NCBI GenBank assembly: GCA_033345235.1
Contig: JAWPOC010000016.1
Span: forward strand, 298 to 64,297
DNA from: Alphaproteobacteria bacterium
Lineage (GTDB): Bacteria > Pseudomonadota > Alphaproteobacteria > Rs-D84
DNA: 64,000 nucleotides
Direction: 5' to 3'
The notes under the pieces are model-generated. The model was not told the origin of the DNA, did not search any database, and saw only the letters and a program-made list of their open reading frames with translations. Below are positions 1 to 64,000 of the stretch, piece by piece. Within the stretch, counting starts at the first letter, position 1, and each line of letters opens with the position of its first letter. The translations under genes were made by a program, and so were the position numbers.

Positions 1-378
1 ATAGCTATAGCACACACCGTTTAAGTGATACTGACCAAAGCCACATATTGGTGCAGATTTAGTCACTGTATACAAATACGTACCTTTGGAATTTACTGGT
101 TGGATACGCGTTTTATCATAATTATATGTAGAATAAGGGCCATAACATTCACGTGCACCAGATTCTGTAAAACGAAACGTACTGACGTCCAGTGTTATTA
201 AATGACCGTTATTGTTTTCGAAATATTCTGCGCAATCTGTGTGATTGGTGGTAAAACTGATACATTTGCCGTTATATCTGTACTGGCCAAAGCCACATAT
301 TGCCGGCCCAAACGTCAGCAATTCTGCACAATTGGCAGATATGGGGATTAATAAAAACATCAACGCTATGGGTTTCAT
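1..378 (-). CDS. Cys-rich secreted repeat protein (runs off window; paralog of 9796..10962); not in ORF track
   Basis: Manual translation from ATG at 378: MKPIALMFLLIPISANCAELLTFGPAICGFGQYRYNGKCISF...SAPICGFGQYHLNGVCYSY, open to base 1. Signal-peptide-like N-terminus, GGAGG SD, repeated CxFGxYxxxGxC unit shared with 9796..10962. Confidence 0.85.
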   Translation of the reverse strand, partial: MKPIALMFLLIPISANCAELLTFGPAICGFGQYRYNGKCISFTTNHTDCAEYFENNNGHLITLDVSTFRFTESGARECYGPYSTYNYDKTRIQPVNSKGTYLYTVTKSAPICGFGQYHLNGVCYSY

Positions 379-395
379 TGCCCTCCACCTGTGTT

Positions 396-615
396 GTAAA
401 AAAACCACCTTTTATACTCAAGTGGTCAGGAGGTTCGAAACAATCCATAGAATTGTGTGCTTATTCAATATATTCGCAGCCCTCCTGACCTGTTATGGTC
501 AGGAGTGTTTCATCTGATAAAAAAAATACGCCTAATGGCGCCGTATAAAACTATCTTTTTTTTCAGACGCTATGGTAGAGGTTTCGACACCTCATCATCA
601 GATGACCCTGATGAC
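396..615 (-). ncRNA. C4/CI-like antisense RNA leader, copy 1 (core 423..490)
   Basis: Closing helix GGTCAGGAGG/CCTCCTGACC followed by A (3' ACCA). Loop CTATGG and bulge GTTTCGA are complementary to upstream CCATAG and TCGAAAC. Alternative hairpin and downstream terminator present. Confidence 0.8.
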
Positions 616-621
616 ACCCCA

Positions 622-649
622 ATTATAACGAATACACCGAAAAACGCAA
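622..649 (-). promoter_or_regulatory. sigma70-type promoter of leader copy 1
   Basis: TTGCGT-16 bp-TATAAT on minus strand. Confidence 0.65.
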
Positions 650-666
650 TTCTTTTTTAATACAAG

Positions 667-689
667 AAAACCGGCATTTGCCGGTCTTG
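667..689. terminator. CCGG-type intrinsic terminator after gpsA
   Basis: ACCGGCA-tt-TGCCGGT hairpin with U tract on the minus strand. Confidence 0.7.
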
Positions 690-1553
690 TTATATTTTTA
701 ATTTCTTTTTCATTTCCATTAACACTGGAACATCTATCCCCAGCGCATTTGCACGTTCAATCAAACCACATAGCGCAAAAACACCTTCGACTGTGCCTTG
801 GGGAGCTTCGCCGCGCGCAATCGCCGCACCGCCCGAGAAATTACGACTGGTTGGACTGGTCGCTGATAAAAACAAATCACCCAAACCACACAAACCTAAG
901 AACGTCTTGGTTTCTGCCCCAGACGCAACACCAATCGCAACAATTTCATCCCACGCACGTGTAAACAATAACGCACGTTCGTTTTCGCCCTTGACCGCAA
1001 CACTGTTATAACCACTTATCAAAGATGTCGCGTTTTTACCAACACCACAAATTTCTGTGCCAATAACGTCATGCGAATCAACTAAATATAACTTATTTAA
1101 CGCTTCGTGCGCCGCGTCTATGGCCACATCTGTTCCCGCAATGTTCGAACCAGTAGGAACACCCATGGCAACTTCGGCCGCGAATTGTGGCCCAGACAGC
1201 ACGCCAAAATCTGCACATTCTGGCAATTCTGTTTGCAATATTTCAGACATAAATTGACCTGTTGAACTTTCTGCCCCCTTGGTACAGATAATTACAGGCT
1301 GGCCATTATAAAACGCGCGTACTTTTTTCAAAGTTTCACGAAAATACGCAGATGGCGTTACAATCAGCCATACATCCATATCTTTTAGTTCGCTGGCATC
1401 CGTCGACACACGCAAATTTTCAGGCATTGTAACACCATCAAAACGCTTGTATTCACCATCATAAGACCATAACAATACATCAGACCCACCACGAGCCGAC
1501 ACCACCCCCAGCGCAGTACCCCATGCACCAGCACCAATTACACCTGTTTTCAT
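690..1553 (-). CDS. gpsA: NAD(P)H-dependent glycerol-3-phosphate dehydrogenase
   Basis: GAGAWGTAL Rossmann motif, TKG, SGPxFA, GLGDL..T..S..SRN. Confidence 0.95.
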   Translation of the reverse strand: MKTGVIGAGAWGTALGVVSARGGSDVLLWSYDGEYKRFDGVTMPENLRVSTDASELKDMDVWLIVTPSAYFRETLKKVRAFYNGQPVIICTKGAESSTGQFMSEILQTELPECADFGVLSGPQFAAEVAMGVPTGSNIAGTDVAIDAAHEALNKLYLVDSHDVIGTEICGVGKNATSLISGYNSVAVKGENERALLFTRAWDEIVAIGVASGAETKTFLGLCGLGDLFLSATSPTSRNFSGGAAIARGEAPQGTVEGVFALCGLIERANALGIDVPVLMEMKKKLKI

Positions 1554-3169
1554 TTTATTTTCCTTAGTTTTCTTTCAATTTCAGGGACGACCACTAATCC
1601 ATCATCAGATAAATCGATTGCACGCATATACGCATCCCGAGCCTTGGTATACTCGTCCAAAGAAACATATATGTCCCCCAAGTGCATAAATAACGAAGAA
1701 TACGTCGCAGAAATATCACCTACACGCTCTAATATTTCCAGCGCAGCAGGCGCGCCTTCGCGTACCGCAACAACGCAACCCAATGTATCCCACGCCAAAA
1801 TGTCCGTCGGATCTTGGGTAACCAATGTCATCGCATAATTATACGCACGTTCTATATCACGATTTTGCGCCGCCCATATCTTGGCCTGAAGTGATAAAAA
1901 TTCTGCATCCATTGCTAAAACATTCATCGCATCACTTAAATCACGCTGAGCCGCGTCATAATCGCCAAAAACAAAATGAATTTGTGCCCTGCTCTTTAAG
2001 AAAAACGCACGACCAATATCGTCCAAATTTTCATCCGACAATGCACGCTTTACAACCGCCAGCGCCGCACGACGATCGCCTTTTTTTATATGATGCGCAA
2101 TTAACTTGTTTATCGCAGGAACAAACAACGGATGTTCCGATAATGCCGCTTCTAAATTCGTCATATCACCCGTCTTTTCTGCGAAACGCAAAACAGAATA
2201 CAGATAAAAAGGACTGTTACTATCAATCTGGGCGAACAAATCTTGATAATTGCCGCCATTCGTATAAAAATAACGCCCTAAATAATAATTAATAGAATCA
2301 CTACTGCGGGCAAATTCTGGCGCAATCAACTGCGCAAAACGCAACATCAACACAGACATATCAGAATACATCAAAACCTGTGTGTGCGATACAGTCTGAA
2401 GTAAACTAAACGCCAACTGATTTGAATATCCAGAAAAAACAGACCAATCCGGAACAACATCATAATTCAACATAAACATCCCAGATGGACGTGACGTGAA
2501 CTGAGAACGTAAATCAGACGCTTTGTCCTGCATACCATGATGACTATAAAATGACATCATATATAGATAATCATTTATATTTAGAAAATCTATGGAAACC
2601 TTGTCAAAATACGAAGCCGCCTTGTCCGCCTGCCCCAATTCAGCATAAATCTGACCACGAACAAAATCTTTCCACGTGTCACTTGTCGGCATTGAATCAA
2701 TAAATTTAAACGTATTTGTACGCCAATCATTCGCAATCGCAGACCATATACGTAACGGCGCAACCAAAGCAACATTTTCTGTCTTGTGACGATTATGAAA
2801 ATCTTTCCACCTGCCCTGTCGCACCAGATACGCATCATATATAAATCTTGCCGCCAAGCCCTTTTCTTGACTAAGCGCTGCGGCATTTTCAGGCATACGA
2901 CCATTTAAAAAATCAGACATAGTCTTGACATTAGACACAACCAAGAAATCTGTATCACGTAAATTTTCTGAAAAAGATGACGCAGCATCAAAATCATTTA
3001 CGTAAATCGCATGTTGCGCCGCCAAAAAAGCCCCATATCGCGTTTCTGGAAACTTATACACATTTTCAATCTGAACCGGCGCGTCATTACCGCCAAAAAT
3101 CAGCCCACCTGTAACACCAATCACAGATAATAATGCCACAGCTGTAAATATACTTTCTATTTTTCTCAT
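1550..3169 (-). CDS. TPR-repeat membrane/periplasmic protein
   Basis: N-terminal TM segment and C-terminal TPRs (DTLG, HLGDIY..L...A...Y..A). Start moved to MRKIES (3169) to avoid overlap with rsmG. Confidence 0.8.
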   Translation of the reverse strand: MRKIESIFTAVALLSVIGVTGGLIFGGNDAPVQIENVYKFPETRYGAFLAAQHAIYVNDFDAASSFSENLRDTDFLVVSNVKTMSDFLNGRMPENAAALSQEKGLAARFIYDAYLVRQGRWKDFHNRHKTENVALVAPLRIWSAIANDWRTNTFKFIDSMPTSDTWKDFVRGQIYAELGQADKAASYFDKVSIDFLNINDYLYMMSFYSHHGMQDKASDLRSQFTSRPSGMFMLNYDVVPDWSVFSGYSNQLAFSLLQTVSHTQVLMYSDMSVLMLRFAQLIAPEFARSSDSINYYLGRYFYTNGGNYQDLFAQIDSNSPFYLYSVLRFAEKTGDMTNLEAALSEHPLFVPAINKLIAHHIKKGDRRAALAVVKRALSDENLDDIGRAFFLKSRAQIHFVFGDYDAAQRDLSDAMNVLAMDAEFLSLQAKIWAAQNRDIERAYNYAMTLVTQDPTDILAWDTLGCVVAVREGAPAALEILERVGDISATYSSLFMHLGDIYVSLDEYTKARDAYMRAIDLSDDGLVVVPEIERKLRKIK

Positions 3170-3190
3170 GATTGTGATAAAATAACACGT

Positions 3191-3745
3191 ATGAATAATA
3201 ATGTCAAATTTGAACAATACGAAGAAATGTTGCGCGAATGGTCTGGACGCATGAATCTTATCGCACCCAGCACCCTAAACAACATCCAAGAACGCCATTT
3301 TGCCGACTGCGCACAATTGGCGGACGTTTTACCACAAAATGTAAACATAATTGATTTAGGCAGCGGCGCCGGATTCCCCGGTGTAGTACTGGCAATATTG
3401 GGTTGGAACGTGACCTGTATCGAATCGATTGGCAAAAAAGCATCTTTTTTAACAGCCGTAAAAGAAAAACTAGGCCTAAAAAACCTGACAATTTACCATG
3501 GTCGCGTCGAAGATTTTATCCGGCATTTACCGGCAAAAAATAACAATTTTGTTTTTACAGCCCGGGCATTTGCGCCACTTATTAAAATTTTAGACTATGT
3601 CGCAAAAACAAAATACCGGCTTTTTTTAATAAAAGGCCGGCAAATAGAGACAGAAATAAATGTCGCAAAACAGAAATATAAATTTAATTACGACCTGATC
3701 CCCTCCAAGACAGGCGACGGGTTTATAATAAAAATCTGGTTTTAA
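3191..3745 (+). CDS. rsmG: 16S rRNA m7G527 methyltransferase
   Basis: MNL, RHFADC, DLGSGAGFPG, ARAFA motifs; upstream of parAB. Confidence 0.95.
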   Translation: MNNNVKFEQYEEMLREWSGRMNLIAPSTLNNIQERHFADCAQLADVLPQNVNIIDLGSGAGFPGVVLAILGWNVTCIESIGKKASFLTAVKEKLGLKNLTIYHGRVEDFIRHLPAKNNNFVFTARAFAPLIKILDYVAKTKYRLFLIKGRQIETEINVAKQKYKFNYDLIPSKTGDGFIIKIWF

Positions 3746-3747
3746 CT

Positions 3748-3838
3748 TATTTCACACGAAACAAAACACAACACACTGAAAACAGTGTGTTTTTATTTTT
3801 TTACAACCAAGCATATTATTTTTATTTCACACGAAATA
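3748..3838. promoter_or_regulatory. two parS-like sites (3748..3763, 3823..3838)
   Basis: TATTTCACACGAAACA and TATTTCACACGAAATA versus consensus TGTTTCACGTGAAACA; directly upstream of parA. Confidence 0.55.
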
Positions 3839-3946
3839 AAAATTAACGTATTGTTTATACAGTATTTTTTAAAAATGAATTTTAACATCTTGACTGGCCT
3901 TGACGTTTTTTATAACCTTAGAACCAGAAAAATGTAAAGGGGAAAA

Positions 3947-4729
3947 ATGACACGTATTATCGCATTCGCAAACCAAAAAGGCGGTGTTGGCAAAACAACA
4001 ACCGCAATTAACATCGGCGCATCTTTGGCCGCAATAAAAAAACGCGTTTTGTTAATCGATTTAGACCCCCAAGGTAACGCTGGTACCGGTCTGGGATTCG
4101 TTCGCGCTTCACACAGACAAAGCGTATACGGCGTTATTATGGGAACTGCATCAGCGGCAGACAACATATTAACAACCGCTGTCCAAGGCATGCACATACT
4201 GCCATCATCACAAGCCTTGGCTGGTGCGGACATCGATTTATTAGATATGGAAAATCGTGAATTTCGTCTGCGCGATGCACTGGCGCCAATAATGCAACAT
4301 TATGATTATATACTGCTGGATTGTCCGCCTGCATTAGGTTATTTAACTATTAACGCATTAACAGCCGCAGATTCTGTTATCGTGCCATTACAGTGCGAAT
4401 TCTTTGCACTGGAAGGAATACAACAGTTAACAGACACTATCGCCATTGTAAAAGAAAAATGGAATCCGAAACTAGAAATTCTGGGCGTACTGTTAACTAT
4501 GTACGACCGCAGATATGGCGTAACACACGCGATTGACAATGACGTACGTGAAACATTTGGTGATTTGGTATTTAAAACTGTTGTACCGCGTAACGTACGC
4601 GTATCAGAGGCACCAAGTCATGGCAAACCTGCACTGTTTTACGACTTTAATTCAACCGGCGCACAGGCGTACTTGCGCGTCGCAACCGAAGTAATTCAAA
4701 GAACCGAAGGAACAACAGATGGCAACTAA
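3947..4729 (+). CDS. parA: chromosome partitioning ATPase ParA/Soj
   Basis: NQKGGVGKTT, DLDPQGN, PRNVRVSEAPSHG. Confidence 0.97.
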   Translation: MTRIIAFANQKGGVGKTTTAINIGASLAAIKKRVLLIDLDPQGNAGTGLGFVRASHRQSVYGVIMGTASAADNILTTAVQGMHILPSSQALAGADIDLLDMENREFRLRDALAPIMQHYDYILLDCPPALGYLTINALTAADSVIVPLQCEFFALEGIQQLTDTIAIVKEKWNPKLEILGVLLTMYDRRYGVTHAIDNDVRETFGDLVFKTVVPRNVRVSEAPSHGKPALFYDFNSTGAQAYLRVATEVIQRTEGTTDGN

Positions 4730-5606
4730 ATTCGGACTGGGACGCGGTCTGGCCGACCTTAGCGCAGCACGCGGCGCAATCCCAGACATATCATTATTAA
4801 CACCAAACGAACGCGTCGTGGTGAAACAAATTCCACTGACGCAAATTGGCGCAAATCCTGACCAGCCCAGAAAAACGTTCACAGATTCCGAATTGGCTGA
4901 TTTGGCGGCATCTATCAAAGAAAAAGGTGTCTTGCAACCAATATTGTTGCGTACAGTACAAAACAAACCGCACACATATGAAATCGTCGCAGGCGAAAGA
5001 CGTTTTCGTGCATCTAAACTGGCAGGATTAACAGAGATTCCTGCACTGGTTAAAACAATCAGCCCTGAAAATGCGATGGAAATCGCGCTGATTGAAAATG
5101 TTCAGCGCGAAAATTTAAACCCAATCGAAGAGGCTGCTGCATATAAAAACTTGATGGAATGCTGTGATTATGAATTACCGGACGTTGCGCGCTTAATTGG
5201 CAAATCAGAAAGCTATATTCGCAATATGTTACGCATAACATCATTGCCTGAATCTGTGCAAAATTTGGTTGCCGAAGGCAAGATTTCCGCATCACACGCA
5301 CGTACAATTGCCGTTGCAGAAAATCCCGAAGAATTGGCACACAAAATTATCGCGGATGGTATGTCTGTATCAGATACAGATAAAATGGTAAAACGTGCGC
5401 CACGTGCAAACACAACCCGCAAACACATCCAAAGAACAATTGATACTGTACTGGTTCAAGAAATCGAATCAAAACTGACAAACATTTTTGGTGTGCCGGC
5501 AAAACTAATTGAAAGACGGGGCGGAGCAGGGCAGATAGTTTTATCTTTTGCCAATCGAAATCAACTGTTTGAATTAGTCGAAAAAATAGCAACACAAAAA
5601 CAGTAA
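4719..5606 (+). CDS. parB: chromosome partitioning protein ParB
   Basis: GLGRGL, QPRK, AGERRFRA, ENVQRENLNPIEEA. Confidence 0.97.
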   Translation: MATKFGLGRGLADLSAARGAIPDISLLTPNERVVVKQIPLTQIGANPDQPRKTFTDSELADLAASIKEKGVLQPILLRTVQNKPHTYEIVAGERRFRASKLAGLTEIPALVKTISPENAMEIALIENVQRENLNPIEEAAAYKNLMECCDYELPDVARLIGKSESYIRNMLRITSLPESVQNLVAEGKISASHARTIAVAENPEELAHKIIADGMSVSDTDKMVKRAPRANTTRKHIQRTIDTVLVQEIESKLTNIFGVPAKLIERRGGAGQIVLSFANRNQLFELVEKIATQKQ

Positions 5607-5634
5607 AAAAAGCCGGTAAACACCGGCTTTTTTT
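5605..5634. terminator. bidirectional CCGG-type terminator
   Basis: AAAAAGCCGGT-aaac-ACCGGCTTTTT between convergent genes. Confidence 0.85.
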
Positions 5635-5668
5635 ACACATTTTTATCGTATATAAAAAACACTGTTTT

Positions 5669-6703
5669 TTACCGGCTTTTACCGGTCTTTTTTAACAAAT
5701 TCTGTACATCAGACGCCATAGACGATAAAACATAATTCAATTCTGCCCGACGGGTGTTACGAATTAAATCTTGTTTAATGTCCGACAATGGGCGCGCGTT
5801 TCCATTGTCATCACACCAGCGGGTTTTGATATTAATATCCATATTTTCCCCCAGCACAATATCGCCATTTGCACCCAACCCCATCATAACACGTGGTGAA
5901 GTATTACCTGACAAAAACTGGAACTGGGATACATCTGAACGATTTGGTAAATCAAAGTCTTTGGCACGACCGCCATTAAACAAACAGGCAAATGTTTGGT
6001 ACATAACAACTGTTCCATTTATACCATAATAAATCTTTTTAGACGCGTCACCCATTGCGAAATATTCTTCAACAGTGTTTCCCTGACGCTGCAGTTCAGC
6101 CAGCAAGGCATTAAACATATCTGCGTCTGGGGCAAAAGAAGAAATATGAACCATACAGGCGCTGTTTTTCTGTCTGCGCGATAATTCTGTTATAAAACGT
6201 GCGTTCTTTTCTAAACACATCGGATGAAAACGGTCCAAAGACAACGATATTCGCAGCCTTGACATATCCAGCGTTCCATGACTGAACTTAGACAAAACGG
6301 CTGTTAAATCATCAAAAATACCATCGCCTGTACCATTTTTACGCAGCGCCCAGCCTGCATTTGTCTTGATATCAACAACACAATCATTAGACAGCGCATA
6401 ATCCAACAAATCAGGCACATAATGTTTATCATAAAACCTGTAAGCAGTAAATATTTCACCACCTGTAAACACAACACTATCCGAGAATAATGGGTCTTGT
6501 TTTGCCTGAGAAATAAAAGACTTTATCGTGTCGGCCGGCATATAAACCTTTGGCGCGTTTGTTCCGGACCGTTCGCAACAATGGGGACAATTATTCCAAC
6601 AATAATTTGTTGTCTTGAAAACCAATACATACGGCAGTTTTCTAACAAAACCGCTGATTGGAAAATAAAAATCATTTACCGCATTAGATATTTTTTTGAA
6701 CAT
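5669..6703 (-). CDS. radical SAM domain protein
   Basis: CWNNCPHC (CxxxCxxC), FTGGE, TNAGW, SLDRFH. Confidence 0.85.
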   Translation of the reverse strand: MFKKISNAVNDFYFPISGFVRKLPYVLVFKTTNYCWNNCPHCCERSGTNAPKVYMPADTIKSFISQAKQDPLFSDSVVFTGGEIFTAYRFYDKHYVPDLLDYALSNDCVVDIKTNAGWALRKNGTGDGIFDDLTAVLSKFSHGTLDMSRLRISLSLDRFHPMCLEKNARFITELSRRQKNSACMVHISSFAPDADMFNALLAELQRQGNTVEEYFAMGDASKKIYYGINGTVVMYQTFACLFNGGRAKDFDLPNRSDVSQFQFLSGNTSPRVMMGLGANGDIVLGENMDINIKTRWCDDNGNARPLSDIKQDLIRNTRRAELNYVLSSMASDVQNLLKKTGKSR

Positions 6704-6814
6704 AAATTATAACCTTTTGACAAAAAGTATAATACACAATATATTTTTGTCAATCATAAAGAACACAAATAAAATACCCGCCGTTTGGCGGGTTTTTATA
6801 TCTTTCAACAGTAA

Positions 6815-7228
6815 TTATTTAACTGTTGTTGTGGCATTACGATTCCATTTCCAAACTTCTTCGCCAGAACCCTGAACCAATGGGCGTTCTTTGCCATAAG
6901 AAATTGTAGAAATACGTTTTGGACTGATACCGTCGTTAACCAAGACTTTCTTGGCTGCGTTTGCGCGACGTGCGCCCAATGCCAAGTTGTATTCTGTTGA
7001 ACCACGTTCGTCGCAGTTACCAGCGATTTGGATTTTTACATCTTCGTGGTTTTTCATATACAACGCCTGACCCAACAGGTTGTTTTCAGCTTCTTTTGAG
7101 ATTTCAGCAGAGTTGAAATCAAAGAAAACGCGTTGATCGTTCAAATCAGCAGGTTCAACAATAGAACCGCCACATGCAGCCAGCAAGCCTGCAACGCCTG
7201 CCAACAAAGCTAAGTTTTTTATTTTCAT
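6815..7228 (-). CDS. pal: peptidoglycan-associated lipoprotein (OmpA family)
   Basis: LAAC lipobox, DERGSTEYNLALGARRA, SYGKERP. Confidence 0.95.
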   Translation of the reverse strand: MKIKNLALLAGVAGLLAACGGSIVEPADLNDQRVFFDFNSAEISKEAENNLLGQALYMKNHEDVKIQIAGNCDERGSTEYNLALGARRANAAKKVLVNDGISPKRISTISYGKERPLVQGSGEEVWKWNRNATTTVK

Positions 7229-7305
7229 GAAAATACTCCCTTGAGTTTCTGTTACTCGTAGTATAGTCTATAATAAAACACACATTAAATCAAGGGAAAA
7301 CAAGT

Positions 7306-8055
7306 ATGCCTTATAACAGTTTAAAAGATTTAGTCCAAGCAGGTGTCAAATGGGAACTGGATGACGTCGCGTTTATAAATTCAGATAATACGCAAAAAAG
7401 TACATCCAAATCCAATGAAACACCAGCCAGCCCAACATCGTCTGTTGTGCCGCCAATTGCGCCGGTTCAGACAATCCCGCTGGACACAGTCAAATCAATG
7501 GCAATGCGCCCAACAGATATTAAATCTTTGCTGCGCATGATTGGTGAATTTAATCATCCATTGCGTGGCTCTGCGACGAATACTGTTTTACCGCATATCG
7601 GCCAGGGCAGGGTACTGGTATTAACCGACATCCCCAGTTCTGATGACGATGCGCGCGGCGAAATTATGTCTGGGGCGCATGGCGATTTACTGGACAAAAT
7701 GATTGGCGCAATTGGTTTAACCCGCGATATGGTCAGTATTTCACCAATGTTGTTTTGGCGCACCCCAGGGGGACGAACACCAACACAACAAGAAATCGAC
7801 CTGTCACGACCATTTGTCGACAAAATAATCGAATTATTGAATCCACGCGTCATTTTGACACTGGGAACATTACCTGCAACAGAAATCGCAGGCATAAATC
7901 TGGCAAAATCACATGGTGAAATCTTGGACAGTCAAAACGGCATAAAAATTATACCGATATTTCATCCGAATTATTTGACGTTGAAACCTGCCGCCAAGAA
8001 AGACGCATGGGTCGCATTGCAAAAAGTTCAAAATATCTTGAAAAACGCGGAATAA
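7306..8055 (+). CDS. uracil-DNA glycosylase (family 4-like)
   Basis: G.LLDKMI.AIGL, WRTPGGRTP, IFHPNYL..P..K..AW. Confidence 0.85.
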   Translation: MPYNSLKDLVQAGVKWELDDVAFINSDNTQKSTSKSNETPASPTSSVVPPIAPVQTIPLDTVKSMAMRPTDIKSLLRMIGEFNHPLRGSATNTVLPHIGQGRVLVLTDIPSSDDDARGEIMSGAHGDLLDKMIGAIGLTRDMVSISPMLFWRTPGGRTPTQQEIDLSRPFVDKIIELLNPRVILTLGTLPATEIAGINLAKSHGEILDSQNGIKIIPIFHPNYLTLKPAAKKDAWVALQKVQNILKNAE

Positions 8056-8095
8056 TAGTTAATAATTTCCCCATATTGTAACAAAGGAGCATACA

Positions 8096-8644
8096 ATTAA
8101 ACCGACATTTAATCGTGATAATAGACGCGATGCAGGTCCACGTATGAACAACGGGATTTTTGCAAAATCAGTTCAAGTAATCAGCGCAGACGGCCAAAAT
8201 CTGGGGGTTATGCCAACATCTCAGGCACTGGAATTGGCATCTAGCCAAGGTTTAGACTTGGTTGAAATGAACGCGAATGGCGCAGTACCAATTACCAAAA
8301 TTATGGATTATGGTAAATTCAAATACGAACAGAAAAAACGCGCCAGCGAGGCAAAAAAGAATCAAAAAACAACCGAAATGAAGGAAGTTTGGATAAAACC
8401 TTTTATTGAAGAAAATGATTTAAACATCAAAATGAAAAAGGTTTTTGAATTCTTGGGCGACGGGAACAAGGTTAAAATTTCTGTTATGACCAAGGGATCA
8501 AAAAAAGTATTGGCGCGTGGCAAAGATGCTGTGCCGGAATTATTTGCGCGTGTAATTGAAATTGTGGGCGACAAGGGTAATCTGGAATCAAAATCAAAGC
8601 CAGATGAACGAACAAAATCAATTATTATTGCCCCGGCGAAATAA
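8096..8644 (+). CDS. infC: translation initiation factor IF-3 (ATT start)
   Basis: LDLVE, KIMDYGKFKYE motifs. In-frame ATT at 8096 with AAGGAG SD at 8084-8089, upstream of the tracked ATG at 8144. Confidence 0.93.
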   Translation: MKPTFNRDNRRDAGPRMNNGIFAKSVQVISADGQNLGVMPTSQALELASSQGLDLVEMNANGAVPITKIMDYGKFKYEQKKRASEAKKNQKTTEMKEVWIKPFIEENDLNIKMKKVFEFLGDGNKVKISVMTKGSKKVLARGKDAVPELFARVIEIVGDKGNLESKSKPDERTKSIIIAPAK

Positions 8645-8691
8645 AAATGCCCCGTTCGGGGCGTTTTTTTTGGGGCGTCAGTATCAAAATT

Positions 8692-9225
8692 TTATTTTCC
8701 AATAGAATTAAACATTGATCTTAAGTAATCGTAGTTACCAGCATGTCTTCCACACACATCCATACAACGAGCTTTACACCATTCAAAATTACTCTCAACA
8801 ATAGTTAACGTCCATTGTGAAGACATTGGATGTGTTAATTTACAAAAACAATATTTACGCTCATTTTCAGGTTTACTGGTATCACCATTATAATACTCAT
8901 AACGTCCCATTAATTCATAATCATCTGTTGGCAAAACATAAACACCGCCTACACCACCTGGATTGTATAGCCCTGTGATAGTTTGATCACCTGAAATATC
9001 ACGCACTTCTTGTAAGGCCAGACATGTTGCGGTACCATAAATTTTACCATAACTGGGGTTCCCCCACCAAATCCATTCTATTTGATTAAATTGATTCATG
9101 CCACCACCATCAAGCACAGTTGCGTCCAAGGGGACAACCGTTACATCGCGGTGCGCGCACATTTCGGTTGCATACGCACTAAAACCAATAAAAACACAGC
9201 AAATTAAATATAAAAATTTCTTCAT
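8692..9225 (-). CDS. Cys-rich secreted protein (YCxCK..P..S.W...C...C...C family)
   Basis: Signal peptide; KYCFCKLTHPMSSQW...CKARCMDVC. Confidence 0.8.
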   Translation of the reverse strand: MKKFLYLICCVFIGFSAYATEMCAHRDVTVVPLDATVLDGGGMNQFNQIEWIWWGNPSYGKIYGTATCLALQEVRDISGDQTITGLYNPGGVGGVYVLPTDDYELMGRYEYYNGDTSKPENERKYCFCKLTHPMSSQWTLTIVESNFEWCKARCMDVCGRHAGNYDYLRSMFNSIGK

Positions 9226-9240
9226 CTATTCCCCCTTTGT

Positions 9241-9771
9241 TTACCAGATTTTATTAAATAACGCTTCACGCAAAGGTATGCCATTTGCCATCGCGCCATT
9301 GTTGGAAAACTTTGTCGCGCAATATTCTGTACAAGATTCTAGACATTCACCTTCGGTGTTGTATTCATTAATATATGTCCACCATGATGTAACAGGGCCG
9401 TCCATCTTGCACCAGCAATATTTACCACTGTCCCCAGGTGACGCCTTGAGAAAAGTGTTCGCATCGCCAAATGTTATACCATCCAGACTGGATTCTTTCC
9501 CGTCATCTGATGATTTAACATGTATATCATTACATGTCACACGACCAACAATATCTGTGCGTTCTACGCCGTCTGGGTGCGCACTGGCAAACAGGTCATA
9601 ACCAAAATCTACCGTCCAACGCATTGTATTTGTATCAAATTCTGTATGGATGCCGTTTACCTTGTTCTGCAAGACAACCATAACCAAAGTATTACGTTTG
9701 CAGACCTCGTTTTGGTCGGCCGCCCACAATGACATCGGTATCATCAGCAATATCATCATCAGTTTCTTCAT
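9241..9771 (-). CDS. Cys-rich secreted protein, paralog of 8692..9225
   Basis: Signal peptide; KYCWCKMDGPVTSWW...CLESCTEYC. Confidence 0.8.
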   Translation of the reverse strand: MKKLMMILLMIPMSLWAADQNEVCKRNTLVMVVLQNKVNGIHTEFDTNTMRWTVDFGYDLFASAHPDGVERTDIVGRVTCNDIHVKSSDDGKESSLDGITFGDANTFLKASPGDSGKYCWCKMDGPVTSWWTYINEYNTEGECLESCTEYCATKFSNNGAMANGIPLREALFNKIW

Positions 9772-9795
9772 TCGTTCTCCTTTCTTCTTTGTTCT

Positions 9796-10962
9796 TTAAT
9801 CTATCGTTATCAATGTTTCATTCTTGCCGAGATCAGGGTTATAAAACATTGTTCGGATTGGATTTGGTTTTTCGCCAACAAAGTGGTTTATCGCCTCTGG
9901 TGGTACTAAATTCACATAACACATCTGTTCATTCCCCGATGCGTTCACAAACTTAAAGTGCATGGCTGGATCACTGGTCTTGGACGCATATAATGGATAG
10001 CTGTACTTTTCCCCGTTTTCCCCAGGCAGCGCAACATGCAGGCGCAATTTCTTGTCACCGTTTTCGCAATAGCCGTTCGTTGAACAACGACCTGAATTTG
10101 TATAAACTTCGCCCGCGTTTTCACACAATACACCACATACCATTAATTTTTCGAACGTTACTGGATTCCATGTTTCAGAATTTTCCATATAATCTATGTC
10201 AGACGCAGTGATATCTTTGCAGTCTGTGTTTACTTTGAATTTCTTGTACCCCCCAGATGTATCACAAATCGCACGTTCTGGACGCGCAAAAGGCTGATAA
10301 TCACTGGCAACACCACGCAATTCAACACGATAATAATGTTCTGAATTTTTCGAGCATTTTGTTTCTTTCATTGTCTTGAACGTGCCAATCTCAGACCCAA
10401 TATACATCAATGTCCCGTTATAGCGCGGATAAATCATATCATCCGTCGATTCTGTATATTTGTATCGTGAATACGTTCCCAGACATACTGGCTCTACTTG
10501 CTCTAAGGCCATAAATGACGCACTTTCTGCGACTGTTTTATAGTGGTTTTCTTTACAATTTTTTTGCCCAGATGCATATGTAATACATTCGCCATTAAAA
10601 TGATACGACCCAAACGGACATGTTGGCGCATAAGATGATACTTTATAAAACGTCCCACGCGATGGAATTTTAACCAATAATGACGTGTCATACGAATATA
10701 ATGAATATGTACCCCAACAAGGTAAATTAGCAGCTTCTTTGCCACGAAATGTGCTGGCTTCGGTTTGTACACGATATGTTTGTTGCGCGCCGTTAATCTT
10801 TGGACATCTGGCGTCTTGGATCGATAAAGATATGCATTTTCCATCCAGATGGTAATACCCAAATGGACATGTTGCACCGCTGTGCGCCAAATCCATCAAA
10901 TACGCTGCGTGCGCGTCGCAAATTAAAAATATTCCGGATAAAAATAATATACTCTTTGTCAT
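9796..10962 (-). CDS. Cys-rich secreted repeat protein
   Basis: Signal peptide from MTKSILF; two CPFGxYHxxGxCI repeats. The tracked N-terminal extension to 11223 reads through the RNA leader and is probably spurious. Confidence 0.8.
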   Translation of the reverse strand: MTKSILFLSGIFLICDAHAAYLMDLAHSGATCPFGYYHLDGKCISLSIQDARCPKINGAQQTYRVQTEASTFRGKEAANLPCWGTYSLYSYDTSLLVKIPSRGTFYKVSSYAPTCPFGSYHFNGECITYASGQKNCKENHYKTVAESASFMALEQVEPVCLGTYSRYKYTESTDDMIYPRYNGTLMYIGSEIGTFKTMKETKCSKNSEHYYRVELRGVASDYQPFARPERAICDTSGGYKKFKVNTDCKDITASDIDYMENSETWNPVTFEKLMVCGVLCENAGEVYTNSGRCSTNGYCENGDKKLRLHVALPGENGEKYSYPLYASKTSDPAMHFKFVNASGNEQMCYVNLVPPEAINHFVGEKPNPIRTMFYNPDLGKNETLITID

Positions 10963-10981
10963 CCCCATCCTGTTGGCTCTC

Positions 10982-11192
10982 AAAACAAAACCACCATACA
11001 AAACAGTGGTCAGGAGGTTCAGAACAATCATACGAATTGTGTGCTTATTCAATATATTCGCAGCCCTCCTGACCAAATTGGTCAGGAGATTTTTCATCTG
11101 AGTATAAAAAACACGCCCAACGGCGCGGAAATTTCTTTCCCAGACGCGTATGCACGGGTTCTGACACCCCATCATCAGATAACCCTGATGAC
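10982..11192 (-). ncRNA. C4/CI-like antisense RNA leader, copy 2 (core 11007..11074)
   Basis: Core is 62/68 identical to copy 1; loop CGTATG and bulge GTTCTGA match upstream CATACG and TCAGAAC. Confidence 0.8.
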
Positions 11193-11199
11193 AAAAAAC

Positions 11200-11227
11200 A
11201 TTATAACTGATATGAAAATTCAATCAA
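11200..11227 (-). promoter_or_regulatory. sigma70-type promoter of leader copy 2
   Basis: TTGATT-16 bp-TATAAT. Confidence 0.65.
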
Positions 11228-11288
11228 GTGGTTTCTTTATCGTAACTAGAACATCGACCACTAAAAAAATGCCCCGATGGGCATTTTT

Positions 11289-12377
<1,089 letters not shown>

Positions 12378-12441
12378 TCACATAGGTTAAAAAATCAAGG
12401 CTGACTTCGATAAAAATATTTGATTTATTTTATATTATGCT

Positions 12442-12801
12442 ATGATAAATACCACTATGATACGAGATACAATTAAAAAACATGACGATTTTGCAATGGA
12501 CGAAGACGATCCTATCGCAAAAAGCCGATATTTCTTAATTCGCGCCAAGGTAACAAAATTCCCACGCGACGCACGTTATGGCTTAATCGTCACAAAGAAA
12601 ACTTTTAAACACGCCGTCGATAGAAACCGCGCAAAACGTTTGCTGCGTGATTGGATTGCTTTTAACGAAAATCTGATGCGCAGAGATTGGGATTATGTCT
12701 TTATCGCCAGACGTGCCATATTGGACGCAACACGAACCGAAGGACGAACCGCAATTAAAAAAGCCTTGGATTTCTTGCGTAGACAGAATATTTATGTGTA
12801 A
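12442..12801 (+). CDS. rnpA: ribonuclease P protein component
   Basis: KK...[12 protein letters not shown] (RNR motif); followed by yidD. Start may be 12457. Confidence 0.9.
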
Positions 12802-13030
12802 AAAAAATAATCTATCACAAAAAATCGCTGTGAAAATGGTGCGAATGTACCAGATTTGTATTTCACCCTTTATCGGGGGCAGGGCAGCATGCAGATTTAC
12901 ACCAACCTGCAGCGAATATACTGTACAAGCAATACAAAAATATGGCGCAATACGCGGAATATGGCTGGGAATAAAAAGAATCAGCCGCTGCAGACCAAAC
13001 GGTGGTTGCGGTTATGACCCTGTGCCTTGA
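12794..13030 (+). CDS. yidD: membrane protein insertion efficiency factor YidD
   Basis: [20 protein letters not shown]...GYDPVP. Confidence 0.93.
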
Positions 13031-13092
13031 CAATGTATTTGAATATGGTACACTAGTAAATAATGTTATAGATTTTAAATAAAGGATAAAAA

Positions 13093-13536
13093 ATGTCTTT
13101 TCGTGCAACCGTTGAATCTATGTCAAAAATCATGGATGATATGGGGATAACAGAACTGGAACTGGAACGTCAATTCTTGTTTGGAATGTATCGTAAACAT
13201 ATACATTTATCAAAACAAAAAGCTGCTGCGGTCGCTGTAACAACAGGCGCAACAGAACATAAAATTCATTCTATCGGCACAACAACACAACCACAAATTA
13301 ACGGCCATACGTTGAATTCACCAATGGTTGGTGTGGTGTATCTGGCCCCAGAACCAGGCGCAGATACTTTTGTTACTGTGGGCGCATCTGTCAAGGCAGG
13401 GGATACAGTCGCATTGGTCGAAGCAATGAAAACTTTTAATCCAATCAAATCTGACAAAGACGGCGTTGTCAAAGAAATACTGGTATCTGATGGCGCAGCT
13501 GTTGAATTTGATCAACCATTGATAATAATCGAATAA
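13093..13536 (+). CDS. accB: biotin carboxyl carrier protein
   Basis: SPMVG, EAMK biotinylation motif. Confidence 0.95.
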   Translation: MSFRATVESMSKIMDDMGITELELERQFLFGMYRKHIHLSKQKAAAVAVTTGATEHKIHSIGTTTQPQINGHTLNSPMVGVVYLAPEPGADTFVTVGASVKAGDTVALVEAMKTFNPIKSDKDGVVKEILVSDGAAVEFDQPLIIIE

Positions 13537-13539
13537 TAA

Positions 13540-14886
13540 ATGTCTCAGATAAAAAAAGTATTAATTGCAAATCGCGGTGAAATTGCACTGCGTATCATTC
13601 GCGCATGTCGCGATATGGGCATCAGGACTGTGGCGGTATATTCAACCGCAGATAAAAACTCGCTGCACGTACAATTGGCTGATGAATCTGTATGTATTGG
13701 GCCGGCAGCTGCACGCGATTCTTATTTAAACGAATCCGCAATATTAACTGCGGCGTTACTGACAAATTCAGACGCGATTCATCCAGGATACGGCTTTCTG
13801 TCCGAACGCGCAGACTTTGCACACAAGGTTGAACAACATGGTATGATTTGGATTGGGCCTGCACCTGATATGATTACTAAGATGGGCGACAAGGTTAATG
13901 CAAAAAAAACCGCAATTGAATGTGGATTACCTGTTGTACCTGGGTCTGATGGCGCGGTTGAAACAGTCGAACAGGCGCTGGATATCGCAGAAAAAATTGG
14001 CTATCCCGTTATGCTAAAAGCGGCCGCAGGTGGCGGTGGACGCGGCATGCGCGCTGTGATGAATGCATCAGAAATGACAGAGGCGTTCCAACTGACCAAG
14101 AAGGAATCTGGGACGGCATTCGGTGATGATACACTGTATATGGAAAAGTTGCTGCAACACCCACGTCATATCGAATTCCAAATACTGGGTGATAAACATG
14201 GCAACGTTGTGGTGTTTGGTGAACGTGACTGTTCGTTACAAAGACGAAATCAAAAGGTTATGGAAGAATGTCCGGCCGCAATATTATCACAAAAACAACG
14301 TGATGATATGATTGAAGTCTGCAAATCTGCCGCCAAGAAAATGAAGTACACAAATGCCGGTACTTTTGAGTTTATGTTCGAAGATGATAAATTCTATTTC
14401 TTGGAAATGAATACACGTCTGCAGGTCGAACACCCTGTAACAGAAATGGTGTACGGAATTGACTTGGTTCGCGAACAAATCAGAATTGCTGCTGGGGAAA
14501 AACTGGGGTACAACCAATCAAATATTATACCAAATGGACATGCAATCGAATTTCGTATCAATGCCGAAGATCCTGAAACCTTTGTTCCAAACCCTGGGCA
14601 GATTACATTGTATGCGCCGTCTGGGGGACTGGGGGTTCGTGTGGACAGTGCAGTATACACAGGATACACAATTCCACCAACATACGATTCAATGATTGCA
14701 AAATTAATTGTGCATGCACAAAACAGACCTGCGTGTATCATGCGCGCAGCACGTGCATTAGATGAATTCGTTATCGAAGGTGTAAAAACAACTATTCCTT
14801 TGCAACAAAAATTGCTGGGGAACAAGGATGTCAAACAATTAAACTTTGACAATCATTGGTTGGAAGAATTCTTGAAAAAAGATTAA
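13540..14886 (+). CDS. accC: biotin carboxylase
   Basis: ANRGEIA, HPGYGFLSE, EMNTRLQVEHPVTE. Confidence 0.97.
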   Translation: MSQIKKVLIANRGEIALRIIRACRDMGIRTVAVYSTADKNSLHVQLADESVCIGPAAARDSYLNESAILTAALLTNSDAIHPGYGFLSERADFAHKVEQHGMIWIGPAPDMITKMGDKVNAKKTAIECGLPVVPGSDGAVETVEQALDIAEKIGYPVMLKAAAGGGGRGMRAVMNASEMTEAFQLTKKESGTAFGDDTLYMEKLLQHPRHIEFQILGDKHGNVVVFGERDCSLQRRNQKVMEECPAAILSQKQRDDMIEVCKSAAKKMKYTNAGTFEFMFEDDKFYFLEMNTRLQVEHPVTEMVYGIDLVREQIRIAAGEKLGYNQSNIIPNGHAIEFRINAEDPETFVPNPGQITLYAPSGGLGVRVDSAVYTGYTIPPTYDSMIAKLIVHAQNRPACIMRAARALDEFVIEGVKTTIPLQQKLLGNKDVKQLNFDNHWLEEFLKKD

Positions 14887-14911
14887 AAAAAGCCGGTAAA
14901 TACCGGTTTTT

Positions 14912-15097
14912 TTATATTGAATATAATGCATGTCGCGTGTCATTCATAAAAACAACCAGATAAAAATTTGATAGATATTTTCCATACGCAACAAAGTGCC
15001 TATATTCGCCTTCGGTCATATTTAATATATTACAAACATCAGTTATCGACAGTCCGCGTTTAATTCTTATTTGTTCGATTTCTTGTCCCAGACGCAT
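14912..15097 (-). CDS. small XRE-like helix-turn-helix protein
   Basis: MRLGQEIEQIRIKRGLSITDVCNILNMTEGEY; GGAG SD before ATG at 15097. Confidence 0.75.
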   Translation of the reverse strand: MRLGQEIEQIRIKRGLSITDVCNILNMTEGEYRHFVAYGKYLSNFYLVVFMNDTRHALYSI

Positions 15098-15112
15098 AGC
15101 TAACTCCATAAA

Positions 15113-15286
15113 TAAAATAACCACCTGAAAATAGGGTGGTTGGAGGTTAGCATTCGTATAACAACATACTCAGCGACTATTCAATGTATTCATCGCCCTC
15201 CAACCATCGGGTTGGAGCATTTAACGTCTGCGCAGACGGTTGTTACCGAGAATGCTAATTCTCGCATAATAGGCACCCTATTACAA
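15113..15286 (-). ncRNA. C4/CI-like antisense RNA leader, copy 3 (core 15137..15205)
   Basis: Helix GGTTGGAGG/CCTCCAACC(A); GAATGCTAA and GTTGTTA are complementary to upstream TTAGCATTC and TAACAAC. Confidence 0.8.
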
Positions 15287-15291
15287 CGAGT

Positions 15292-15343
15292 ATTATAACC
15301 TATAACCAAGTCTTTTCAATATGATTTTCATATTCGAATATGA
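15292..15343 (-). promoter_or_regulatory. promoter of copy 3 with overlapping palindromic operator
   Basis: TTGAAA-16-TATAAT; AATATGA-ttt-TCATATT (15318-15334) and perfect palindrome TCATATTCGAATATGA (15328-15343). Confidence 0.6.
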
Positions 15344-15363
15344 CTTTTTTCTTATTTTATAGG

Positions 15364-15537
15364 TAAAAAAACAACCATCAAAATAGGATGGTTGGAGGTT
15401 AGTACTTTGCACAGCAACATGCTCAGCGACTATTCAATATATTTGTCGCCCTCCAACCACGGGTTGGAGCATTTAACGCCTGCGCAGACGGTCACTGGCG
15501 AGAGTACTAATCTCGCATAATAGGCACCCTATTACAA
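15364..15537 (-). ncRNA. C4/CI-like antisense RNA leader, copy 4 (core 15389..15458), with no ORF of its own
   Basis: Tandem diverged duplicate of copy 3. AGTACTAA/TTAGTACT and GTTGCTG/CAGTGAC (two G-U) pairings; own promoter TTGCAA-16-TATAAT at 15543-15570. Confidence 0.8.
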
Positions 15538-15608
15538 TCGGTATTATAACCTATATAATTGTTCTTGCAATAATAAATATAAAAAACACCGGCATTTACC
15601 GGCTTTTT

Positions 15609-17255
15609 TTAACAATTTTTTATGCGACGCAAAACAACCATTATACCGGCAGGCGTCATTCCAGATATACGTGACAAGTCAGCAATATTTTCTGGGCGCG
15701 TGGCGTTTAATTTTTCAATTAACTCATTCGTAAGCCCCGGCAGACCATCATACACAAAACCATTTGGTATCTTTAACGCTGCGTCACGTTTATATGCCGC
15801 AATTTCACGTTCATTTCGCGCGATATAGCCGGCATAAAAGTTATCATTTGCGGTTATAACATCTTGTCTGCTTTGTAATCTTTGTTCATACAGTTTTTGT
15901 GATATTAACCCTAGTTCAACACCTGTTGCCCCCAGTCTGGCAATTGCGTTATCTGCACGCAATTTTAATCGATATTCTGAACGCGATGTAAACATACGAT
16001 ATGGTTCATCAACACCCAACGTCGTTATATCGTCAATCAAAACACCAATCATTGAATTTGTTCTGTCCAAGACCAATGGTTCTAACCCCAATGCATACGC
16101 TGCTGCATTTGCACCTGCGACCAGACCTTGGGCAGCCGCTTCTTCATAGCCAGACGTACCATTGATTTGACCGGCAAAAAACATATATGCAATGTCTTTG
16201 GATTGTAATTTATCATTTAATGCACGTGCATCAATTGCATCATATTCAATCGCATATCCATAACGAACAATTTCTGCGTTTTCTAGTCCCGGGATTGTAC
16301 GAATCCATATATCTTGAATATCTGAACCAAAGCTGGTCGAAATGCCGTTCGGATAAATTAAATCACTGGTATAACCTTCGGGTTCCAGGAAAACATGATG
16401 TGATAAATGTTGCGGGAAACGCATTACTTTATCTTCTAGACTAGGACAATATCTGGGGCCTGTTCCCGTAATGTCACCATTGTACATTGGTGCGTTTTTT
16501 ATATGTTCACGAATTATTTCATGAGTCCGCTCTGTCGTGTGAGTGATATAGCACACACTGTCATAATTATTATTTTCATCACCATCTGCAAACCAATCGT
16601 GCGGTGTGTCCCCAGGCTGAATTTCACAAACACTAAAATCAATAGATGAACGTTTAATTCGTGCAGGTGTGCCTGTTTTCAAGCGCAAAATTTTAAACCC
16701 ATTTTCACGCAATACATTTGATATGTTTTTATCAGGCGACTGATACGTACCGTCATCTTGCAGGCGACCAGATGGTATTTTTTCATTTCCACGTGTCACA
16801 ACGCCTGATAAAAATGTTCCCGTAGTTAAAACAATTGCACCCGCCAAATATTTATTGTTTATTGTTTTGTTTTTTATATCCAACGTTTCAACCGGTTCAA
16901 ATACAACGTCCAGATTTTTTTGTTCTGATAAAATTTTAACAATTGCGTTGTGATATAAATCCCTATCAATCTGCGCACGCAATGCCTGAGTTGCCGCACC
17001 ATGTGTTGCATTTAATGTCCGCCAATGAATACCTGACGCATCTGCTGCACACCCCATAACACCACCCAGTGCAGTTATTTCCGCAACCATTTGTGATTTA
17101 CCAGGGCCACCAATACTGGGGTTACAAGATAGCGCCCCCAGGTCTGATTCTGCCTGAGTTAATAACAATGTTTTTGCACCACGACGAGCAGACGCAGACG
17201 CCGCTTCGACACCTGCATGACCACCACCAATAACAATCACATCATAAGTTTGCAT
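15609..17255 (-). CDS. mnmG: tRNA uridine-5-carboxymethylaminomethyl modification enzyme
   Basis: GGGHAG.EA, SCNPSIGG, GPRYCPS.EDK, AGQINGTSGYEEAAAQG. Confidence 0.97.
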   Translation of the reverse strand: MQTYDVIVIGGGHAGVEAASASARRGAKTLLLTQAESDLGALSCNPSIGGPGKSQMVAEITALGGVMGCAADASGIHWRTLNATHGAATQALRAQIDRDLYHNAIVKILSEQKNLDVVFEPVETLDIKNKTINNKYLAGAIVLTTGTFLSGVVTRGNEKIPSGRLQDDGTYQSPDKNISNVLRENGFKILRLKTGTPARIKRSSIDFSVCEIQPGDTPHDWFADGDENNNYDSVCYITHTTERTHEIIREHIKNAPMYNGDITGTGPRYCPSLEDKVMRFPQHLSHHVFLEPEGYTSDLIYPNGISTSFGSDIQDIWIRTIPGLENAEIVRYGYAIEYDAIDARALNDKLQSKDIAYMFFAGQINGTSGYEEAAAQGLVAGANAAAYALGLEPLVLDRTNSMIGVLIDDITTLGVDEPYRMFTSRSEYRLKLRADNAIARLGATGVELGLISQKLYEQRLQSRQDVITANDNFYAGYIARNEREIAAYKRDAALKIPNGFVYDGLPGLTNELIEKLNATRPENIADLSRISGMTPAGIMVVLRRIKNC

Positions 17256-17983
17256 TAAAAACGACCCATTCCACCATTAACGTGTAAAACCTGACCATTT
17301 ATATAAGACGCTTCATCAGATGCCAAGAACACACATGCGTTTGCAATATCTTCTGGTTCACCAAAACGACCAGATGGGATTTGTGCCAAATACGTCTTTT
17401 TCAGTTCTTCTGGCAAAACATCTGTCATCGGGGTTTTTATAAACCCAGGCGCAATTGCGTTGGCTGTAATGCCACGTGACGCAACCTCTGCCGCGATGGA
17501 TTTAGTCATCGCAATCATACCGCCTTTGGATGCAGCATAATTAGATTGCCCAGGACCACCAATCGCACCAATAATTGATGCCATATTTATAATTCTGCCA
17601 AAACGATTCTTCATCATTGGCATAATTGCCGCACGACACATTTTAAAACAAGAACGCAAATTTGTATTGATAACATCATCAAATTGTTCGTCTGTCATAC
17701 GCATAAGCAACGTATCTTTGGTAATACCTGCGTTATTGATTAAGATATCAATTTTGCCGGCACGTGCAATTGTTTCTGAAACCAATTCAGACGCGCCATT
17801 ATCAGACGCTAAATCACATGGAATCTTGATGTATTCATCATCAAATTCGGCATTCATTTTTTCAATATTGCGACCAGATACAACAACTGTTGCACCGGCT
17901 GCACGCATAGTTTTTGCAATCGCAACACCAATTCCACCTGTGGCACCTGTGATTAAGGCAACACGTCCTGATAAATCAAACAT
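17255..17983 (-). CDS. fabG: 3-oxoacyl-ACP reductase
   Basis: TGATGGIG, NNAGITKD, NYAASK. Confidence 0.95.
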   Translation of the reverse strand: MFDLSGRVALITGATGGIGVAIAKTMRAAGATVVVSGRNIEKMNAEFDDEYIKIPCDLASDNGASELVSETIARAGKIDILINNAGITKDTLLMRMTDEQFDDVINTNLRSCFKMCRAAIMPMMKNRFGRIINMASIIGAIGGPGQSNYAASKGGMIAMTKSIAAEVASRGITANAIAPGFIKTPMTDVLPEELKKTYLAQIPSGRFGEPEDIANACVFLASDEASYINGQVLHVNGGMGRF

Positions 17984-17984
17984 A

Positions 17985-18860
17985 TTATATCTCCAATTTT
18001 TGTGCGGTTATTTTATCTGTTATACGTGAACACAGACCTGTTAAAACAGAACCTGGCCCAATTTCTGTCATAGATGTAATCCCCATTTCAGCCATAGCTA
18101 ATACACTTTCACGCCAACGTACACCATGGGTCATTTGATACACCAACGCAGATTTTATTTCATTAACATCTGTCAATGGTGTGCATGTTTTATTTGATAT
18201 CAATGGCACAGATGGCGCAATCATTTTGACACTTTCCAATGCACGTGCCATTTCTTCGGCCGCAGGCGATTGGATTCTGCAATGCACAGGCACAGATAAT
18301 GCCAACGGCATAGCACGTTTCGCACCACGTTCTTTGGCCATATTCATTGCAACCTCTACCGCTTCTTTGGCGCCAGAAATTACAACCTGACCCGCAGAAT
18401 TATCATTTGCAACATCACAACCTGCCGCATCACATATTTCACGTAACGCATCTATATCCATACCCAACACAACAGCAGTTAAACCATGCCCCACAGGCAC
18501 CGCCGTCTGCATTGCATTACCACGTGCACGCAGTAACTTTGCAGTATCACCAACAGATAATGCACCGGCTGCACACAACGCAGTATATTCACCCAAAGAA
18601 TGTCCCGCAACGTATTCTGGAATCTGAACATTTCCGGCACGCAACATAGCAATAGATGTTGCCATAATTGCAGGCTGAACATTTGCAGTCAGCGTTAATT
18701 CTTCGGCCGGCCCATTAAAAATTATATCAGACAGTTTTTCGCCTAATGCATCGTCTACTTCATCAAAAACAGCACGTGCCGCAGCATTTGTTTCATACAA
18801 TTCTTTGCCCATGCCAACGCTTTGCGCGCCTTGACCTGGGAATACAAATATAGATGACAT
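17985..18860 (-). CDS. fabD: malonyl-CoA-ACP transacylase
   Basis: FPGQGAQ, GHSLGEY, EIGPG. Confidence 0.96.
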   Translation of the reverse strand: MSSIFVFPGQGAQSVGMGKELYETNAAARAVFDEVDDALGEKLSDIIFNGPAEELTLTANVQPAIMATSIAMLRAGNVQIPEYVAGHSLGEYTALCAAGALSVGDTAKLLRARGNAMQTAVPVGHGLTAVVLGMDIDALREICDAAGCDVANDNSAGQVVISGAKEAVEVAMNMAKERGAKRAMPLALSVPVHCRIQSPAAEEMARALESVKMIAPSVPLISNKTCTPLTDVNEIKSALVYQMTHGVRWRESVLAMAEMGITSMTEIGPGSVLTGLCSRITDKITAQKLEI

Positions 18861-18986
18861 ATATAACCTTTTTTTATATTGCTGGTTATATTATAAACCA
18901 TAATAATCTCAATCGCAAATATTAAAGTTATAGACACAATATGTGCGTACCGATATACTTATAAAGAACAAAAAAGAGGTGACCGT

Positions 18987-19421
18987 ATGATTGATAATAA
19001 AGAATTAGATATAAACCATCAAGAAAATGTAACTGTTGTTATGGACGCCGATTTTTCTTTTTTGATGGGGAAAATACCTCTTTGCAAAAATATCACACAA
19101 CGAACAGCACAGGAACTAATTCAAATATTGGCACAATATCCAACACCACAAAAATCATGTCCAAAAGTTCTTGGTGCTTCTTATTCTTCAAAAGTAACCA
19201 ATTGGATAAAATGGAATGAAAAAAGTTATACAAATGAACTTATATTAAATCTGGAAATTGGCAAATGTATGAAATGTCAGAAAAAGACATCAGGCATGAC
19301 ACAACGCGACAAAGAAAAACTGTGCGCAGAAAATATAAAATCTGGAAAATGCCGTGATACAATGGTTTGCAACACAGTTGGAGCCATTTTATTCCCAGAA
19401 TTATATCAAAACCAAAAATAA
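18987..19421 (+). CDS. hypothetical Cys-containing protein
   Basis: 144-aa ORF with GAGG SD, CxxC and further Cys; ends YQNQK. Confidence 0.7.
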   Translation: MIDNKELDINHQENVTVVMDADFSFLMGKIPLCKNITQRTAQELIQILAQYPTPQKSCPKVLGASYSSKVTNWIKWNEKSYTNELILNLEIGKCMKCQKKTSGMTQRDKEKLCAENIKSGKCRDTMVCNTVGAILFPELYQNQK

Positions 19422-19450
19422 AAAAAAATGCCGGTAAATGCCGGCTTTTT

Positions 19451-19990
19451 TTATATCTTTCTGATACTAAATTCACAACCACAATAATTTTGACGGTAAA
19501 ATTCAGACGTGCGATTTATTTGCGTGCGTAATTCTTCGTTCCATTTTATCGGAAAATATTTGATTTCACTGCACGCAGATTGCGCAGATGTATCAACCTG
19601 AGTTTGGCTTTTGTGACGTGAAACACCCAAAACAGATGCAATTGCATTATATCCATTTTCACGTGCAAATTTTTCCGCACGACGAAAACGATATTCAAAA
19701 CAAAGACTGCAACGGGGGCCACGTTCTGGCGCATCTTCATATCCGCGCACCGCGTCACGCCATGCATCATGGTCATATTCCAAAACTGCGTATTTTACAC
19801 CCAATTGTTCACAATACTTTATTTGTTCCTGCATACGTTTTGTGTATTCTGATTCTGGGAAAATATTTGGATTATAAAACAGAACTATAAAGTCAGACAC
19901 GCCCGAAATTTGCCCGTCTGCCAATTGCTTTATCGCACCAGATGAACATGGCGCACAACAAGACAATAAAACAAGGCGTATGTCTGACAT
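19451..19990 (-). CDS. queH: epoxyqueuosine reductase QueH (DUF208)
   Basis: CCAPCS, YNPNI.P, RC..C...R, YRQNYCGCEFS. Confidence 0.93.
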   Translation of the reverse strand: MSDIRLVLLSCCAPCSSGAIKQLADGQISGVSDFIVLFYNPNIFPESEYTKRMQEQIKYCEQLGVKYAVLEYDHDAWRDAVRGYEDAPERGPRCSLCFEYRFRRAEKFARENGYNAIASVLGVSRHKSQTQVDTSAQSACSEIKYFPIKWNEELRTQINRTSEFYRQNYCGCEFSIRKI

Positions 19991-19992
19991 GT

Positions 19993-21981
19993 TTATTTAT
20001 ATTCTGAACCTATTTCGAAAGTTGCGTCCAATTCAATAATGTTATTTGAATCATCACCGCACTTTAATTCAGATGCACTGCACATCATGCCGAACGATTC
20101 TGTGCCTGCAACAGTGCGTTGTACCAGCGGCTTTTTCATACCTGGTAAAACACAACCCACAGGTGCCAAAACGCTACGCAATCCAACGCGTACATTTGGC
20201 GCACCACATACAATTTGTACAGGCGAATCCGCGCCATAATTTACAGATAAAATATGCAAATCTTCACGTGATGGGTGATTTTTTACATCAATAATTTCTG
20301 CAACAATTGGCTTTGGCGAAGTGTCTTCTTTTTTAACAGTATATTTTTCTGTCATCTTGGCGATTGCGTCTTCGTCAATTCTGTTAAACAGGTTTTCAGG
20401 CACTGTAAACGTCGCACCATCTGGGATACGATGTTCGTATTTCTCAGGCCAAGATAAATCATGCGTGTCCGCAAAGATATTTTGCATTTTTGCCGCGGCA
20501 TCTGGGATAAATGGCGCAGATACACGTGCAAATAAATCAATCATTTGAAAACATTCGTTTAATACATTACCTGCCTTGGTAACATCACCGTTTTTAACCA
20601 ATGCCCAAGGTTCTTGTTTTGTCATATATTCGTTACCAATTGCATATAAACCACGCAGTGCAAATATCGCATTTCTGAATTCACATGCGTCCAGCGCACG
20701 TGTCAATTCTGATACCTTTTCATTTAATTGATTTTCTAAATCCGTATCTTTTTCACCAGCACTTGGTACATTATTACCAAAATTTTTCGCAGTTAATTTA
20801 CATACACGTGAAACAAAGTTACCCAACATACCGTTCAAGTCTTTGTTTACAATATCCGCAAAACGAGAGATTGTAAAGTCTGTATCATCTGTTTCTGGGG
20901 CAGATGCCAACAGTGCATAACGCCATGCGTCCGCAGGCGCATCGGTAATCGCATCGTTTAAGAACACGCCATTACCCTTGGACTTAGAAATTTTATCACC
21001 ATTAAAGTTCATAAAGTTAAATGCTTTTAACAAATCAACTGTTTTCCAATTGTCGTTCATCGCCAATTCTTGGGCAGGGAAAAAGATTGAATGAAAAGAC
21101 ACATTATCTTTACCCATAAATTGCGCATAATGAACATCATCACCACCATGCCACCAATCTGCCCAATTTTCATTTGCCGCCTGAGAAATTGATACATATC
21201 CCCATGGTGCATCAAACCAAACATAAAAAACTTTGTTTTCATAACCTGGTTTATTTACAGGAATTCCCCATTTCAAATCACGGGTTATTGGGCCGTCTTG
21301 CAAACCTTCGCTTAGCCATTTATTCGCAATTGCCAATGCTGTTTTTGGCCACCCAACACGTGAATCAATCCATGCACGCAAGGCATCTTGCATTGCGCTG
21401 TATTTGAAATACAAATGCTTTGTTTCGCGCATTTCAACAGGTGAATCTGGCACAACCGCACTGTGTGGATTTATCAATTGTGCAGGTTCCAAATTCGCAA
21501 AACATTTATCACATTCATTACCATACGCACGTTCATAACCACACTTTGGACATGTACCAACAACAAATCGGTCTGCCAAGAATTTTTCTTCTTTGACGGA
21601 ATAGGGCTGCATTGACACTTTTTCTTCCAATAACCCACGAGATTCAAGGCGCAAAAATAAATCTTGTATTAACTTTTCATGTAATTTTGTGTGTGTACGA
21701 CCAAACAAATCAAATGACAAATTAAAGTCTTTGACTGATTTTATCTGTAATGCACGATATTTTTCAACATAGTCTGTAACAGGCATATTTTCTTTGTACG
21801 CGCCAATTTCACTGGCTGTGCCATGTTCATCGGAACCACAAACAAATAAAACATCACGTTTCATTGCCCTGCAAAAACGTGCATAGACATCACTGGGTAA
21901 CAAACAACCAATTAAATGCCCGATGTGTAAATGATTATTTACGTATGGTAATGCAGATGTAATTAAATATTTTTTTGCCAT
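19993..21981 (-). CDS. metG: methionine--tRNA ligase with C-terminal OB-fold
   Basis: ITSALPY, HIGH, YVWFDA, KISKS. Confidence 0.97.
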   Translation of the reverse strand: MAKKYLITSALPYVNNHLHIGHLIGCLLPSDVYARFCRAMKRDVLFVCGSDEHGTASEIGAYKENMPVTDYVEKYRALQIKSVKDFNLSFDLFGRTHTKLHEKLIQDLFLRLESRGLLEEKVSMQPYSVKEEKFLADRFVVGTCPKCGYERAYGNECDKCFANLEPAQLINPHSAVVPDSPVEMRETKHLYFKYSAMQDALRAWIDSRVGWPKTALAIANKWLSEGLQDGPITRDLKWGIPVNKPGYENKVFYVWFDAPWGYVSISQAANENWADWWHGGDDVHYAQFMGKDNVSFHSIFFPAQELAMNDNWKTVDLLKAFNFMNFNGDKISKSKGNGVFLNDAITDAPADAWRYALLASAPETDDTDFTISRFADIVNKDLNGMLGNFVSRVCKLTAKNFGNNVPSAGEKDTDLENQLNEKVSELTRALDACEFRNAIFALRGLYAIGNEYMTKQEPWALVKNGDVTKAGNVLNECFQMIDLFARVSAPFIPDAAAKMQNIFADTHDLSWPEKYEHRIPDGATFTVPENLFNRIDEDAIAKMTEKYTVKKEDTSPKPIVAEIIDVKNHPSREDLHILSVNYGADSPVQIVCGAPNVRVGLRSVLAPVGCVLPGMKKPLVQRTVAGTESFGMMCSASELKCGDDSNNIIELDATFEIGSEYK

Positions 21982-21999
21982 TTCTATGCCCTTTGTTAT

Positions 22000-22090
22000 A
22001 AAAAAATGATGCCAACGGGGGCATCATCTGATTCCCGTTGAAAAATTTCTAAGATTAAAATTGCATTCGCATTATTTTATTTTCCTTAAA
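22000..22090 (-). promoter_or_regulatory. putative metG attenuator: leader peptide MRMQF (22072..22055) plus antiterminator/terminator
   Basis: AAGGA SD, ATG CGA ATG CAA TTT TAA; CAACGGG/CCCGTTG competes with ATGATGCC/GGCATCAT-U tract. Confidence 0.6.
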
Positions 22091-22125
22091 ATTCTTGGTA
22101 TTCCATACGAAGCCTTGGCAAAGTA

Positions 22126-22202
22126 TGGTGGGTGGTATTGGGCTCGAACCAACGACCTTTACGATGTCAACGTAACGCTCTAGCCAACTGAGCTAACCAC
22201 CC
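22126..22202 (-). tRNA. tRNA-Val(GAC)
   Basis: Cloverleaf GGGTGGTTAGCTCAG...TTGACAT...GTTCGAG...ACCA. Confidence 0.96.
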
Positions 22203-22300
22203 AAAGCAGACCGATTATAACAAAGTTTTTTACAAAAGCAAATATTTATATCAATTTCGCTGGAAATAATAAAAAAGATATACTATAGTCTGTGCACGTC

Positions 22301-22376
22301 GCCGGTATAGCTCAGTTGGTAGAGCATCTCATTCGTAATGAGGGGGTCGTAGGTTCAAGTCCTATTACCGGCACCA
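22301..22376 (+). tRNA. tRNA-Thr(CGT)
   Basis: GCCGGTATAGCTCAG...TTCGTAA...GTTCAAG...ACCA. Confidence 0.96.
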
Positions 22377-22406
22377 GAATTAAAATACCGCCCAATGGGC
22401 GGCGTT

Positions 22407-22871
22407 TTATTTTCTGTTCTTTCTGAATTCATCCAATGACACAACGCGACCTGGGTCTGGTACTGTGTCCGGATTTTCATCCAGTGGTAATTCCATATCA
22501 TTATCCGCAGATTGCGATTGTGGCTTTGGCTGAAAAGATAACATAAAATCAACAGATGGATCTTTGAATTCAACCAACGCAGAAAAAGGTACACGAATGA
22601 AAAATGGTCGACCATCAAATGTCAGCTGAACCCCAAATTCTTTGTCTGATACATGCAAGTTGTTATATGAATATTGCAAGACAATTGTCATAATATCCGG
22701 ATAACGTATACGCAAGAAATCCGGCAAAACAACCCCACTGTCACGCGTACGAAATGTTATAAAAAAGTGCGTCCCATCACCCAACCCATTAAATTGAGCA
22801 TGAATCAATGCATCTTTTACAACAGACTTTAATGCGTTATCTAGTAATGTTTGATAATCTATACGTGCCAT
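22407..22871 (-). CDS. sspB: ClpXP adaptor SspB (alphaproteobacterial type)
   Basis: HFFITF.T...GV, YP..MTIVLQ, C-terminal VVSLDEFRK. Confidence 0.9.
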   Translation of the reverse strand: MARIDYQTLLDNALKSVVKDALIHAQFNGLGDGTHFFITFRTRDSGVVLPDFLRIRYPDIMTIVLQYSYNNLHVSDKEFGVQLTFDGRPFFIRVPFSALVEFKDPSVDFMLSFQPKPQSQSADNDMELPLDENPDTVPDPGRVVSLDEFRKNRK

Positions 22872-22875
22872 ATTT

Positions 22876-23955
22876 TTACTCCCTGCATACTATATTATTA
22901 ATTTGCCCATTATGGCAAGTAACAAATACTGAATTTGGAACATCTTTGAAAACATCTTGTTCTAGGCCGGTAGCCCAAACCTGAGCATTCAAATCCCCAA
23001 GTTTTCTGAATAATTCTGCACGCGCATTTGAATCCAGATGTGCAGCAGCTTCATCCAATAAAATCACTGATTTGCGACCTGTTTTTGTAAAGACTAACTT
23101 TGTATGCGCCAATATTAATTCTATCAAGACGGTTTTTTGTTGACCTGTACTGGTTAAATGTGCAGGCAAATTTTGTTTCTTGTTAAATACACCAAAGTCT
23201 GATTTATGCGGCCCATCAATTATCATTTTGTCGCCGACAAGCGTCCTATTATCACGCAAGTATTCCATATAAGAACGCTCTACATCACCTGCGGACATAC
23301 CTTGGATTAACATTTGTTCCAGTTTTCCAGAAACAGAAACCGCACAATCTGATAAAAAATAATTTAACTGTCCTGCGTATTGAATACGCGATGCAGCCAC
23401 CGCGACAGATGTCCCTGCAATTTGCGTATCCAGCGCATCCAGCCAATGCATATCTGCACCTGATTTTAATGCATATGCACGTTCGGTAAATAATTTAGAT
23501 AACTTTGCACAACGCCCAGAATGCGACACATCAAAACACGTTGCCAAACGGTCGAAAAAAGCACGTCTGTCAGATGCACTGTCTATGAACAATCTATCTT
23601 CTTTTGGGGTCAGCCACACAATATGTAAACACTTTGATAAATCAGCAAGTGACGCATTATCGCCATCGATTTTTGCATGTCTGTTTGTATCACCAGAATT
23701 ATAAAAAACAGATATATCTGAGGCATCAATTAAATTCGCAAAAACACAAAAACCGCCACTGCCATCAAAACGCGAAATATCAGACATCTGAGCGCCACGC
23801 ATACCACGATCACCAGATAACATCGATACAGCTTCTAAGATTGCTGTCTTACCCGCGCCATTTGGGCCTGTGATTATAATATTACCCCGCCCGTATGTTG
23901 ATATACGACACGCGCTGTGGTTTCTAAAATCAGTCAGTGATATGGATTCAATCAT
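22876..23955 (-). CDS. recF: DNA replication/repair protein RecF
   Basis: FRN, GPNGAGKT.ILEA, RRAFFDR, GPHKSD, STGQQK, LLDE..AHLD; start near MIESIS. Confidence 0.93.
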   Translation of the reverse strand: MIESISLTDFRNHSACRISTYGRGNIIITGPNGAGKTAILEAVSMLSGDRGMRGAQMSDISRFDGSGGFCVFANLIDASDISVFYNSGDTNRHAKIDGDNASLADLSKCLHIVWLTPKEDRLFIDSASDRRAFFDRLATCFDVSHSGRCAKLSKLFTERAYALKSGADMHWLDALDTQIAGTSVAVAASRIQYAGQLNYFLSDCAVSVSGKLEQMLIQGMSAGDVERSYMEYLRDNRTLVGDKMIIDGPHKSDFGVFNKKQNLPAHLTSTGQQKTVLIELILAHTKLVFTKTGRKSVILLDEAAAHLDSNARAELFRKLGDLNAQVWATGLEQDVFKDVPNSVFVTCHNGQINNIVCRE

Positions 23956-23968
23956 AATTGTTATCATA

Positions 23969-24224
23969 CACAATAAAAAAAACGCCCGCAAGGGACGATT
24001 TTTATTGTGGAGGCCTGGGTCGGAATGTTCACATCGCCCAATGGGCGACCGTTGCTGAACGCAACTTGATTCACCACTCGCACAGGTTTGCTGCGTAATT
24101 TAATATTTGCTACTTGCAAACCTTGGCTCGTATGCGAACCGGCGCCGGTTCTCCGCACCACAATTTCACAATAAAAAAACGCCCCAAAAGGGACGATTTT
24201 TATTGTGGAGGCCTGGGTCGGAAT
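23969..24224 (-). repeat. tRNA-Cys-linked direct repeat (about 58 bp, period 198) enclosing a structured spacer of about 140 nt
   Basis: The last 19 nt of tRNA-Cys plus its terminator occur twice (23969..24026 and 24167..24224). Confidence 0.85.
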
Positions 24225-24279
24225 CGAACCGGCATCCAAGGATTTGCAGTCCTCTGCATAACCACTCTGCCACCAGGCC
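24206..24279 (-). tRNA. tRNA-Cys(GCA)
   Basis: GGCCTGGTGGCAGAGTGG...CTGCAAA...GTTCGATT...TCCA, 74 nt. Confidence 0.96.
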
Positions 24280-24370
24280 AAAACAGTGAGAGTATATTAA
24301 GCAAAAAAAAATTGTATTTCAAGATAAAAATGGTATTATTATAAAGATATTTATTTATGAGAGAGAATAT

Positions 24371-25708
24371 ATGAAAAATTTGTCCTTGTTTTTAGCACTT
24401 TGTGCGCCGTTTCCTGCATTTTGTAATATTGACAGTTGTATGACCGCAACCACTGCACCGGATTATGTTCTTAACCTGCCACAGGTTATTGAAATGGGAT
24501 TATGCCGTAACCCACAAACAGCCGCGTCTTATTTAGCATATGAAACTGCACGTTTTTCTAAAAACGCCAGTTATGCTAACTATCTGCCTGACCTTAGCGC
24601 GTCTGCTGGGACATCTTTGTCGTACAGGGATAAAGAATGGGGGGATGAATGGTCATACAGCGCGTCCTTGTCTGCATCTTATCTGCTGTTCGATTTCGGC
24701 AAAAGGTTATCTGATGTTAACCAATCTGTCGCTTCTTGGCGGGCAGCTGGATTTGACTATGATGAAAATGTTCAAAATTATATCTATGGATTAATTGGGT
24801 CTTATTACGCGTTACTGAATGCAGATGCAGACGTAAAATCTGCCGAAATGTTGCGAAAAGTTGCAAAAACAGCACTGGATACCGCACAGAAAAAATTCAA
24901 AGCAGGATCTGTTGCACGCGCAGATGTATTAAAAGCAGAAACAACAATGGCCAGTCGCGACTTGGATTTAGAACGCGCAAAAAACAATCGTGAAATCGCC
25001 AAAGGAACACTGCTTAGCAAACTGTCTTTTTCTGCAGACCAAGATATTAAAATCGCAGATATGCCATCGGAATTTGGTGCACCACAAGAAACAAAATCTT
25101 TGGACGAATTGTTCGAACAAGCACAAAAAACCAGACCTGATTTGTTACGCGCAACCGCAAACAAAGACGCTGCGTGGCACCGCAGAAACAGCACTTTTTT
25201 AAGTAACCTGCCTTCGATTTCTGCATCTGGATCTTTGTCTTGGGACAAAGAACCGCCCGTCGTTGGACAAGATAGAATTGGTGGCAGTGTCGGTATTCGC
25301 GCATCTATGCCGCTGTTTGCAGGTTTTGCAAATATGTATAACTTGCGCAGCGCACAGGCAAACTATGACCGCGCAATCGAACAAGAACGTGCAACACAAG
25401 ATAATGCCTCACTGGATATATTTACAGCGTATAAAAATTACAAGACTGCACAAACTGTGCTGAAACAAACAGAAACATTATTAAAGTCCGCAACAGAAAG
25501 TGAAAAAGTAACCGCAGGAATGTATAAAGTCGGACGTGCAACTATGTTGGATTGGCAAACTGCACAATCAGAATTGGTCAGTGCTGAAAAACAAAATAAT
25601 GCCGCAAAGTATGACTTGTTTACTAAACGCGCTGCGGTGGCGTTGGCTGTCGGCGAAATTAAAACAGAACTATCAAAGGAAGAAGAATATGGCACAACGG
25701 AAGAATAA
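24371..25708 (+). CDS. TolC family outer-membrane efflux protein
   Basis: Signal peptide, NP...P.LS, LFDFG, PLFAG repeats. Confidence 0.9.
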   Translation: MKNLSLFLALCAPFPAFCNIDSCMTATTAPDYVLNLPQVIEMGLCRNPQTAASYLAYETARFSKNASYANYLPDLSASAGTSLSYRDKEWGDEWSYSASLSASYLLFDFGKRLSDVNQSVASWRAAGFDYDENVQNYIYGLIGSYYALLNADADVKSAEMLRKVAKTALDTAQKKFKAGSVARADVLKAETTMASRDLDLERAKNNREIAKGTLLSKLSFSADQDIKIADMPSEFGAPQETKSLDELFEQAQKTRPDLLRATANKDAAWHRRNSTFLSNLPSISASGSLSWDKEPPVVGQDRIGGSVGIRASMPLFAGFANMYNLRSAQANYDRAIEQERATQDNASLDIFTAYKNYKTAQTVLKQTETLLKSATESEKVTAGMYKVGRATMLDWQTAQSELVSAEKQNNAAKYDLFTKRAAVALAVGEIKTELSKEEEYGTTEE

Positions 25709-26918
25709 ACCACAAGCACCTGCACCTGTCGCACCAACTGAAAAAAAACAATCGATAACAAAACGATTTTTTAAGTTTATTTGGCGTAAAAAATGGTGGA
25801 TTTTGTTGATTGCCGCCGCAGTAGTTGTTATCAAATTAACACTTGGTGACACGACTGATAAAAAACAAGAATTTGCCACAATAAATATAACACGTGGTGA
25901 TTTACGTCACGTTGTTAGTGCAACTGGTGAAATAAGACCTTTGAATACTGTAAACGTTGGGTCACAAGTATCAGGTACAATTGACAACCTGTATGTCGAC
26001 TTTAACTCCAAGGTTAAAAAAGGTGATATTCTGCTGACAATTGAACCTTCTGTGTTACAGGCGTCTGTTGATGAAGCAAAAGCTTCTTTGGTCAGTGCAG
26101 AATCACAACGTAACTATGCCAAGGCAGAATATGAACGTAATAAAACACTGTATGACGAAGGCTTTATTTCACGCGCAGAAATGGAAAAATCACAAACAAC
26201 ATATGAACAAGCAGAACAATCTGTTAATCGTGCACAGTCACAATTTGAACGTGCCGTTACAAATTTAGGATATGCAACAATTATATCACCGGTGGACGGA
26301 ACAGTTATTTCACGTAAAGTTGATGTTGGTCAAACTGTGGCGGCATCATTCCAAACACCTGACTTGTTCGAAATTGCCGAAGATTTAACAAAAATGCAAA
26401 TTGAAACATCTGTGTCAGAGGCGGATATTGGTGTTATCAAAGAAGGACAAAATGTTTCTTTCTCGGTCGATGCATACCCAACAGAAACATTTAATGGACT
26501 GGTTCGTCAAATCCGCTTGTCACCCACAACAACATCTAATGTTGTGGTGTATACTGTTGTAATTGATGTCGATAACAAAGACCTGCGCCTTATGCCTGGA
26601 ATGACCGCATTTGTTACAATAATTATATCTGAAAAAGAAAATGTATGGAAAGCAACAAATTCTGCTTTCTTGGTACGTAATTTTGACCATATCGTTGAAA
26701 ATTCAAATGGGGCAACACCTGCAACACATTTGGCCTTGCTGCGTAATGGCGAAATTGTTTTTATCCCATATACCAAAGGTTTATCAACCGCCACAGAAAC
26801 AGAAATTGTTTCCGAAGAAATCGAAATGGGCGATAAAATCGTAACAGGACGCATTGGTTCATTAAAACCAAATCCAAATAATAATATGAATCCTATGCGT
26901 GGCGGCCCCAGACGTTAA
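25689..26918 (+). CDS. MacA-like efflux periplasmic adaptor
   Basis: V.VGSQVSG.I..LYVDFN, SPVDG.VI, GQTVAASFQTP, VSEADIG. Confidence 0.92.
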   Translation: MAQRKNKPQAPAPVAPTEKKQSITKRFFKFIWRKKWWILLIAAAVVVIKLTLGDTTDKKQEFATINITRGDLRHVVSATGEIRPLNTVNVGSQVSGTIDNLYVDFNSKVKKGDILLTIEPSVLQASVDEAKASLVSAESQRNYAKAEYERNKTLYDEGFISRAEMEKSQTTYEQAEQSVNRAQSQFERAVTNLGYATIISPVDGTVISRKVDVGQTVAASFQTPDLFEIAEDLTKMQIETSVSEADIGVIKEGQNVSFSVDAYPTETFNGLVRQIRLSPTTTSNVVVYTVVIDVDNKDLRLMPGMTAFVTIIISEKENVWKATNSAFLVRNFDHIVENSNGATPATHLALLRNGEIVFIPYTKGLSTATETEIVSEEIEMGDKIVTGRIGSLKPNPNNNMNPMRGGPRR

Positions 26919-26959
26919 AAAACCGGCAAATGCCGGTTTTTTTTTACAAATATATTTTA

Positions 26960-27376
26960 TTATTTTTCCATTTGTTGCATCTGTTTTGTTAAAAACGTAT
27001 TAAATTCTTGTATTTTGATAATTTCATTTTTTGAATGTACGATGTTTAGTTGTTTTGTATACGCATTTTCTACTTTTTCAAACAGCATATTTGCTAAATT
27101 TTCGTCTTTTGTTTCAAAAGTATTACCAGAACCTTTGGATTTAAAATTTATAGCCTTGTACGTTTCTGGTTCTGGCTGTTTTTTAGTTTCAAAAACAAAA
27201 TGTATTGTATTATCCCTTTCTGACAAAGTATCACCTGTTCTTACAACAAAACAAAATTCCTTGATACCATTATCTTTTTCCAAGGTTGTTCTGTTAATAT
27301 ATTTTTTATACAAGAACTTTTGCATTGTTTCCACAACAGCCTTGCATTGTGTTGAATATTTTGCCTGTAAATTCAT
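26960..27376 (-). CDS. hypothetical protein
   Basis: AT-rich ORF; AAGG SD before MNLQAKY. Confidence 0.65.
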   Translation of the reverse strand: MNLQAKYSTQCKAVVETMQKFLYKKYINRTTLEKDNGIKEFCFVVRTGDTLSERDNTIHFVFETKKQPEPETYKAINFKSKGSGNTFETKDENLANMLFEKVENAYTKQLNIVHSKNEIIKIQEFNTFLTKQMQQMEK

Positions 27377-27479
27377 ATTTTTACCTTTATCTATACGCAA
27401 AAATACCATAAAAAAAGGTTTTGTCAAATTTTAATACATTGCTTGATTTTTGTGTTTTTTGGTTGTATGCTAAGGTACG

Positions 27480-27561
27480 ATGAAACAACAAATAATAATT
27501 ATTATTAAATAAATGGTAACTGCGCTTTGGCGGTTGCTGGGGCGCATAGGCGCCTTTTTTT
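27480..27561 (+). promoter_or_regulatory. ileS attenuator: leader peptide MKQQIIIIIK (27480..27512) plus antiterminator/terminator
   Basis: ATG AAA CAA CAA ATA ATA ATT ATT ATT AAA TAA; TGCGCTTTGGCG/TGCTGGGGCGCA overlaps GGCGC-atag-GCGCC-T7. Confidence 0.85.
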
Positions 27562-27585
27562 AATATTAAAACGGAGTAAATAATT

Positions 27586-30500
27586 ATGGCATACCCAAAA
27601 ACAGATGCACGTCCGGACTTTACGGCCTTGGAACAGGTGGTGTTGGCGTCTTGGAATAAAAACGACACTTTTCATAAGTCTTTGGAACAGACTAAACAAG
27701 GTGAACCTTTTTGTTTTTACGATGGGCCACCTTTTGCCAATGGTTTACCACACTGGGGGCATTTGGGCGTAACTGTGGTCAAAGATATGATCGCACGTTT
27801 TCAAACGATGAATGGTCGATATGTAAAACGTGAACTGGGTTGGGATTGCCATGGATTGCCGGCTGAAAACTCGGTCGAAAAAAAACAAGGACGTCGTGCC
27901 AAAGATATAGTTGCAAATGACGGCATCGATGCGTTTTGCGATATGTGCAGAACAGATGTTATGACATATACAAATGAATGGAATCGTTTTATTTCTCGTA
28001 TGGGGCGCTGGGTTGATATTGGCGATAACTATGGTTATAAAACAATGAATAAAAACTATATGGAATCAATGCTGTGGACATTAAAGTCTCTGTATGACAA
28101 AGGTTTGTTATACAAAGATTACAGTGTCAATCCATACGATTGGGTAAATGGTACTGTTGTTTCTAATTCCGAAGCTTCCCAAGATTATCGTGAAATTGTT
28201 GATGATGCGTTAACTGTATGGTTCGAACTGGAAAACGGGGACAGGGCAATTGCATGGACAACAACACCATGGACATTGCCTGCAAATTCTGCGTTGGCAG
28301 TTAATCCAAATATGACATATCTGCGCATGCAAGATACTGATGGTGCTGTTTATGTTATCGCAGAAAGCCGCTTGAAAGCCTATGAAAAGCAATTTGCAAA
28401 CGCAACTGAAATCGGTCGTATCAAAGGATCTGATTTAGTTGGTATGCATTACAGTCCTTTATTCCCATACTATGCAGGCACATCTGAATTATTGTTTCAG
28501 GTAATACCTGCGGATTATGTATCAGACAGTGATGGTACAGGTATTGTGCATATCGCACCTGCATACGGTTCCGAAGATTTTTGGGCAGCAAAAAATGTTA
28601 ATCCAAAATTCCCTGTGTTATTAAACGTTGATACGTATGGTAACTTTGATGAAACAGTTACAGATTTTGCGGGCGAAAATATTTTCGCAGCCACACCAAA
28701 GATAATAGATTGGTTAAAAACAAATGGCAAACTGGTCAAAAAAGAACAATATAAACACAGTTACCCATTTGGTGACCGCAGTAAAGAAAAATTAATTCAA
28801 CGTGCAACTGATTCTTGGTATATCGACGTTCCAAAAATCAAAGATAAATTATTGGCAAATAATGCCAAGGTAACATGGACATCTGCAGGTGAAAGATTCC
28901 GTTCTTGGATTGAAAATGCACGTCCTTGGTCAATATCCAGAAATCGTTTCTGGGGTATGCCTTTGCCAATCTGGGAACGCGACGGCGAATTCAAAGTGTT
29001 CGGTTCAATCACAGAACTGGAAGAATTTTTCGGTGTGACAGTTAATGATTTACACCGTCCAACATTGGATAAATTAACACGTGATGGATGGACACGCATC
29101 CCAGACGTATTAGATTGCTGGGTGGAAAGTGGTTCTATGCCATGGGCGTCTTTGCATTATCCATTTGAAAATGTAGACGTGTTTGAAAAATCTTTCCCTG
29201 CGGATTATATCATCGAAGGTCAAGACCAAACACGTGGTTGGTTCTATGCGTTAATGGTGCTGGCAACCGCACTGTTTGATAAACCTGCGTTCAAGGCAGT
29301 GTCTGCAAACGGTATGGTGGTCGATGAAAATAAAAAGAAATTTTCAAAATCATTAAAGAATTTTGTCGACCCTTCACAACAAATTGAACAATATGGCGCA
29401 GATTCTGTTCGTCTGTTTATATTGGGTTCAAACTTTATGAAAGCAGAACCAGTACCAGTAGATAAAGAAGGTAAAGTTTTCTTGGATTCTGGCAAGGTGA
29501 TTTTAACACCACTGTGGATGGCATATCATTTCTTTACATTGTATGCAAATCCTGCAAATATTACTGCGCGTCTTGTTAAAACATCTGAAAATGCGCTGGA
29601 TAAATATATATTGTCAGAATTAAACGTTCTGACAGACGTTGTTAAAAAGTCATTACAAGAATATAAACCTGACGTCGCAATCAAAGAATTTGTACGTTTC
29701 TTGGATGTGTTAAACAATTGGTACATACGTCGTGGTCGCGCACGTTTCTGGGACGAAGAACAATGCGCATTTGATGTGCTGTATACAGTACTGACAACAT
29801 TTTGCCGCCTATTGGCGCCGTTTGCACCGTTCGTATCAGATTATATATATACAAATCTGACTGGCGAAGAATCTGTGCATTTAACGACTTTCCCTGCGGC
29901 AGATGCAGCAGACACAAATATCGTTAATGATATGCGTCGTGTCCAATCAATTGTATCTGTTGGAAACCAGTTGCGCGAACAATATAAATTACGTAATCGT
30001 TTACCACTGAACTCTGTAACAATCGCAGGCGCAAATATGCCAGAATATGCAGGCATTATCAAAGAAGAACTAAATGTCAAAAATGTGAAATTCGATGATA
30101 ATGTTTCAAACGTAGCAGACAGCTTTGTTTACCTGATTACACCAAAAATTGGCGCAAGATTAGGTGGTGCATTAAAGGATATAATTCCATCTGTTAAACG
30201 TGGTGATTATGAAATCATTGATGGTACTTTACACGCCGCAGGTCATATATTAAACCCTGATGAATTCGAAGTCAGATTGACGGTGCGTTCCGATGTATCT
30301 GGTGCTGCATTGCCAGATAACACAGCCGTTGTTGTTCTGGATACAGAAGTTAATTCAGAACTGGTTGCCGAAGGTCTGGCAAATGATGCGTTGCGCTTTA
30401 TCCAAGATACACGCAAAGCCGCAGGACTGGATGTATCAGACAGAGTTATTTTGACTTATTCAGCAGACCCAGCATTGGCAATTGCCATAGAACAACATAA

Positions 30501-30609
30501 AAAACGCATTATGCGTGATGCGTTAATTGTTGAAATGCGTATGGGTGATGGTGAATACAAGAAAGATATTCTGGGATATGAACTATCAATCGATGTAACC
30601 AAGGCATAA
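27586..30609 (+). CDS. ileS: isoleucine--tRNA ligase (type 2, eukaryote-like)
   Basis: YDGPPFANGLPHWGH, GWDCHGLP, WTTTPWTLP, DQTRGWFY, KFSKS; IleRS2-type C-terminus without zinc finger. Confidence 0.96.
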   Translation: MAYPKTDARPDFTALEQVVLASWNKNDTFHKSLEQTKQGEPFCFYDGPPFANGLPHWGHLGVTVVKDMIARFQTMNGRYVKRELGWDCHGLPAENSVEKKQGRRAKDIVANDGIDAFCDMCRTDVMTYTNEWNRFISRMGRWVDIGDNYGYKTMNKNYMESMLWTLKSLYDKGLLYKDYSVNPYDWVNGTVVSNSEASQDYREIVDDALTVWFELENGDRAIAWTTTPWTLPANSALAVNPNMTYLRMQDTDGAVYVIAESRLKAYEKQFANATEIGRIKGSDLVGMHYSPLFPYYAGTSELLFQVIPADYVSDSDGTGIVHIAPAYGSEDFWAAKNVNPKFPVLLNVDTYGNFDETVTDFAGENIFAATPKIIDWLKTNGKLVKKEQYKHSYPFGDRSKEKLIQRATDSWYIDVPKIKDKLLANNAKVTWTSAGERFRSWIENARPWSISRNRFWGMPLPIWERDGEFKVFGSITELEEFFGVTVNDLHRPTLDKLTRDGWTRIPDVLDCWVESGSMPWASLHYPFENVDVFEKSFPADYIIEGQDQTRGWFYALMVLATALFDKPAFKAVSANGMVVDENKKKFSKSLKNFVDPSQQIEQYGADSVRLFILGSNFMKAEPVPVDKEGKVFLDSGKVILTPLWMAYHFFTLYANPANITARLVKTSENALDKYILSELNVLTDVVKKSLQEYKPDVAIKEFVRFLDVLNNWYIRRGRARFWDEEQCAFDVLYTVLTTFCRLLAPFAPFVSDYIYTNLTGEESVHLTTFPAADAADTNIVNDMRRVQSIVSVGNQLREQYKLRNRLPLNSVTIAGANMPEYAGIIKEELNVKNVKFDDNVSNVADSFVYLITPKIGARLGGALKDIIPSVKRGDYEIIDGTLHAAGHILNPDEFEVRLTVRSDVSGAALPDNTAVVVLDTEVNSELVAEGLANDALRFIQDTRKAAGLDVSDRVILTYSADPALAIAIEQHKKRIMRDALIVEMRMGDGEYKKDILGYELSIDVTKA

Positions 30610-30618
30610 AGGAAAAAT

Positions 30619-30834
30619 ATGTCAAAGTATTGTGAACAGTTTTCATTGGATTGTGCGTTTTGTTCGGATTCTTATCAGTGTTTGTCTGATAAAGAATGCG
30701 AACATCAAATAGATCTTAATCCAACCGCAATAGAAAAATTTTTCTTGAAACAATTAAAGTATCAAAGAATGCAAAATAACCAAGCGCTTAGAAGATTAAC
30801 AGATTTTATTGAAAAACAAAATAACCAAAGGTGA
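30619..30834 (+). CDS. small Cys-rich hypothetical protein
   Basis: AAGGA SD; YCEQFSLDCAFC..C..C; ends QNNQR. Confidence 0.65.
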   Translation: MSKYCEQFSLDCAFCSDSYQCLSDKECEHQIDLNPTAIEKFFLKQLKYQRMQNNQALRRLTDFIEKQNNQR

Positions 30835-30838
30835 AAAT

Positions 30839-31285
30839 ATGGGAAAAACTTGTGTATATTGTGGAAATATCAGCACAACATGTCCAAATAAATTACCAAA
30901 TGGACAATGTAAAACCGATGGCTTAAACGAAGGTTCTGAATGTAAATTTGCCGCAGAACTTATATATCCTGAAATGGGTTTCTTGATAGAATATCTGTAC
31001 AACATCCACAATGGAACACCACGTGTTATAGATGTGGCAACGGGTATTCATAAATCACCTTGGATGTATGATTTTTATTGCACACAAATTGATAAACAAT
31101 GTGCTTATCAAACACGTGGTGGCAAATGCAACAGGGCGGAATGTTTGGTTGATGATAAATATTGTCCAAAACAAGCAAGCTTTACAAAAGACATGGAATT
31201 GGCTACTCGGTTATTACAGCGAATTCATTACAGACTGGAAAAACAACAAAAACAAATTGCCGAACTGCAACAAAATCAGAAATAA
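30839..31285 (+). CDS. Cys-rich hypothetical protein with two YC-x6-C-x8-C units
   Basis: AAGG SD before MGKTCVYC; ends QQNQK. Confidence 0.7.
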   Translation: MGKTCVYCGNISTTCPNKLPNGQCKTDGLNEGSECKFAAELIYPEMGFLIEYLYNIHNGTPRVIDVATGIHKSPWMYDFYCTQIDKQCAYQTRGGKCNRAECLVDDKYCPKQASFTKDMELATRLLQRIHYRLEKQQKQIAELQQNQK

Positions 31286-31295
31286 AGGATTTGTC

Positions 31296-31697
31296 ATGAA
31301 TAAAAAACGTATATTTTTATATTGTTGTGTTTTTATTGCTGTAATTTTTGGGTGTTTTTATATCGGCAAATCCACAATATCACAAACATCAGAAACCCCG
31401 GAAATACAAAATTTTTCTATTTTTGGTAAATGTGCAGATGGACAAGTAATAACAACAAAAACAAACAATAAAGAAAATGTCGAATATTTTTCACAATGTT
31501 TTTGTATGATTTCAAATCAAGAAAATCCAGAACCTGTATGGCTTGATATGGCAAGTATAAAACATACTGAATTTATAGACAGTGATTCTAAAATGGCGGT
31601 TATGAAATGTAACAACGGTTGTGATGATTTGTGTAAATCGCACTTTAATGAATTTTTATCAAAAAATCCTGATTTTAAAATAGCAAAACGATGGTAA
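31296..31697 (+). CDS. membrane-anchored Cys-rich protein (CFC...W...C...C...C)
   Basis: AAGGA SD before MNKKRIF; TM segment; Cys pattern like 8692/9241. Confidence 0.7.
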   Translation: MNKKRIFLYCCVFIAVIFGCFYIGKSTISQTSETPEIQNFSIFGKCADGQVITTKTNNKENVEYFSQCFCMISNQENPEPVWLDMASIKHTEFIDSDSKMAVMKCNNGCDDLCKSHFNEFLSKNPDFKIAKRW

Positions 31698-31704
31698 TAA
31701 CACT

Positions 31705-32340
31705 ATGACACCACAGCAATATTTTGAAAATGTGCCAAGTACAGTTGATATGACTATACGGTCGGAACTGTATCATACAAACGAATTTAATTTTGCTGTG
31801 GCTGTTATTTTATCTGCCCAGGCAACTGATAAAAAAGTTAACGAAGTAACACCTGCTTTGTTCGCAATTGCACCCACACCACAAAAAATGTTGGAATTGG
31901 GACTGGATGGTTTAAAAGAATATATCAAAGTTATTTCTTTCTTTAATAACAAGGCGAAAAATATTATCGCATTGTCGCAAAAATTGGCTAATGAAAATAT
32001 AACGGATACTTTTTCAGAAAAATATCACAATCGTGATGAATTGATGAAATTACCTGGCATCGGTCAAAAAACTGCAAACGTTGTATGTAATGTTTTGTGG
32101 AACGCACCACATATTGGTGTGGATACACATGTTTTTCGTAATGCACACAGATATGGTTGGGTAAAAGACACAGACAATACCCCAGAAAAAGTTGAATTAA
32201 AACTTTTAAAAATCATCCCAAAACAGTATCATTCAATCGTAAACCACGTTATGGTTTTGCATGGTCGTTACACCTGTCGGGCAATAAAGCCTGATTGCGC
32301 AAATTGCCCTGTGGCAAAATATTGCAATGCGAAACAATAA
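31705..32340 (+). CDS. nth: endonuclease III
   Basis: LSAQATD, LPGIGQKTA, VDTHV.R, C-x6-C-x2-C-x5-C. Confidence 0.95.
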   Translation: MTPQQYFENVPSTVDMTIRSELYHTNEFNFAVAVILSAQATDKKVNEVTPALFAIAPTPQKMLELGLDGLKEYIKVISFFNNKAKNIIALSQKLANENITDTFSEKYHNRDELMKLPGIGQKTANVVCNVLWNAPHIGVDTHVFRNAHRYGWVKDTDNTPEKVELKLLKIIPKQYHSIVNHVMVLHGRYTCRAIKPDCANCPVAKYCNAKQ

Positions 32341-32366
32341 AAAAAGCCGGTAAATACCGGCTTTTT

Positions 32367-33590
32367 TTATTCATGACGCAGACTGTCAATCGGGTTTAAT
32401 TTTGCAGCCTTCATCGCAGGCATAACACCCGAAGACAACCCAACAATAACCGCAACAGATACAGATAATACCACCGGCCAAATACTAAACGGCACATTGT
32501 ACCCCAGTATAAATCGTCCGACGCCCTGTGATAATCCAACCCCGACAATTAACCCAATCATTGAACCAATAAAAGATATCAAAACAGATTCTGACAAGAA
32601 CTGAATAATAATCATTCTTTCGCGTGCACCAATCGCTTTACGAATACCGATTTCACGTGTACGTTCCGCAACAGATACCAACATCATATTCATAATACCA
32701 ATTGCGCCAACTAATAACGACACAGCTGCAATCGCAATCAGCAACAGTTTTAAATAACCTGTTACTGTATTCATTGTTTCCATAATCTGCTTCATATCCA
32801 TAATTTGAAAGTCATCTGCTGCGTCGTCTTTCAATCTGTGTCTTTGCCGCAACAACATAGATATTTGTTCAATTGCCAAGTTATTATCAGATTCTGCAAA
32901 TAATTTCATCGCAATCATATTAACAGAATTTGGGAATCGTGAACCCTGTAATCGTTTCTTTAATGTCGTAATCGGTATAAGAACCATATCATCTTGACTG
33001 CCCATGGCAGAATCACCTTTGGCCTTGGTAACACCGATAACAACAAACGGTGTGTTTTGAACACGAATAACTTCGCCCACTGGGTTTTTAGGCAACCCCA
33101 ATTCTTCGGCTGTTTCTGGGCCAATCACAGCATATGTTGACGCATTACGAACGGCCGCCATATCAAAGAATGTGCCATATTCCATTTCTATGTTCTGTAC
33201 AGTTGTATAATCTGGATAAACACCAAGCATTGATGTACCCCAGTTTTTATTGCCGTATATAACCTGAGCTGCACTGTTTTGTATCGGGGTTATCGCCATA
33301 ACATCGGGTAATTTTCCGATAAATTCTGCGTCTTGGATAGTTAATGTTTGACGACTGCCTGTTCTGACGCCCGACTGTTGTGCGGCACCTGCACGTATCA
33401 TTATCGTATTCGTACCAAGAGATGAAAACTGATCCGTTATCGACTTTTGAACAGTTTCACCAACAGCAACCATTATCACAACTGCCATAACACCAATGAT
33501 AATACCCAGAACTGTTAAAAAAGAACGTATTTTATTTCCACTGATGGACAACCAAGATTCTTTTAAAATGTCATTAAATGTCATATTCAA
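32367..33590 (-). CDS. MacB-like ABC transporter permease
   Basis: RS.LT.LGIIIG, GIMN.MLVSV.ERTREIGIRKAIGA. Confidence 0.93.
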   Translation of the reverse strand: MNMTFNDILKESWLSISGNKIRSFLTVLGIIIGVMAVVIMVAVGETVQKSITDQFSSLGTNTIMIRAGAAQQSGVRTGSRQTLTIQDAEFIGKLPDVMAITPIQNSAAQVIYGNKNWGTSMLGVYPDYTTVQNIEMEYGTFFDMAAVRNASTYAVIGPETAEELGLPKNPVGEVIRVQNTPFVVIGVTKAKGDSAMGSQDDMVLIPITTLKKRLQGSRFPNSVNMIAMKLFAESDNNLAIEQISMLLRQRHRLKDDAADDFQIMDMKQIMETMNTVTGYLKLLLIAIAAVSLLVGAIGIMNMMLVSVAERTREIGIRKAIGARERMIIIQFLSESVLISFIGSMIGLIVGVGLSQGVGRFILGYNVPFSIWPVVLSVSVAVIVGLSSGVMPAMKAAKLNPIDSLRHE

Positions 33591-33601
33591 TTCCCCGTAA
33601 T

Positions 33602-34324
33602 TTATAATTTTGAATCATTTTTTGGAATAGGGCCGTCATAGTTTATACGTCCGTCACGAATATGTATCAATCTGTCCGCATATTTCGCAATATCAAATTC
33701 GTGTGTAATCATTACAATGGTTATTCCCATTTCTTTGTTCAGTTTTTTAAAGAAAGTCAAAATCTCGTTTCCCATTTTACTGTCCAGCGCGCCCGTCGGT
33801 TCGTCTGCTAAGATTAATTTCGGGTCGCCCGCCAGCGCACGTGCAATCGCAACCCTTTGTTTCATTCCGCCAGATAACTGTGTCGGCAGATATGATTCAA
33901 AATTTTCCAGCCCTACACGTTTTAACATATCACGCGCACGACGTACACGTTCATCCATCGGCATACCACGATACATCAATGGCAACATAACATTGTCCAA
34001 GACACTGCGCTTTGATAACAAATTAAACTGTTGAAAAACAAAACCAATATGTTCATTTCTAACAATTGCTAATTCATCTGGGGTTAAACCTGTTACATCA
34101 CGACCATATAATTCGTATACACCAGATGTCGGGGTGTCCAACGCACCAATTATATTCATACATGTTGACTTACCCGAACCAGATGGCCCCATAACAGCAA
34201 CAAATTCACCCGCATGAACTTTGAACGTAATATCAAATAAAACCTGTTGTTGTCCGCCCAATTCCATTGGAAAGCTTTTATTTATCCCCGCCAGCGATAT
34301 AATAACGTCTGTGTTTTTTTTCAT
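33602..34324 (-). CDS. MacB/LolD-like ABC ATP-binding protein
   Basis: GPSGSGKST, LSGG..QRVAIARAL, ADEPTGALD. Confidence 0.95.
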   Translation of the reverse strand: MKKNTDVIISLAGINKSFPMELGGQQQVLFDITFKVHAGEFVAVMGPSGSGKSTCMNIIGALDTPTSGVYELYGRDVTGLTPDELAIVRNEHIGFVFQQFNLLSKRSVLDNVMLPLMYRGMPMDERVRRARDMLKRVGLENFESYLPTQLSGGMKQRVAIARALAGDPKLILADEPTGALDSKMGNEILTFFKKLNKEMGITIVMITHEFDIAKYADRLIHIRDGRINYDGPIPKNDSKL

Positions 34325-34406
34325 CTACATTCTCTTGTGTTAATGATTTTATTATATCATTACAAAGTATTTTTTTTTACAAGAAAAAACCGGCAAAAGC
34401 CGGTTT

Positions 34407-35750
34407 TTAATCAAATGGATTTTCAGATTTTTCATATTCAATAATTATCGGTAAATGTTCCCATTTTAATGCAGTCGCCAATCCACGTCGCAAGTATCTG
34501 GTATATGATTCTGGAATATCAGATGCCCCACCAACATTTATTGTTACCTTCATTGGATGACGACCTGTTTGACGCGCAAACTTTATTTTCATAGGCCGTT
34601 TTAAACGTGACATTGGTGGTTGACGTTGTTCAACTAATTTTTCAACAATTCTGTTTACTAAACTGGTTGGCGCCTGTGCCATTGATATATCCCACTGTTC
34701 ATAAATACGACGGAACATATTTTGAACACCTGTGCCCGTTTCAGCAGATACAGCCAATATCATTGGCTTTATTATCTGATGAAATGAATTTGAAAACTGA
34801 TGTTTTAACTTTAGTAATTTTTCATCGCGTAATTCTGGTTCAACCAAGTCCCATTTATTCAACGCAACACACAGAATTTTACCAGCATTATAAACACGCG
34901 CTGCAATTCCCAATGCTTGATTTTCAATATTACGTGTTGCATCAACCATTAATATCACAACATCAGACTTTTCAATTGCATCCAAAGACTTTAATGCGGA
35001 CAATGTTTCAACATCATCTGTGACGCCTGACTTTCTACGCAGACCCGCTGTATCCATCAGAACAATATCACGACCATAAAATTTTGTCGGAATTTTTACA
35101 GTATCACGTGTAATCCCAGGGGCATCCATAACAATTTGTCTTTTTTCGCCCAAAACACGATTAACAAACGTAGATTTTCCAACATTTGGCTGTCCCAATA
35201 TTGCAATCTTTATACGTGAATCATCAGGCGTATCTTGAACATCGGGTGTGTTTTCAGGATTATAATTTGCGATTTTATCTAAAAATCCGTAAATTTCATC
35301 AAATCCTTGCTTGTGCTCTGCCGATACTAAAACAGGTTCACCAAAACCCAATTTATAAAATTCATGGATATTTGCCAAGCGCTTTACCGATTCGCTTTTG
35401 TTAACCAGCAACAACACTGGCGCATGTGTTTTTCTGCGTACCAAACGCGCCCAATCAAGGTCTTGGTTCGTCAATCCTGTGCGACCATCAACAACAAACA
35501 AAACTGCATCCGCATTTGATACCGCACCAAGTGCCATATTCGTAGAATCCAATGCAATCCCATCACGCGCGTTTTCCAAGCCAGCCGTATCATACAGCGT
35601 ATACGGACGGTTTTTAAATGTCCCTGAAATTGTATCACGTGTAACACCCGGTCTGTCGTGAACCAGTGCATCGCGTGTGCCAGTCAATGCGTTAAATAAA
35701 GTAGACTTACCCGTATTCGGACGTCCAACAATTGTTATCTGTATCGTCAT
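34407..35750 (-). CDS. der: ribosome biogenesis GTPase Der
   Basis: Two G domains (GRPNTGKS, GQPNVGKS, DTAG, NKWD). Confidence 0.96.
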   Translation of the reverse strand: MTIQITIVGRPNTGKSTLFNALTGTRDALVHDRPGVTRDTISGTFKNRPYTLYDTAGLENARDGIALDSTNMALGAVSNADAVLFVVDGRTGLTNQDLDWARLVRRKTHAPVLLLVNKSESVKRLANIHEFYKLGFGEPVLVSAEHKQGFDEIYGFLDKIANYNPENTPDVQDTPDDSRIKIAILGQPNVGKSTFVNRVLGEKRQIVMDAPGITRDTVKIPTKFYGRDIVLMDTAGLRRKSGVTDDVETLSALKSLDAIEKSDVVILMVDATRNIENQALGIAARVYNAGKILCVALNKWDLVEPELRDEKLLKLKHQFSNSFHQIIKPMILAVSAETGTGVQNMFRRIYEQWDISMAQAPTSLVNRIVEKLVEQRQPPMSRLKRPMKIKFARQTGRHPMKVTINVGGASDIPESYTRYLRRGLATALKWEHLPIIIEYEKSENPFD

Positions 35751-35815
35751 ATTTTTTCCGTTGATTTTTTACAATTATAAAGCAAAAATATAAATAATCA
35801 AATAGAGGTGAAAAT

Positions 35816-36412
35816 ATGACTAAAAAATTAAAAAAAGCCATAAAACATATCCGAAATGTTATCGTTAATCCAAAACGCTTTTTTACAAAAATTGTCGCAG
35901 ATGGAAATATGGAAGAATCTATGTTACGGGCGTTTTTATACGGATTGTTGGGCGGATGTTTAGTTTTACTTATACGTTTACTGGGCGGCGCAACAATTAC
36001 ACTGGGGGCAATATTCACTGCGATTATTATTGTGCCTGTGTTGGCAGTCGCATTATTGTTCGTTATGGGTGGATTAATGATGCTGGTATCAGAAATAACA
36101 GGTGGTGAACGTGATTGGGAAATAGCAATCAAAGGATTGGCTTCGGTTTTCTTTGTATACCCTGTGATTTTAGTTCTGAATGCGTTGGCATTTAACTGTG
36201 TTTCTATGTGGGTTATCAGTTTACTAGTTGATTTTTATATACTGTTCTTGTTTTACAATATTTCGCTGTATTGTATGCGCGGCAAGAAAAGTAATGTTGT
36301 ATTGGTAATCGGTATTTTAGCATTGTTTATGGTCACAGTATATGCAACAGATTACAGAATAGGTTGGTTTATGCTGAAAAATACTGGCGCAACATTGGCA
36401 TGTTTAATTTAA
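35816..36412 (+). CDS. YIP1-family membrane protein
   Basis: P..FF motif followed by about 5 TM helices. Confidence 0.65.
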   Translation: MTKKLKKAIKHIRNVIVNPKRFFTKIVADGNMEESMLRAFLYGLLGGCLVLLIRLLGGATITLGAIFTAIIIVPVLAVALLFVMGGLMMLVSEITGGERDWEIAIKGLASVFFVYPVILVLNALAFNCVSMWVISLLVDFYILFLFYNISLYCMRGKKSNVVLVIGILALFMVTVYATDYRIGWFMLKNTGATLACLI

Positions 36413-36438
36413 ATAAAAAACCGGCAAATGCCGGTTTT

Positions 36439-38742
36439 TTATTTGTCGCGTATATGGGCGTTACATTTACTTTCAACTGCATTTATTATTTTTGTTTGTA
36501 ACCCTTGCAAATCTGAATCAGACATATTTTCTGATGGCTGAATCGTTATCGTAAATGCCACAGATTTATTCCCGTCACCCATATCAAAAGAATCAAATAC
36601 TGTGATATTTGTTATGCGATTATCTGCACTGCGCGCAACAGAAGTCAATTTGTCCGCAGGTGTATTACCATCCACAATAAACGCAAAATCGCGTGTTATC
36701 GGTTGAAATTCAGACAATATTGGCTGCTTGCCACCACGCTTTGCAGGCAAGTTTTTAATATCATCAACTATTCCGATAACAACATTTGTTTTTATACGCA
36801 ATTTTTTCGCAACAGACGGATGCAATTCACCAAATTCTGCAATTGTTTTCTTGCCTTGCATAATTCGTCCATAACGATATGGGTGTGCCCACAAAGGTGC
36901 TTCATCCGCAGATACTGTAAAATTCTGACCTTGCATTAATGCAATCAAGTCTGATTTTACATCATATATATCTACTTCGCGATTACGATGTGTCCAATGC
37001 TTTGGAGATGTATTACCTGTACGTACAATGCAAACAGACGTATGTTGCTGTGTCGGCGCATCGCCATCAAATACAGTTCCTAATTCAAACAGATTTAAAT
37101 CTGCATATCCGCGTTTTTCGTTATTTGATACAGCAGATAACAAACCATACAACAAACCATTTCGCATTGTATCAAAATCAGAAGTTATTGGATTTGCAAT
37201 TTTTATATTCGCTTTGTCAGACAATATTTGTTCAATCGCCATATTACCAAAGCCAAATGAACGACACTCATTCAAACCACGTGATGCCAATAATGTTTTT
37301 ATATTCATTTCATGACTGTCGTGTGTATGTGTATCACCAACTGTATGTGCCACAGATGTTGCAATTTTATCGTAACCATATATACGCAATAAATCTGCAA
37401 CGATTGTTTCTGGAATTTCAACATCTACACGTGAAACAGGTGGGGTAGCAATCCATTTATTATTATCATCTGTTATTGTATATCCCAGATTTTCCAATAT
37501 TTCACGTTGATATTTCGCATCCATATCTGCGCCTGTTTTCTTGGAAAAATATTCAGGTGTATATTCTATTTTAATATCTGGGGTAACATCTGTACCCGCA
37601 TAGAACGTACCAACAATTGTGCCGCCACATGCAGACATAATAATATCTGCCGCACGCATTGCTGCAATACCTGTTATTGTTGGGTCAATTCCACGTTCAT
37701 ATCTGTACGAAGAATCAGTTGATATTCCCAATCTTTTTGCGGTTTTGCGAACAGATACAGGATTAAAATATGCAGATTCCAATATTATATTTTTTGTATC
37801 TTGGGTTGTTGAACCACGCACACCACCAATAACACCAGCCAATGCTAAAATACCTGACGCATCCGCAATAACCATATCAGAATCTATTAATTCGTGTGTA
37901 TTTCCGAACAAGTCCGTAAAACTTTCACCATTTTTTGCCATACGAACTGTGATATCTCCGTCTATTTCATCTGCATCAAAACAGTGCATAGGTTGTCCCA
38001 TATCATAACAGATATAGTTTGTTGCATCCACAGGCGCATTCTTTGGATTAATTCCAATTGCAGCCAAACGAGATGCTATTTTGTCATTACTTTTACAAAC
38101 GTTTATTCCATGAATTTCGACCATTTTATATGTTGGACACTTGTCTGTTTCCATATGAACACTGCGTGAACCAGAAACATGTTTTAATTCGGGTGTTTTC
38201 TGTTGTATAAAATCACCTATACCCGCCGCAGATAAGTCACGCGCAATACCACGAACAGATAAATAATCTGGTCTGTTTGGTGTAATACCTGCATCAAAAA
38301 CTGTCTTAGACTCAATAACAGGTGAACCAATTTTTGTATCTTCTGGTAATTCAATAATACCACTGTGGTCATCACTGATTCCTAATTCTTTGCCAGAACA
38401 CATCATACCATCTGATAATACACCGCGTAATTTACCAGACTGAATTTCATGACCGTCAATAACACAACCAGGAATTGCCAGCGCAGAAATTAAACCAACA
38501 CGTGCATTTGGTGCACCACATACAACCTGACGCAGGGTCGAAGTTCCATCATCAACTTGCAAAACATGCAAATGGTCACTGTTTTCATGTGGTTTACATT
38601 CAACAATTTTTGCAGCAATCGGTGATATTGGCGATTGCATATCTTCTACTTCCAGTCCAATACGAGTTAATGTATCAGATACAGTTTGTGCATCTGCATC
38701 AGTATTTAAATAATCTTTTAACCAATCATATGTCCATTTCAT
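36439..38742 (-). CDS. pheT: phenylalanine--tRNA ligase beta subunit
   Basis: VVCGAPN, ITPNRPD.LS, YRYERGID, RDFAF. Confidence 0.97.
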   Translation of the reverse strand: MKWTYDWLKDYLNTDADAQTVSDTLTRIGLEVEDMQSPISPIAAKIVECKPHENSDHLHVLQVDDGTSTLRQVVCGAPNARVGLISALAIPGCVIDGHEIQSGKLRGVLSDGMMCSGKELGISDDHSGIIELPEDTKIGSPVIESKTVFDAGITPNRPDYLSVRGIARDLSAAGIGDFIQQKTPELKHVSGSRSVHMETDKCPTYKMVEIHGINVCKSNDKIASRLAAIGINPKNAPVDATNYICYDMGQPMHCFDADEIDGDITVRMAKNGESFTDLFGNTHELIDSDMVIADASGILALAGVIGGVRGSTTQDTKNIILESAYFNPVSVRKTAKRLGISTDSSYRYERGIDPTITGIAAMRAADIIMSACGGTIVGTFYAGTDVTPDIKIEYTPEYFSKKTGADMDAKYQREILENLGYTITDDNNKWIATPPVSRVDVEIPETIVADLLRIYGYDKIATSVAHTVGDTHTHDSHEMNIKTLLASRGLNECRSFGFGNMAIEQILSDKANIKIANPITSDFDTMRNGLLYGLLSAVSNNEKRGYADLNLFELGTVFDGDAPTQQHTSVCIVRTGNTSPKHWTHRNREVDIYDVKSDLIALMQGQNFTVSADEAPLWAHPYRYGRIMQGKKTIAEFGELHPSVAKKLRIKTNVVIGIVDDIKNLPAKRGGKQPILSEFQPITRDFAFIVDGNTPADKLTSVARSADNRITNITVFDSFDMGDGNKSVAFTITIQPSENMSDSDLQGLQTKIINAVESKCNAHIRDK

Positions 38743-38758
38743 AATTTATACCCCCGTA

Positions 38759-39706
38759 TTAGAATCCAGCACTTTTCAACCAGCGCACATCATTATTATA
38801 CAAATCACGCAAGTCAGGCAGATTATATTTTAACATTGCCAATCTGTCCCAACCAAAACCAAAGGCAAATCCTTGGTATTCATCTGGATTAATACCGCAA
38901 TTGCGTAATACATTTGGATGAACCATACCCGCACCCATCAATTCTAACCATTTATCATTTTTCCACTTCATATCAATTTCGATACTTGGGTCTGTAAATG
39001 GAAAATAAGACGGACGAATACGTAATTCAACATTATCTATTTCAAAAAACTTGGATAAAAACGCACGAACATCTGCTAATAAATCAGACATTGTTATATT
39101 TTTATCAACATATAAACCTTCGATTTGACCAAACATTGGGCCATGTGTTGCGTCCCATTCTTTGCGATACGTAGACCCAACACCAAACATTTTTATCGGT
39201 GCACCTGTTTTTTCCATGGCGCGAATTTGTATCGCGGATGTCTGTGTACGTAAAACATTACCATTTTCAAGAAAGAAACTATCTTGCATATCACGCGCAG
39301 GATGATGCATTGGTGTATTTAATGCAGTAAAATTATGCCAATCATCTTCGATTTCTGGGCCTGTGTACATCGTATAACCAAAAGATTCCAATATCTTTGC
39401 AATTTCAGACAGGCTTTGTGTCAATGGGTGTAATGTGCCACGATTTTCTGGCATTGGATTTAAAGATACATCTAACTTTTGCTTTTGCAAACCAGCCATT
39501 AAAACTGCATTTTCTATTTCCAACTGGCGCGTTTTAAACAGTTCACGTAACGTCTGATTTTCCAGATTTAATGCCGCACGTGCGTCATTATCCAGATTTT
39601 TCATTTCTTTCAATTTTGCTGTCATTGTACCATTTTTACCAAACGTTGCTGTATACAATGCCTGTAATTCTTCGAGTGTATTTATATTTTTTATTTGTTC
39701 TTGCAT
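38759..39706 (-). CDS. pheS: phenylalanine--tRNA ligase alpha subunit
   Basis: HPARDMQD, LRTQTS, RPSYFPFT, GFAFG. Confidence 0.97.
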   Translation of the reverse strand: MQEQIKNINTLEELQALYTATFGKNGTMTAKLKEMKNLDNDARAALNLENQTLRELFKTRQLEIENAVLMAGLQKQKLDVSLNPMPENRGTLHPLTQSLSEIAKILESFGYTMYTGPEIEDDWHNFTALNTPMHHPARDMQDSFFLENGNVLRTQTSAIQIRAMEKTGAPIKMFGVGSTYRKEWDATHGPMFGQIEGLYVDKNITMSDLLADVRAFLSKFFEIDNVELRIRPSYFPFTDPSIEIDMKWKNDKWLELMGAGMVHPNVLRNCGINPDEYQGFAFGFGWDRLAMLKYNLPDLRDLYNNDVRWLKSAGF

Positions 39707-39793
39707 AATCTTTATCCTGTACGATGTTTAAAAAACAAAAGCCGTCATTTGACGGCTTTTATTATTACAAAAGATATACCTGCCGACAAGGTA

Positions 39794-40162
39794 TTATTTA
39801 GCCTCGGCAGAAATAAATCGTTTTGCTGTATCAACCAATTTTGTAAAGTTTGCATCGCCTGCATATGCCATTTCGGCCAAGACCTTGCGATCCAGTGCAA
39901 TACCTGCTTTCTTTAAACCATTCATAAACTGGCTGTAAGTCATACCATTTGCGCGCACAGCAGCATTGATACGTACAATCCACAAACCACGAAATTCGCG
40001 TTTTTTAACACGACGATCGCGATATGCATACTGACCTGCTTTTTCTGTTTTTTCACGTGCAGCGCGATATGTCGAATGATGACGACCCAAATAACCCTTG
40101 GCGCGCGCCAAAATCTTGTTATGTTTTTGTTTTACGGTTGTTCCGCGTTTTACTCTTGCCAT
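39794..40162 (-). CDS. rplT: 50S ribosomal protein L20
   Basis: MARVKRG, YAYRDRR.KKR.FR.LWI.RINAA. Confidence 0.98.
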
Positions 40163-40178
40163 ATTGTAACCCCCTTAA

Positions 40179-40382
40179 TTATTTCAAACCATACGGGGCC
40201 AAGATTTTAGCCTGACCGACCATGTTATCGTTCAAATACTGTGGTTTTGCACCTGCCTTGTTTGCGCGGGCAGATTTTTTACGCAACAGTTTCTTGTGAG
40301 AGTTACGTGCAACACGGATTTTACCAGTTGCCGTCATAGACGCACGTTTTTTCAAGTACGACTTTGTTTTTAATTTTGGCAT
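40179..40382 (-). CDS. rpmI: 50S ribosomal protein L35
   Basis: MPKLKTK...KKR...TATGK; upstream of rplT. Confidence 0.93.
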   Translation of the reverse strand: MPKLKTKSYLKKRASMTATGKIRVARNSHKKLLRKKSARANKAGAKPQYLNDNMVGQAKILAPYGLK

Positions 40383-40521
40383 TTTTTATCCTTTTTTTAG
40401 ATAGTTCTTTTGGTCTGATGGCAATGCCTTGCCACTTTGACTGTGCTATATTCTGGCATAAATAAACTAAAAATCAAGTTTTTATTGAATATCTGCTTTT
40501 TTATCGTTAAAGTATTCCCAA

Positions 40522-41349
40522 ATGAACCAAGCAAAAACATCTTCTTCCAGAATAAATTCTATTGTTCGGGCTGCTGTTATGGCTGCTGTGTTGCCGGTGT
40601 TGTTCATATATATTATGATTTCAAAGCCTGATTATAAACTTATGAACGCACTATCTTATATTGTATTGCCTGTGGCACAGGTTATAGGTGATATTGTAAC
40701 TTGGCCAATTCGCGCCATTGGCGGGGCAATTGAAAATATTACAGAAATATCTAAACTGCGTACGGAAAACGAAGAATTACGTATAAGACTGGATCAGGCA
40801 CTGATTAACAAGGCCAGCTGTGAAATCGCAATTGATGAAAATAAAAAACTAAAAAAAGAACTGAATATAAAAAGTATGCAACCATATGATACTGTTATCG
40901 CAGACGTTATTCACGATAACAGTGCAATTGGACATAATACTTTTATTATTAATCGTGGTAAAAAAGACGATATTCGACCAGGTATGGCCGTTGTTAGTAC
41001 TGATATGAATCTGGTCGGAATTGTTATAGATACTGCAAATGAATATGCACGTGTACGTTCACTGACAGACGTTGATACAAATGTGGCTGTACGTATTGTC
41101 GGTTCCGAAGTTTATGGTTTTATAACAGGTAATGGTGCAAAACGCCCAAAAATCGGATTCTTTAGTGACCCTGAATTCCAATCTTCTGATGGTATTAAAT
41201 TGGTTACCAGTAATATTTCAGGTATGCTGCCGGCAGGTATACTGGTCGGCAAAGTCGTCGATGGTAATGATGTCGAAATTAAACCTGTATCAACTGTTTC
41301 ACGCGTTATGATATTGAAATATGATACAGAACAAAATGAATATAAATGA
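40522..41349 (+). CDS. mreC: rod shape-determining protein MreC
   Basis: TM, coiled coil (L..ENE.L), IINRG, P.GI.VG; operon context. Confidence 0.9.
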   Translation: MNQAKTSSSRINSIVRAAVMAAVLPVLFIYIMISKPDYKLMNALSYIVLPVAQVIGDIVTWPIRAIGGAIENITEISKLRTENEELRIRLDQALINKASCEIAIDENKKLKKELNIKSMQPYDTVIADVIHDNSAIGHNTFIINRGKKDDIRPGMAVVSTDMNLVGIVIDTANEYARVRSLTDVDTNVAVRIVGSEVYGFITGNGAKRPKIGFFSDPEFQSSDGIKLVTSNISGMLPAGILVGKVVDGNDVEIKPVSTVSRVMILKYDTEQNEYK

Positions 41350-41798
41350 AAAAAATAATTATTGATTTTCTGCGTGCTGCATTCCCATTTTTATTAACTG
41401 TGGGGCTGTGGCGATTATCTGTTCCTTTTTGGAATCCAGCTGGAATATTGGCTTTGATTCCTATATTTTTTTGCTCTTTTATAAGACCTGTTAAATGGTT
41501 TGGATTGTTTTCGTGCTTTATGTGTATTGTTATTGATTACAGTTTTGAAACAACTTGTTTTTGGTTGGCAATGTACTGTCTGTTCAGCGCGATTAACGGT
41601 TTCCAAAGTTTTATCGATTTAACACATACTAATAAAGACGGTTTATATGCATATATTTCGTTTTTATCATGCTGTTTATTAATACAATTTTTTGCTGGCC
41701 CGTCGTTTATAAATCTGGTACGTATACTGTGGATTATTATATGGTCTGGGATATTATATATACCAATAACTACCGCTGTTAAAAAGGTTCATAAATGA
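41346..41798 (+). CDS. mreD: probable MreD
   Basis: Polytopic membrane protein between mreC and mrdA. Confidence 0.65.
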   Translation: MKKIIIDFLRAAFPFLLTVGLWRLSVPFWNPAGILALIPIFFCSFIRPVKWFGLFSCFMCIVIDYSFETTCFWLAMYCLFSAINGFQSFIDLTHTNKDGLYAYISFLSCCLLIQFFAGPSFINLVRILWIIIWSGILYIPITTAVKKVHK

Positions 41799-43570
41799 TT
41801 GATACAGAAGTTTCTCGCACCTTTGATAGACGCAGCGCCTTGTTTTTAACAACAGGGGCAATACTGACATCCGCATTAGTGTTACGTATGTTATATATGC
41901 AAGTGTTTAAATATCGGGATTTTAAACAGAAAAGCGAAAATAACTTGTTTAGAATACAGGTGGATATACCAGAACGTGGACAAATATTATCTAGATCTGG
42001 TCGACCAATATCACGTGATATCCCAATATACAGGATTTACATTATACCAGAAGAAGCAAAAGATTTAGAGTACTTGATAAAAATAGTTGAACAAGATTTA
42101 GATTTACAACCAAAACAAGTCGAAAAAATCCGCGAAAAAATAAAAAAACAATTTAAATTTCAACCTGTATTAGTCAGTGAAAATACAGATTGGAAAACAT
42201 TGGCAAAAATACAAGCAAAAAACATACCGGGGTTGCATGTGGAAAGTGGATTTGCACGTTCTTATGAACTGGGGCCTGCAGGTGCGCAAATTTTTGGTTA
42301 TGTTGGTGACCCTAAAAAACCTGTGCAAAACACACCTTTTTTAACAACTGGGATAACCGGATTGGAAAAAAAGTACGATGATATTATGAAAGGAACAGCC
42401 GGACAGACTGTTATGATAACAAATGCTGTTGGTCGTGTAACCGGTGAAGATAAAAGTAAATTTATAACACCAACAGTTGGTGGAAATATTCAAACAACTA
42501 TTAATGATAATATACAACGTGTATTACACGATGCGCTGATTGTCCATCGTTCTGGATGTGGGGTGGTTTTAGATATAGAAACAGGTGATATATTGGCAAT
42601 GGTATCTGTCCCCAGTTTCGACCCAAATATATTCAGACAAGATGATGCTGATGAATATATGAATCTATTACGTTCTGATATTGCAAAACCTTTTATGAAC
42701 AAGGCTATCGAAGGGTTATACCCCCCAGGGTCTACATTTAAAATCGTTGTTGCATTGGCTGCACTGGAATCTGGGGCAATAACAGAAAATGAAAAAATAC
42801 ATTGTCCTGGGTATTGGGATTATGGTGACCGCAGATATCACTGTTGGGAACACAAAGGACATGGATATGTAAATTTAGAAAAAGCACTTAAACATTCTTG
42901 CGATATTTATTTTTACCAAGTTGCATTGCGTATTGGTATTGATGCAATCAAAGAAATGGCCTTGAAACTGGGACTGAATGAGCAATATATGGACGGTATT
43001 TTAGCACGTGAAATGCGTGGTATAATCCCTGATAGATATTGGAAAGAAGCTAAAATTGGTTCCAAATGGGTTCATGGTGACACTGTTATTTCCGGTATTG
43101 GCCAAGGATTTATTTTAACAAATTGTCTGCAATTGGCTGTTATGATGGCGCGTGCATCTTCTAATAAGGTTGTTATTCCACGATTAATTAATAACGGTGA
43201 AAAAGTACAATTTGAAAATTTAGGTTTACAAAATAAAAATGTTAAAAGTATACTAAACGGTCTGGAACAAGTTTTAAAACCAGGTGGAACAGCCGCAGGC
43301 AGTGCGATTAATATCAAAGGCGCACGTATGGGTGGAAAAACAGGTACTTCACAGGTTCGTAATATTACAAAAGAAGAACGTGAAAAAGGTGTTCTAACAA
43401 ACGATGAATTAAAATGGCATATGCGAAATCATGGATTGTTTGTCGGATATGCACCAACAAATAAACCAAAATATGCCGTATGTGTTATAACAGAACACGT
43501 CGGTTCCAGTACACCTGCTGCCAGAACTGCATCAAAAGTAATAAGGGAATTATTAAAAAATAATGATTAG
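41795..43570 (+). CDS. mrdA: penicillin-binding protein 2
   Basis: YPPGSTFK, SCD, KTGTSQV. Confidence 0.96.
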   Translation: MIDTEVSRTFDRRSALFLTTGAILTSALVLRMLYMQVFKYRDFKQKSENNLFRIQVDIPERGQILSRSGRPISRDIPIYRIYIIPEEAKDLEYLIKIVEQDLDLQPKQVEKIREKIKKQFKFQPVLVSENTDWKTLAKIQAKNIPGLHVESGFARSYELGPAGAQIFGYVGDPKKPVQNTPFLTTGITGLEKKYDDIMKGTAGQTVMITNAVGRVTGEDKSKFITPTVGGNIQTTINDNIQRVLHDALIVHRSGCGVVLDIETGDILAMVSVPSFDPNIFRQDDADEYMNLLRSDIAKPFMNKAIEGLYPPGSTFKIVVALAALESGAITENEKIHCPGYWDYGDRRYHCWEHKGHGYVNLEKALKHSCDIYFYQVALRIGIDAIKEMALKLGLNEQYMDGILAREMRGIIPDRYWKEAKIGSKWVHGDTVISGIGQGFILTNCLQLAVMMARASSNKVVIPRLINNGEKVQFENLGLQNKNVKSILNGLEQVLKPGGTAAGSAINIKGARMGGKTGTSQVRNITKEEREKGVLTNDELKWHMRNHGLFVGYAPTNKPKYAVCVITEHVGSSTPAARTASKVIRELLKNND

Positions 43571-44708
43571 ACAAACACGTGTTTCAAATACAAATATGGT
43601 GCGGTTTTCTGAAAAACTGAACCGTTTTTCATGGGGTTTGTTTATACCAATGTGTATGGTATTGGTGATATCTATATTAGTTTTGTATTCCGCAGGTGGT
43701 GGACATTGGCGGCCATATGCATTATCACAATTAATGAAAATTATTATCAGTTTTGGTGTTTTCTTTTTTGCGACTTTTACCAATATAAAAACATGGGTTA
43801 AATCTGCTTATGTTATTTATGCAATTGCATTAATTATGATTGTAATGGTTACTTTTGTTGGTCATACTGGTATGGGCGCACAAAGATGGTTAAATCTGGG
43901 ATTTATTAATATTCAACCATCCGAATTTATAAAAATTGCGCTGGTTTTGGCTTTGGCACGATATTTCGCATGGTTTAATTCTGTGGAACTGGGGCAATTT
44001 AAAAACTATTTAATTCCCGCATTAATGTTACTTGTACCATTTGCACTGATTGTTGCACAGCCTGATTTAGGTACTGCTTTATCTTTGGGGATGATTACAG
44101 TTGGTATATTTTATATTGTTGGCGCAAATAAAAAGTGGTTTATTATCGCGGCAATATTAGGGTTAATGGCGGCACCAGTTGTTTGGTTTGGTGGTCTGCA
44201 TGATTATCAACGTGGTCGTATTATTACTTTCTTGCAACCAGACAGCGATATCCAAGGCGCAGGCTATCAAATTAACCAAGCAAAAATCGCGTTCGGCAGC
44301 GGGGGAATTATCGGCAAAGGATATATGAAAGGTTCTCAATCACAACAATCTTTCTTGCCTGAAAAACAGACTGATTTTATTTTCACAATGCTGGGTGAAG
44401 AATTTGGATTTATTGGTGCTTTTGGGCTGTTGTGTATTTATACATGGATTATTATTGTATTGTTTTGGTGTGCAAAAACATGTCGTAACAGATTTGGGCA
44501 ATTAATTTGTTTTGGTTTTATGTTGAACTTTTTCATTTATTATTTTATAAATATTTCTATGGTATTAGGATTACTGCCGACGGTTGGTGTTCCTTTGCCA
44601 TTAATGTCTTTTGGCGGCAGCAGTTTATTATCCCTTATGTTTGGATTCGGGTTGTGCCAAAATGCATATATACACAAAGATCACCAATTATCTGCCAAAG
44701 GAAGTTAG
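43563..44708 (+). CDS. rodA: peptidoglycan glycosyltransferase RodA
   Basis: QPSEF.K, QPDLGT, LPE..TDFIF, GVPLP..S.GGS. Confidence 0.96.
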   Translation: MIRQTRVSNTNMVRFSEKLNRFSWGLFIPMCMVLVISILVLYSAGGGHWRPYALSQLMKIIISFGVFFFATFTNIKTWVKSAYVIYAIALIMIVMVTFVGHTGMGAQRWLNLGFINIQPSEFIKIALVLALARYFAWFNSVELGQFKNYLIPALMLLVPFALIVAQPDLGTALSLGMITVGIFYIVGANKKWFIIAAILGLMAAPVVWFGGLHDYQRGRIITFLQPDSDIQGAGYQINQAKIAFGSGGIIGKGYMKGSQSQQSFLPEKQTDFIFTMLGEEFGFIGAFGLLCIYTWIIIVLFWCAKTCRNRFGQLICFGFMLNFFIYYFINISMVLGLLPTVGVPLPLMSFGGSSLLSLMFGFGLCQNAYIHKDHQLSAKGS

Positions 44709-44712
44709 TATT

Positions 44713-46950
44713 ATGAATTTGTTAATTGTAGAATCCCCTTCGAAAGCAAAAACAATTGAAAAATATCTGGGCAGTGGTTGGCGTGTCATCGCATCTGTTG
44801 GGCATGTACGTGATTTAGTACCTGAAAACGGCAGTGTTGATACACAAAATAACTTTAAAATGCGTTGGCAAATTATGCCTGGCAAGGAAAAACAAATTAA
44901 ATTAATTACTGATGAATTAAAAAAAGCAGATGCTGTTTATCTGGCATCGGACCCTGACCGCGAAGGAGAAGCAATTGCATGGCACTTGCTGGATATATTA
45001 AAAAGTAAAAAATTACTGAAAGATAAAAAAGTATATCGTGTCGCTTTTCACGAAATTACAAAGAAAGCTGTAAGTGCCGCAATCCAAGAACCACGTGAAA
45101 TTGATACTAACTTGGTCGATGCATATCTGGTTAGACGTGCATTAGATTACTTAATCGGGTTTAGTATTTCACCGTTGCTGTGGCGCAGAAATCTAGGAAA
45201 ATCCGCAGGTCGTGTTCAATCTGTGGCTGTAAAATTAGTTGTCGATCGTGAAAAAGAAATAGAAAGTTTTAAACCAATTGAATATTGGTCTGTTGGTGCT
45301 GTTTGCAATGCAGATAAAAATAAATTTAATGCGAATTTATCTGTCGTTTCCGGCAAAAAAATAGAAAAAATGACAATCGAAAATAAATCTATGGTCGATG
45401 ATATTTTAAATTCTATTGGTACGCCAAATATTGCTGCGACTGTTATAAATCTGGACAAGAAAAAAACTTTGCGTAAACCAGCAGCACCATTTACAACATC
45501 AACATTACAACAAGAAGCTGCACGTAAATTATTCTTTGCATCTAAACGAACTATGTCAGCTGCGCAAAAATTGTATGAAGCAGGGCATATTACATATATG
45601 CGTACAGACGCAACTAACTTGAACGCTGATGCAGTTAATGAAATTCGCGCATTTATTACACAAGAATATGGTGATAAATTTGTTCCAAAAACACCTAATA
45701 TATATACAACAAAATCTAAAAATGCACAAGAAGCACACGAAGCTATTCGACCAACACATTTTGACGCACCCGCAAAAAATTTATCTGGGGACGAAGCAAA
45801 ATTATATGATTTAATATGGAAACGTACAATCGCATGTCAAATGACAAATGCAGAATTTGACTCTGTTGCCGCAGATATCGAAACAAATAACAAGGTCGCA
45901 ATCTTTCATGCAACAGGTTCTACAAAAATTTTTGATGGTTTTATGAAAGTTTATACCGAAGATAAAGATGACGAAGATGATAAAAAAGAATCTAAATTGC
46001 CCGCTTTGAATATTGGCGATAAAATCGATATATCTGAATTAATACCAGAACAGCATTTTACACAGGCACCACCCAGATATACCGAAGCGTCTTTGGTTAA
46101 AAAGTTAGAAGAACTGGGAATTGGACGACCTTCGACATATGCGACAATTATGTCTACTATTGTCGACAGAAATTATGTCGAACAAGATAAACAACATCGT
46201 TTTCATCCGACATCTGGTGGCTGGGTAATTGCGTCTTATTTATCAAAATATTTTACTGACTTGGTCGATGTTAATTTTACAGCAAAAACAGAAGATACTT
46301 TGGACGATGTGTCAAACGGTAAAACAGATAAAATAGATGCATTAAATGCGTTCTGGAATCCTACTAATAATATGATTGATGGTGCGCGTGGCGTTAAAAC
46401 CAGTGATATTATCGATGAAATTAATTCTTTTATGCATATTCATCTATTTGGTGATAAAGATAATAAATGTCCAGAATGTGGTGGAAAGCTTGGGGTAAAA
46501 TTATCTAAATTTGGGCCTTTTATAGGTTGTGAAAATTATCCAAATTGTAACTATACAAAGCAATTAAATAATAATGCAAAAGTTACAGAAGCCACAGAAT
46601 CCAGCGTAGAGAGAAAATCTGGTAATGTCGATTTAGGTGATGGTATCGAATTTCGTGTCGGAAAATTTGGGCCGTATGTTACAGATGGTGTTAAAAATGT
46701 TTCTGCAAAGCAATATACTGCTGAAACAATAACTTTGGAAATCGCGCACGATTTGTTACATAACGCAACAAAAAAAGCAGAACCTATTAAACTGGGCGAA
46801 AATCCAGAAACAAAAAAAATGATTTATTATTATCCAACTGGGCGTTATGGTGCATATATTTCATCTAATCGTGTTAATGTTTCTGTAACGTCACAGCCTG
46901 ATTTAAAAACAGCAATAGATATGATAAATAAAAAGGCAAAGAAAAAATAA
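44713..46950 (+). CDS. topA: DNA topoisomerase I
   Basis: IVESPSKAKTI, DPDREGE, SAGRVQS, ITYMRTD, GIGRPSTY. Confidence 0.97.
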   Translation: MNLLIVESPSKAKTIEKYLGSGWRVIASVGHVRDLVPENGSVDTQNNFKMRWQIMPGKEKQIKLITDELKKADAVYLASDPDREGEAIAWHLLDILKSKKLLKDKKVYRVAFHEITKKAVSAAIQEPREIDTNLVDAYLVRRALDYLIGFSISPLLWRRNLGKSAGRVQSVAVKLVVDREKEIESFKPIEYWSVGAVCNADKNKFNANLSVVSGKKIEKMTIENKSMVDDILNSIGTPNIAATVINLDKKKTLRKPAAPFTTSTLQQEAARKLFFASKRTMSAAQKLYEAGHITYMRTDATNLNADAVNEIRAFITQEYGDKFVPKTPNIYTTKSKNAQEAHEAIRPTHFDAPAKNLSGDEAKLYDLIWKRTIACQMTNAEFDSVAADIETNNKVAIFHATGSTKIFDGFMKVYTEDKDDEDDKKESKLPALNIGDKIDISELIPEQHFTQAPPRYTEASLVKKLEELGIGRPSTYATIMSTIVDRNYVEQDKQHRFHPTSGGWVIASYLSKYFTDLVDVNFTAKTEDTLDDVSNGKTDKIDALNAFWNPTNNMIDGARGVKTSDIIDEINSFMHIHLFGDKDNKCPECGGKLGVKLSKFGPFIGCENYPNCNYTKQLNNNAKVTEATESSVERKSGNVDLGDGIEFRVGKFGPYVTDGVKNVSAKQYTAETITLEIAHDLLHNATKKAEPIKLGENPETKKMIYYYPTGRYGAYISSNRVNVSVTSQPDLKTAIDMINKKAKKK

Positions 46951-48572
46951 TGGCGCCAACAAATAAATATAATTATTCGAATTTTACAGATGAACTGCGG
47001 GCGCGGTTATCTTTGCTGGATGTTATTGGGCGACATATACCACTGACTAAAAAAGGACAAAATTATTGGGGCTGTTGTCCTTTTCATAACGAAAAAACAC
47101 CCAGTTTTTCCGTTAATGAAGAAAAAGGTTTTTATCATTGTTTTGGATGCGGCGAACATGGCGATATTATTTCTTTTACAATGAAAATTAATAATATGGA
47201 TTTCAAAGCCGCAATTACAGAACTGGCAAACCAAGCTGGATTAAAAATGCCAGATTACAAACCACGTGATCCAAAAATAATTGAACGTGAAGAATCTTTG
47301 TTCGATATTTGTGAAAAAGCATCTAATATTTATTGTGAAAAATTATTTTCACCAGATGGCGCACATGCCTTGGAATATGTGCGTAGACGCGGTTTTACAG
47401 ATGATATGATTAAAAAATATCGTATCGGATATGCACCAAAAAATAATATTATCGCAAATACATTTTCATCATCTAAACACTTGATAGATTCTGGATTATG
47501 CAGACGCAGTGAATTTAATTTATACGATTTCTTTCGCGATAAATTAATGTTCCCTATTTTTAATCCAAAAGGTAAAATTGTTGCTTTTTCCGGACGCAGC
47601 TTAGATGGCAGCGAACCTAAATATATAAATACATCTGATACTGATATATTTCATAAAAGACAAACTATATTCGGGTTTAATTTTGCACGTGATGCAATAC
47701 ATCGCGCAAACAGAACTATTATTGTCGAAGGACAAATTGATGCCATAAAAATGCAAACTAACGGTTTTCCAGAAACAGTCGCACCTTTGGGAACTGCATT
47801 GACCGAAGACCATATTGCATTACTTTGTAAATCTAATCGAAATATCACATTTTGTTTTGATGGCGATAATGCAGGTCGCAAAGCAGCTGTACGGGCATGC
47901 GATATCGTTATGCAATTTTTACGCGATACATCTGATATAAAATTTGCATTTGTATCTGGGGGTAAAGACCCTGATGAAATATTAAATACAGGTGGTGTTG
48001 ATGCGATGCGTAAAATCATAGACGACGCAATTCCATTGGTCGACTTTTTATGGCAAACTGCGAATTCTGATTTTATTGTATCAACCCCTGGGGGACGTGT
48101 TCAGGCAGAAAAATTTATTAATAAAAATATTGAAAAAATAGTCGATGAAGATTTAAAAAAAGAATTCAGCAAAGAATTTAATAACAGAATTTTTAATAAT
48201 TGGCATCGCTTTAAACGCCCAGAACAAAGCGTACAGATAAAATTACCTGATATTGATAATGTCGTAAAAAATACTTTGGTTTATATTATAAACACTTATC
48301 CAGAACTGGCAGAACAATATATGGAATTTTTATCAACATTAAATGTCGATTTTGATGGCGCGGCCCCCGATTTGAAACTGGATAAAAAAGCAGCAGAGAA
48401 ATATATCGTATCTTTGAAAATCCAAAGATATCTGGATAAATTAAAACTGACTAAAAAAGAACTTGTTAACGCATTATTATCAGGCGATGAAAACGCGCGC
48501 GAAAAAATATCGGAAATAGACACCGAAATTTCAAAGGTAACCGAAAAACAAAATTTGCTGTTAATCGAATAA
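46950..48572 (+). CDS. dnaG: DNA primase
   Basis: CPFH.EKTPSF..CFGC, PKYINT, VEG, FDGD.AG. Confidence 0.97.
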   Translation: MAPTNKYNYSNFTDELRARLSLLDVIGRHIPLTKKGQNYWGCCPFHNEKTPSFSVNEEKGFYHCFGCGEHGDIISFTMKINNMDFKAAITELANQAGLKMPDYKPRDPKIIEREESLFDICEKASNIYCEKLFSPDGAHALEYVRRRGFTDDMIKKYRIGYAPKNNIIANTFSSSKHLIDSGLCRRSEFNLYDFFRDKLMFPIFNPKGKIVAFSGRSLDGSEPKYINTSDTDIFHKRQTIFGFNFARDAIHRANRTIIVEGQIDAIKMQTNGFPETVAPLGTALTEDHIALLCKSNRNITFCFDGDNAGRKAAVRACDIVMQFLRDTSDIKFAFVSGGKDPDEILNTGGVDAMRKIIDDAIPLVDFLWQTANSDFIVSTPGGRVQAEKFINKNIEKIVDEDLKKEFSKEFNNRIFNNWHRFKRPEQSVQIKLPDIDNVVKNTLVYIINTYPELAEQYMEFLSTLNVDFDGAAPDLKLDKKAAEKYIVSLKIQRYLDKLKLTKKELVNALLSGDENAREKISEIDTEISKVTEKQNLLLIE

Positions 48573-48668
48573 AAAAGCCGGCTTTTTTTAACATTTTTAT
48601 TAAAAAGGCCGGAAATTTTTATTTTTATCATAAAATTAAAAAAACACCGGTAAATACCGGTATTTTTT

Positions 48669-49748
48669 TTAATTATTGAACAAAAAGTGACATATATCCC
48701 CAGATTGCATTATATAATCACGTCCGACCAGTCTCATTTTACCGGCTTCTTTAACAGCGACTTCGCCGCCTAAAGATATAAAGTCATCTGGTGAAATTAT
48801 TTCTGCACGAATAAATCCACGTTCAAAATCTGTGTGAATTTTTCCCGCGGCCTGGGGCGCAGTCATACCAACTGTTATTGTCCAGGCATGGGCTTCTTTT
48901 GGCCCAATTGTATAATAAGTTTGCAGTCCTAATGTTTTATAACCTGTTTTTATGACTTTGTCTAAACCTGATTCGATGAGTCCCAAATCTTCTAAAAACA
49001 TCTTGCGTTCATCTGGGTCGATTATTTGTGAAATTTCCATTTCTATCTTGGATGATATAACCAGAACATCCGCAATATTACCGAATTTTTCACAAACCAT
49101 ATCAGAATATTTATTTCCTGTCGCAGCAGCCGATTCTTCGACATTGCATACATATATAACAGGTTTTGATGTTAATAAATTAAACGGCTTTGAATCTGTA
49201 TCAATATTACGAGCAGGTACAGAATTTTCTAAATTCTTTTTTATTTCGTTCGCGTCCGCCAATAATTTTATTGCTTCTTTATCCAATCCGCGAGCTTTCT
49301 TTTCCAGATTTTTTATCTGTTTTTCAATACTTTCAAGGTCTGCCAGTATTAATTCTGTTTCAATCGTATCAATATCAGATATCGGATCAATACGACCATT
49401 TACATGAACAATATCATCATTTTCAAAACATCTGACAACATGAATTATCGCGTCTGTTGATAAAATATTGCCCAAGAATTTATTTCCTAATCCTTCGCCA
49501 GCAGATGCGCCTTTGACAAGACCTGCAATATCAACAATTTCAAGTTGAGTTGGTATTATCTTTTGCGATTTCGCCACATCAGCTAATTTATGCAAAGTTT
49601 CATCCGGCACAACAACACGACCTGTATTTGGTTCTATGGTGCAAAAAGGGTAATTTTGCGCGTCGGCCGCGGCACTTTGTGTCAAAGCATTAAACAAGGT
49701 CGATTTGCCAACATTTGGTAAACCAACAATTCCACAATTGAATCCCAT
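48669..49748 (-). CDS. ychF: redox-regulated ATPase YchF
   Basis: GLPNVGKSTLFNALT, NYPFCTIEPN, DIAGLV.GAS.GEGLGNKFL. Confidence 0.97.
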   Translation of the reverse strand: MGFNCGIVGLPNVGKSTLFNALTQSAAADAQNYPFCTIEPNTGRVVVPDETLHKLADVAKSQKIIPTQLEIVDIAGLVKGASAGEGLGNKFLGNILSTDAIIHVVRCFENDDIVHVNGRIDPISDIDTIETELILADLESIEKQIKNLEKKARGLDKEAIKLLADANEIKKNLENSVPARNIDTDSKPFNLLTSKPVIYVCNVEESAAATGNKYSDMVCEKFGNIADVLVISSKIEMEISQIIDPDERKMFLEDLGLIESGLDKVIKTGYKTLGLQTYYTIGPKEAHAWTITVGMTAPQAAGKIHTDFERGFIRAEIISPDDFISLGGEVAVKEAGKMRLVGRDYIMQSGDICHFLFNN

Positions 49749-49775
49749 AACTAAATCCTTTATAATGTATGTAAT

Positions 49776-50456
49776 ATGTCATACATGTGGAATGAATTCA
49801 ATATAAAAACTTTCCCCGCGGAAACTATTGTTTACCGCGATGGTGTCTATTGCCCCGAATTATCGACTATATCAGATGACCCGATTAACACTAAATACAA
49901 ATTGCCGGTTCATATTATATATACCGGCGAAATAAGCGAAAATTGCCGGCTGGATGTAAATGTAGGCGCAGAAAATCAAAAGGTGTTTATAAGCGTAAAA
50001 ATAAAAAATAAAAAACCGGCTTTTTTTAACATTTTTATTAAAAATGCCGGAAAAAACTCTGAAATACGTGGGCATATTATGCTGGAAAATTATTCAGATT
50101 TAGAATATAAATGCCACGCAGAACATCTGTTCGAAAAAACAACTGTGCTGATAAAAAATAAATTGGTCGCAAATAAAGACTCGAAATCCGTTTTATCGGG
50201 AACAGCAATAATAAATAAAGATTGTGCCGAATGCGTATCTGATATCAGTTTTTCAGCTATATCTGATAAAAATGCTAAAATCGATTTTATGCCAGCACAA
50301 AAAATCGCTTCTATACCAATTACCGCTGACCACAGCGCAAGTCTGTATCAGCCATCAGAATCACAAATTTTATACCTGCGTCAAGCAGGATTGGGTACTT
50401 TTGAAGTACAAGATGCATTAAAAGAAGCTTTTATAAACGATTTCGATTTGTTCTAG
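49776..50456 (+). CDS. SufD/SufB-like beta-helix protein
   Basis: C-terminal P......A.HSA.......QI.YLR..GL....A signature. Confidence 0.7.
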   Translation: MSYMWNEFNIKTFPAETIVYRDGVYCPELSTISDDPINTKYKLPVHIIYTGEISENCRLDVNVGAENQKVFISVKIKNKKPAFFNIFIKNAGKNSEIRGHIMLENYSDLEYKCHAEHLFEKTTVLIKNKLVANKDSKSVLSGTAIINKDCAECVSDISFSAISDKNAKIDFMPAQKIASIPITADHSASLYQPSESQILYLRQAGLGTFEVQDALKEAFINDFDLF

Positions 50457-50486
50457 AAAAATAAAAACCGGTATAAACCGGTATTT

Positions 50487-50621
50487 TTATTTTTTCTTGA
50501 AGCCCTGTTTCGCTTTGAATTTTGGATTTGCAGGGTCAATTAATATAACTTGTTTACCACGACGGATTTGTTTTACATTACCGCGTTTTTTCCAAGCCTT
50601 TAGTGAACTTAAAAATTTCAT
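50487..50621 (-). CDS. rpmJ: 50S ribosomal protein L36, Cys-less type B; not in ORF track
   Basis: MKFLSSLKAWKKRGNVKQIRRGKQVILIDPANPKFKAKQGFKKK; AAGGA SD. Confidence 0.9.
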   Translation of the reverse strand: MKFLSSLKAWKKRGNVKQIRRGKQVILIDPANPKFKAKQGFKKK

Positions 50622-50679
50622 ATCTAAATCCTTTTTACAGGGTGATTATAAACACTATTTTTAAAAAATCAAATAATAA

Positions 50680-50910
50680 TATTATTTATTGTTGTTTTAG
50701 TAGGGGCTGTTTAAATTGTTGAAAACGGTTTTTAGTTTTTTATTAACAGTTTTTTAACAAAAAAATCCCTGTTTTTAGCCTTTTTATAAAAAATTGTTAA
50801 TAAATCGACAAAATAATTAACAGTTGAAAAAATCAAAGTTTTCAACACTTTTAACAAAATACTTAATCAGGCTTTTTATGCTTGTTGAAAATTGTTGAAA
50901 TTGTTATAAT
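50680..50910. other. candidate replication origin (cluster of variant DnaA-like boxes)
   Basis: Six TTWTYAACA 9-mers (50717, 50740, 50751, 50795, 50839, 50883) plus near matches in an AT-rich intergenic region. Confidence 0.6.
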
Positions 50911-50938
50911 TCTATTACCCAAAGGGGGAAAGAGAAGA

Positions 50939-51229
50939 ATGAGACAACAGGTTTTAAAAGCTATTTCAAATCCTGCACATATTTTTTATGTGCCGTATTC
51001 GTTGGCAATAATAAATTTTGTTGTGCAATTCATTGTTTTTATTGTGATTTTTGTGGTGAGACTGGTGTTGACCGGAAATGATACTAATCCGATGTTCTTT
51101 TTGTTTTCGGTGATTATTGTACATTCTATTATCGCAATATTTTCAAAACGTGACCCACAACTGGGGCAGATTATTTCTGCAAAACTAAGATTGTTCTCTA
51201 AGAAAATACCAGGGAAGTTAGCAGCATGA
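50939..51229 (+). CDS. virB3: VirB3-like type IV secretion protein
   Basis: KA...P......VP, two TMs, DP motif; overlaps virB4 start. Confidence 0.75.
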   Translation: MRQQVLKAISNPAHIFYVPYSLAIINFVVQFIVFIVIFVVRLVLTGNDTNPMFFLFSVIIVHSIIAIFSKRDPQLGQIISAKLRLFSKKIPGKLAA

Positions 51230-53658
51230 TGGATTTTAATAGTTTTTTTCAATATTTCGCCGGCAGTAATTTGTCTGTAACACTGACTGTTATGGTGTTG
51301 GCCGCGATTGTTGTTTTTATAATGTTGTTGATTTATGTGCCAACATTAACCCGTAAAATATTCCCGAAATTCGGATATTCAAAGTATGCTAGTTATTTGC
51401 CGTTCAAGACTGTTTATAATGATAATTCAATGTCTTTGACAGATGGCAGTTTAATTAGGGTCTTTAAAGTCGCAGGTCTGCAAACCAGTATGCAAGATAA
51501 CGCAGTAAAAGAAAAATTCTTGGATTTGCGTTCCCAATTATTTAATCAAATTCGTGATCCAAATGTGGTTTTGCGCTTTTATATGATACGTGATGCCGCA
51601 GATGAAAAGACAAATTATGAATTCGATCAGCCAACATTACAAAAAATATATAATAAATGGCAAGGGCAGGGACTAAAGATATTCTTGAATAGTTATTATA
51701 TCGTTTTATCTGTCGGTGGTGTCGGCGCACGTGAAAAATTAAATCAATATACTAATTACATTGAATCTATATTGGCGCCATATAAACCACAGGTTTTACG
51801 TAATAATATGCCTGATAATATGGCTTGTTTTTTCGGGCGGGTTTTATCACCTATATCTAAGCCGAAACCAAAATATGCAGATAATAATATCGCAAATGTG
51901 ACAACAGTTGATGATGTTGAATTCTTGAATAATGGACTGGTCAGATATATCAGCGGCGCAAATCAATCTTTTGCAGCAATGTTGTCTTTTAAAATATCGC
52001 CTGATTATTTAGATGAAGATTTCTTTGATACTGTTTCAACAATACAAACAGAAATGATTTGTATGAATGGATTTGGTATTATGGGCAGTGCTGATGTTGA
52101 AACAACATTGCGTCAGCGCAGAACAACCGCGAATGAAAAACAAAACTCAACAGCAGAACAAATTTCAGCCGCTGAATCTGTAATGGATGAAAATGTTTCC
52201 GGTAACCAAAGTCTGGTTAATTATTATCCTTTGTTTATTTTGTTTGGCGCAACTGTTCAAGAATTGGAAAAATATATCGACGATTTCAAGAAAATTTCTG
52301 CGTCATTTGGTATATCTCCGATTGTTGAAACGTTTGCTTCAAAAGTTTCTTGGTTTGCACAAATCCCAGGTTTTGATGTTTTTCCGCGCAGCTTTAAATT
52401 GTTATCAAAGGCGGCCGCAATTACTATTCCAATGTCAACACAGCCACGTGGTATACAAAATTCAGATTGGGGCCCTGGGCCACTGGTGGTTTTCCCAACA
52501 GCCCAAGGAACACCATATCAATTTCAATTTCATGTCTCTGATAAACCAGCCGCTGTGGGACATACTTTAACAATCGGGCCAACAGGTGGTGGTAAAACAA
52601 CTTTGTTCTCGTTCTTGATATCACAGTCGTTGCGTCATCCGAAATTAAAGGCATTCTTCTTTGATAGAAACAAAGGGGCAGAAATATTTACACTGTCTGT
52701 TGGTGGAAAATATATCACAATGCAAGGTAAAGAAAAAGCAACCGCAAAAAATATTGTTGAACAATCTTTTGTAACACATTTAAATCCGTTGAAAATGCCG
52801 GATAGTGCCGCAAATAGAGCTTTCTTGCGCAGATGGTTGGCGATTATTTCTGGGCAAAATGATTCTTTGTCCGCAGATGAAATTGCACGTGCGGTGTCTG
52901 TAAATTATGACTATTTATCAGATAGCGACAGATTGTTAAAAAATCTGTGGGAAAGTTGTTTTTCTTCAAATGGTAATATGCGCAGTCCTTTGAAAAAATG
53001 GGTCGATCCATTGCAATATGGCGATATGTTTAACGAAGTTACAGATACATTGGATTTACATTCTAGATTAACAACGTTTGATTTTACTGATATTTTACAA
53101 GATGAAACGTTGGCACCAGCTGTGATTTCTTATATTTTACACAGAATTAATAATACAACTGTGTCCGGAGGAAATCCGTCTTTGATTATGATTGATGAAA
53201 CTGCGCCAATGTTGGAAAACAAAATGTTCCGTGATAACTTTATAATGGGACTGCAAGAAGGACGTAAAAATCGTCAGGCATATATGGTCGCTTTCCAGCG
53301 TGCAAATGTTTTAGATAAACTGGGAATCGGTGACGTTGTACGTGGACAAGCACAAACTGTGTTATTCTTCCGTAACCCAGCCGCAGATGTTAATGATTAT
53401 GCACATTGGAATTTAAATCCAATGGAAATGGCTTTTATCCAAGGTAAAGCTTATCCGAACTTAAAACGTGCTGTTTTGTTATCCAGACCTGTTACCGGTG
53501 AATCTGTGATTTTAAATACAGAACTGGGCGGACTGGGAAATCTGTTAAGATTGTTTGAATCAGGACGTTCTTCGGTGTTGTTGGCAGAAGAATTATATAA
53601 AATGTACGGGAATAATTTTGTAGGCGAATATCTTAAAAAACAAGGTGCAGCAGAATAA
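51226..53658 (+). CDS. virB4: VirB4-family type IV secretion ATPase
   Basis: GHTLTIGPTGGGKTT, FDRNKGAEIF...GGKY, IDE, RK. Confidence 0.9.
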   Translation: MMDFNSFFQYFAGSNLSVTLTVMVLAAIVVFIMLLIYVPTLTRKIFPKFGYSKYASYLPFKTVYNDNSMSLTDGSLIRVFKVAGLQTSMQDNAVKEKFLDLRSQLFNQIRDPNVVLRFYMIRDAADEKTNYEFDQPTLQKIYNKWQGQGLKIFLNSYYIVLSVGGVGAREKLNQYTNYIESILAPYKPQVLRNNMPDNMACFFGRVLSPISKPKPKYADNNIANVTTVDDVEFLNNGLVRYISGANQSFAAMLSFKISPDYLDEDFFDTVSTIQTEMICMNGFGIMGSADVETTLRQRRTTANEKQNSTAEQISAAESVMDENVSGNQSLVNYYPLFILFGATVQELEKYIDDFKKISASFGISPIVETFASKVSWFAQIPGFDVFPRSFKLLSKAAAITIPMSTQPRGIQNSDWGPGPLVVFPTAQGTPYQFQFHVSDKPAAVGHTLTIGPTGGGKTTLFSFLISQSLRHPKLKAFFFDRNKGAEIFTLSVGGKYITMQGKEKATAKNIVEQSFVTHLNPLKMPDSAANRAFLRRWLAIISGQNDSLSADEIARAVSVNYDYLSDSDRLLKNLWESCFSSNGNMRSPLKKWVDPLQYGDMFNEVTDTLDLHSRLTTFDFTDILQDETLAPAVISYILHRINNTTVSGGNPSLIMIDETAPMLENKMFRDNFIMGLQEGRKNRQAYMVAFQRANVLDKLGIGDVVRGQAQTVLFFRNPAADVNDYAHWNLNPMEMAFIQGKAYPNLKRAVLLSRPVTGESVILNTELGGLGNLLRLFESGRSSVLLAEELYKMYGNNFVGEYLKKQGAAE

Positions 53659-53670
53659 GGTGAAATAATA

Positions 53671-54282
53671 TTGAAATATTTATTTAGTATCTTTTTTACT
53701 TTATTTTCTTTTAATGCGTTCGCAGATAAATGTTTGAATTATAAAAAAATTCCACAGGTGTTTTTAAATACGCCTGATTGGGAAAAACAAATAATTCAGC
53801 CGAATACACCAATGGATTTATGGCATGGTAATGTTATCGCAACAATGGTTGATAATTACGATATTGTCGCAGATATCGAAAATATAAATGATGGTTTTTG
53901 TGTGACTTTGAAAACAGTAAATACTGTTGTTGGATATAATAATTTCAGGGTGCATATCGATATAAATCATGTGCCAAATACTTGTTCTTATGATGCAATA
54001 TTGGCACACGAAGAACAACATATTCAGACTTATTTATCAGTAATTGATGATTTTAAAGCCGATTTTCAAAAATCTGTGTTTTCAGCAGCTGATTCTATTA
54101 TGCCAATATATGTGAAAAATCGCGAAGATATTAATTCTGCAATTGATATGATGCATAAAGAATTACAATCACATCCTGATTTAATACTGATAAAACAAAA
54201 AATCAAAGCCGCCGAAGAAATTAGAAATAAAAAAATAGACCAAAATAATAATTCTGATGAATTAAAAAAATGTTTCGAATAA
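53671..54282 (+). CDS. secreted putative Zn-metalloprotease (DUF922-like)
   Basis: TTG start, signal peptide, C.Y..IL.HEEQH. Confidence 0.65.
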   Translation: MKYLFSIFFTLFSFNAFADKCLNYKKIPQVFLNTPDWEKQIIQPNTPMDLWHGNVIATMVDNYDIVADIENINDGFCVTLKTVNTVVGYNNFRVHIDINHVPNTCSYDAILAHEEQHIQTYLSVIDDFKADFQKSVFSAADSIMPIYVKNREDINSAIDMMHKELQSHPDLILIKQKIKAAEEIRNKKIDQNNNSDELKKCFE

Positions 54283-54307
54283 AAAGACCGGTTTTTACCG
54301 GCTTTTT

Positions 54308-54898
54308 TTAAAATGTATATCGTGCGCCAATTGAAAATTCAGACATATTATTTATAAATGTTGTATTTATTGGCATATACTGATATTGCACCATCATTGA
54401 TACTTTGTCCCCCGGAAATGTATACATAAAACCAATCCCAAGTCGGGTCGATGTATTATCAAAAGTCCTTTTTTCTTCTGTTACAACAATATTATCAAAA
54501 TAATCAAAAGTATTTTCAATTCTATAATTCGCAACACCAAAAGTAGTAAAGAAATCAAAATTCGAGGTTATCCCATAATATCCATAAATGTTAAAACCAA
54601 GACTTTGAAAATATAATTCATGATTTATAGTGTAATAATCATATATATAATCCAGTGAATTTGTTGACGAGTGCGAGAAAAATAACTCTATCCCAAAGTT
54701 TCGGCCAATACGTGCGCCTGCATTTATTGTTGCAGATACATATTCTTTGTCTAAATCATCAATTTGAACAGTATAATTCGCAATATTAAATCCAGCGTTT
54801 ATACCAATATAAGGCTTAAAATTAGGGGTGTTTATATAAATATTTGCAAAAGATACGTTCGTAAAAAATATAATAAATAATACAACAAGTTTTTTCAT
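54308..54898 (-). CDS. outer-membrane beta-barrel protein
   Basis: Signal peptide, PYIG, C-terminal GARYTF. Confidence 0.85.
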   Translation of the reverse strand: MKKLVVLFIIFFTNVSFANIYINTPNFKPYIGINAGFNIANYTVQIDDLDKEYVSATINAGARIGRNFGIELFFSHSSTNSLDYIYDYYTINHELYFQSLGFNIYGYYGITSNFDFFTTFGVANYRIENTFDYFDNIVVTEEKRTFDNTSTRLGIGFMYTFPGDKVSMMVQYQYMPINTTFINNMSEFSIGARYTF

Positions 54899-54996
54899 AT
54901 TATGTCCTTTTTTGTAATTATAAAAGATATTTTTACGTAAAGTAAATATGTAAAAAAGTATAATAAAAATATGAGAAATATGATATAGTTATCTAT

Positions 54997-57900
54997 ATGA
55001 ATAAACTGGAAAATCTTTTAGATAAAAAAATAATAGAAACTTTACGTCTGTATAGCCCTGATTCACAGATGCATAAACTGGTCGGCGATAAATTGCGTTT
55101 TATATTTCAAAAGTTATTTAGAAATACAGATATTAATTTGGACGATTTTTATTTTACTGTGTCCGCAGATTCTAAACCAAATGCGTTCTTTATTTCTTCA
55201 GAACATACAGACGATAAAAAAACTAATATAATTTGTGTCACCGAAGGATTAATACCAAAACTGCAGAATATAGAACAATTGGCGGCGATAATTGCACATG
55301 AATCTGGACATTATGTTTGGAATGAATTATTGGGTGGAAGAAATACTTTGTTCCAAGAAAGGGCAGCTGATGTACATAGTGTAGATTTAATGATTAATGC
55401 TGGATATAATCCACGATATATAATAAGTGCGTTAAATCTGATATTAAATTTCAGTAAAATTAATGCGTTAAGTTTTGATGTTCATGGCAGCAGTAAAACC
55501 AGAGTTTCTGATGTAGAAGCATATATCACAAAAATATCAAATGAACGTGGGGTATTCGATGAAATCGATGATAATAAAGTTAGTTCTGAATATAATCAAT
55601 TTGTTACAGATGTGTATAATGCCAAGAAAAAAGATGATTATTCAACATATCTGGAATCTGTTATAAAAAAACAATTCAGTACCAAGGATTTAAATAAAAT
55701 TCTAAACGATGATTTGTTTAAATTATTTATATCGGAATTAAAAAATAAAAATGTAAATACTGAAATTCGTTTACAAAATTTATTAGATCTTTTAAAAGAT
55801 ATAAAGTTTAAAAAACGAGCAAATCCTGATTTAATTTATGATTTAGTCTTGGAAATAATTAATACAGCAAGTGTACTTGATTTTGATTTATCGTATAATT
55901 TAAGTGATTTTATAAGAAAAGCAAATATCCCCAGTCGTGGTAAATTTACAGAATTAATAAAAGCACGTGCGGAATTTGTTGATGCTGTAAATTCTTTTGA
56001 TATGGAAAGTGCCGCAGAGTTCGCAAAAATTATAGACAGTGCAGGTAATTTAAATAAATATGTATTTGATTTTTCAGATTTTAAATATTCTGAAGAAGAA
56101 ATAAAATTACAGGGTGAAAAAAATATTGGACATATGACGCCTTGGGAAGAAGCGTCAAGAAGCCCTGATATGTTGACAAGAGATATTATTACACAAAGGT
56201 TTGGTATAAAAAATATAGAAAAACATAATGAACAATTATTAACAAAATATGCTTTTGAAAACAGAGAAGGAAAAAACATAGTTGTCGCATATGGTCAGGG
56301 TATAGAAGAGTATAATCGTAGAAAAATATATGAAATGTATGATTATGCCGCAAGAAAACAAGTTGATTTTATAGATGATTTTCTTGAAAAAGCCAATTTG
56401 TTGGCGCGACTTGGACGTGGGGATATTTCGGTCGAAGAATATATGAAGATTGTAAATAAAAATAAAGTGTTTGATAAAGGTTATTATTATCTTGATAATA
56501 TAGATAGATTTTTTAATGGTAATTTTAAGTTTATCAGGGAGTTTTTAGAAAAAAATATAGATTATAAATTGTATTTTGATATGGCTAGTGTCAATAGATA
56601 TATTGATACAGAAAAAAATCCAAAATATCCATACAGAAGTGCTTATATAGAAGATTTATTTAGAAAAATAAAACAGTCTGAATTTTATAATTATTTTATA
56701 AAAAATGATGCTTCTGATTTGTTTGCAACTGAATATTATAATGAAGATAATTTAAAATTAATGTCCGCACATGATATAGAAAGATATATATCAAATATAA
56801 AAAATATATCTAGGTGTAATTCTTTATATGAAAAATATTTACAAATATTCTTTAAGTTTATCGAATATTTTAAAACACAAGGTGATAATTATTCTGCCGG
56901 TCTTTTTGCGAATGCTATCTTATCAGAATATACTGTTTATAGAGATGGTTTTAATCCTATAGATGTAAGTGCATTTGATAAAAAAATAAACAAAGAAGAA
57001 TTACAGAAAAAATATAATGAAGTTCATTCAAAGGAAACAATAAAGCACTCAGAAATAAGAGCAAAAATTAAACGTAAAGCAATACTGGAATTAAGTCATT
57101 CACAATATTGTGCATTACATGATATACATGAATTAGCTGATGCTATCGAAGATGAATTTGAATATAATAATAAGTCTGAATTATTAGAAAATATCTTGGG
57201 GGCGTTTGATAAAAAATTCCCAATAAATATGCAGGAATTGGTAAATATTATTGAAAACAATAAACTGGAACGTTTCTCTATGTTTTTTGTCGCAGAATAT
57301 ATCAGACGTGGTTATGAATTTAATATTCAGACTTTTATGAAAGCAAAATTTAGCAAAGTATTTTATAGCAGAGATTGTATAAATCATACATTGGCAGATT
57401 GGATGACGAAAAATAATATTATGAATATTTTGCCTTTGTCAGATAAGTTGGAATTATATGAATGTTTATTAAAAAATAATTTGTTTTATGAAAAAAGCGC
57501 AAATAAAAATGAATTTATAAAAGTAATAGTTGATGAAATTATCAGAACAAATTCTGTCCAATATGCAGAAAATATTTTAATGCGCGCAAATTATCTGACA
57601 GGTGATGTGTCAGACAGAAAAAACGAAGATCTTGAATTTATTATACAACGTGAACAATTAATAGATTTTGTTGCAAATCATTATGCAAAACAACTGGGGC
57701 GCGATGATAAATCAAAAGATTTTGAATATAACGCAAAAAAAACCGCATATTATGTTTCTGGGGTTTTTGGATATGGTACAAAACGATTTTCTTATTCTGT
57801 CGCAAAAAGTATATTGGAAAAAATATCACAGAAAGTTGTATCCCAAGAAAAAGTAGCACGTATTTTTGATGACGCAACAGTCAGAAAATTAAACGGTGGA

Positions 57901-59793
57901 ACGGTTGAAAAATATGATTATTATGGACGTGCAGTTGAAAGTATTTTTGAATTATTATCAGAAAAACCAGAATATGCATATGCAGGTATAGAATTTTTAA
58001 ATCAAAAAATTTCTGATAAATCTATCGCAGAATTAAATAAAAAATTAGAAACCAGAATTTCGAATAATTCTTATTATCAAACGATGTTAAGTAAACAAAA
58101 TTTAACAATCGCACACCAGAATTTCTGGGCCGCAGATTTAGAAGTTCGTGCGTATTTAATGTCGCGATTATTAAATGCATATTCAAAGGATGATAATCAA
58201 AAAATAGATTTAGTTGTTGATATGTTCTTTGATAAAAAATCAACTTATTACAAAGACGCAAAGCTAGTTGTTGGGTCGTTATATAATAATCTAGAAGATT
58301 ATGAACGTAGTTTGGTCTTGGGCGCAGTTACAGCCGCGTCACAGCGTGATGAAAATAATAATATGACCGGTGGTGAAACAATTGGTCGTGGATTAAAAAT
58401 GTTCTTTGCCGCAAAGGGGGCCGCGTTTATTAAATTTGGACAATTGTTGTCTTATATGCCGATGCTGGATTCTGATATTCGTAAAGAATTATCAACAATG
58501 CGCGATAATGCTAAGGTTCCCAGTCGTATGGAATTAATAAATATGATAAACGATACATTGCCCAAAACAGAACGTGATAAAATTTCATACGTTGGTAAAG
58601 TCTTGGGTGCAGGGTCTTTCTTTGTTTCTGTGCAAGTTACTTATGAGGGCAAAGACGCAGTAATCGCACTGAAAAGACCTTATACAAATGAACTGACAGA
58701 ATCTGGTATGAATTTGATTGGTAAAACAATTGATGATTTAATAAAAGCTGATTCAAAATATAAACCATTAAAGAATATCGCAAAACAAGCAAAATTGTCT
58801 GCTATGTCAGAGATAGATATCAAAACTGATTATCAAAAATATCGAGACGCAATCAAAATATACGAAGGTTTTACTGTTCAAACACCAAACGCTGTGTACA
58901 GACCGGATGTTGCACAATGGTATGCATATGGGGAATCTGAAAATGGCGCACATGCATATAAAATTATGGAAATGGCCAGTGGAGAATCTCTGATATCAAA
59001 CACAATGTCTGAACAAGAAAAACATGATGCGGCCGTCGCATATGTTACGCTGGAATTATCTATATTGTTGTCAGGACAAAAATGGGATACAGATAGACAC
59101 CAAGGACAACAGAATTTTTATAATTCTTCATTTAGAAACTTTATGGTCGGTATCTTTGATACAGGCGCACAAATGGATAAAAAACCAAAGACGTTCGATA
59201 AAATTATGCTGGGAGCGTTGTTGTATTCTTTGGTAAATACAGTGCATTCGGGAAAATCTGTATCAGATGTTTTAATAGACAGTGTTAAAAAATTAGATAA
59301 TTTCGCAGATGTTCTAAAACAAGATACTGTTTATATCGACGGTGTTCAACGTGGATTAACAGCGCTGTCAGATATTATGGAATATCAAAAAGAAATAAAA
59401 GATGCTAGCGGTAAAGTTATACAAGAAAGTAGGTCACTGACAACAAATGATTTCGTTAAAATTATCGGTGCAATATATAAATCAGGACTGGTCGATAAAA
59501 CAGTAAAACGTTCTGTTGTAGCATCAGCTGTTTTGGATAATATTATGCCAAACAAAGGGTTGCTAAAGTTACTGAAAATGCTGGATGATAAATCTACAGA
59601 TGATGAAATTGTGGTCAGTTATCAAGAACAAGATAGACGCCGAAAAAAATCTGTCTTTATGGGATTGTCAGAACAAGAAATATCAGAAAAATTAAAACAA
59701 AAACAAGCAGATGAACATCTGGGAATTAAACGCGGACTGACAGAAAGAAAAGAACAAGTCATAGATGTGAATAAACTGGCAATGGGTTTTTAA
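54997..59793 (+). CDS. 1598-aa protein: N-terminal M48 metallopeptidase plus C-terminal ABC1/UbiB-like kinase domain
   Basis: PNAF, IAHESGH, ERAAD, SFDVH; IKFGQLLS, LGAGS, ALKRP, DTDRHQGQ, IFDTG. Confidence 0.8.
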   Translation: MNKLENLLDKKIIETLRLYSPDSQMHKLVGDKLRFIFQKLFRNTDINLDDFYFTVSADSKPNAFFISSEHTDDKKTNIICVTEGLIPKLQNIEQLAAIIAHESGHYVWNELLGGRNTLFQERAADVHSVDLMINAGYNPRYIISALNLILNFSKINALSFDVHGSSKTRVSDVEAYITKISNERGVFDEIDDNKVSSEYNQFVTDVYNAKKKDDYSTYLESVIKKQFSTKDLNKILNDDLFKLFISELKNKNVNTEIRLQNLLDLLKDIKFKKRANPDLIYDLVLEIINTASVLDFDLSYNLSDFIRKANIPSRGKFTELIKARAEFVDAVNSFDMESAAEFAKIIDSAGNLNKYVFDFSDFKYSEEEIKLQGEKNIGHMTPWEEASRSPDMLTRDIITQRFGIKNIEKHNEQLLTKYAFENREGKNIVVAYGQGIEEYNRRKIYEMYDYAARKQVDFIDDFLEKANLLARLGRGDISVEEYMKIVNKNKVFDKGYYYLDNIDRFFNGNFKFIREFLEKNIDYKLYFDMASVNRYIDTEKNPKYPYRSAYIEDLFRKIKQSEFYNYFIKNDASDLFATEYYNEDNLKLMSAHDIERYISNIKNISRCNSLYEKYLQIFFKFIEYFKTQGDNYSAGLFANAILSEYTVYRDGFNPIDVSAFDKKINKEELQKKYNEVHSKETIKHSEIRAKIKRKAILELSHSQYCALHDIHELADAIEDEFEYNNKSELLENILGAFDKKFPINMQELVNIIENNKLERFSMFFVAEYIRRGYEFNIQTFMKAKFSKVFYSRDCINHTLADWMTKNNIMNILPLSDKLELYECLLKNNLFYEKSANKNEFIKVIVDEIIRTNSVQYAENILMRANYLTGDVSDRKNEDLEFIIQREQLIDFVANHYAKQLGRDDKSKDFEYNAKKTAYYVSGVFGYGTKRFSYSVAKSILEKISQKVVSQEKVARIFDDATVRKLNGGTVEKYDYYGRAVESIFELLSEKPEYAYAGIEFLNQKISDKSIAELNKKLETRISNNSYYQTMLSKQNLTIAHQNFWAADLEVRAYLMSRLLNAYSKDDNQKIDLVVDMFFDKKSTYYKDAKLVVGSLYNNLEDYERSLVLGAVTAASQRDENNNMTGGETIGRGLKMFFAAKGAAFIKFGQLLSYMPMLDSDIRKELSTMRDNAKVPSRMELINMINDTLPKTERDKISYVGKVLGAGSFFVSVQVTYEGKDAVIALKRPYTNELTESGMNLIGKTIDDLIKADSKYKPLKNIAKQAKLSAMSEIDIKTDYQKYRDAIKIYEGFTVQTPNAVYRPDVAQWYAYGESENGAHAYKIMEMASGESLISNTMSEQEKHDAAVAYVTLELSILLSGQKWDTDRHQGQQNFYNSSFRNFMVGIFDTGAQMDKKPKTFDKIMLGALLYSLVNTVHSGKSVSDVLIDSVKKLDNFADVLKQDTVYIDGVQRGLTALSDIMEYQKEIKDASGKVIQESRSLTTNDFVKIIGAIYKSGLVDKTVKRSVVASAVLDNIMPNKGLLKLLKMLDDKSTDDEIVVSYQEQDRRRKKSVFMGLSEQEISEKLKQKQADEHLGIKRGLTERKEQVIDVNKLAMGF

Positions 59794-60488
59794 CCAAAAT
59801 AAAAGTAAATCGCAATTGGCGCAACAACTGCGGTTATTAAGCCAGATAATACAATCGCCAAAGAACTGAAAGAACCTTCGATTTTTCCCATTTCCATGGC
59901 TTTGACAGTACCCGCTGCGTGTGATGCATTTCCAATCGCCAGACCGCATGATATCGGGTTCTTTAGTTTCATCCATTGACATAATTTATCACTGACAGAT
60001 GCACCCAAGATGCCTGTGATAATAACCGCAGAAACAGTCAAAGATACCATCCCGCCCAGTTTTTCTGTTATACCTATTGCTAATGCAGTTGTAACAGATA
60101 TAGATACCAAAGAACGCGCAATAATATCAGACAGCCCCAGCAATATTACCAATACACATACAGATATTACGGATGCCAGAACACCAATAAATACCGCAAA
60201 TAAAATTGTTAAAATATGCTTTTTTAATAACGGTAATTGGCGATACATCGGAACAGCAAAACATACAGTCACAGGAACTAGAAAATATGTTAAATATTTT
60301 GCAGTATTATTGTATGTCTGATATGGGATATCGCATGATAATAATATCACAATCACCATCACAGTCGCCAAGAACAAAGGTGTTGTAAACGGATTTGGCC
60401 ACTTTTTGTTTATAAACGTCGCCAGTATAAACGTGACGATTGTAAGCGCTGCGCCAAAGTATGTTGAACCTGTGATTAAATTAATCAT
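59790..60488 (-). CDS. lrgB: LrgB family protein
   Basis: P.TV..AVP.Y, SVTTA.A, G..SHA.GT..A. Confidence 0.92.
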   Translation of the reverse strand: MINLITGSTYFGAALTIVTFILATFINKKWPNPFTTPLFLATVMVIVILLSCDIPYQTYNNTAKYLTYFLVPVTVCFAVPMYRQLPLLKKHILTILFAVFIGVLASVISVCVLVILLGLSDIIARSLVSISVTTALAIGITEKLGGMVSLTVSAVIITGILGASVSDKLCQWMKLKNPISCGLAIGNASHAAGTVKAMEMGKIEGSFSSLAIVLSGLITAVVAPIAIYFYFG

Positions 60489-60844
60489 TTTTTATTCCGT
60501 TTATTCTTGTTTAAAAAGTAATCTGCAGTCTTGCCGGTAATAATCATCGTGACAAAATATGCGACAATTAATAAAATCACCAAGAAATACCATATGTCTG
60601 AAATATCTGACCATATGTCAATAACTGCAACCGCAGGCGCAATAAAGAATAATGCCATAACACTGTGAAACCAATCCGCAACATCTGATACCCAGTTTAG
60701 CTTTATAACCCCCATCCATAGCGCAATAAACAGTAATAATAACCCGTAAATGCTGCCGGCAATAGGTAATGGAATAAAGTATTCACACACTTCACCCAGA
60801 AATACGAAAATTAAAATAATCATAAATTGTAATAGGTATTTCAT
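60485..60844 (-). CDS. lrgA: CidA/LrgA family holin-like protein
   Basis: LGE......P..GSI.G..LLF, M.LFF..PAV. Confidence 0.9.
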   Translation of the reverse strand: MKYLLQFMIILIFVFLGEVCEYFIPLPIAGSIYGLLLLFIALWMGVIKLNWVSDVADWFHSVMALFFIAPAVAVIDIWSDISDIWYFLVILLIVAYFVTMIITGKTADYFLNKNKRNKK

Positions 60845-60932
60845 ATAAACTCTCTCTGTGACAAGAATTATAAATAAAAGCCTAAGTTTTTAAAAGATGT
60901 TTTTAATGGTTATAATTAATTTGTTTATAAAT

Positions 60933-62549
60933 TTATGACTTGTTTTTGTCCATATACCGTTTGACAATATCTTCATCAAAAAACTGTAAACGCCCACTGG
61001 GTAACATTAACATTCGTTCAACCCCAAGATGTCTAAGAAATTCTAAATCATGACTAACAATTAACAGTGTTCCGCCATAGTCATGTAAACTGTTTGCAAT
61101 GACTTGCTTTGTCGCGATATCTAAATGATTTGTCGGTTCGTCTAATAATAAAGTATTTGCACCGCTTAAGCATAATTTACACAATTCAAGACGACTGCGT
61201 TCCCCAGGAGATAATGTCTGTACAGTTTGTTTTAGTTTGTCATCTATAAAATTAAAATGACTTAAGACAGAGCGTAATTTCGCCGCAGGTAAATTTGAAA
61301 CTTTTGATACATTATCAAAAACACTGGTTTTAAAATCCAAGGTTTCATGTTCTTGGGCATAATAACCAATATCTGTTTTTTTGCCGATATAAATTTTCCC
61401 TGTGTCAGGTTTTAAAATTCCGTTTATCAATTTTAATAATGTTGATTTTCCAGCACCATTTTCACCAACAATAATGAATTTTTCACCATGATTCAGTGAA
61501 AAAGATAATCGCTTAATAACAGGTTTTTTTGCGTCATATGCAAAGTTTAAATTTTCAACATTGATTGGTATAACATCTTCTGGTCGGTTCGGCCTTAGGT
61601 CTAAATCAATCGATTTTTTCTCTTGTGCGATTGTAACTAAATTTCGTTTCTTTTTTTCTAACAGTTTTTCACGACTTTGTGCCTGACGTTTAATTTTTCC
61701 AGATTTTCCACGTTGAGCATCGATGAATTTTTGTATTCTGTTGATTTCTTCCATTTGTTTTTGGAATTGTCTTTCTAAACTGGCGTTTGTTTCTGCAAGA
61801 GTTTTTATAAATTTACTATATCCAAAATTGTATAAAGTACCTGTATGAGACATTGTATCCATATATAAAACTTTGTCAGCGACTTTGTTTAAAAATTCCT
61901 CGTCGTGCGAAATAAATATTACAGTTGCATTTGTTTTTATTAAATAGTTCATCATCCAATCACGACTGGCTGCGTCCAGATGATTTGTCGGTTCGTCCAA
62001 GAATAAAATGTTTGGACGTGAATATAATGTTCTAATAAAAGATATTTTTGATTTTTGACCGCCTGATAATTTCCCCAGTTTTTTATTAAGGTTTTCTGGT
62101 GGAATTCCCATCTGGATAATCATATTATCTAATTCAGATTCTGCAGAATATCCGTCCCAACTATCAAATTCGTTTTGATATTGCCCCAAAAGATTTAAAG
62201 TTTCAGCAGATGTGTCACCATTTGATATCTGTTGGTATATTTCAGCAATCTTGCTTTCTATTTGCGGCAAAGGACGCCCAGAACGCAGAAAATCATGAAC
62301 GTTCATATCTTCGGGCAAATTTAATTCATCTACGGTTTGTGGCATCCATCCAATTCGTGGGTTTTTACCCATAAAAAATTCGCCAGAATCATAAGATATT
62401 TGATCCAGTAAAATTCTAACCAAAGTGGATTTTCCAGCACCGTTCAAACCGACAATTGCCACTTTGTCAGCGTCTGCGACAGAAAAACTCAGATTTTTAA
62501 TAATCTGATTTCCATCAAAAGATTTTTCAAGATTTTTAACGATTAACAT
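60933..62549 (-). CDS. ABC-F family ATPase
   Basis: Two ABC domains (GxNGAGKST, LDEPTNHLD twice), no TM segments. Confidence 0.95.
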   Translation of the reverse strand: MLIVKNLEKSFDGNQIIKNLSFSVADADKVAIVGLNGAGKSTLVRILLDQISYDSGEFFMGKNPRIGWMPQTVDELNLPEDMNVHDFLRSGRPLPQIESKIAEIYQQISNGDTSAETLNLLGQYQNEFDSWDGYSAESELDNMIIQMGIPPENLNKKLGKLSGGQKSKISFIRTLYSRPNILFLDEPTNHLDAASRDWMMNYLIKTNATVIFISHDEEFLNKVADKVLYMDTMSHTGTLYNFGYSKFIKTLAETNASLERQFQKQMEEINRIQKFIDAQRGKSGKIKRQAQSREKLLEKKKRNLVTIAQEKKSIDLDLRPNRPEDVIPINVENLNFAYDAKKPVIKRLSFSLNHGEKFIIVGENGAGKSTLLKLINGILKPDTGKIYIGKKTDIGYYAQEHETLDFKTSVFDNVSKVSNLPAAKLRSVLSHFNFIDDKLKQTVQTLSPGERSRLELCKLCLSGANTLLLDEPTNHLDIATKQVIANSLHDYGGTLLIVSHDLEFLRHLGVERMLMLPSGRLQFFDEDIVKRYMDKNKS

Positions 62550-62682
62550 AGTGTTTTGATGTTATCAAAGGGTTATATTCGTGTCAAATAGTTGTATAAA
62601 TTCTGGTTGCGGGTTACAAATCATCAGACCACAACACATGTTTAATAAAAAACACCCCAAAAAGGGGCGTTTTTATTAAATC

Positions 62683-62759
<77 letters not shown>

Positions 62760-62906
62760 ATGACGTGTGCAGATTATATTATATTTTTGTCAATAGTCAA
62801 TAAAAAAATTATTTTAGGACTTTTTTGATTTTTATCCCAAGGTCTGCCTTGAATTATCTTTTTTTTATTGCTAAAATTTCACAGAATTTTACAAGGATTT
62901 GTTGCT

Positions 62907-63686
62907 GTGAATAATAAAAAGTTTAGAAAATTATGGAAAAAATTTTGGGAACCTATCTTGGGACTGGGCGTAGTTCAATGGATTGTCGCAGTCTTGATGT
63001 CTATCCCAATTTGGTTTGTGTATTTTACTTCGATAAAAAAAGTTACAAATATTGAAACTTTTTATAAATATCGTAAAAAGCCTGCTATATTCGTTGTTTG
63101 GCATGGACGTAGTATGATGTTTAGTCCCTTGGTTTGTTTGGGGGGAATGCATGCCTATGCAATCGCCAGCCAACACAAAGATGGACGTATGATGGCAAAA
63201 ATACAACATTTGTTCGGATTGCGCGCAATTTATGGGTCTTCTCATAAAGGTGGGGTTTCTGTGTTGCGCGAAGGATTACGTGTATTGGCCAAAGGTGATC
63301 ATGCAATTTGTATGTCCCCAGATGGGCCAGGTGGGCCTTCGTTGCGATTGAAAGATGGGGCAATGTATTTTGCAAAAATGTCCGGGGCACCAATTATTCC
63401 TGTGTGTTATTCTTGTTCAAAACCATGGTTCCAAGATAGATGGGATAGATATTTAGTCGCGTTGCCTTTCTCTAGGTTGTCTTGTAATATTGGTAATCCA
63501 TTCTTTGTGCCAAGAAACGCGTCACCAAAAGAATTTGAAAAAATTCGCAAAAATATAGAAGATTTTATGGTTCAACAAATGCGTGAATTAGATGCTGAAT
63601 TTAACCTAAGGGAAATCGAACAGGATTTGACCTCACACGATTTCAAAAAAGCAAAGCGTGAACGTAAACAAAAAAACAAAAAATAA
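62907..63686 (+). CDS. DUF374 lysophospholipid/lipid A acyltransferase (LpxJ-like)
   Basis: WHGR, S.H.DG, GSS..GG, PDGP.GP, WDR...LPF; next to lpxK. Start uncertain (GTG 62907 or TTG 62868). Confidence 0.85.
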   Translation: MNNKKFRKLWKKFWEPILGLGVVQWIVAVLMSIPIWFVYFTSIKKVTNIETFYKYRKKPAIFVVWHGRSMMFSPLVCLGGMHAYAIASQHKDGRMMAKIQHLFGLRAIYGSSHKGGVSVLREGLRVLAKGDHAICMSPDGPGGPSLRLKDGAMYFAKMSGAPIIPVCYSCSKPWFQDRWDRYLVALPFSRLSCNIGNPFFVPRNASPKEFEKIRKNIEDFMVQQMRELDAEFNLREIEQDLTSHDFKKAKRERKQKNKK

Positions 63687-63695
63687 AGGTGTTTT

Positions 63696-64000
63696 ATGAA
63701 AACTCCACGTTGGTTTTTACATAGAAATTTTATCTCTATTTTATTAGTGCCGTTTTCTTGGGTGTATTATTTTGTTAGCTGTATTGTTTTTAATGTCAGA
63801 AAACGTAAGCAAATCTCATCAAACAGACCAATTATTTGTGTCGGAAATATCTTGGCTGGTGGGGTCGGAAAAACGCCAATTGTACGTGAAATAGCGACTT
63901 TTTTTGATGCGCCTGTGGTAATGCGCGGATATAAAAAATCTGTTCAAACAGGAAATGTTGGTGACGAAGCGACTATGCTGGCAAATGCAGGCTTGGGTGT
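63696..64000 (+). CDS. lpxK: tetraacyldisaccharide 4'-kinase (partial; not in ORF track)
   Basis: MKTP.W, PIICVGNILAGGVGKTP, RGY, GDEA. Confidence 0.93.
   Translation, partial: MKTPRWFLHRNFISILLVPFSWVYYFVSCIVFNVRKRKQISSNRPIICVGNILAGGVGKTPIVREIATFFDAPVVMRGYKKSVQTGNVGDEATMLANAGLG

Follow-up and report, generated by a model that had tools for sequence, protein, structure and literature searches.

The window, a 64,000-nt stretch of an alphaproteobacterial contig, carries four minus-strand RNA leaders ahead of secreted-protein and helix-turn-helix-like genes (Table 1). They lie where the first-pass annotation had placed them, and the a and b codes quoted there, with their complements in the core, were recovered at the computed positions. 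Also borne out were the pairing of b with b' in copy 4 through two G-U pairs and the 62/68 identity of cores 1 and 2, whose six differences fall at core positions 42-45 (b') and 53-54 (a'). Housekeeping genes flank the leaders and phage genes are absent nearby, in agreement with the earlier view that no prophage is present at these sites. A consensus scan flagged promoter-like sites in copies 2, 3 and 4, but such sites as a class were not enriched in that scan (53 vs 51 in shuffles). Terminator-like sites were enriched in it (37 vs 17.3 in shuffles, sd 3.4), with T1 flagged in copies 1 and 2 and T2 in copies 2 and 4.

Table 1. Leader units, their parts and the genes that follow them in the window.
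Feature	Position	Strand	Description	Basis
Gene after copy 1	1..375	-	secreted Cys-rich protein, signal-peptide-like start; extends beyond the window	
Copy 1 unit, type A	398..627	-	-10 hexamer 627..622; putative start ~615; T2 U-run end 398	31-copy alignment
Copy 1 site a	581..587	-	loop and 3' side of hairpin H2	
Copy 1 site b	570..575	-	single-stranded, H3 immediately 3'	
Copy 1 T1	528..541	-	terminator-like hairpin then eight-T run, nested in H3	
Copy 1 core	423..490	-	68 nt; P1 closing helix, P2 with invariant loop, P3; 3' end ACCA; b' 450..445, a' 441..435	
Operon after copy 2	8692..10962	-	three ORFs, none matching a described family	
ORF 1	9796-10962	-	388-aa secreted Cys-rich protein	
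ORF 2	9241-9771	-	176 aa	
ORF 3	8692-9225	-	177 aa	
Copy 2 unit, type A	10987..11227	-	promoter-like site 11227..11200; putative start ~11193; T2 end 10987	
Copy 2 site a	11158..11164	-		
Copy 2 site b	11147..11152	-		
Copy 2 T1	11112..11127	-	terminator-like hairpin and T-run	consensus scan
Copy 2 core	11007..11074	-	68 nt; b' 11034..11029, a' 11025..11019	
Copy 2 T2	10989..11011	-	terminator-like hairpin; 5' arm overlaps core 3' end	consensus scan
Gene after copies 4 and 3	14912..15097	-	61-aa helix-turn-helix-like protein; weak HTH_31 match, E 0.033	
Copy 3 unit, type B	15114..15319	-	lacks T1; promoter-like site 15319..15292; putative start ~15285; T2 end 15114	
Copy 3 sites	a 15258..15250, b 15245..15239	-		
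Copy 3 core	15205..15137	-	b' 15165..15159, a' 15155..15147	
Copy 4 unit, type B	15365..15570	-	tandem, upstream of copy 3; promoter-like site 15570..15543; putative start ~15536; unit end 15365	
Copy 4 sites	a 15510..15503, b 15497..15491	-		
Copy 4 core	15458..15389	-	b' 15418..15412, a' 15406..15399	
Copy 4 T2	15394..15372	-		consensus scan

Read from 5' to 3', a leader comprises a promoter, hairpin H1, H2 displaying site a, site b, H3, H4, the core and T2, a second terminator-like element overlapping the 3' end of the core. In type-A leaders H3 encloses an intrinsic-terminator-like element (T1), which type-B and type-C units lack. The core is tRNA-like, 68-70 nt long and closed by helix P1, which begins with GGU and ends with ACCA; it contains P2 with an invariant AU-rich loop and P3 with b' in its loop, while a' occupies the P3-P1 junction, and P3 covaries between the leader types. 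The initial count of four copies holds for the window only, as the 0.94-Mb genome of this gut bacterium carries at least 39, of which 31 were found by pattern search and eight by our own core model and the Rfam sRNA-Xcc1 model, and the RNA family is present in 33 of the 36 sampled genomes of the genus (probably Ca. Enterousia). Units may form tandem arrays of two to five, and every copy is oriented on the same strand as a downstream gene. Several copies are located at contig ends (C5, C10, C12, C17 and C19). The leader-controlled genes are predicted from sequence to encode orphan secreted proteins in multigene families, with signal-peptide-like starts in 25 of the 27 called downstream ORFs. 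Orthologues of the helix-turn-helix-like protein in four other species likewise follow a leader of the same RNA family.

Each core is addressed to its own leader. Among the 31 first-catalogued copies, ordered a-then-b sites were present upstream in 29/31 cognate as compared to 23/930 non-cognate pairings, and the (a',b') pairs, built from 18 a' and 22 b' codes, were all different. The proposal that the specificity segments are re-coded copy by copy with compensation upstream was thus upheld, and a larger alignment added two-sided covariation: in 22 of the 23 type-A leaders of the genome the a·a' helix is paired in 100% of cells, each of its four central pairs shows two-sided changes in 5-14 of 22 sequences, and the observed covariation score was reached by none of 500 shuffles. 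In slid controls, pairing dropped from 92.5% to 35-41%. The changes are concentrated in the codes, since in pairwise comparisons code positions differ in 48.5% of cases and other core positions in 4.4%, and the closest leader pair differs at 7/24 code positions but at only 7/147 elsewhere. Scanning the relatives repeated the cognate matching in other species, where, for 86 of 91 cores, Watson-Crick ordered sites were found in 37/86 cognate vs 2/7310 non-cognate pairings; within single genomes, the pairings that passed were 25/38 cognate vs 14/1406 non-cognate in one (G013) and 16/23 vs 9/506 in another (G003). At the orthologous leader of the helix-turn-helix gene in five species, a change in b is accompanied by a change in b', with the surrounding leader nearly fixed. 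The lack of shared code pairs is itself not significant (0.5-1.0 expected under independent assortment, which alone predicts it), and hence selection against duplicate codes is not supported.

Duplication of whole gene families, leaders included, accounts for part of the leader similarity and, together with the many copies, some of them at contig ends, might suggest a dispersed repeat, such as a MITE-like element or a duplicated promoter region, whose pairings are by-products of duplication and not features of a functional RNA. However, duplication copies codes and does not re-code both partners, and the two-sided compensated changes, the covariation of P3 between types, the code matching across species and in phage contigs, and the uniform orientation towards a downstream gene all argue against a repeat of this kind, which we regard as extremely improbable. 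It is contradicted by the excess of cognate pairings within the genome and across species and by the a·a' covariation.

None of the 31 chromosomal copies has an a2/b2-type target at the downstream start codon, as they retain only the upstream a1/b1-type sites, and a search for other targets in the genome gave 0.205 sites per code as compared to 0.207 for chimeric control codes. This rules out the translational mechanism of phage P1 in its unmodified form. The same RNA core (44-53 bits) occurs on three viral contigs, each with a1/b1 and, in addition, a2/b2 at the start codon of an anti-repressor gene (Rha or Bro-N/Ant), and hence antisense recognition is a role that a' and b' do have in this family. 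The occurrence of the same RNA before anti-repressor genes in these contigs supports the earlier suggestion of domestication, by which the leader family would derive from phage anti-repressor control modules.

Such phage members raise the alternative that chromosomal cores act mainly in trans on the a2/b2 sites of incoming or resident phages, the many codes constituting a standing set of immunity RNAs and their turnover an arms race. The fast evolution of codes would fit, as would the few code changes that define heteroimmunity between P1 and P7 (PMC5320573) and the identity of one host a code with that of the phage copy on L233. However, apart from this single a code nothing is shared, with no host (a,b) pair equal to any of the three phage pairs, the phage examples number only three, and neither the matched a/b sites in each host copy's own leader nor the placement before secreted-protein operons would be explained. 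A mainly anti-phage function hence appears very unlikely.

Predicted folding bears on how the matched sites could act. Folding of the whole transcript gives a clamp, in which a·a', b·b', H4 and T2 are all formed, as the minimum-energy structure in 27/29 leaders; in 29/29 this clamp outranks the best fold containing core helix P1, by a mean of 9.7 kcal/mol. In nascent type-A leaders the T1 stem belongs to the minimum-energy fold in 11/19 when a/b are free; occupying a/b raises this to 19/19, an effect of energy differences of 0-3.3 kcal/mol only. Upon blocking of a/b, as a trans-acting RNA would do, H4 and T2 are still favoured in 24/29 leaders and helix P1 in 5/29, so that equilibrium folding gives no switch at T2. 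The main rival to our reading builds on this clamp and holds that a and b act only in cis, locking a', b' and the 3' strand of helix P1 into a closed pro-form through which the leader's folding, processing or stability is directed; T2 would be constitutive and leaky, the operon would be expressed by basal read-through, and the released core would have no regulatory target in the host. It accords with the fold energies, with the predicted T2 fate, which blocking a/b leaves unchanged in most leaders, with the absence of a2/b2 and of any genomic target other than the own leader, and with the non-significant lack of duplicate codes; high compensated variation could arise where only helix pairing matters, and even the phage a1/b1 sites could be a safety catch that prevents a new transcript from shutting its own a2/b2. 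What it gives no reason for is the concentration of differences at code positions, in the core comparisons as in the closest leader pair. Moreover, codes turn over at an orthologous locus whose leader is otherwise nearly fixed, the same a' and b' clearly address a second site in phage members, and a tRNA-like core with a GGU start and a CCA end is built like a released RNA. Purely cis action is a plausible but tentative explanation.

We favour, at a probability of about one half, locus-specific feedback on the leader terminators by a self-addressed, phage-derived c4-type RNA placed before secreted-protein operons. The primary transcript would fold into the self-clamped form and mostly stop at T2. 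We infer that RNase P cleavage and trimming at the 3' end free a stable core RNA, which would pair with the a and b sites of newly made transcripts, from its own locus alone, and thereby set the number of polymerases that get past T1 and T2 to reach the downstream operon. The outcome would be locus-specific feedback, most likely negative as in P1 c4 and P4 CI, and the private codes would prevent cross-talk among some 39 parallel circuits. RNase P RNA (176 bits), rnpA and Rho are all encoded in the genome. No Hfq was detected in the genome, which is 96% complete, and although this reading does not require it, one usual helper is missing. With a private two-part address for each leader, the family has the appearance of RNA control units that were borrowed from phages and form a natural, separately addressed set.

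The feedback could also be of the opposite sign, with the free core opening the clamp on transcripts of its own locus and promoting maturation or read-through. Such a bistable switch would make each operon heritably ON or OFF and would generate combinatorial surface-protein variation in a clonal population. The closed, terminated form is the default fold, the a/b half of the clamp is the sole thing a free core can bind, and the private code at each locus, the tandem arrays and the multigene families with signal-peptide-like starts would suit it. Yet opening the clamp does not by itself favour helix P1 over H4 and T2 in most leaders, a/b occupancy favours T1 in type A and thus more termination, and the precedents P1 c4 and, by general description, P4 CI are repressors; we consider positive feedback unlikely.

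With respect to known systems, the Rfam C4 model (RF01695), which detects P1 c4 at 68.8 bits, gave zero matches in the genome at E<=10, and our own core model scores P1 c4 at only 4.5 bits. The nearest Rfam model is sRNA-Xcc1 (RF02221), with full-length alignments, although all 10 genome matches fall below its gathering score of 53 (best 50.6 bits). Homology to c4 hence rests on the architecture, the sub-threshold link to sRNA-Xcc1 and the phage relatives. sRNA-Xcc1 shares the closing helix, two hairpins, an AAUACA-type loop, the junction and a CCAC tail, while types A and B of our leaders diverge further from the model. It is an integron- and island-borne sRNA of Xanthomonas and Xylella that can be multi-copy and tandem and adjoins C4 and isrK matches in Xylella (PMC12189769), and it lies upstream of symE on the same strand (bioRxiv 10.1101/2025.06.18.660453). 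A published statement of matched upstream sites for its copies was not found in the literature. The 21 chromosomal C4-like Group 1 sRNAs of Acinetobacter baumannii (Weiss et al. 2016, PMC5320573) likewise form a large family in one genome, with an upstream hairpin region and a variable a', and arise from longer transcripts by processing at a GGW site. Unlike our leaders, they fit the Rfam C4 motif, their variation is confined to a' and the loop of the upstream Region 1 has a fixed consensus, and the relevant sections of that source describe no copy-by-copy matching of upstream sites; here, every copy has its a and b re-coded along with a' and b', and the units lead secreted-protein operons.

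The proposed kinship to P1/P7 C4 stands for the order of parts and the pairing, which match the P1 immI leader, and fails for the RF01695 model and the translational mechanism. Alike are the promoter, a (7 nt), a short gap, b (6-9 nt), spacer hairpins and a core with b' before a', with b' in the P3 loop and a' in the 3' junction, the GGT start and CCA(C) end of the core, and specificity set by few code positions; phage members of the family also carry a2/b2 at an anti-repressor start codon. In our reading the P1 leader likewise has an upstream hairpin that competes with the closing helix, and a hairpin with a U-run between b1 and the core. In contrast, P2 has an invariant 15-nt AU-rich loop here and a GC-rich tetraloop hairpin in phage P1, and the chromosomal copies, about 39 per genome, lack a2/b2, end in the U-run of T2 and precede secreted-protein genes instead of icd/ant. 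The CI RNA of satellite phage P4 is processed by RNase P from its own operon leader and pairs with leader sites, causing premature transcription termination. By this general description it comes closest, among precedents, to a self-addressed leader that acts at terminators, although P4 has one complementary site on each side of CI and both sites of our leaders lie upstream of the core. As part of the favoured reading, the leaders would represent a divergent, clade-wide branch of the P1 c4 and sRNA-Xcc1 kind that has probably multiplied before host secreted-protein operons.

The four minus-strand leaders proposed in the first-pass annotation are present at its positions, and the coordinates computed for these copies 1 to 4 are collected in the table. 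As it also stated, cores 1 and 2 are identical at 62 of 68 positions, with all six differences falling in the specificity segments b' (core positions 42-45) and a' (53-54). Its count of four copies was too low for the genome: in the assembly containing the window (941,730 bp in 19 contigs, 96% complete) a pattern search recovered 31 copies, and a covariance model trained on 23 type-A cores (designated R1) together with the Rfam sRNA-Xcc1 model added eight further ones, bringing the family to at least 39. Many contigs end close to a copy, hence the family is probably a main cause of fragmentation of the assembly, and more copies may exist than were counted. A consensus scan of the window flagged the promoters of copies 2, 3 and 4, the internal terminator-like hairpin T1 of copies 1 and 2, and, in copies 2 and 4, the 3' terminator T2. 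As classes, terminator-like sites exceed expectation (37 observed vs 17.3 in shuffles, sd 3.4), and promoter-like sites show no enrichment (53 vs 51). Two strong two-way terminator-like hairpins elsewhere in the window account for the weak, sub-threshold Rfam matches to the Thr/Phe leaders and STnc.

Coordinates of leader units and associated features (window numbering unless a handle precedes; G000, genome of the window; G003 and G013, nearly closed genomes; L, individual loci, including viral contigs)
Feature	Location	Strand	Remarks
Inferred transcription starts, copies 1-4	~615, 11193, 15285, 15536	-	computed
Cores, copies 1-4	490..423, 11074..11007, 15205..15137, 15458..15389	-	computed
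T2 U-run ends, copies 1-4	398, 10987, 15114, 15365	-	computed
Window array	15114-15570	-	copies 4 and 3, each with own promoter and code
Arrays in other genomes	G013:C3:144119-145340, G013:C4:27192-27741, G003:C2:180376-180861, G003:C1:328269-328752		R1 match coordinates only
Copies within a few hundred bases of contig ends	G000 C5:466-546, C10:466-547, C12:7698-7778, C13:19494-19580		
Further copies near contig ends	G000 C17:363-438, C19:360-436, C16:712-792		
Terminator-like hairpins	5603-5636, 6776-6793		between convergent genes
rnpA	12442-12801	+	between copy 2 and copies 3/4
HTH-like protein gene	14912-15097	-	after a family leader
tRNA genes	22129-22202 (-), 22301-22373 (+), 24209-24279 (-), 62686-62759 (-)		no other Rfam match in the window reaches gathering score
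998-aa protein gene	L179:169-3165 (= G000:C4)	-	second gene of a small-protein operon
Unit downstream of GpsA, another species	L067:354-430	-	
IS605 OrfB/TnpB (Cas12f1-like) gene	L240:9082-10209	+	viral contig; directly upstream of a family core
Anti-repressor-type gene	L233		Phage_pRha, 2.1e-30; DNA primase nearby
Anti-repressor-type gene	L237		Bro-N, 7.4e-20, and phrog_130 Ant, 2e-41; endolysin nearby
Anti-repressor-type gene	L244		Phage_pRha, 3.6e-31

All 31 aligned copies follow a common layout, comprising a promoter-like TTGnnn/TATAAT pair, hairpin H1, a hairpin (H2) displaying site a on its loop and 3' side, site b immediately abutting hairpin H3, then H4, the core and T2. Within the core, the 10-bp closing helix P1 begins with GGT and is followed on its 3' strand by an A, giving the core end ACCA; the short stem P2 is capped by an invariant 15-nt AU-rich loop, segment b' sits in the loop of P3, and a' occupies the P3-P1 junction, sharing bases with the final two pairs of P3. 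H4 is formed by the P1 5' strand pairing with a duplicate of the P1 3' strand located upstream, hence H4 and P1 are mutually exclusive; the final three bases of P1 also belong to the 5' arm of T2. Three subtypes can be distinguished: type A (including window copies 1 and 2), with the terminator-like T1 within H3; type B (including copies 3 and 4), with a short H3 lacking T1; and type C, with a longer P2, which is nearest to sRNA-Xcc1. When the three-helix fold was tested, helix P1 was paired in 99.5% and P3 in 100% of cells; P3 covaries between types, and within type A two-sided changes are absent from P1, H4 and P3. Most of the 31 aligned copies also carry a conserved A-rich stretch, AAAAACACC or AAAAACGTC, before the -35 TTG, which may be an UP-like element or the binding site of a shared factor.

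Each core is complementary to sites in its own leader. The (a',b') pairs are unique in 31 of 31 copies, being combinations of 18 different a' with 22 different b' codes, and, with Watson-Crick or G-U pairing allowed, an a-site followed by a b-site within 30 nt upstream was found for 29 of 31 cognate vs 23 of 930 non-cognate pairings. These counts, with compensatory changes in a.a', uphold the earlier claim that the segments a, b, a' and b' vary and are matched copy by copy. Duplex energies rank the cognate leader first for 21 of the 22 type-A cores first caught (mean -16.1 vs -8.5 kcal/mol). In a formal pair count covering 22 of 23 type-A leaders (locus L037 being omitted as divergent), a.a' is paired in 100% of cells, with its four central pairs changed on both sides in 5, 12, 13 and 14 of 22 sequences, and the four outer pairs of b.b' are 91-100% paired. 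The covariation score was reached by 0 of 500 shuffles, and slid controls were 35-41% paired vs 92.5% observed. Pairwise differences amount to 48.5% at code positions vs 4.4% at other core positions, no code is shared in 231 pairs, and even the closest pair differs at 7 of 24 code positions vs 7 of 147 others. In the eight later-found copies a and b were matched too, as judged by eye.

Selection against duplicate codes is not supported. The absence of identical pairs is what independent assortment predicts and is not significant: 0.53 identical pairs are expected among 39 copies and 1.04 among type A, with probabilities of observing none of 0.57 and 0.31, respectively. Swapping of the inner segment between b and b' as a cassette, suggested by one pair, is unsupported across pairs, its difference being 0.255 in pairs with the same b vs a baseline of 0.270.

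Within the genome, the codes point to the own leader and to no other place. Within 140 nt downstream of the core, cognate a-then-b sites were found in 0 of 31 copies vs 7 of 930 non-cognate pairings, and single sites were not enriched there either (a, 3/31 vs 97/930; b, 9/31 vs 344/930); likewise, a second pair of sites (a2/b2), situated where the gene under control has its ribosome-binding site, was found in 0 of 31 chromosomal copies. In a genome-wide search, 30 of 39 cores had strict Watson-Crick a..b sites in their own leader, and the remaining sites comprised 39 trivial ones (the antisense strand of each core) and eight others. Since other candidate targets in trans occur at the control rate (0.205 sites per code vs 0.207 per chimeric control code), the own leader is the sole specific partner of each core in the genome.

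Outside this genome, near-identical cores occur in records named Ca. Enterousia, and the organism itself is probably a member of this group (order Rs-D84), described in one report as a genus of gut bacteria having genomes below 1 Mb and neither a TCA cycle nor respiration (PMC12306168); the term "small RNA" is absent from that report. Of 36 further genomes sampled in the genus, 33 contain the core according to R1, at 2-42 matches per genome, as do 6 of 24 genomes belonging to different families within the order. Scanning the species collection by pattern returned at least 114 stretches; among the matches listed, 77 of 80 loci gave R1 matches, 91 in all, and the three loci without one bear non-alphaproteobacterial titles. 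Using 86 of these 91 cores (five with an incomplete core or less than 150 nt upstream being dropped), ordered Watson-Crick a/b sites were found, among the matches listed, for 37 of 86 cognate vs 2 of 7310 non-cognate pairings, the a site alone for 70 of 86 vs 470 of 7310, and downstream a2/b2 for 0 of 86. Most cognate failures are due to type-B cores with long P3 loops, for which the fixed b' probe is wrong. Within the two nearly closed genomes G013 and G003, (loop, junction) pairs are all distinct (38/38 and 23/23), and in a trimmed Watson-Crick test cognate sites were found for 25 of 38 and 16 of 23 vs non-cognate 14 of 1406 and 9 of 506, respectively. Re-coding is also seen at one orthologous position, as the leader before a small HTH gene is near-identical in four other species and window copy 4, yet carries five different b codes; the b' of every copy is complementary to the b of that copy, in two cases via G-U pairs. 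Head-to-tail arrays of two to five units spaced by about 200-250 nt occur as well, those in G013 and G003 comprising three to five units. In another species a unit of another type and code occupies the place of window copy 1 downstream of GpsA, followed by an ORF without a signal peptide.

The four window copies are surrounded by genes for GpsA, a TPR protein, RsmG, ParA, ParB, a radical-SAM protein, a UDG-family protein, IF3, MreB, RnpA, AccB, AccC, MnmG and a FabG-like reductase. These neighbours are housekeeping genes, and phage families around the copies were limited to one weak match of unknown function and an ATP-grasp match to AccC, in agreement with the earlier remark that no prophage is present. 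Release of the cores would be expected to depend on RNase P, but the location of rnpA among the copies is probably a coincidence. The icd/ant anti-repressor of the phage immunity region is absent at the chromosomal copies, where the controlled genes encode orphan secreted proteins in operons of two types: a protein of about 70 aa followed by one of 830-1000 aa, or a Cys-rich protein of 335-415 aa followed by two proteins of about 180 aa. A simple heuristic assigned signal-peptide-like starts to 25 of the 27 first ORFs called; of the other two, one has a mis-called start and one is the HTH-like gene that follows window copy 3. None of the controlled proteins matched Pfam or NCBIfam above threshold; in the protein atlas a 388-aa protein had no match and a 998-aa protein gave only weak PKD/DUF285/LRR leads with scores below 0.9. 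Residues 582-954 of the 998-aa protein match phrog_9915 (2.7e-69), a family of unknown function, and the protein may be of a surface or receptor-binding type that phages share. HTH-like proteins of 61-70 aa follow a family leader in the window and, in four other species, at loci L064, L079, L106 and L133, and one is also found at a paralogous locus of the window's own genome, downstream of G000:C15:57166-57257; such a protein might be a shared partner or regulator of the system.

Whole-transcript folding was carried out for 29 of 31 leaders, two being dropped upon failure of the site search. In the clamped form a.a' is extended by the H2 5' strand and the start of the P1 3' strand, b.b' is stacked on H3, and H4 and T2 are formed. 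This form is the unconstrained minimum-energy fold in 27 of 29 leaders and is more stable than the best P1-containing fold in all 29, by a mean of 9.7 kcal/mol (sd 4.3). A switch to helix P1 upon blocking of a and b was not predicted: when these sites were made unavailable, H4 and T2 persisted in 24 of 29 leaders and P1 formed in five. Thus, equilibrium folding gives no switch at T2, and it implies that the tRNA-like core would require prior removal of the H4 arm. At T1 the calculation differs with site occupancy, since in type-A nascent leaders cut at T1 its stem is part of the minimum-energy fold in 11 of 19 with a/b free vs 19 of 19 with a/b occupied; the competing structure pairs conserved bases just after b with the T1 5' arm, at an energy difference from the T1 form of 0-3.3 kcal/mol. 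The genome encodes RNase P RNA (176 bits), rnpA and Rho, and Hfq was not found in it at 96% completeness. The mechanism that we favour is that the primary transcript would be self-clamped, that presumed processing would release the core RNA from it, and that the released core would exert a code-specific feedback on the terminators of its leader; we infer both the action in trans and the sign of control.

Scans of viral contigs revealed eight loci with R1 matches, of which L234 equals L236 around the core. An anti-repressor-type gene follows the core in three of them (L233, L237 and L244), and these three have matched a/b sites upstream plus a second a/b pair downstream, ending 2, 9 and 3 nt, respectively, before the start codon (the last by eye). 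No second pair is seen at those viral-contig copies that lack an anti-repressor-type gene. The ancestral layout of phage P1 type thus exists within the family, and the chromosomal copies are a derived form, from which a2/b2 have been lost and in which a U-run has been added behind the 3' hairpin. A blastn search with the leader gave no match in GenBank phages or PLSDB plasmids. On one viral contig a family core lies next to a TnpB gene and is followed by a 10-codon ORF, not an anti-repressor.

A bolder reading of these data, to which we assign a probability of about one in eight, is that some 39 secreted-protein operons are each latched independently by their own released core acting on their own leader, in a heritable, RNA-addressed ON or OFF state, so that a clonal population of a host-dependent gut bacterium would display combinatorial surface variation without DNA rearrangement, its code space being contested with phages that use the identical RNA on anti-repressors. 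If, by contrast, the favoured mechanism of code-specific feedback holds, about one transcription unit in 25 of a 0.94-Mb genome would be under a single RNA design re-addressed dozens of times, and no natural collection of individually addressed RNA controls seen in one cell would be larger. It would further mean that a phage immunity device has been taken over for host genes, with the ancestral form (a2/b2 before anti-repressors) still found alongside, and would assign a testable role to the a1/b1 sites, "putative" in the phage P1 genome record and here the only target left, kept under compensation. Under the same condition, hundreds of natural code pairs with cross-reactivity limits would become available as parts for orthogonal RNA regulators, and a pointer would be provided to the control of secreted and surface proteins in a lineage of uncultured gut bacteria that depend on a host (order Rs-D84, probably Ca. 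Enterousia).

Among known systems, multi-copy chromosomal C4-like RNAs, the a1/b1 sites of phage P1 and the c4-a1b1 motif, listed without accession in Weinberg 2010, are already published. In the open main texts searched, no description was found of the alphaproteobacterial family, its per-copy matched re-coding, the loss of a2/b2 or the link to secreted-protein operons, nor was the invariant loop sequence found there. Recognition by the Rfam c4 model, a check proposed with the original C4-like designation, failed: RF01695 gave no match at E<=10 in the whole genome, its gathering score of 45 bits not being reached; no c4-named Rfam family matched at gathering score, nor did permissive scans (E<=10) of window positions 1-16500 and of eight copies return one. 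The model scored phage P1 c4, as positive control, at 68.8 bits, and R1 gives the same RNA 4.5 bits. The nearest Rfam model is sRNA-Xcc1 (RF02221), with 10 full-length matches, the best at 50.6 and 45.3 bits and none above the gathering score of 53; one type-B copy scored 34 bits. In Xylella, matches to C4, isrK and sRNA-Xcc1 adjoin, according to PMC12189769.

The genome record of phage P1 gives the order promoter, a1 (7 nt), b1 (8 nt), the 77-nt C4 RNA, a2, and lastly b2, which lies at the icd ribosome-binding site; its C4 sequence starts with GGT, ends with CCACC, and displays b' on the loop of a hairpin, with a' coming next within the 3' junction. In our own reading, a hairpin with a U-run and then a hairpin overlapping the C4 5' strand lie between b1 and C4. 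The architecture of the family is thus the same as that of the a1-b1-C4 region; by covariance model the two are not the same. Shared are the three-helix fold with b' in the P3 loop and a' in the 3' junction, and upstream sites complementary to a'/b', present in the chromosomal copies; the differences are that phage P1 has a2/b2 downstream and controls icd/ant, whereas the chromosomal units lack a2/b2 and precede orphan secreted-protein genes. C4 is released from its precursor by RNase P at the GGU start, giving a mature RNA of ~77 nt; a comparable release may take place here, and the GGT start, the ACCA end and the presence of RNase P RNA and rnpA are consistent with it. P4 CI-type RNAs are cut from a leader with which they then pair to cause premature termination. 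For the present family such termination is a candidate mode: core and leader are complementary, terminator-like T1 and T2 exist, and in the calculated folds occupied a/b favour the T1 stem (19/19 vs 11/19), with no effect predicted at T2. As described in PMC5320573, the 21 chromosomal C4-like sRNAs of A. baumannii Group 1 match the Rfam C4 motif, unlike the present family, and only their a' varies, facing an upstream loop of fixed consensus, whereas in the family described here all four segments (a, b, a' and b') differ among copies, with each copy's own sites complementary to one another.
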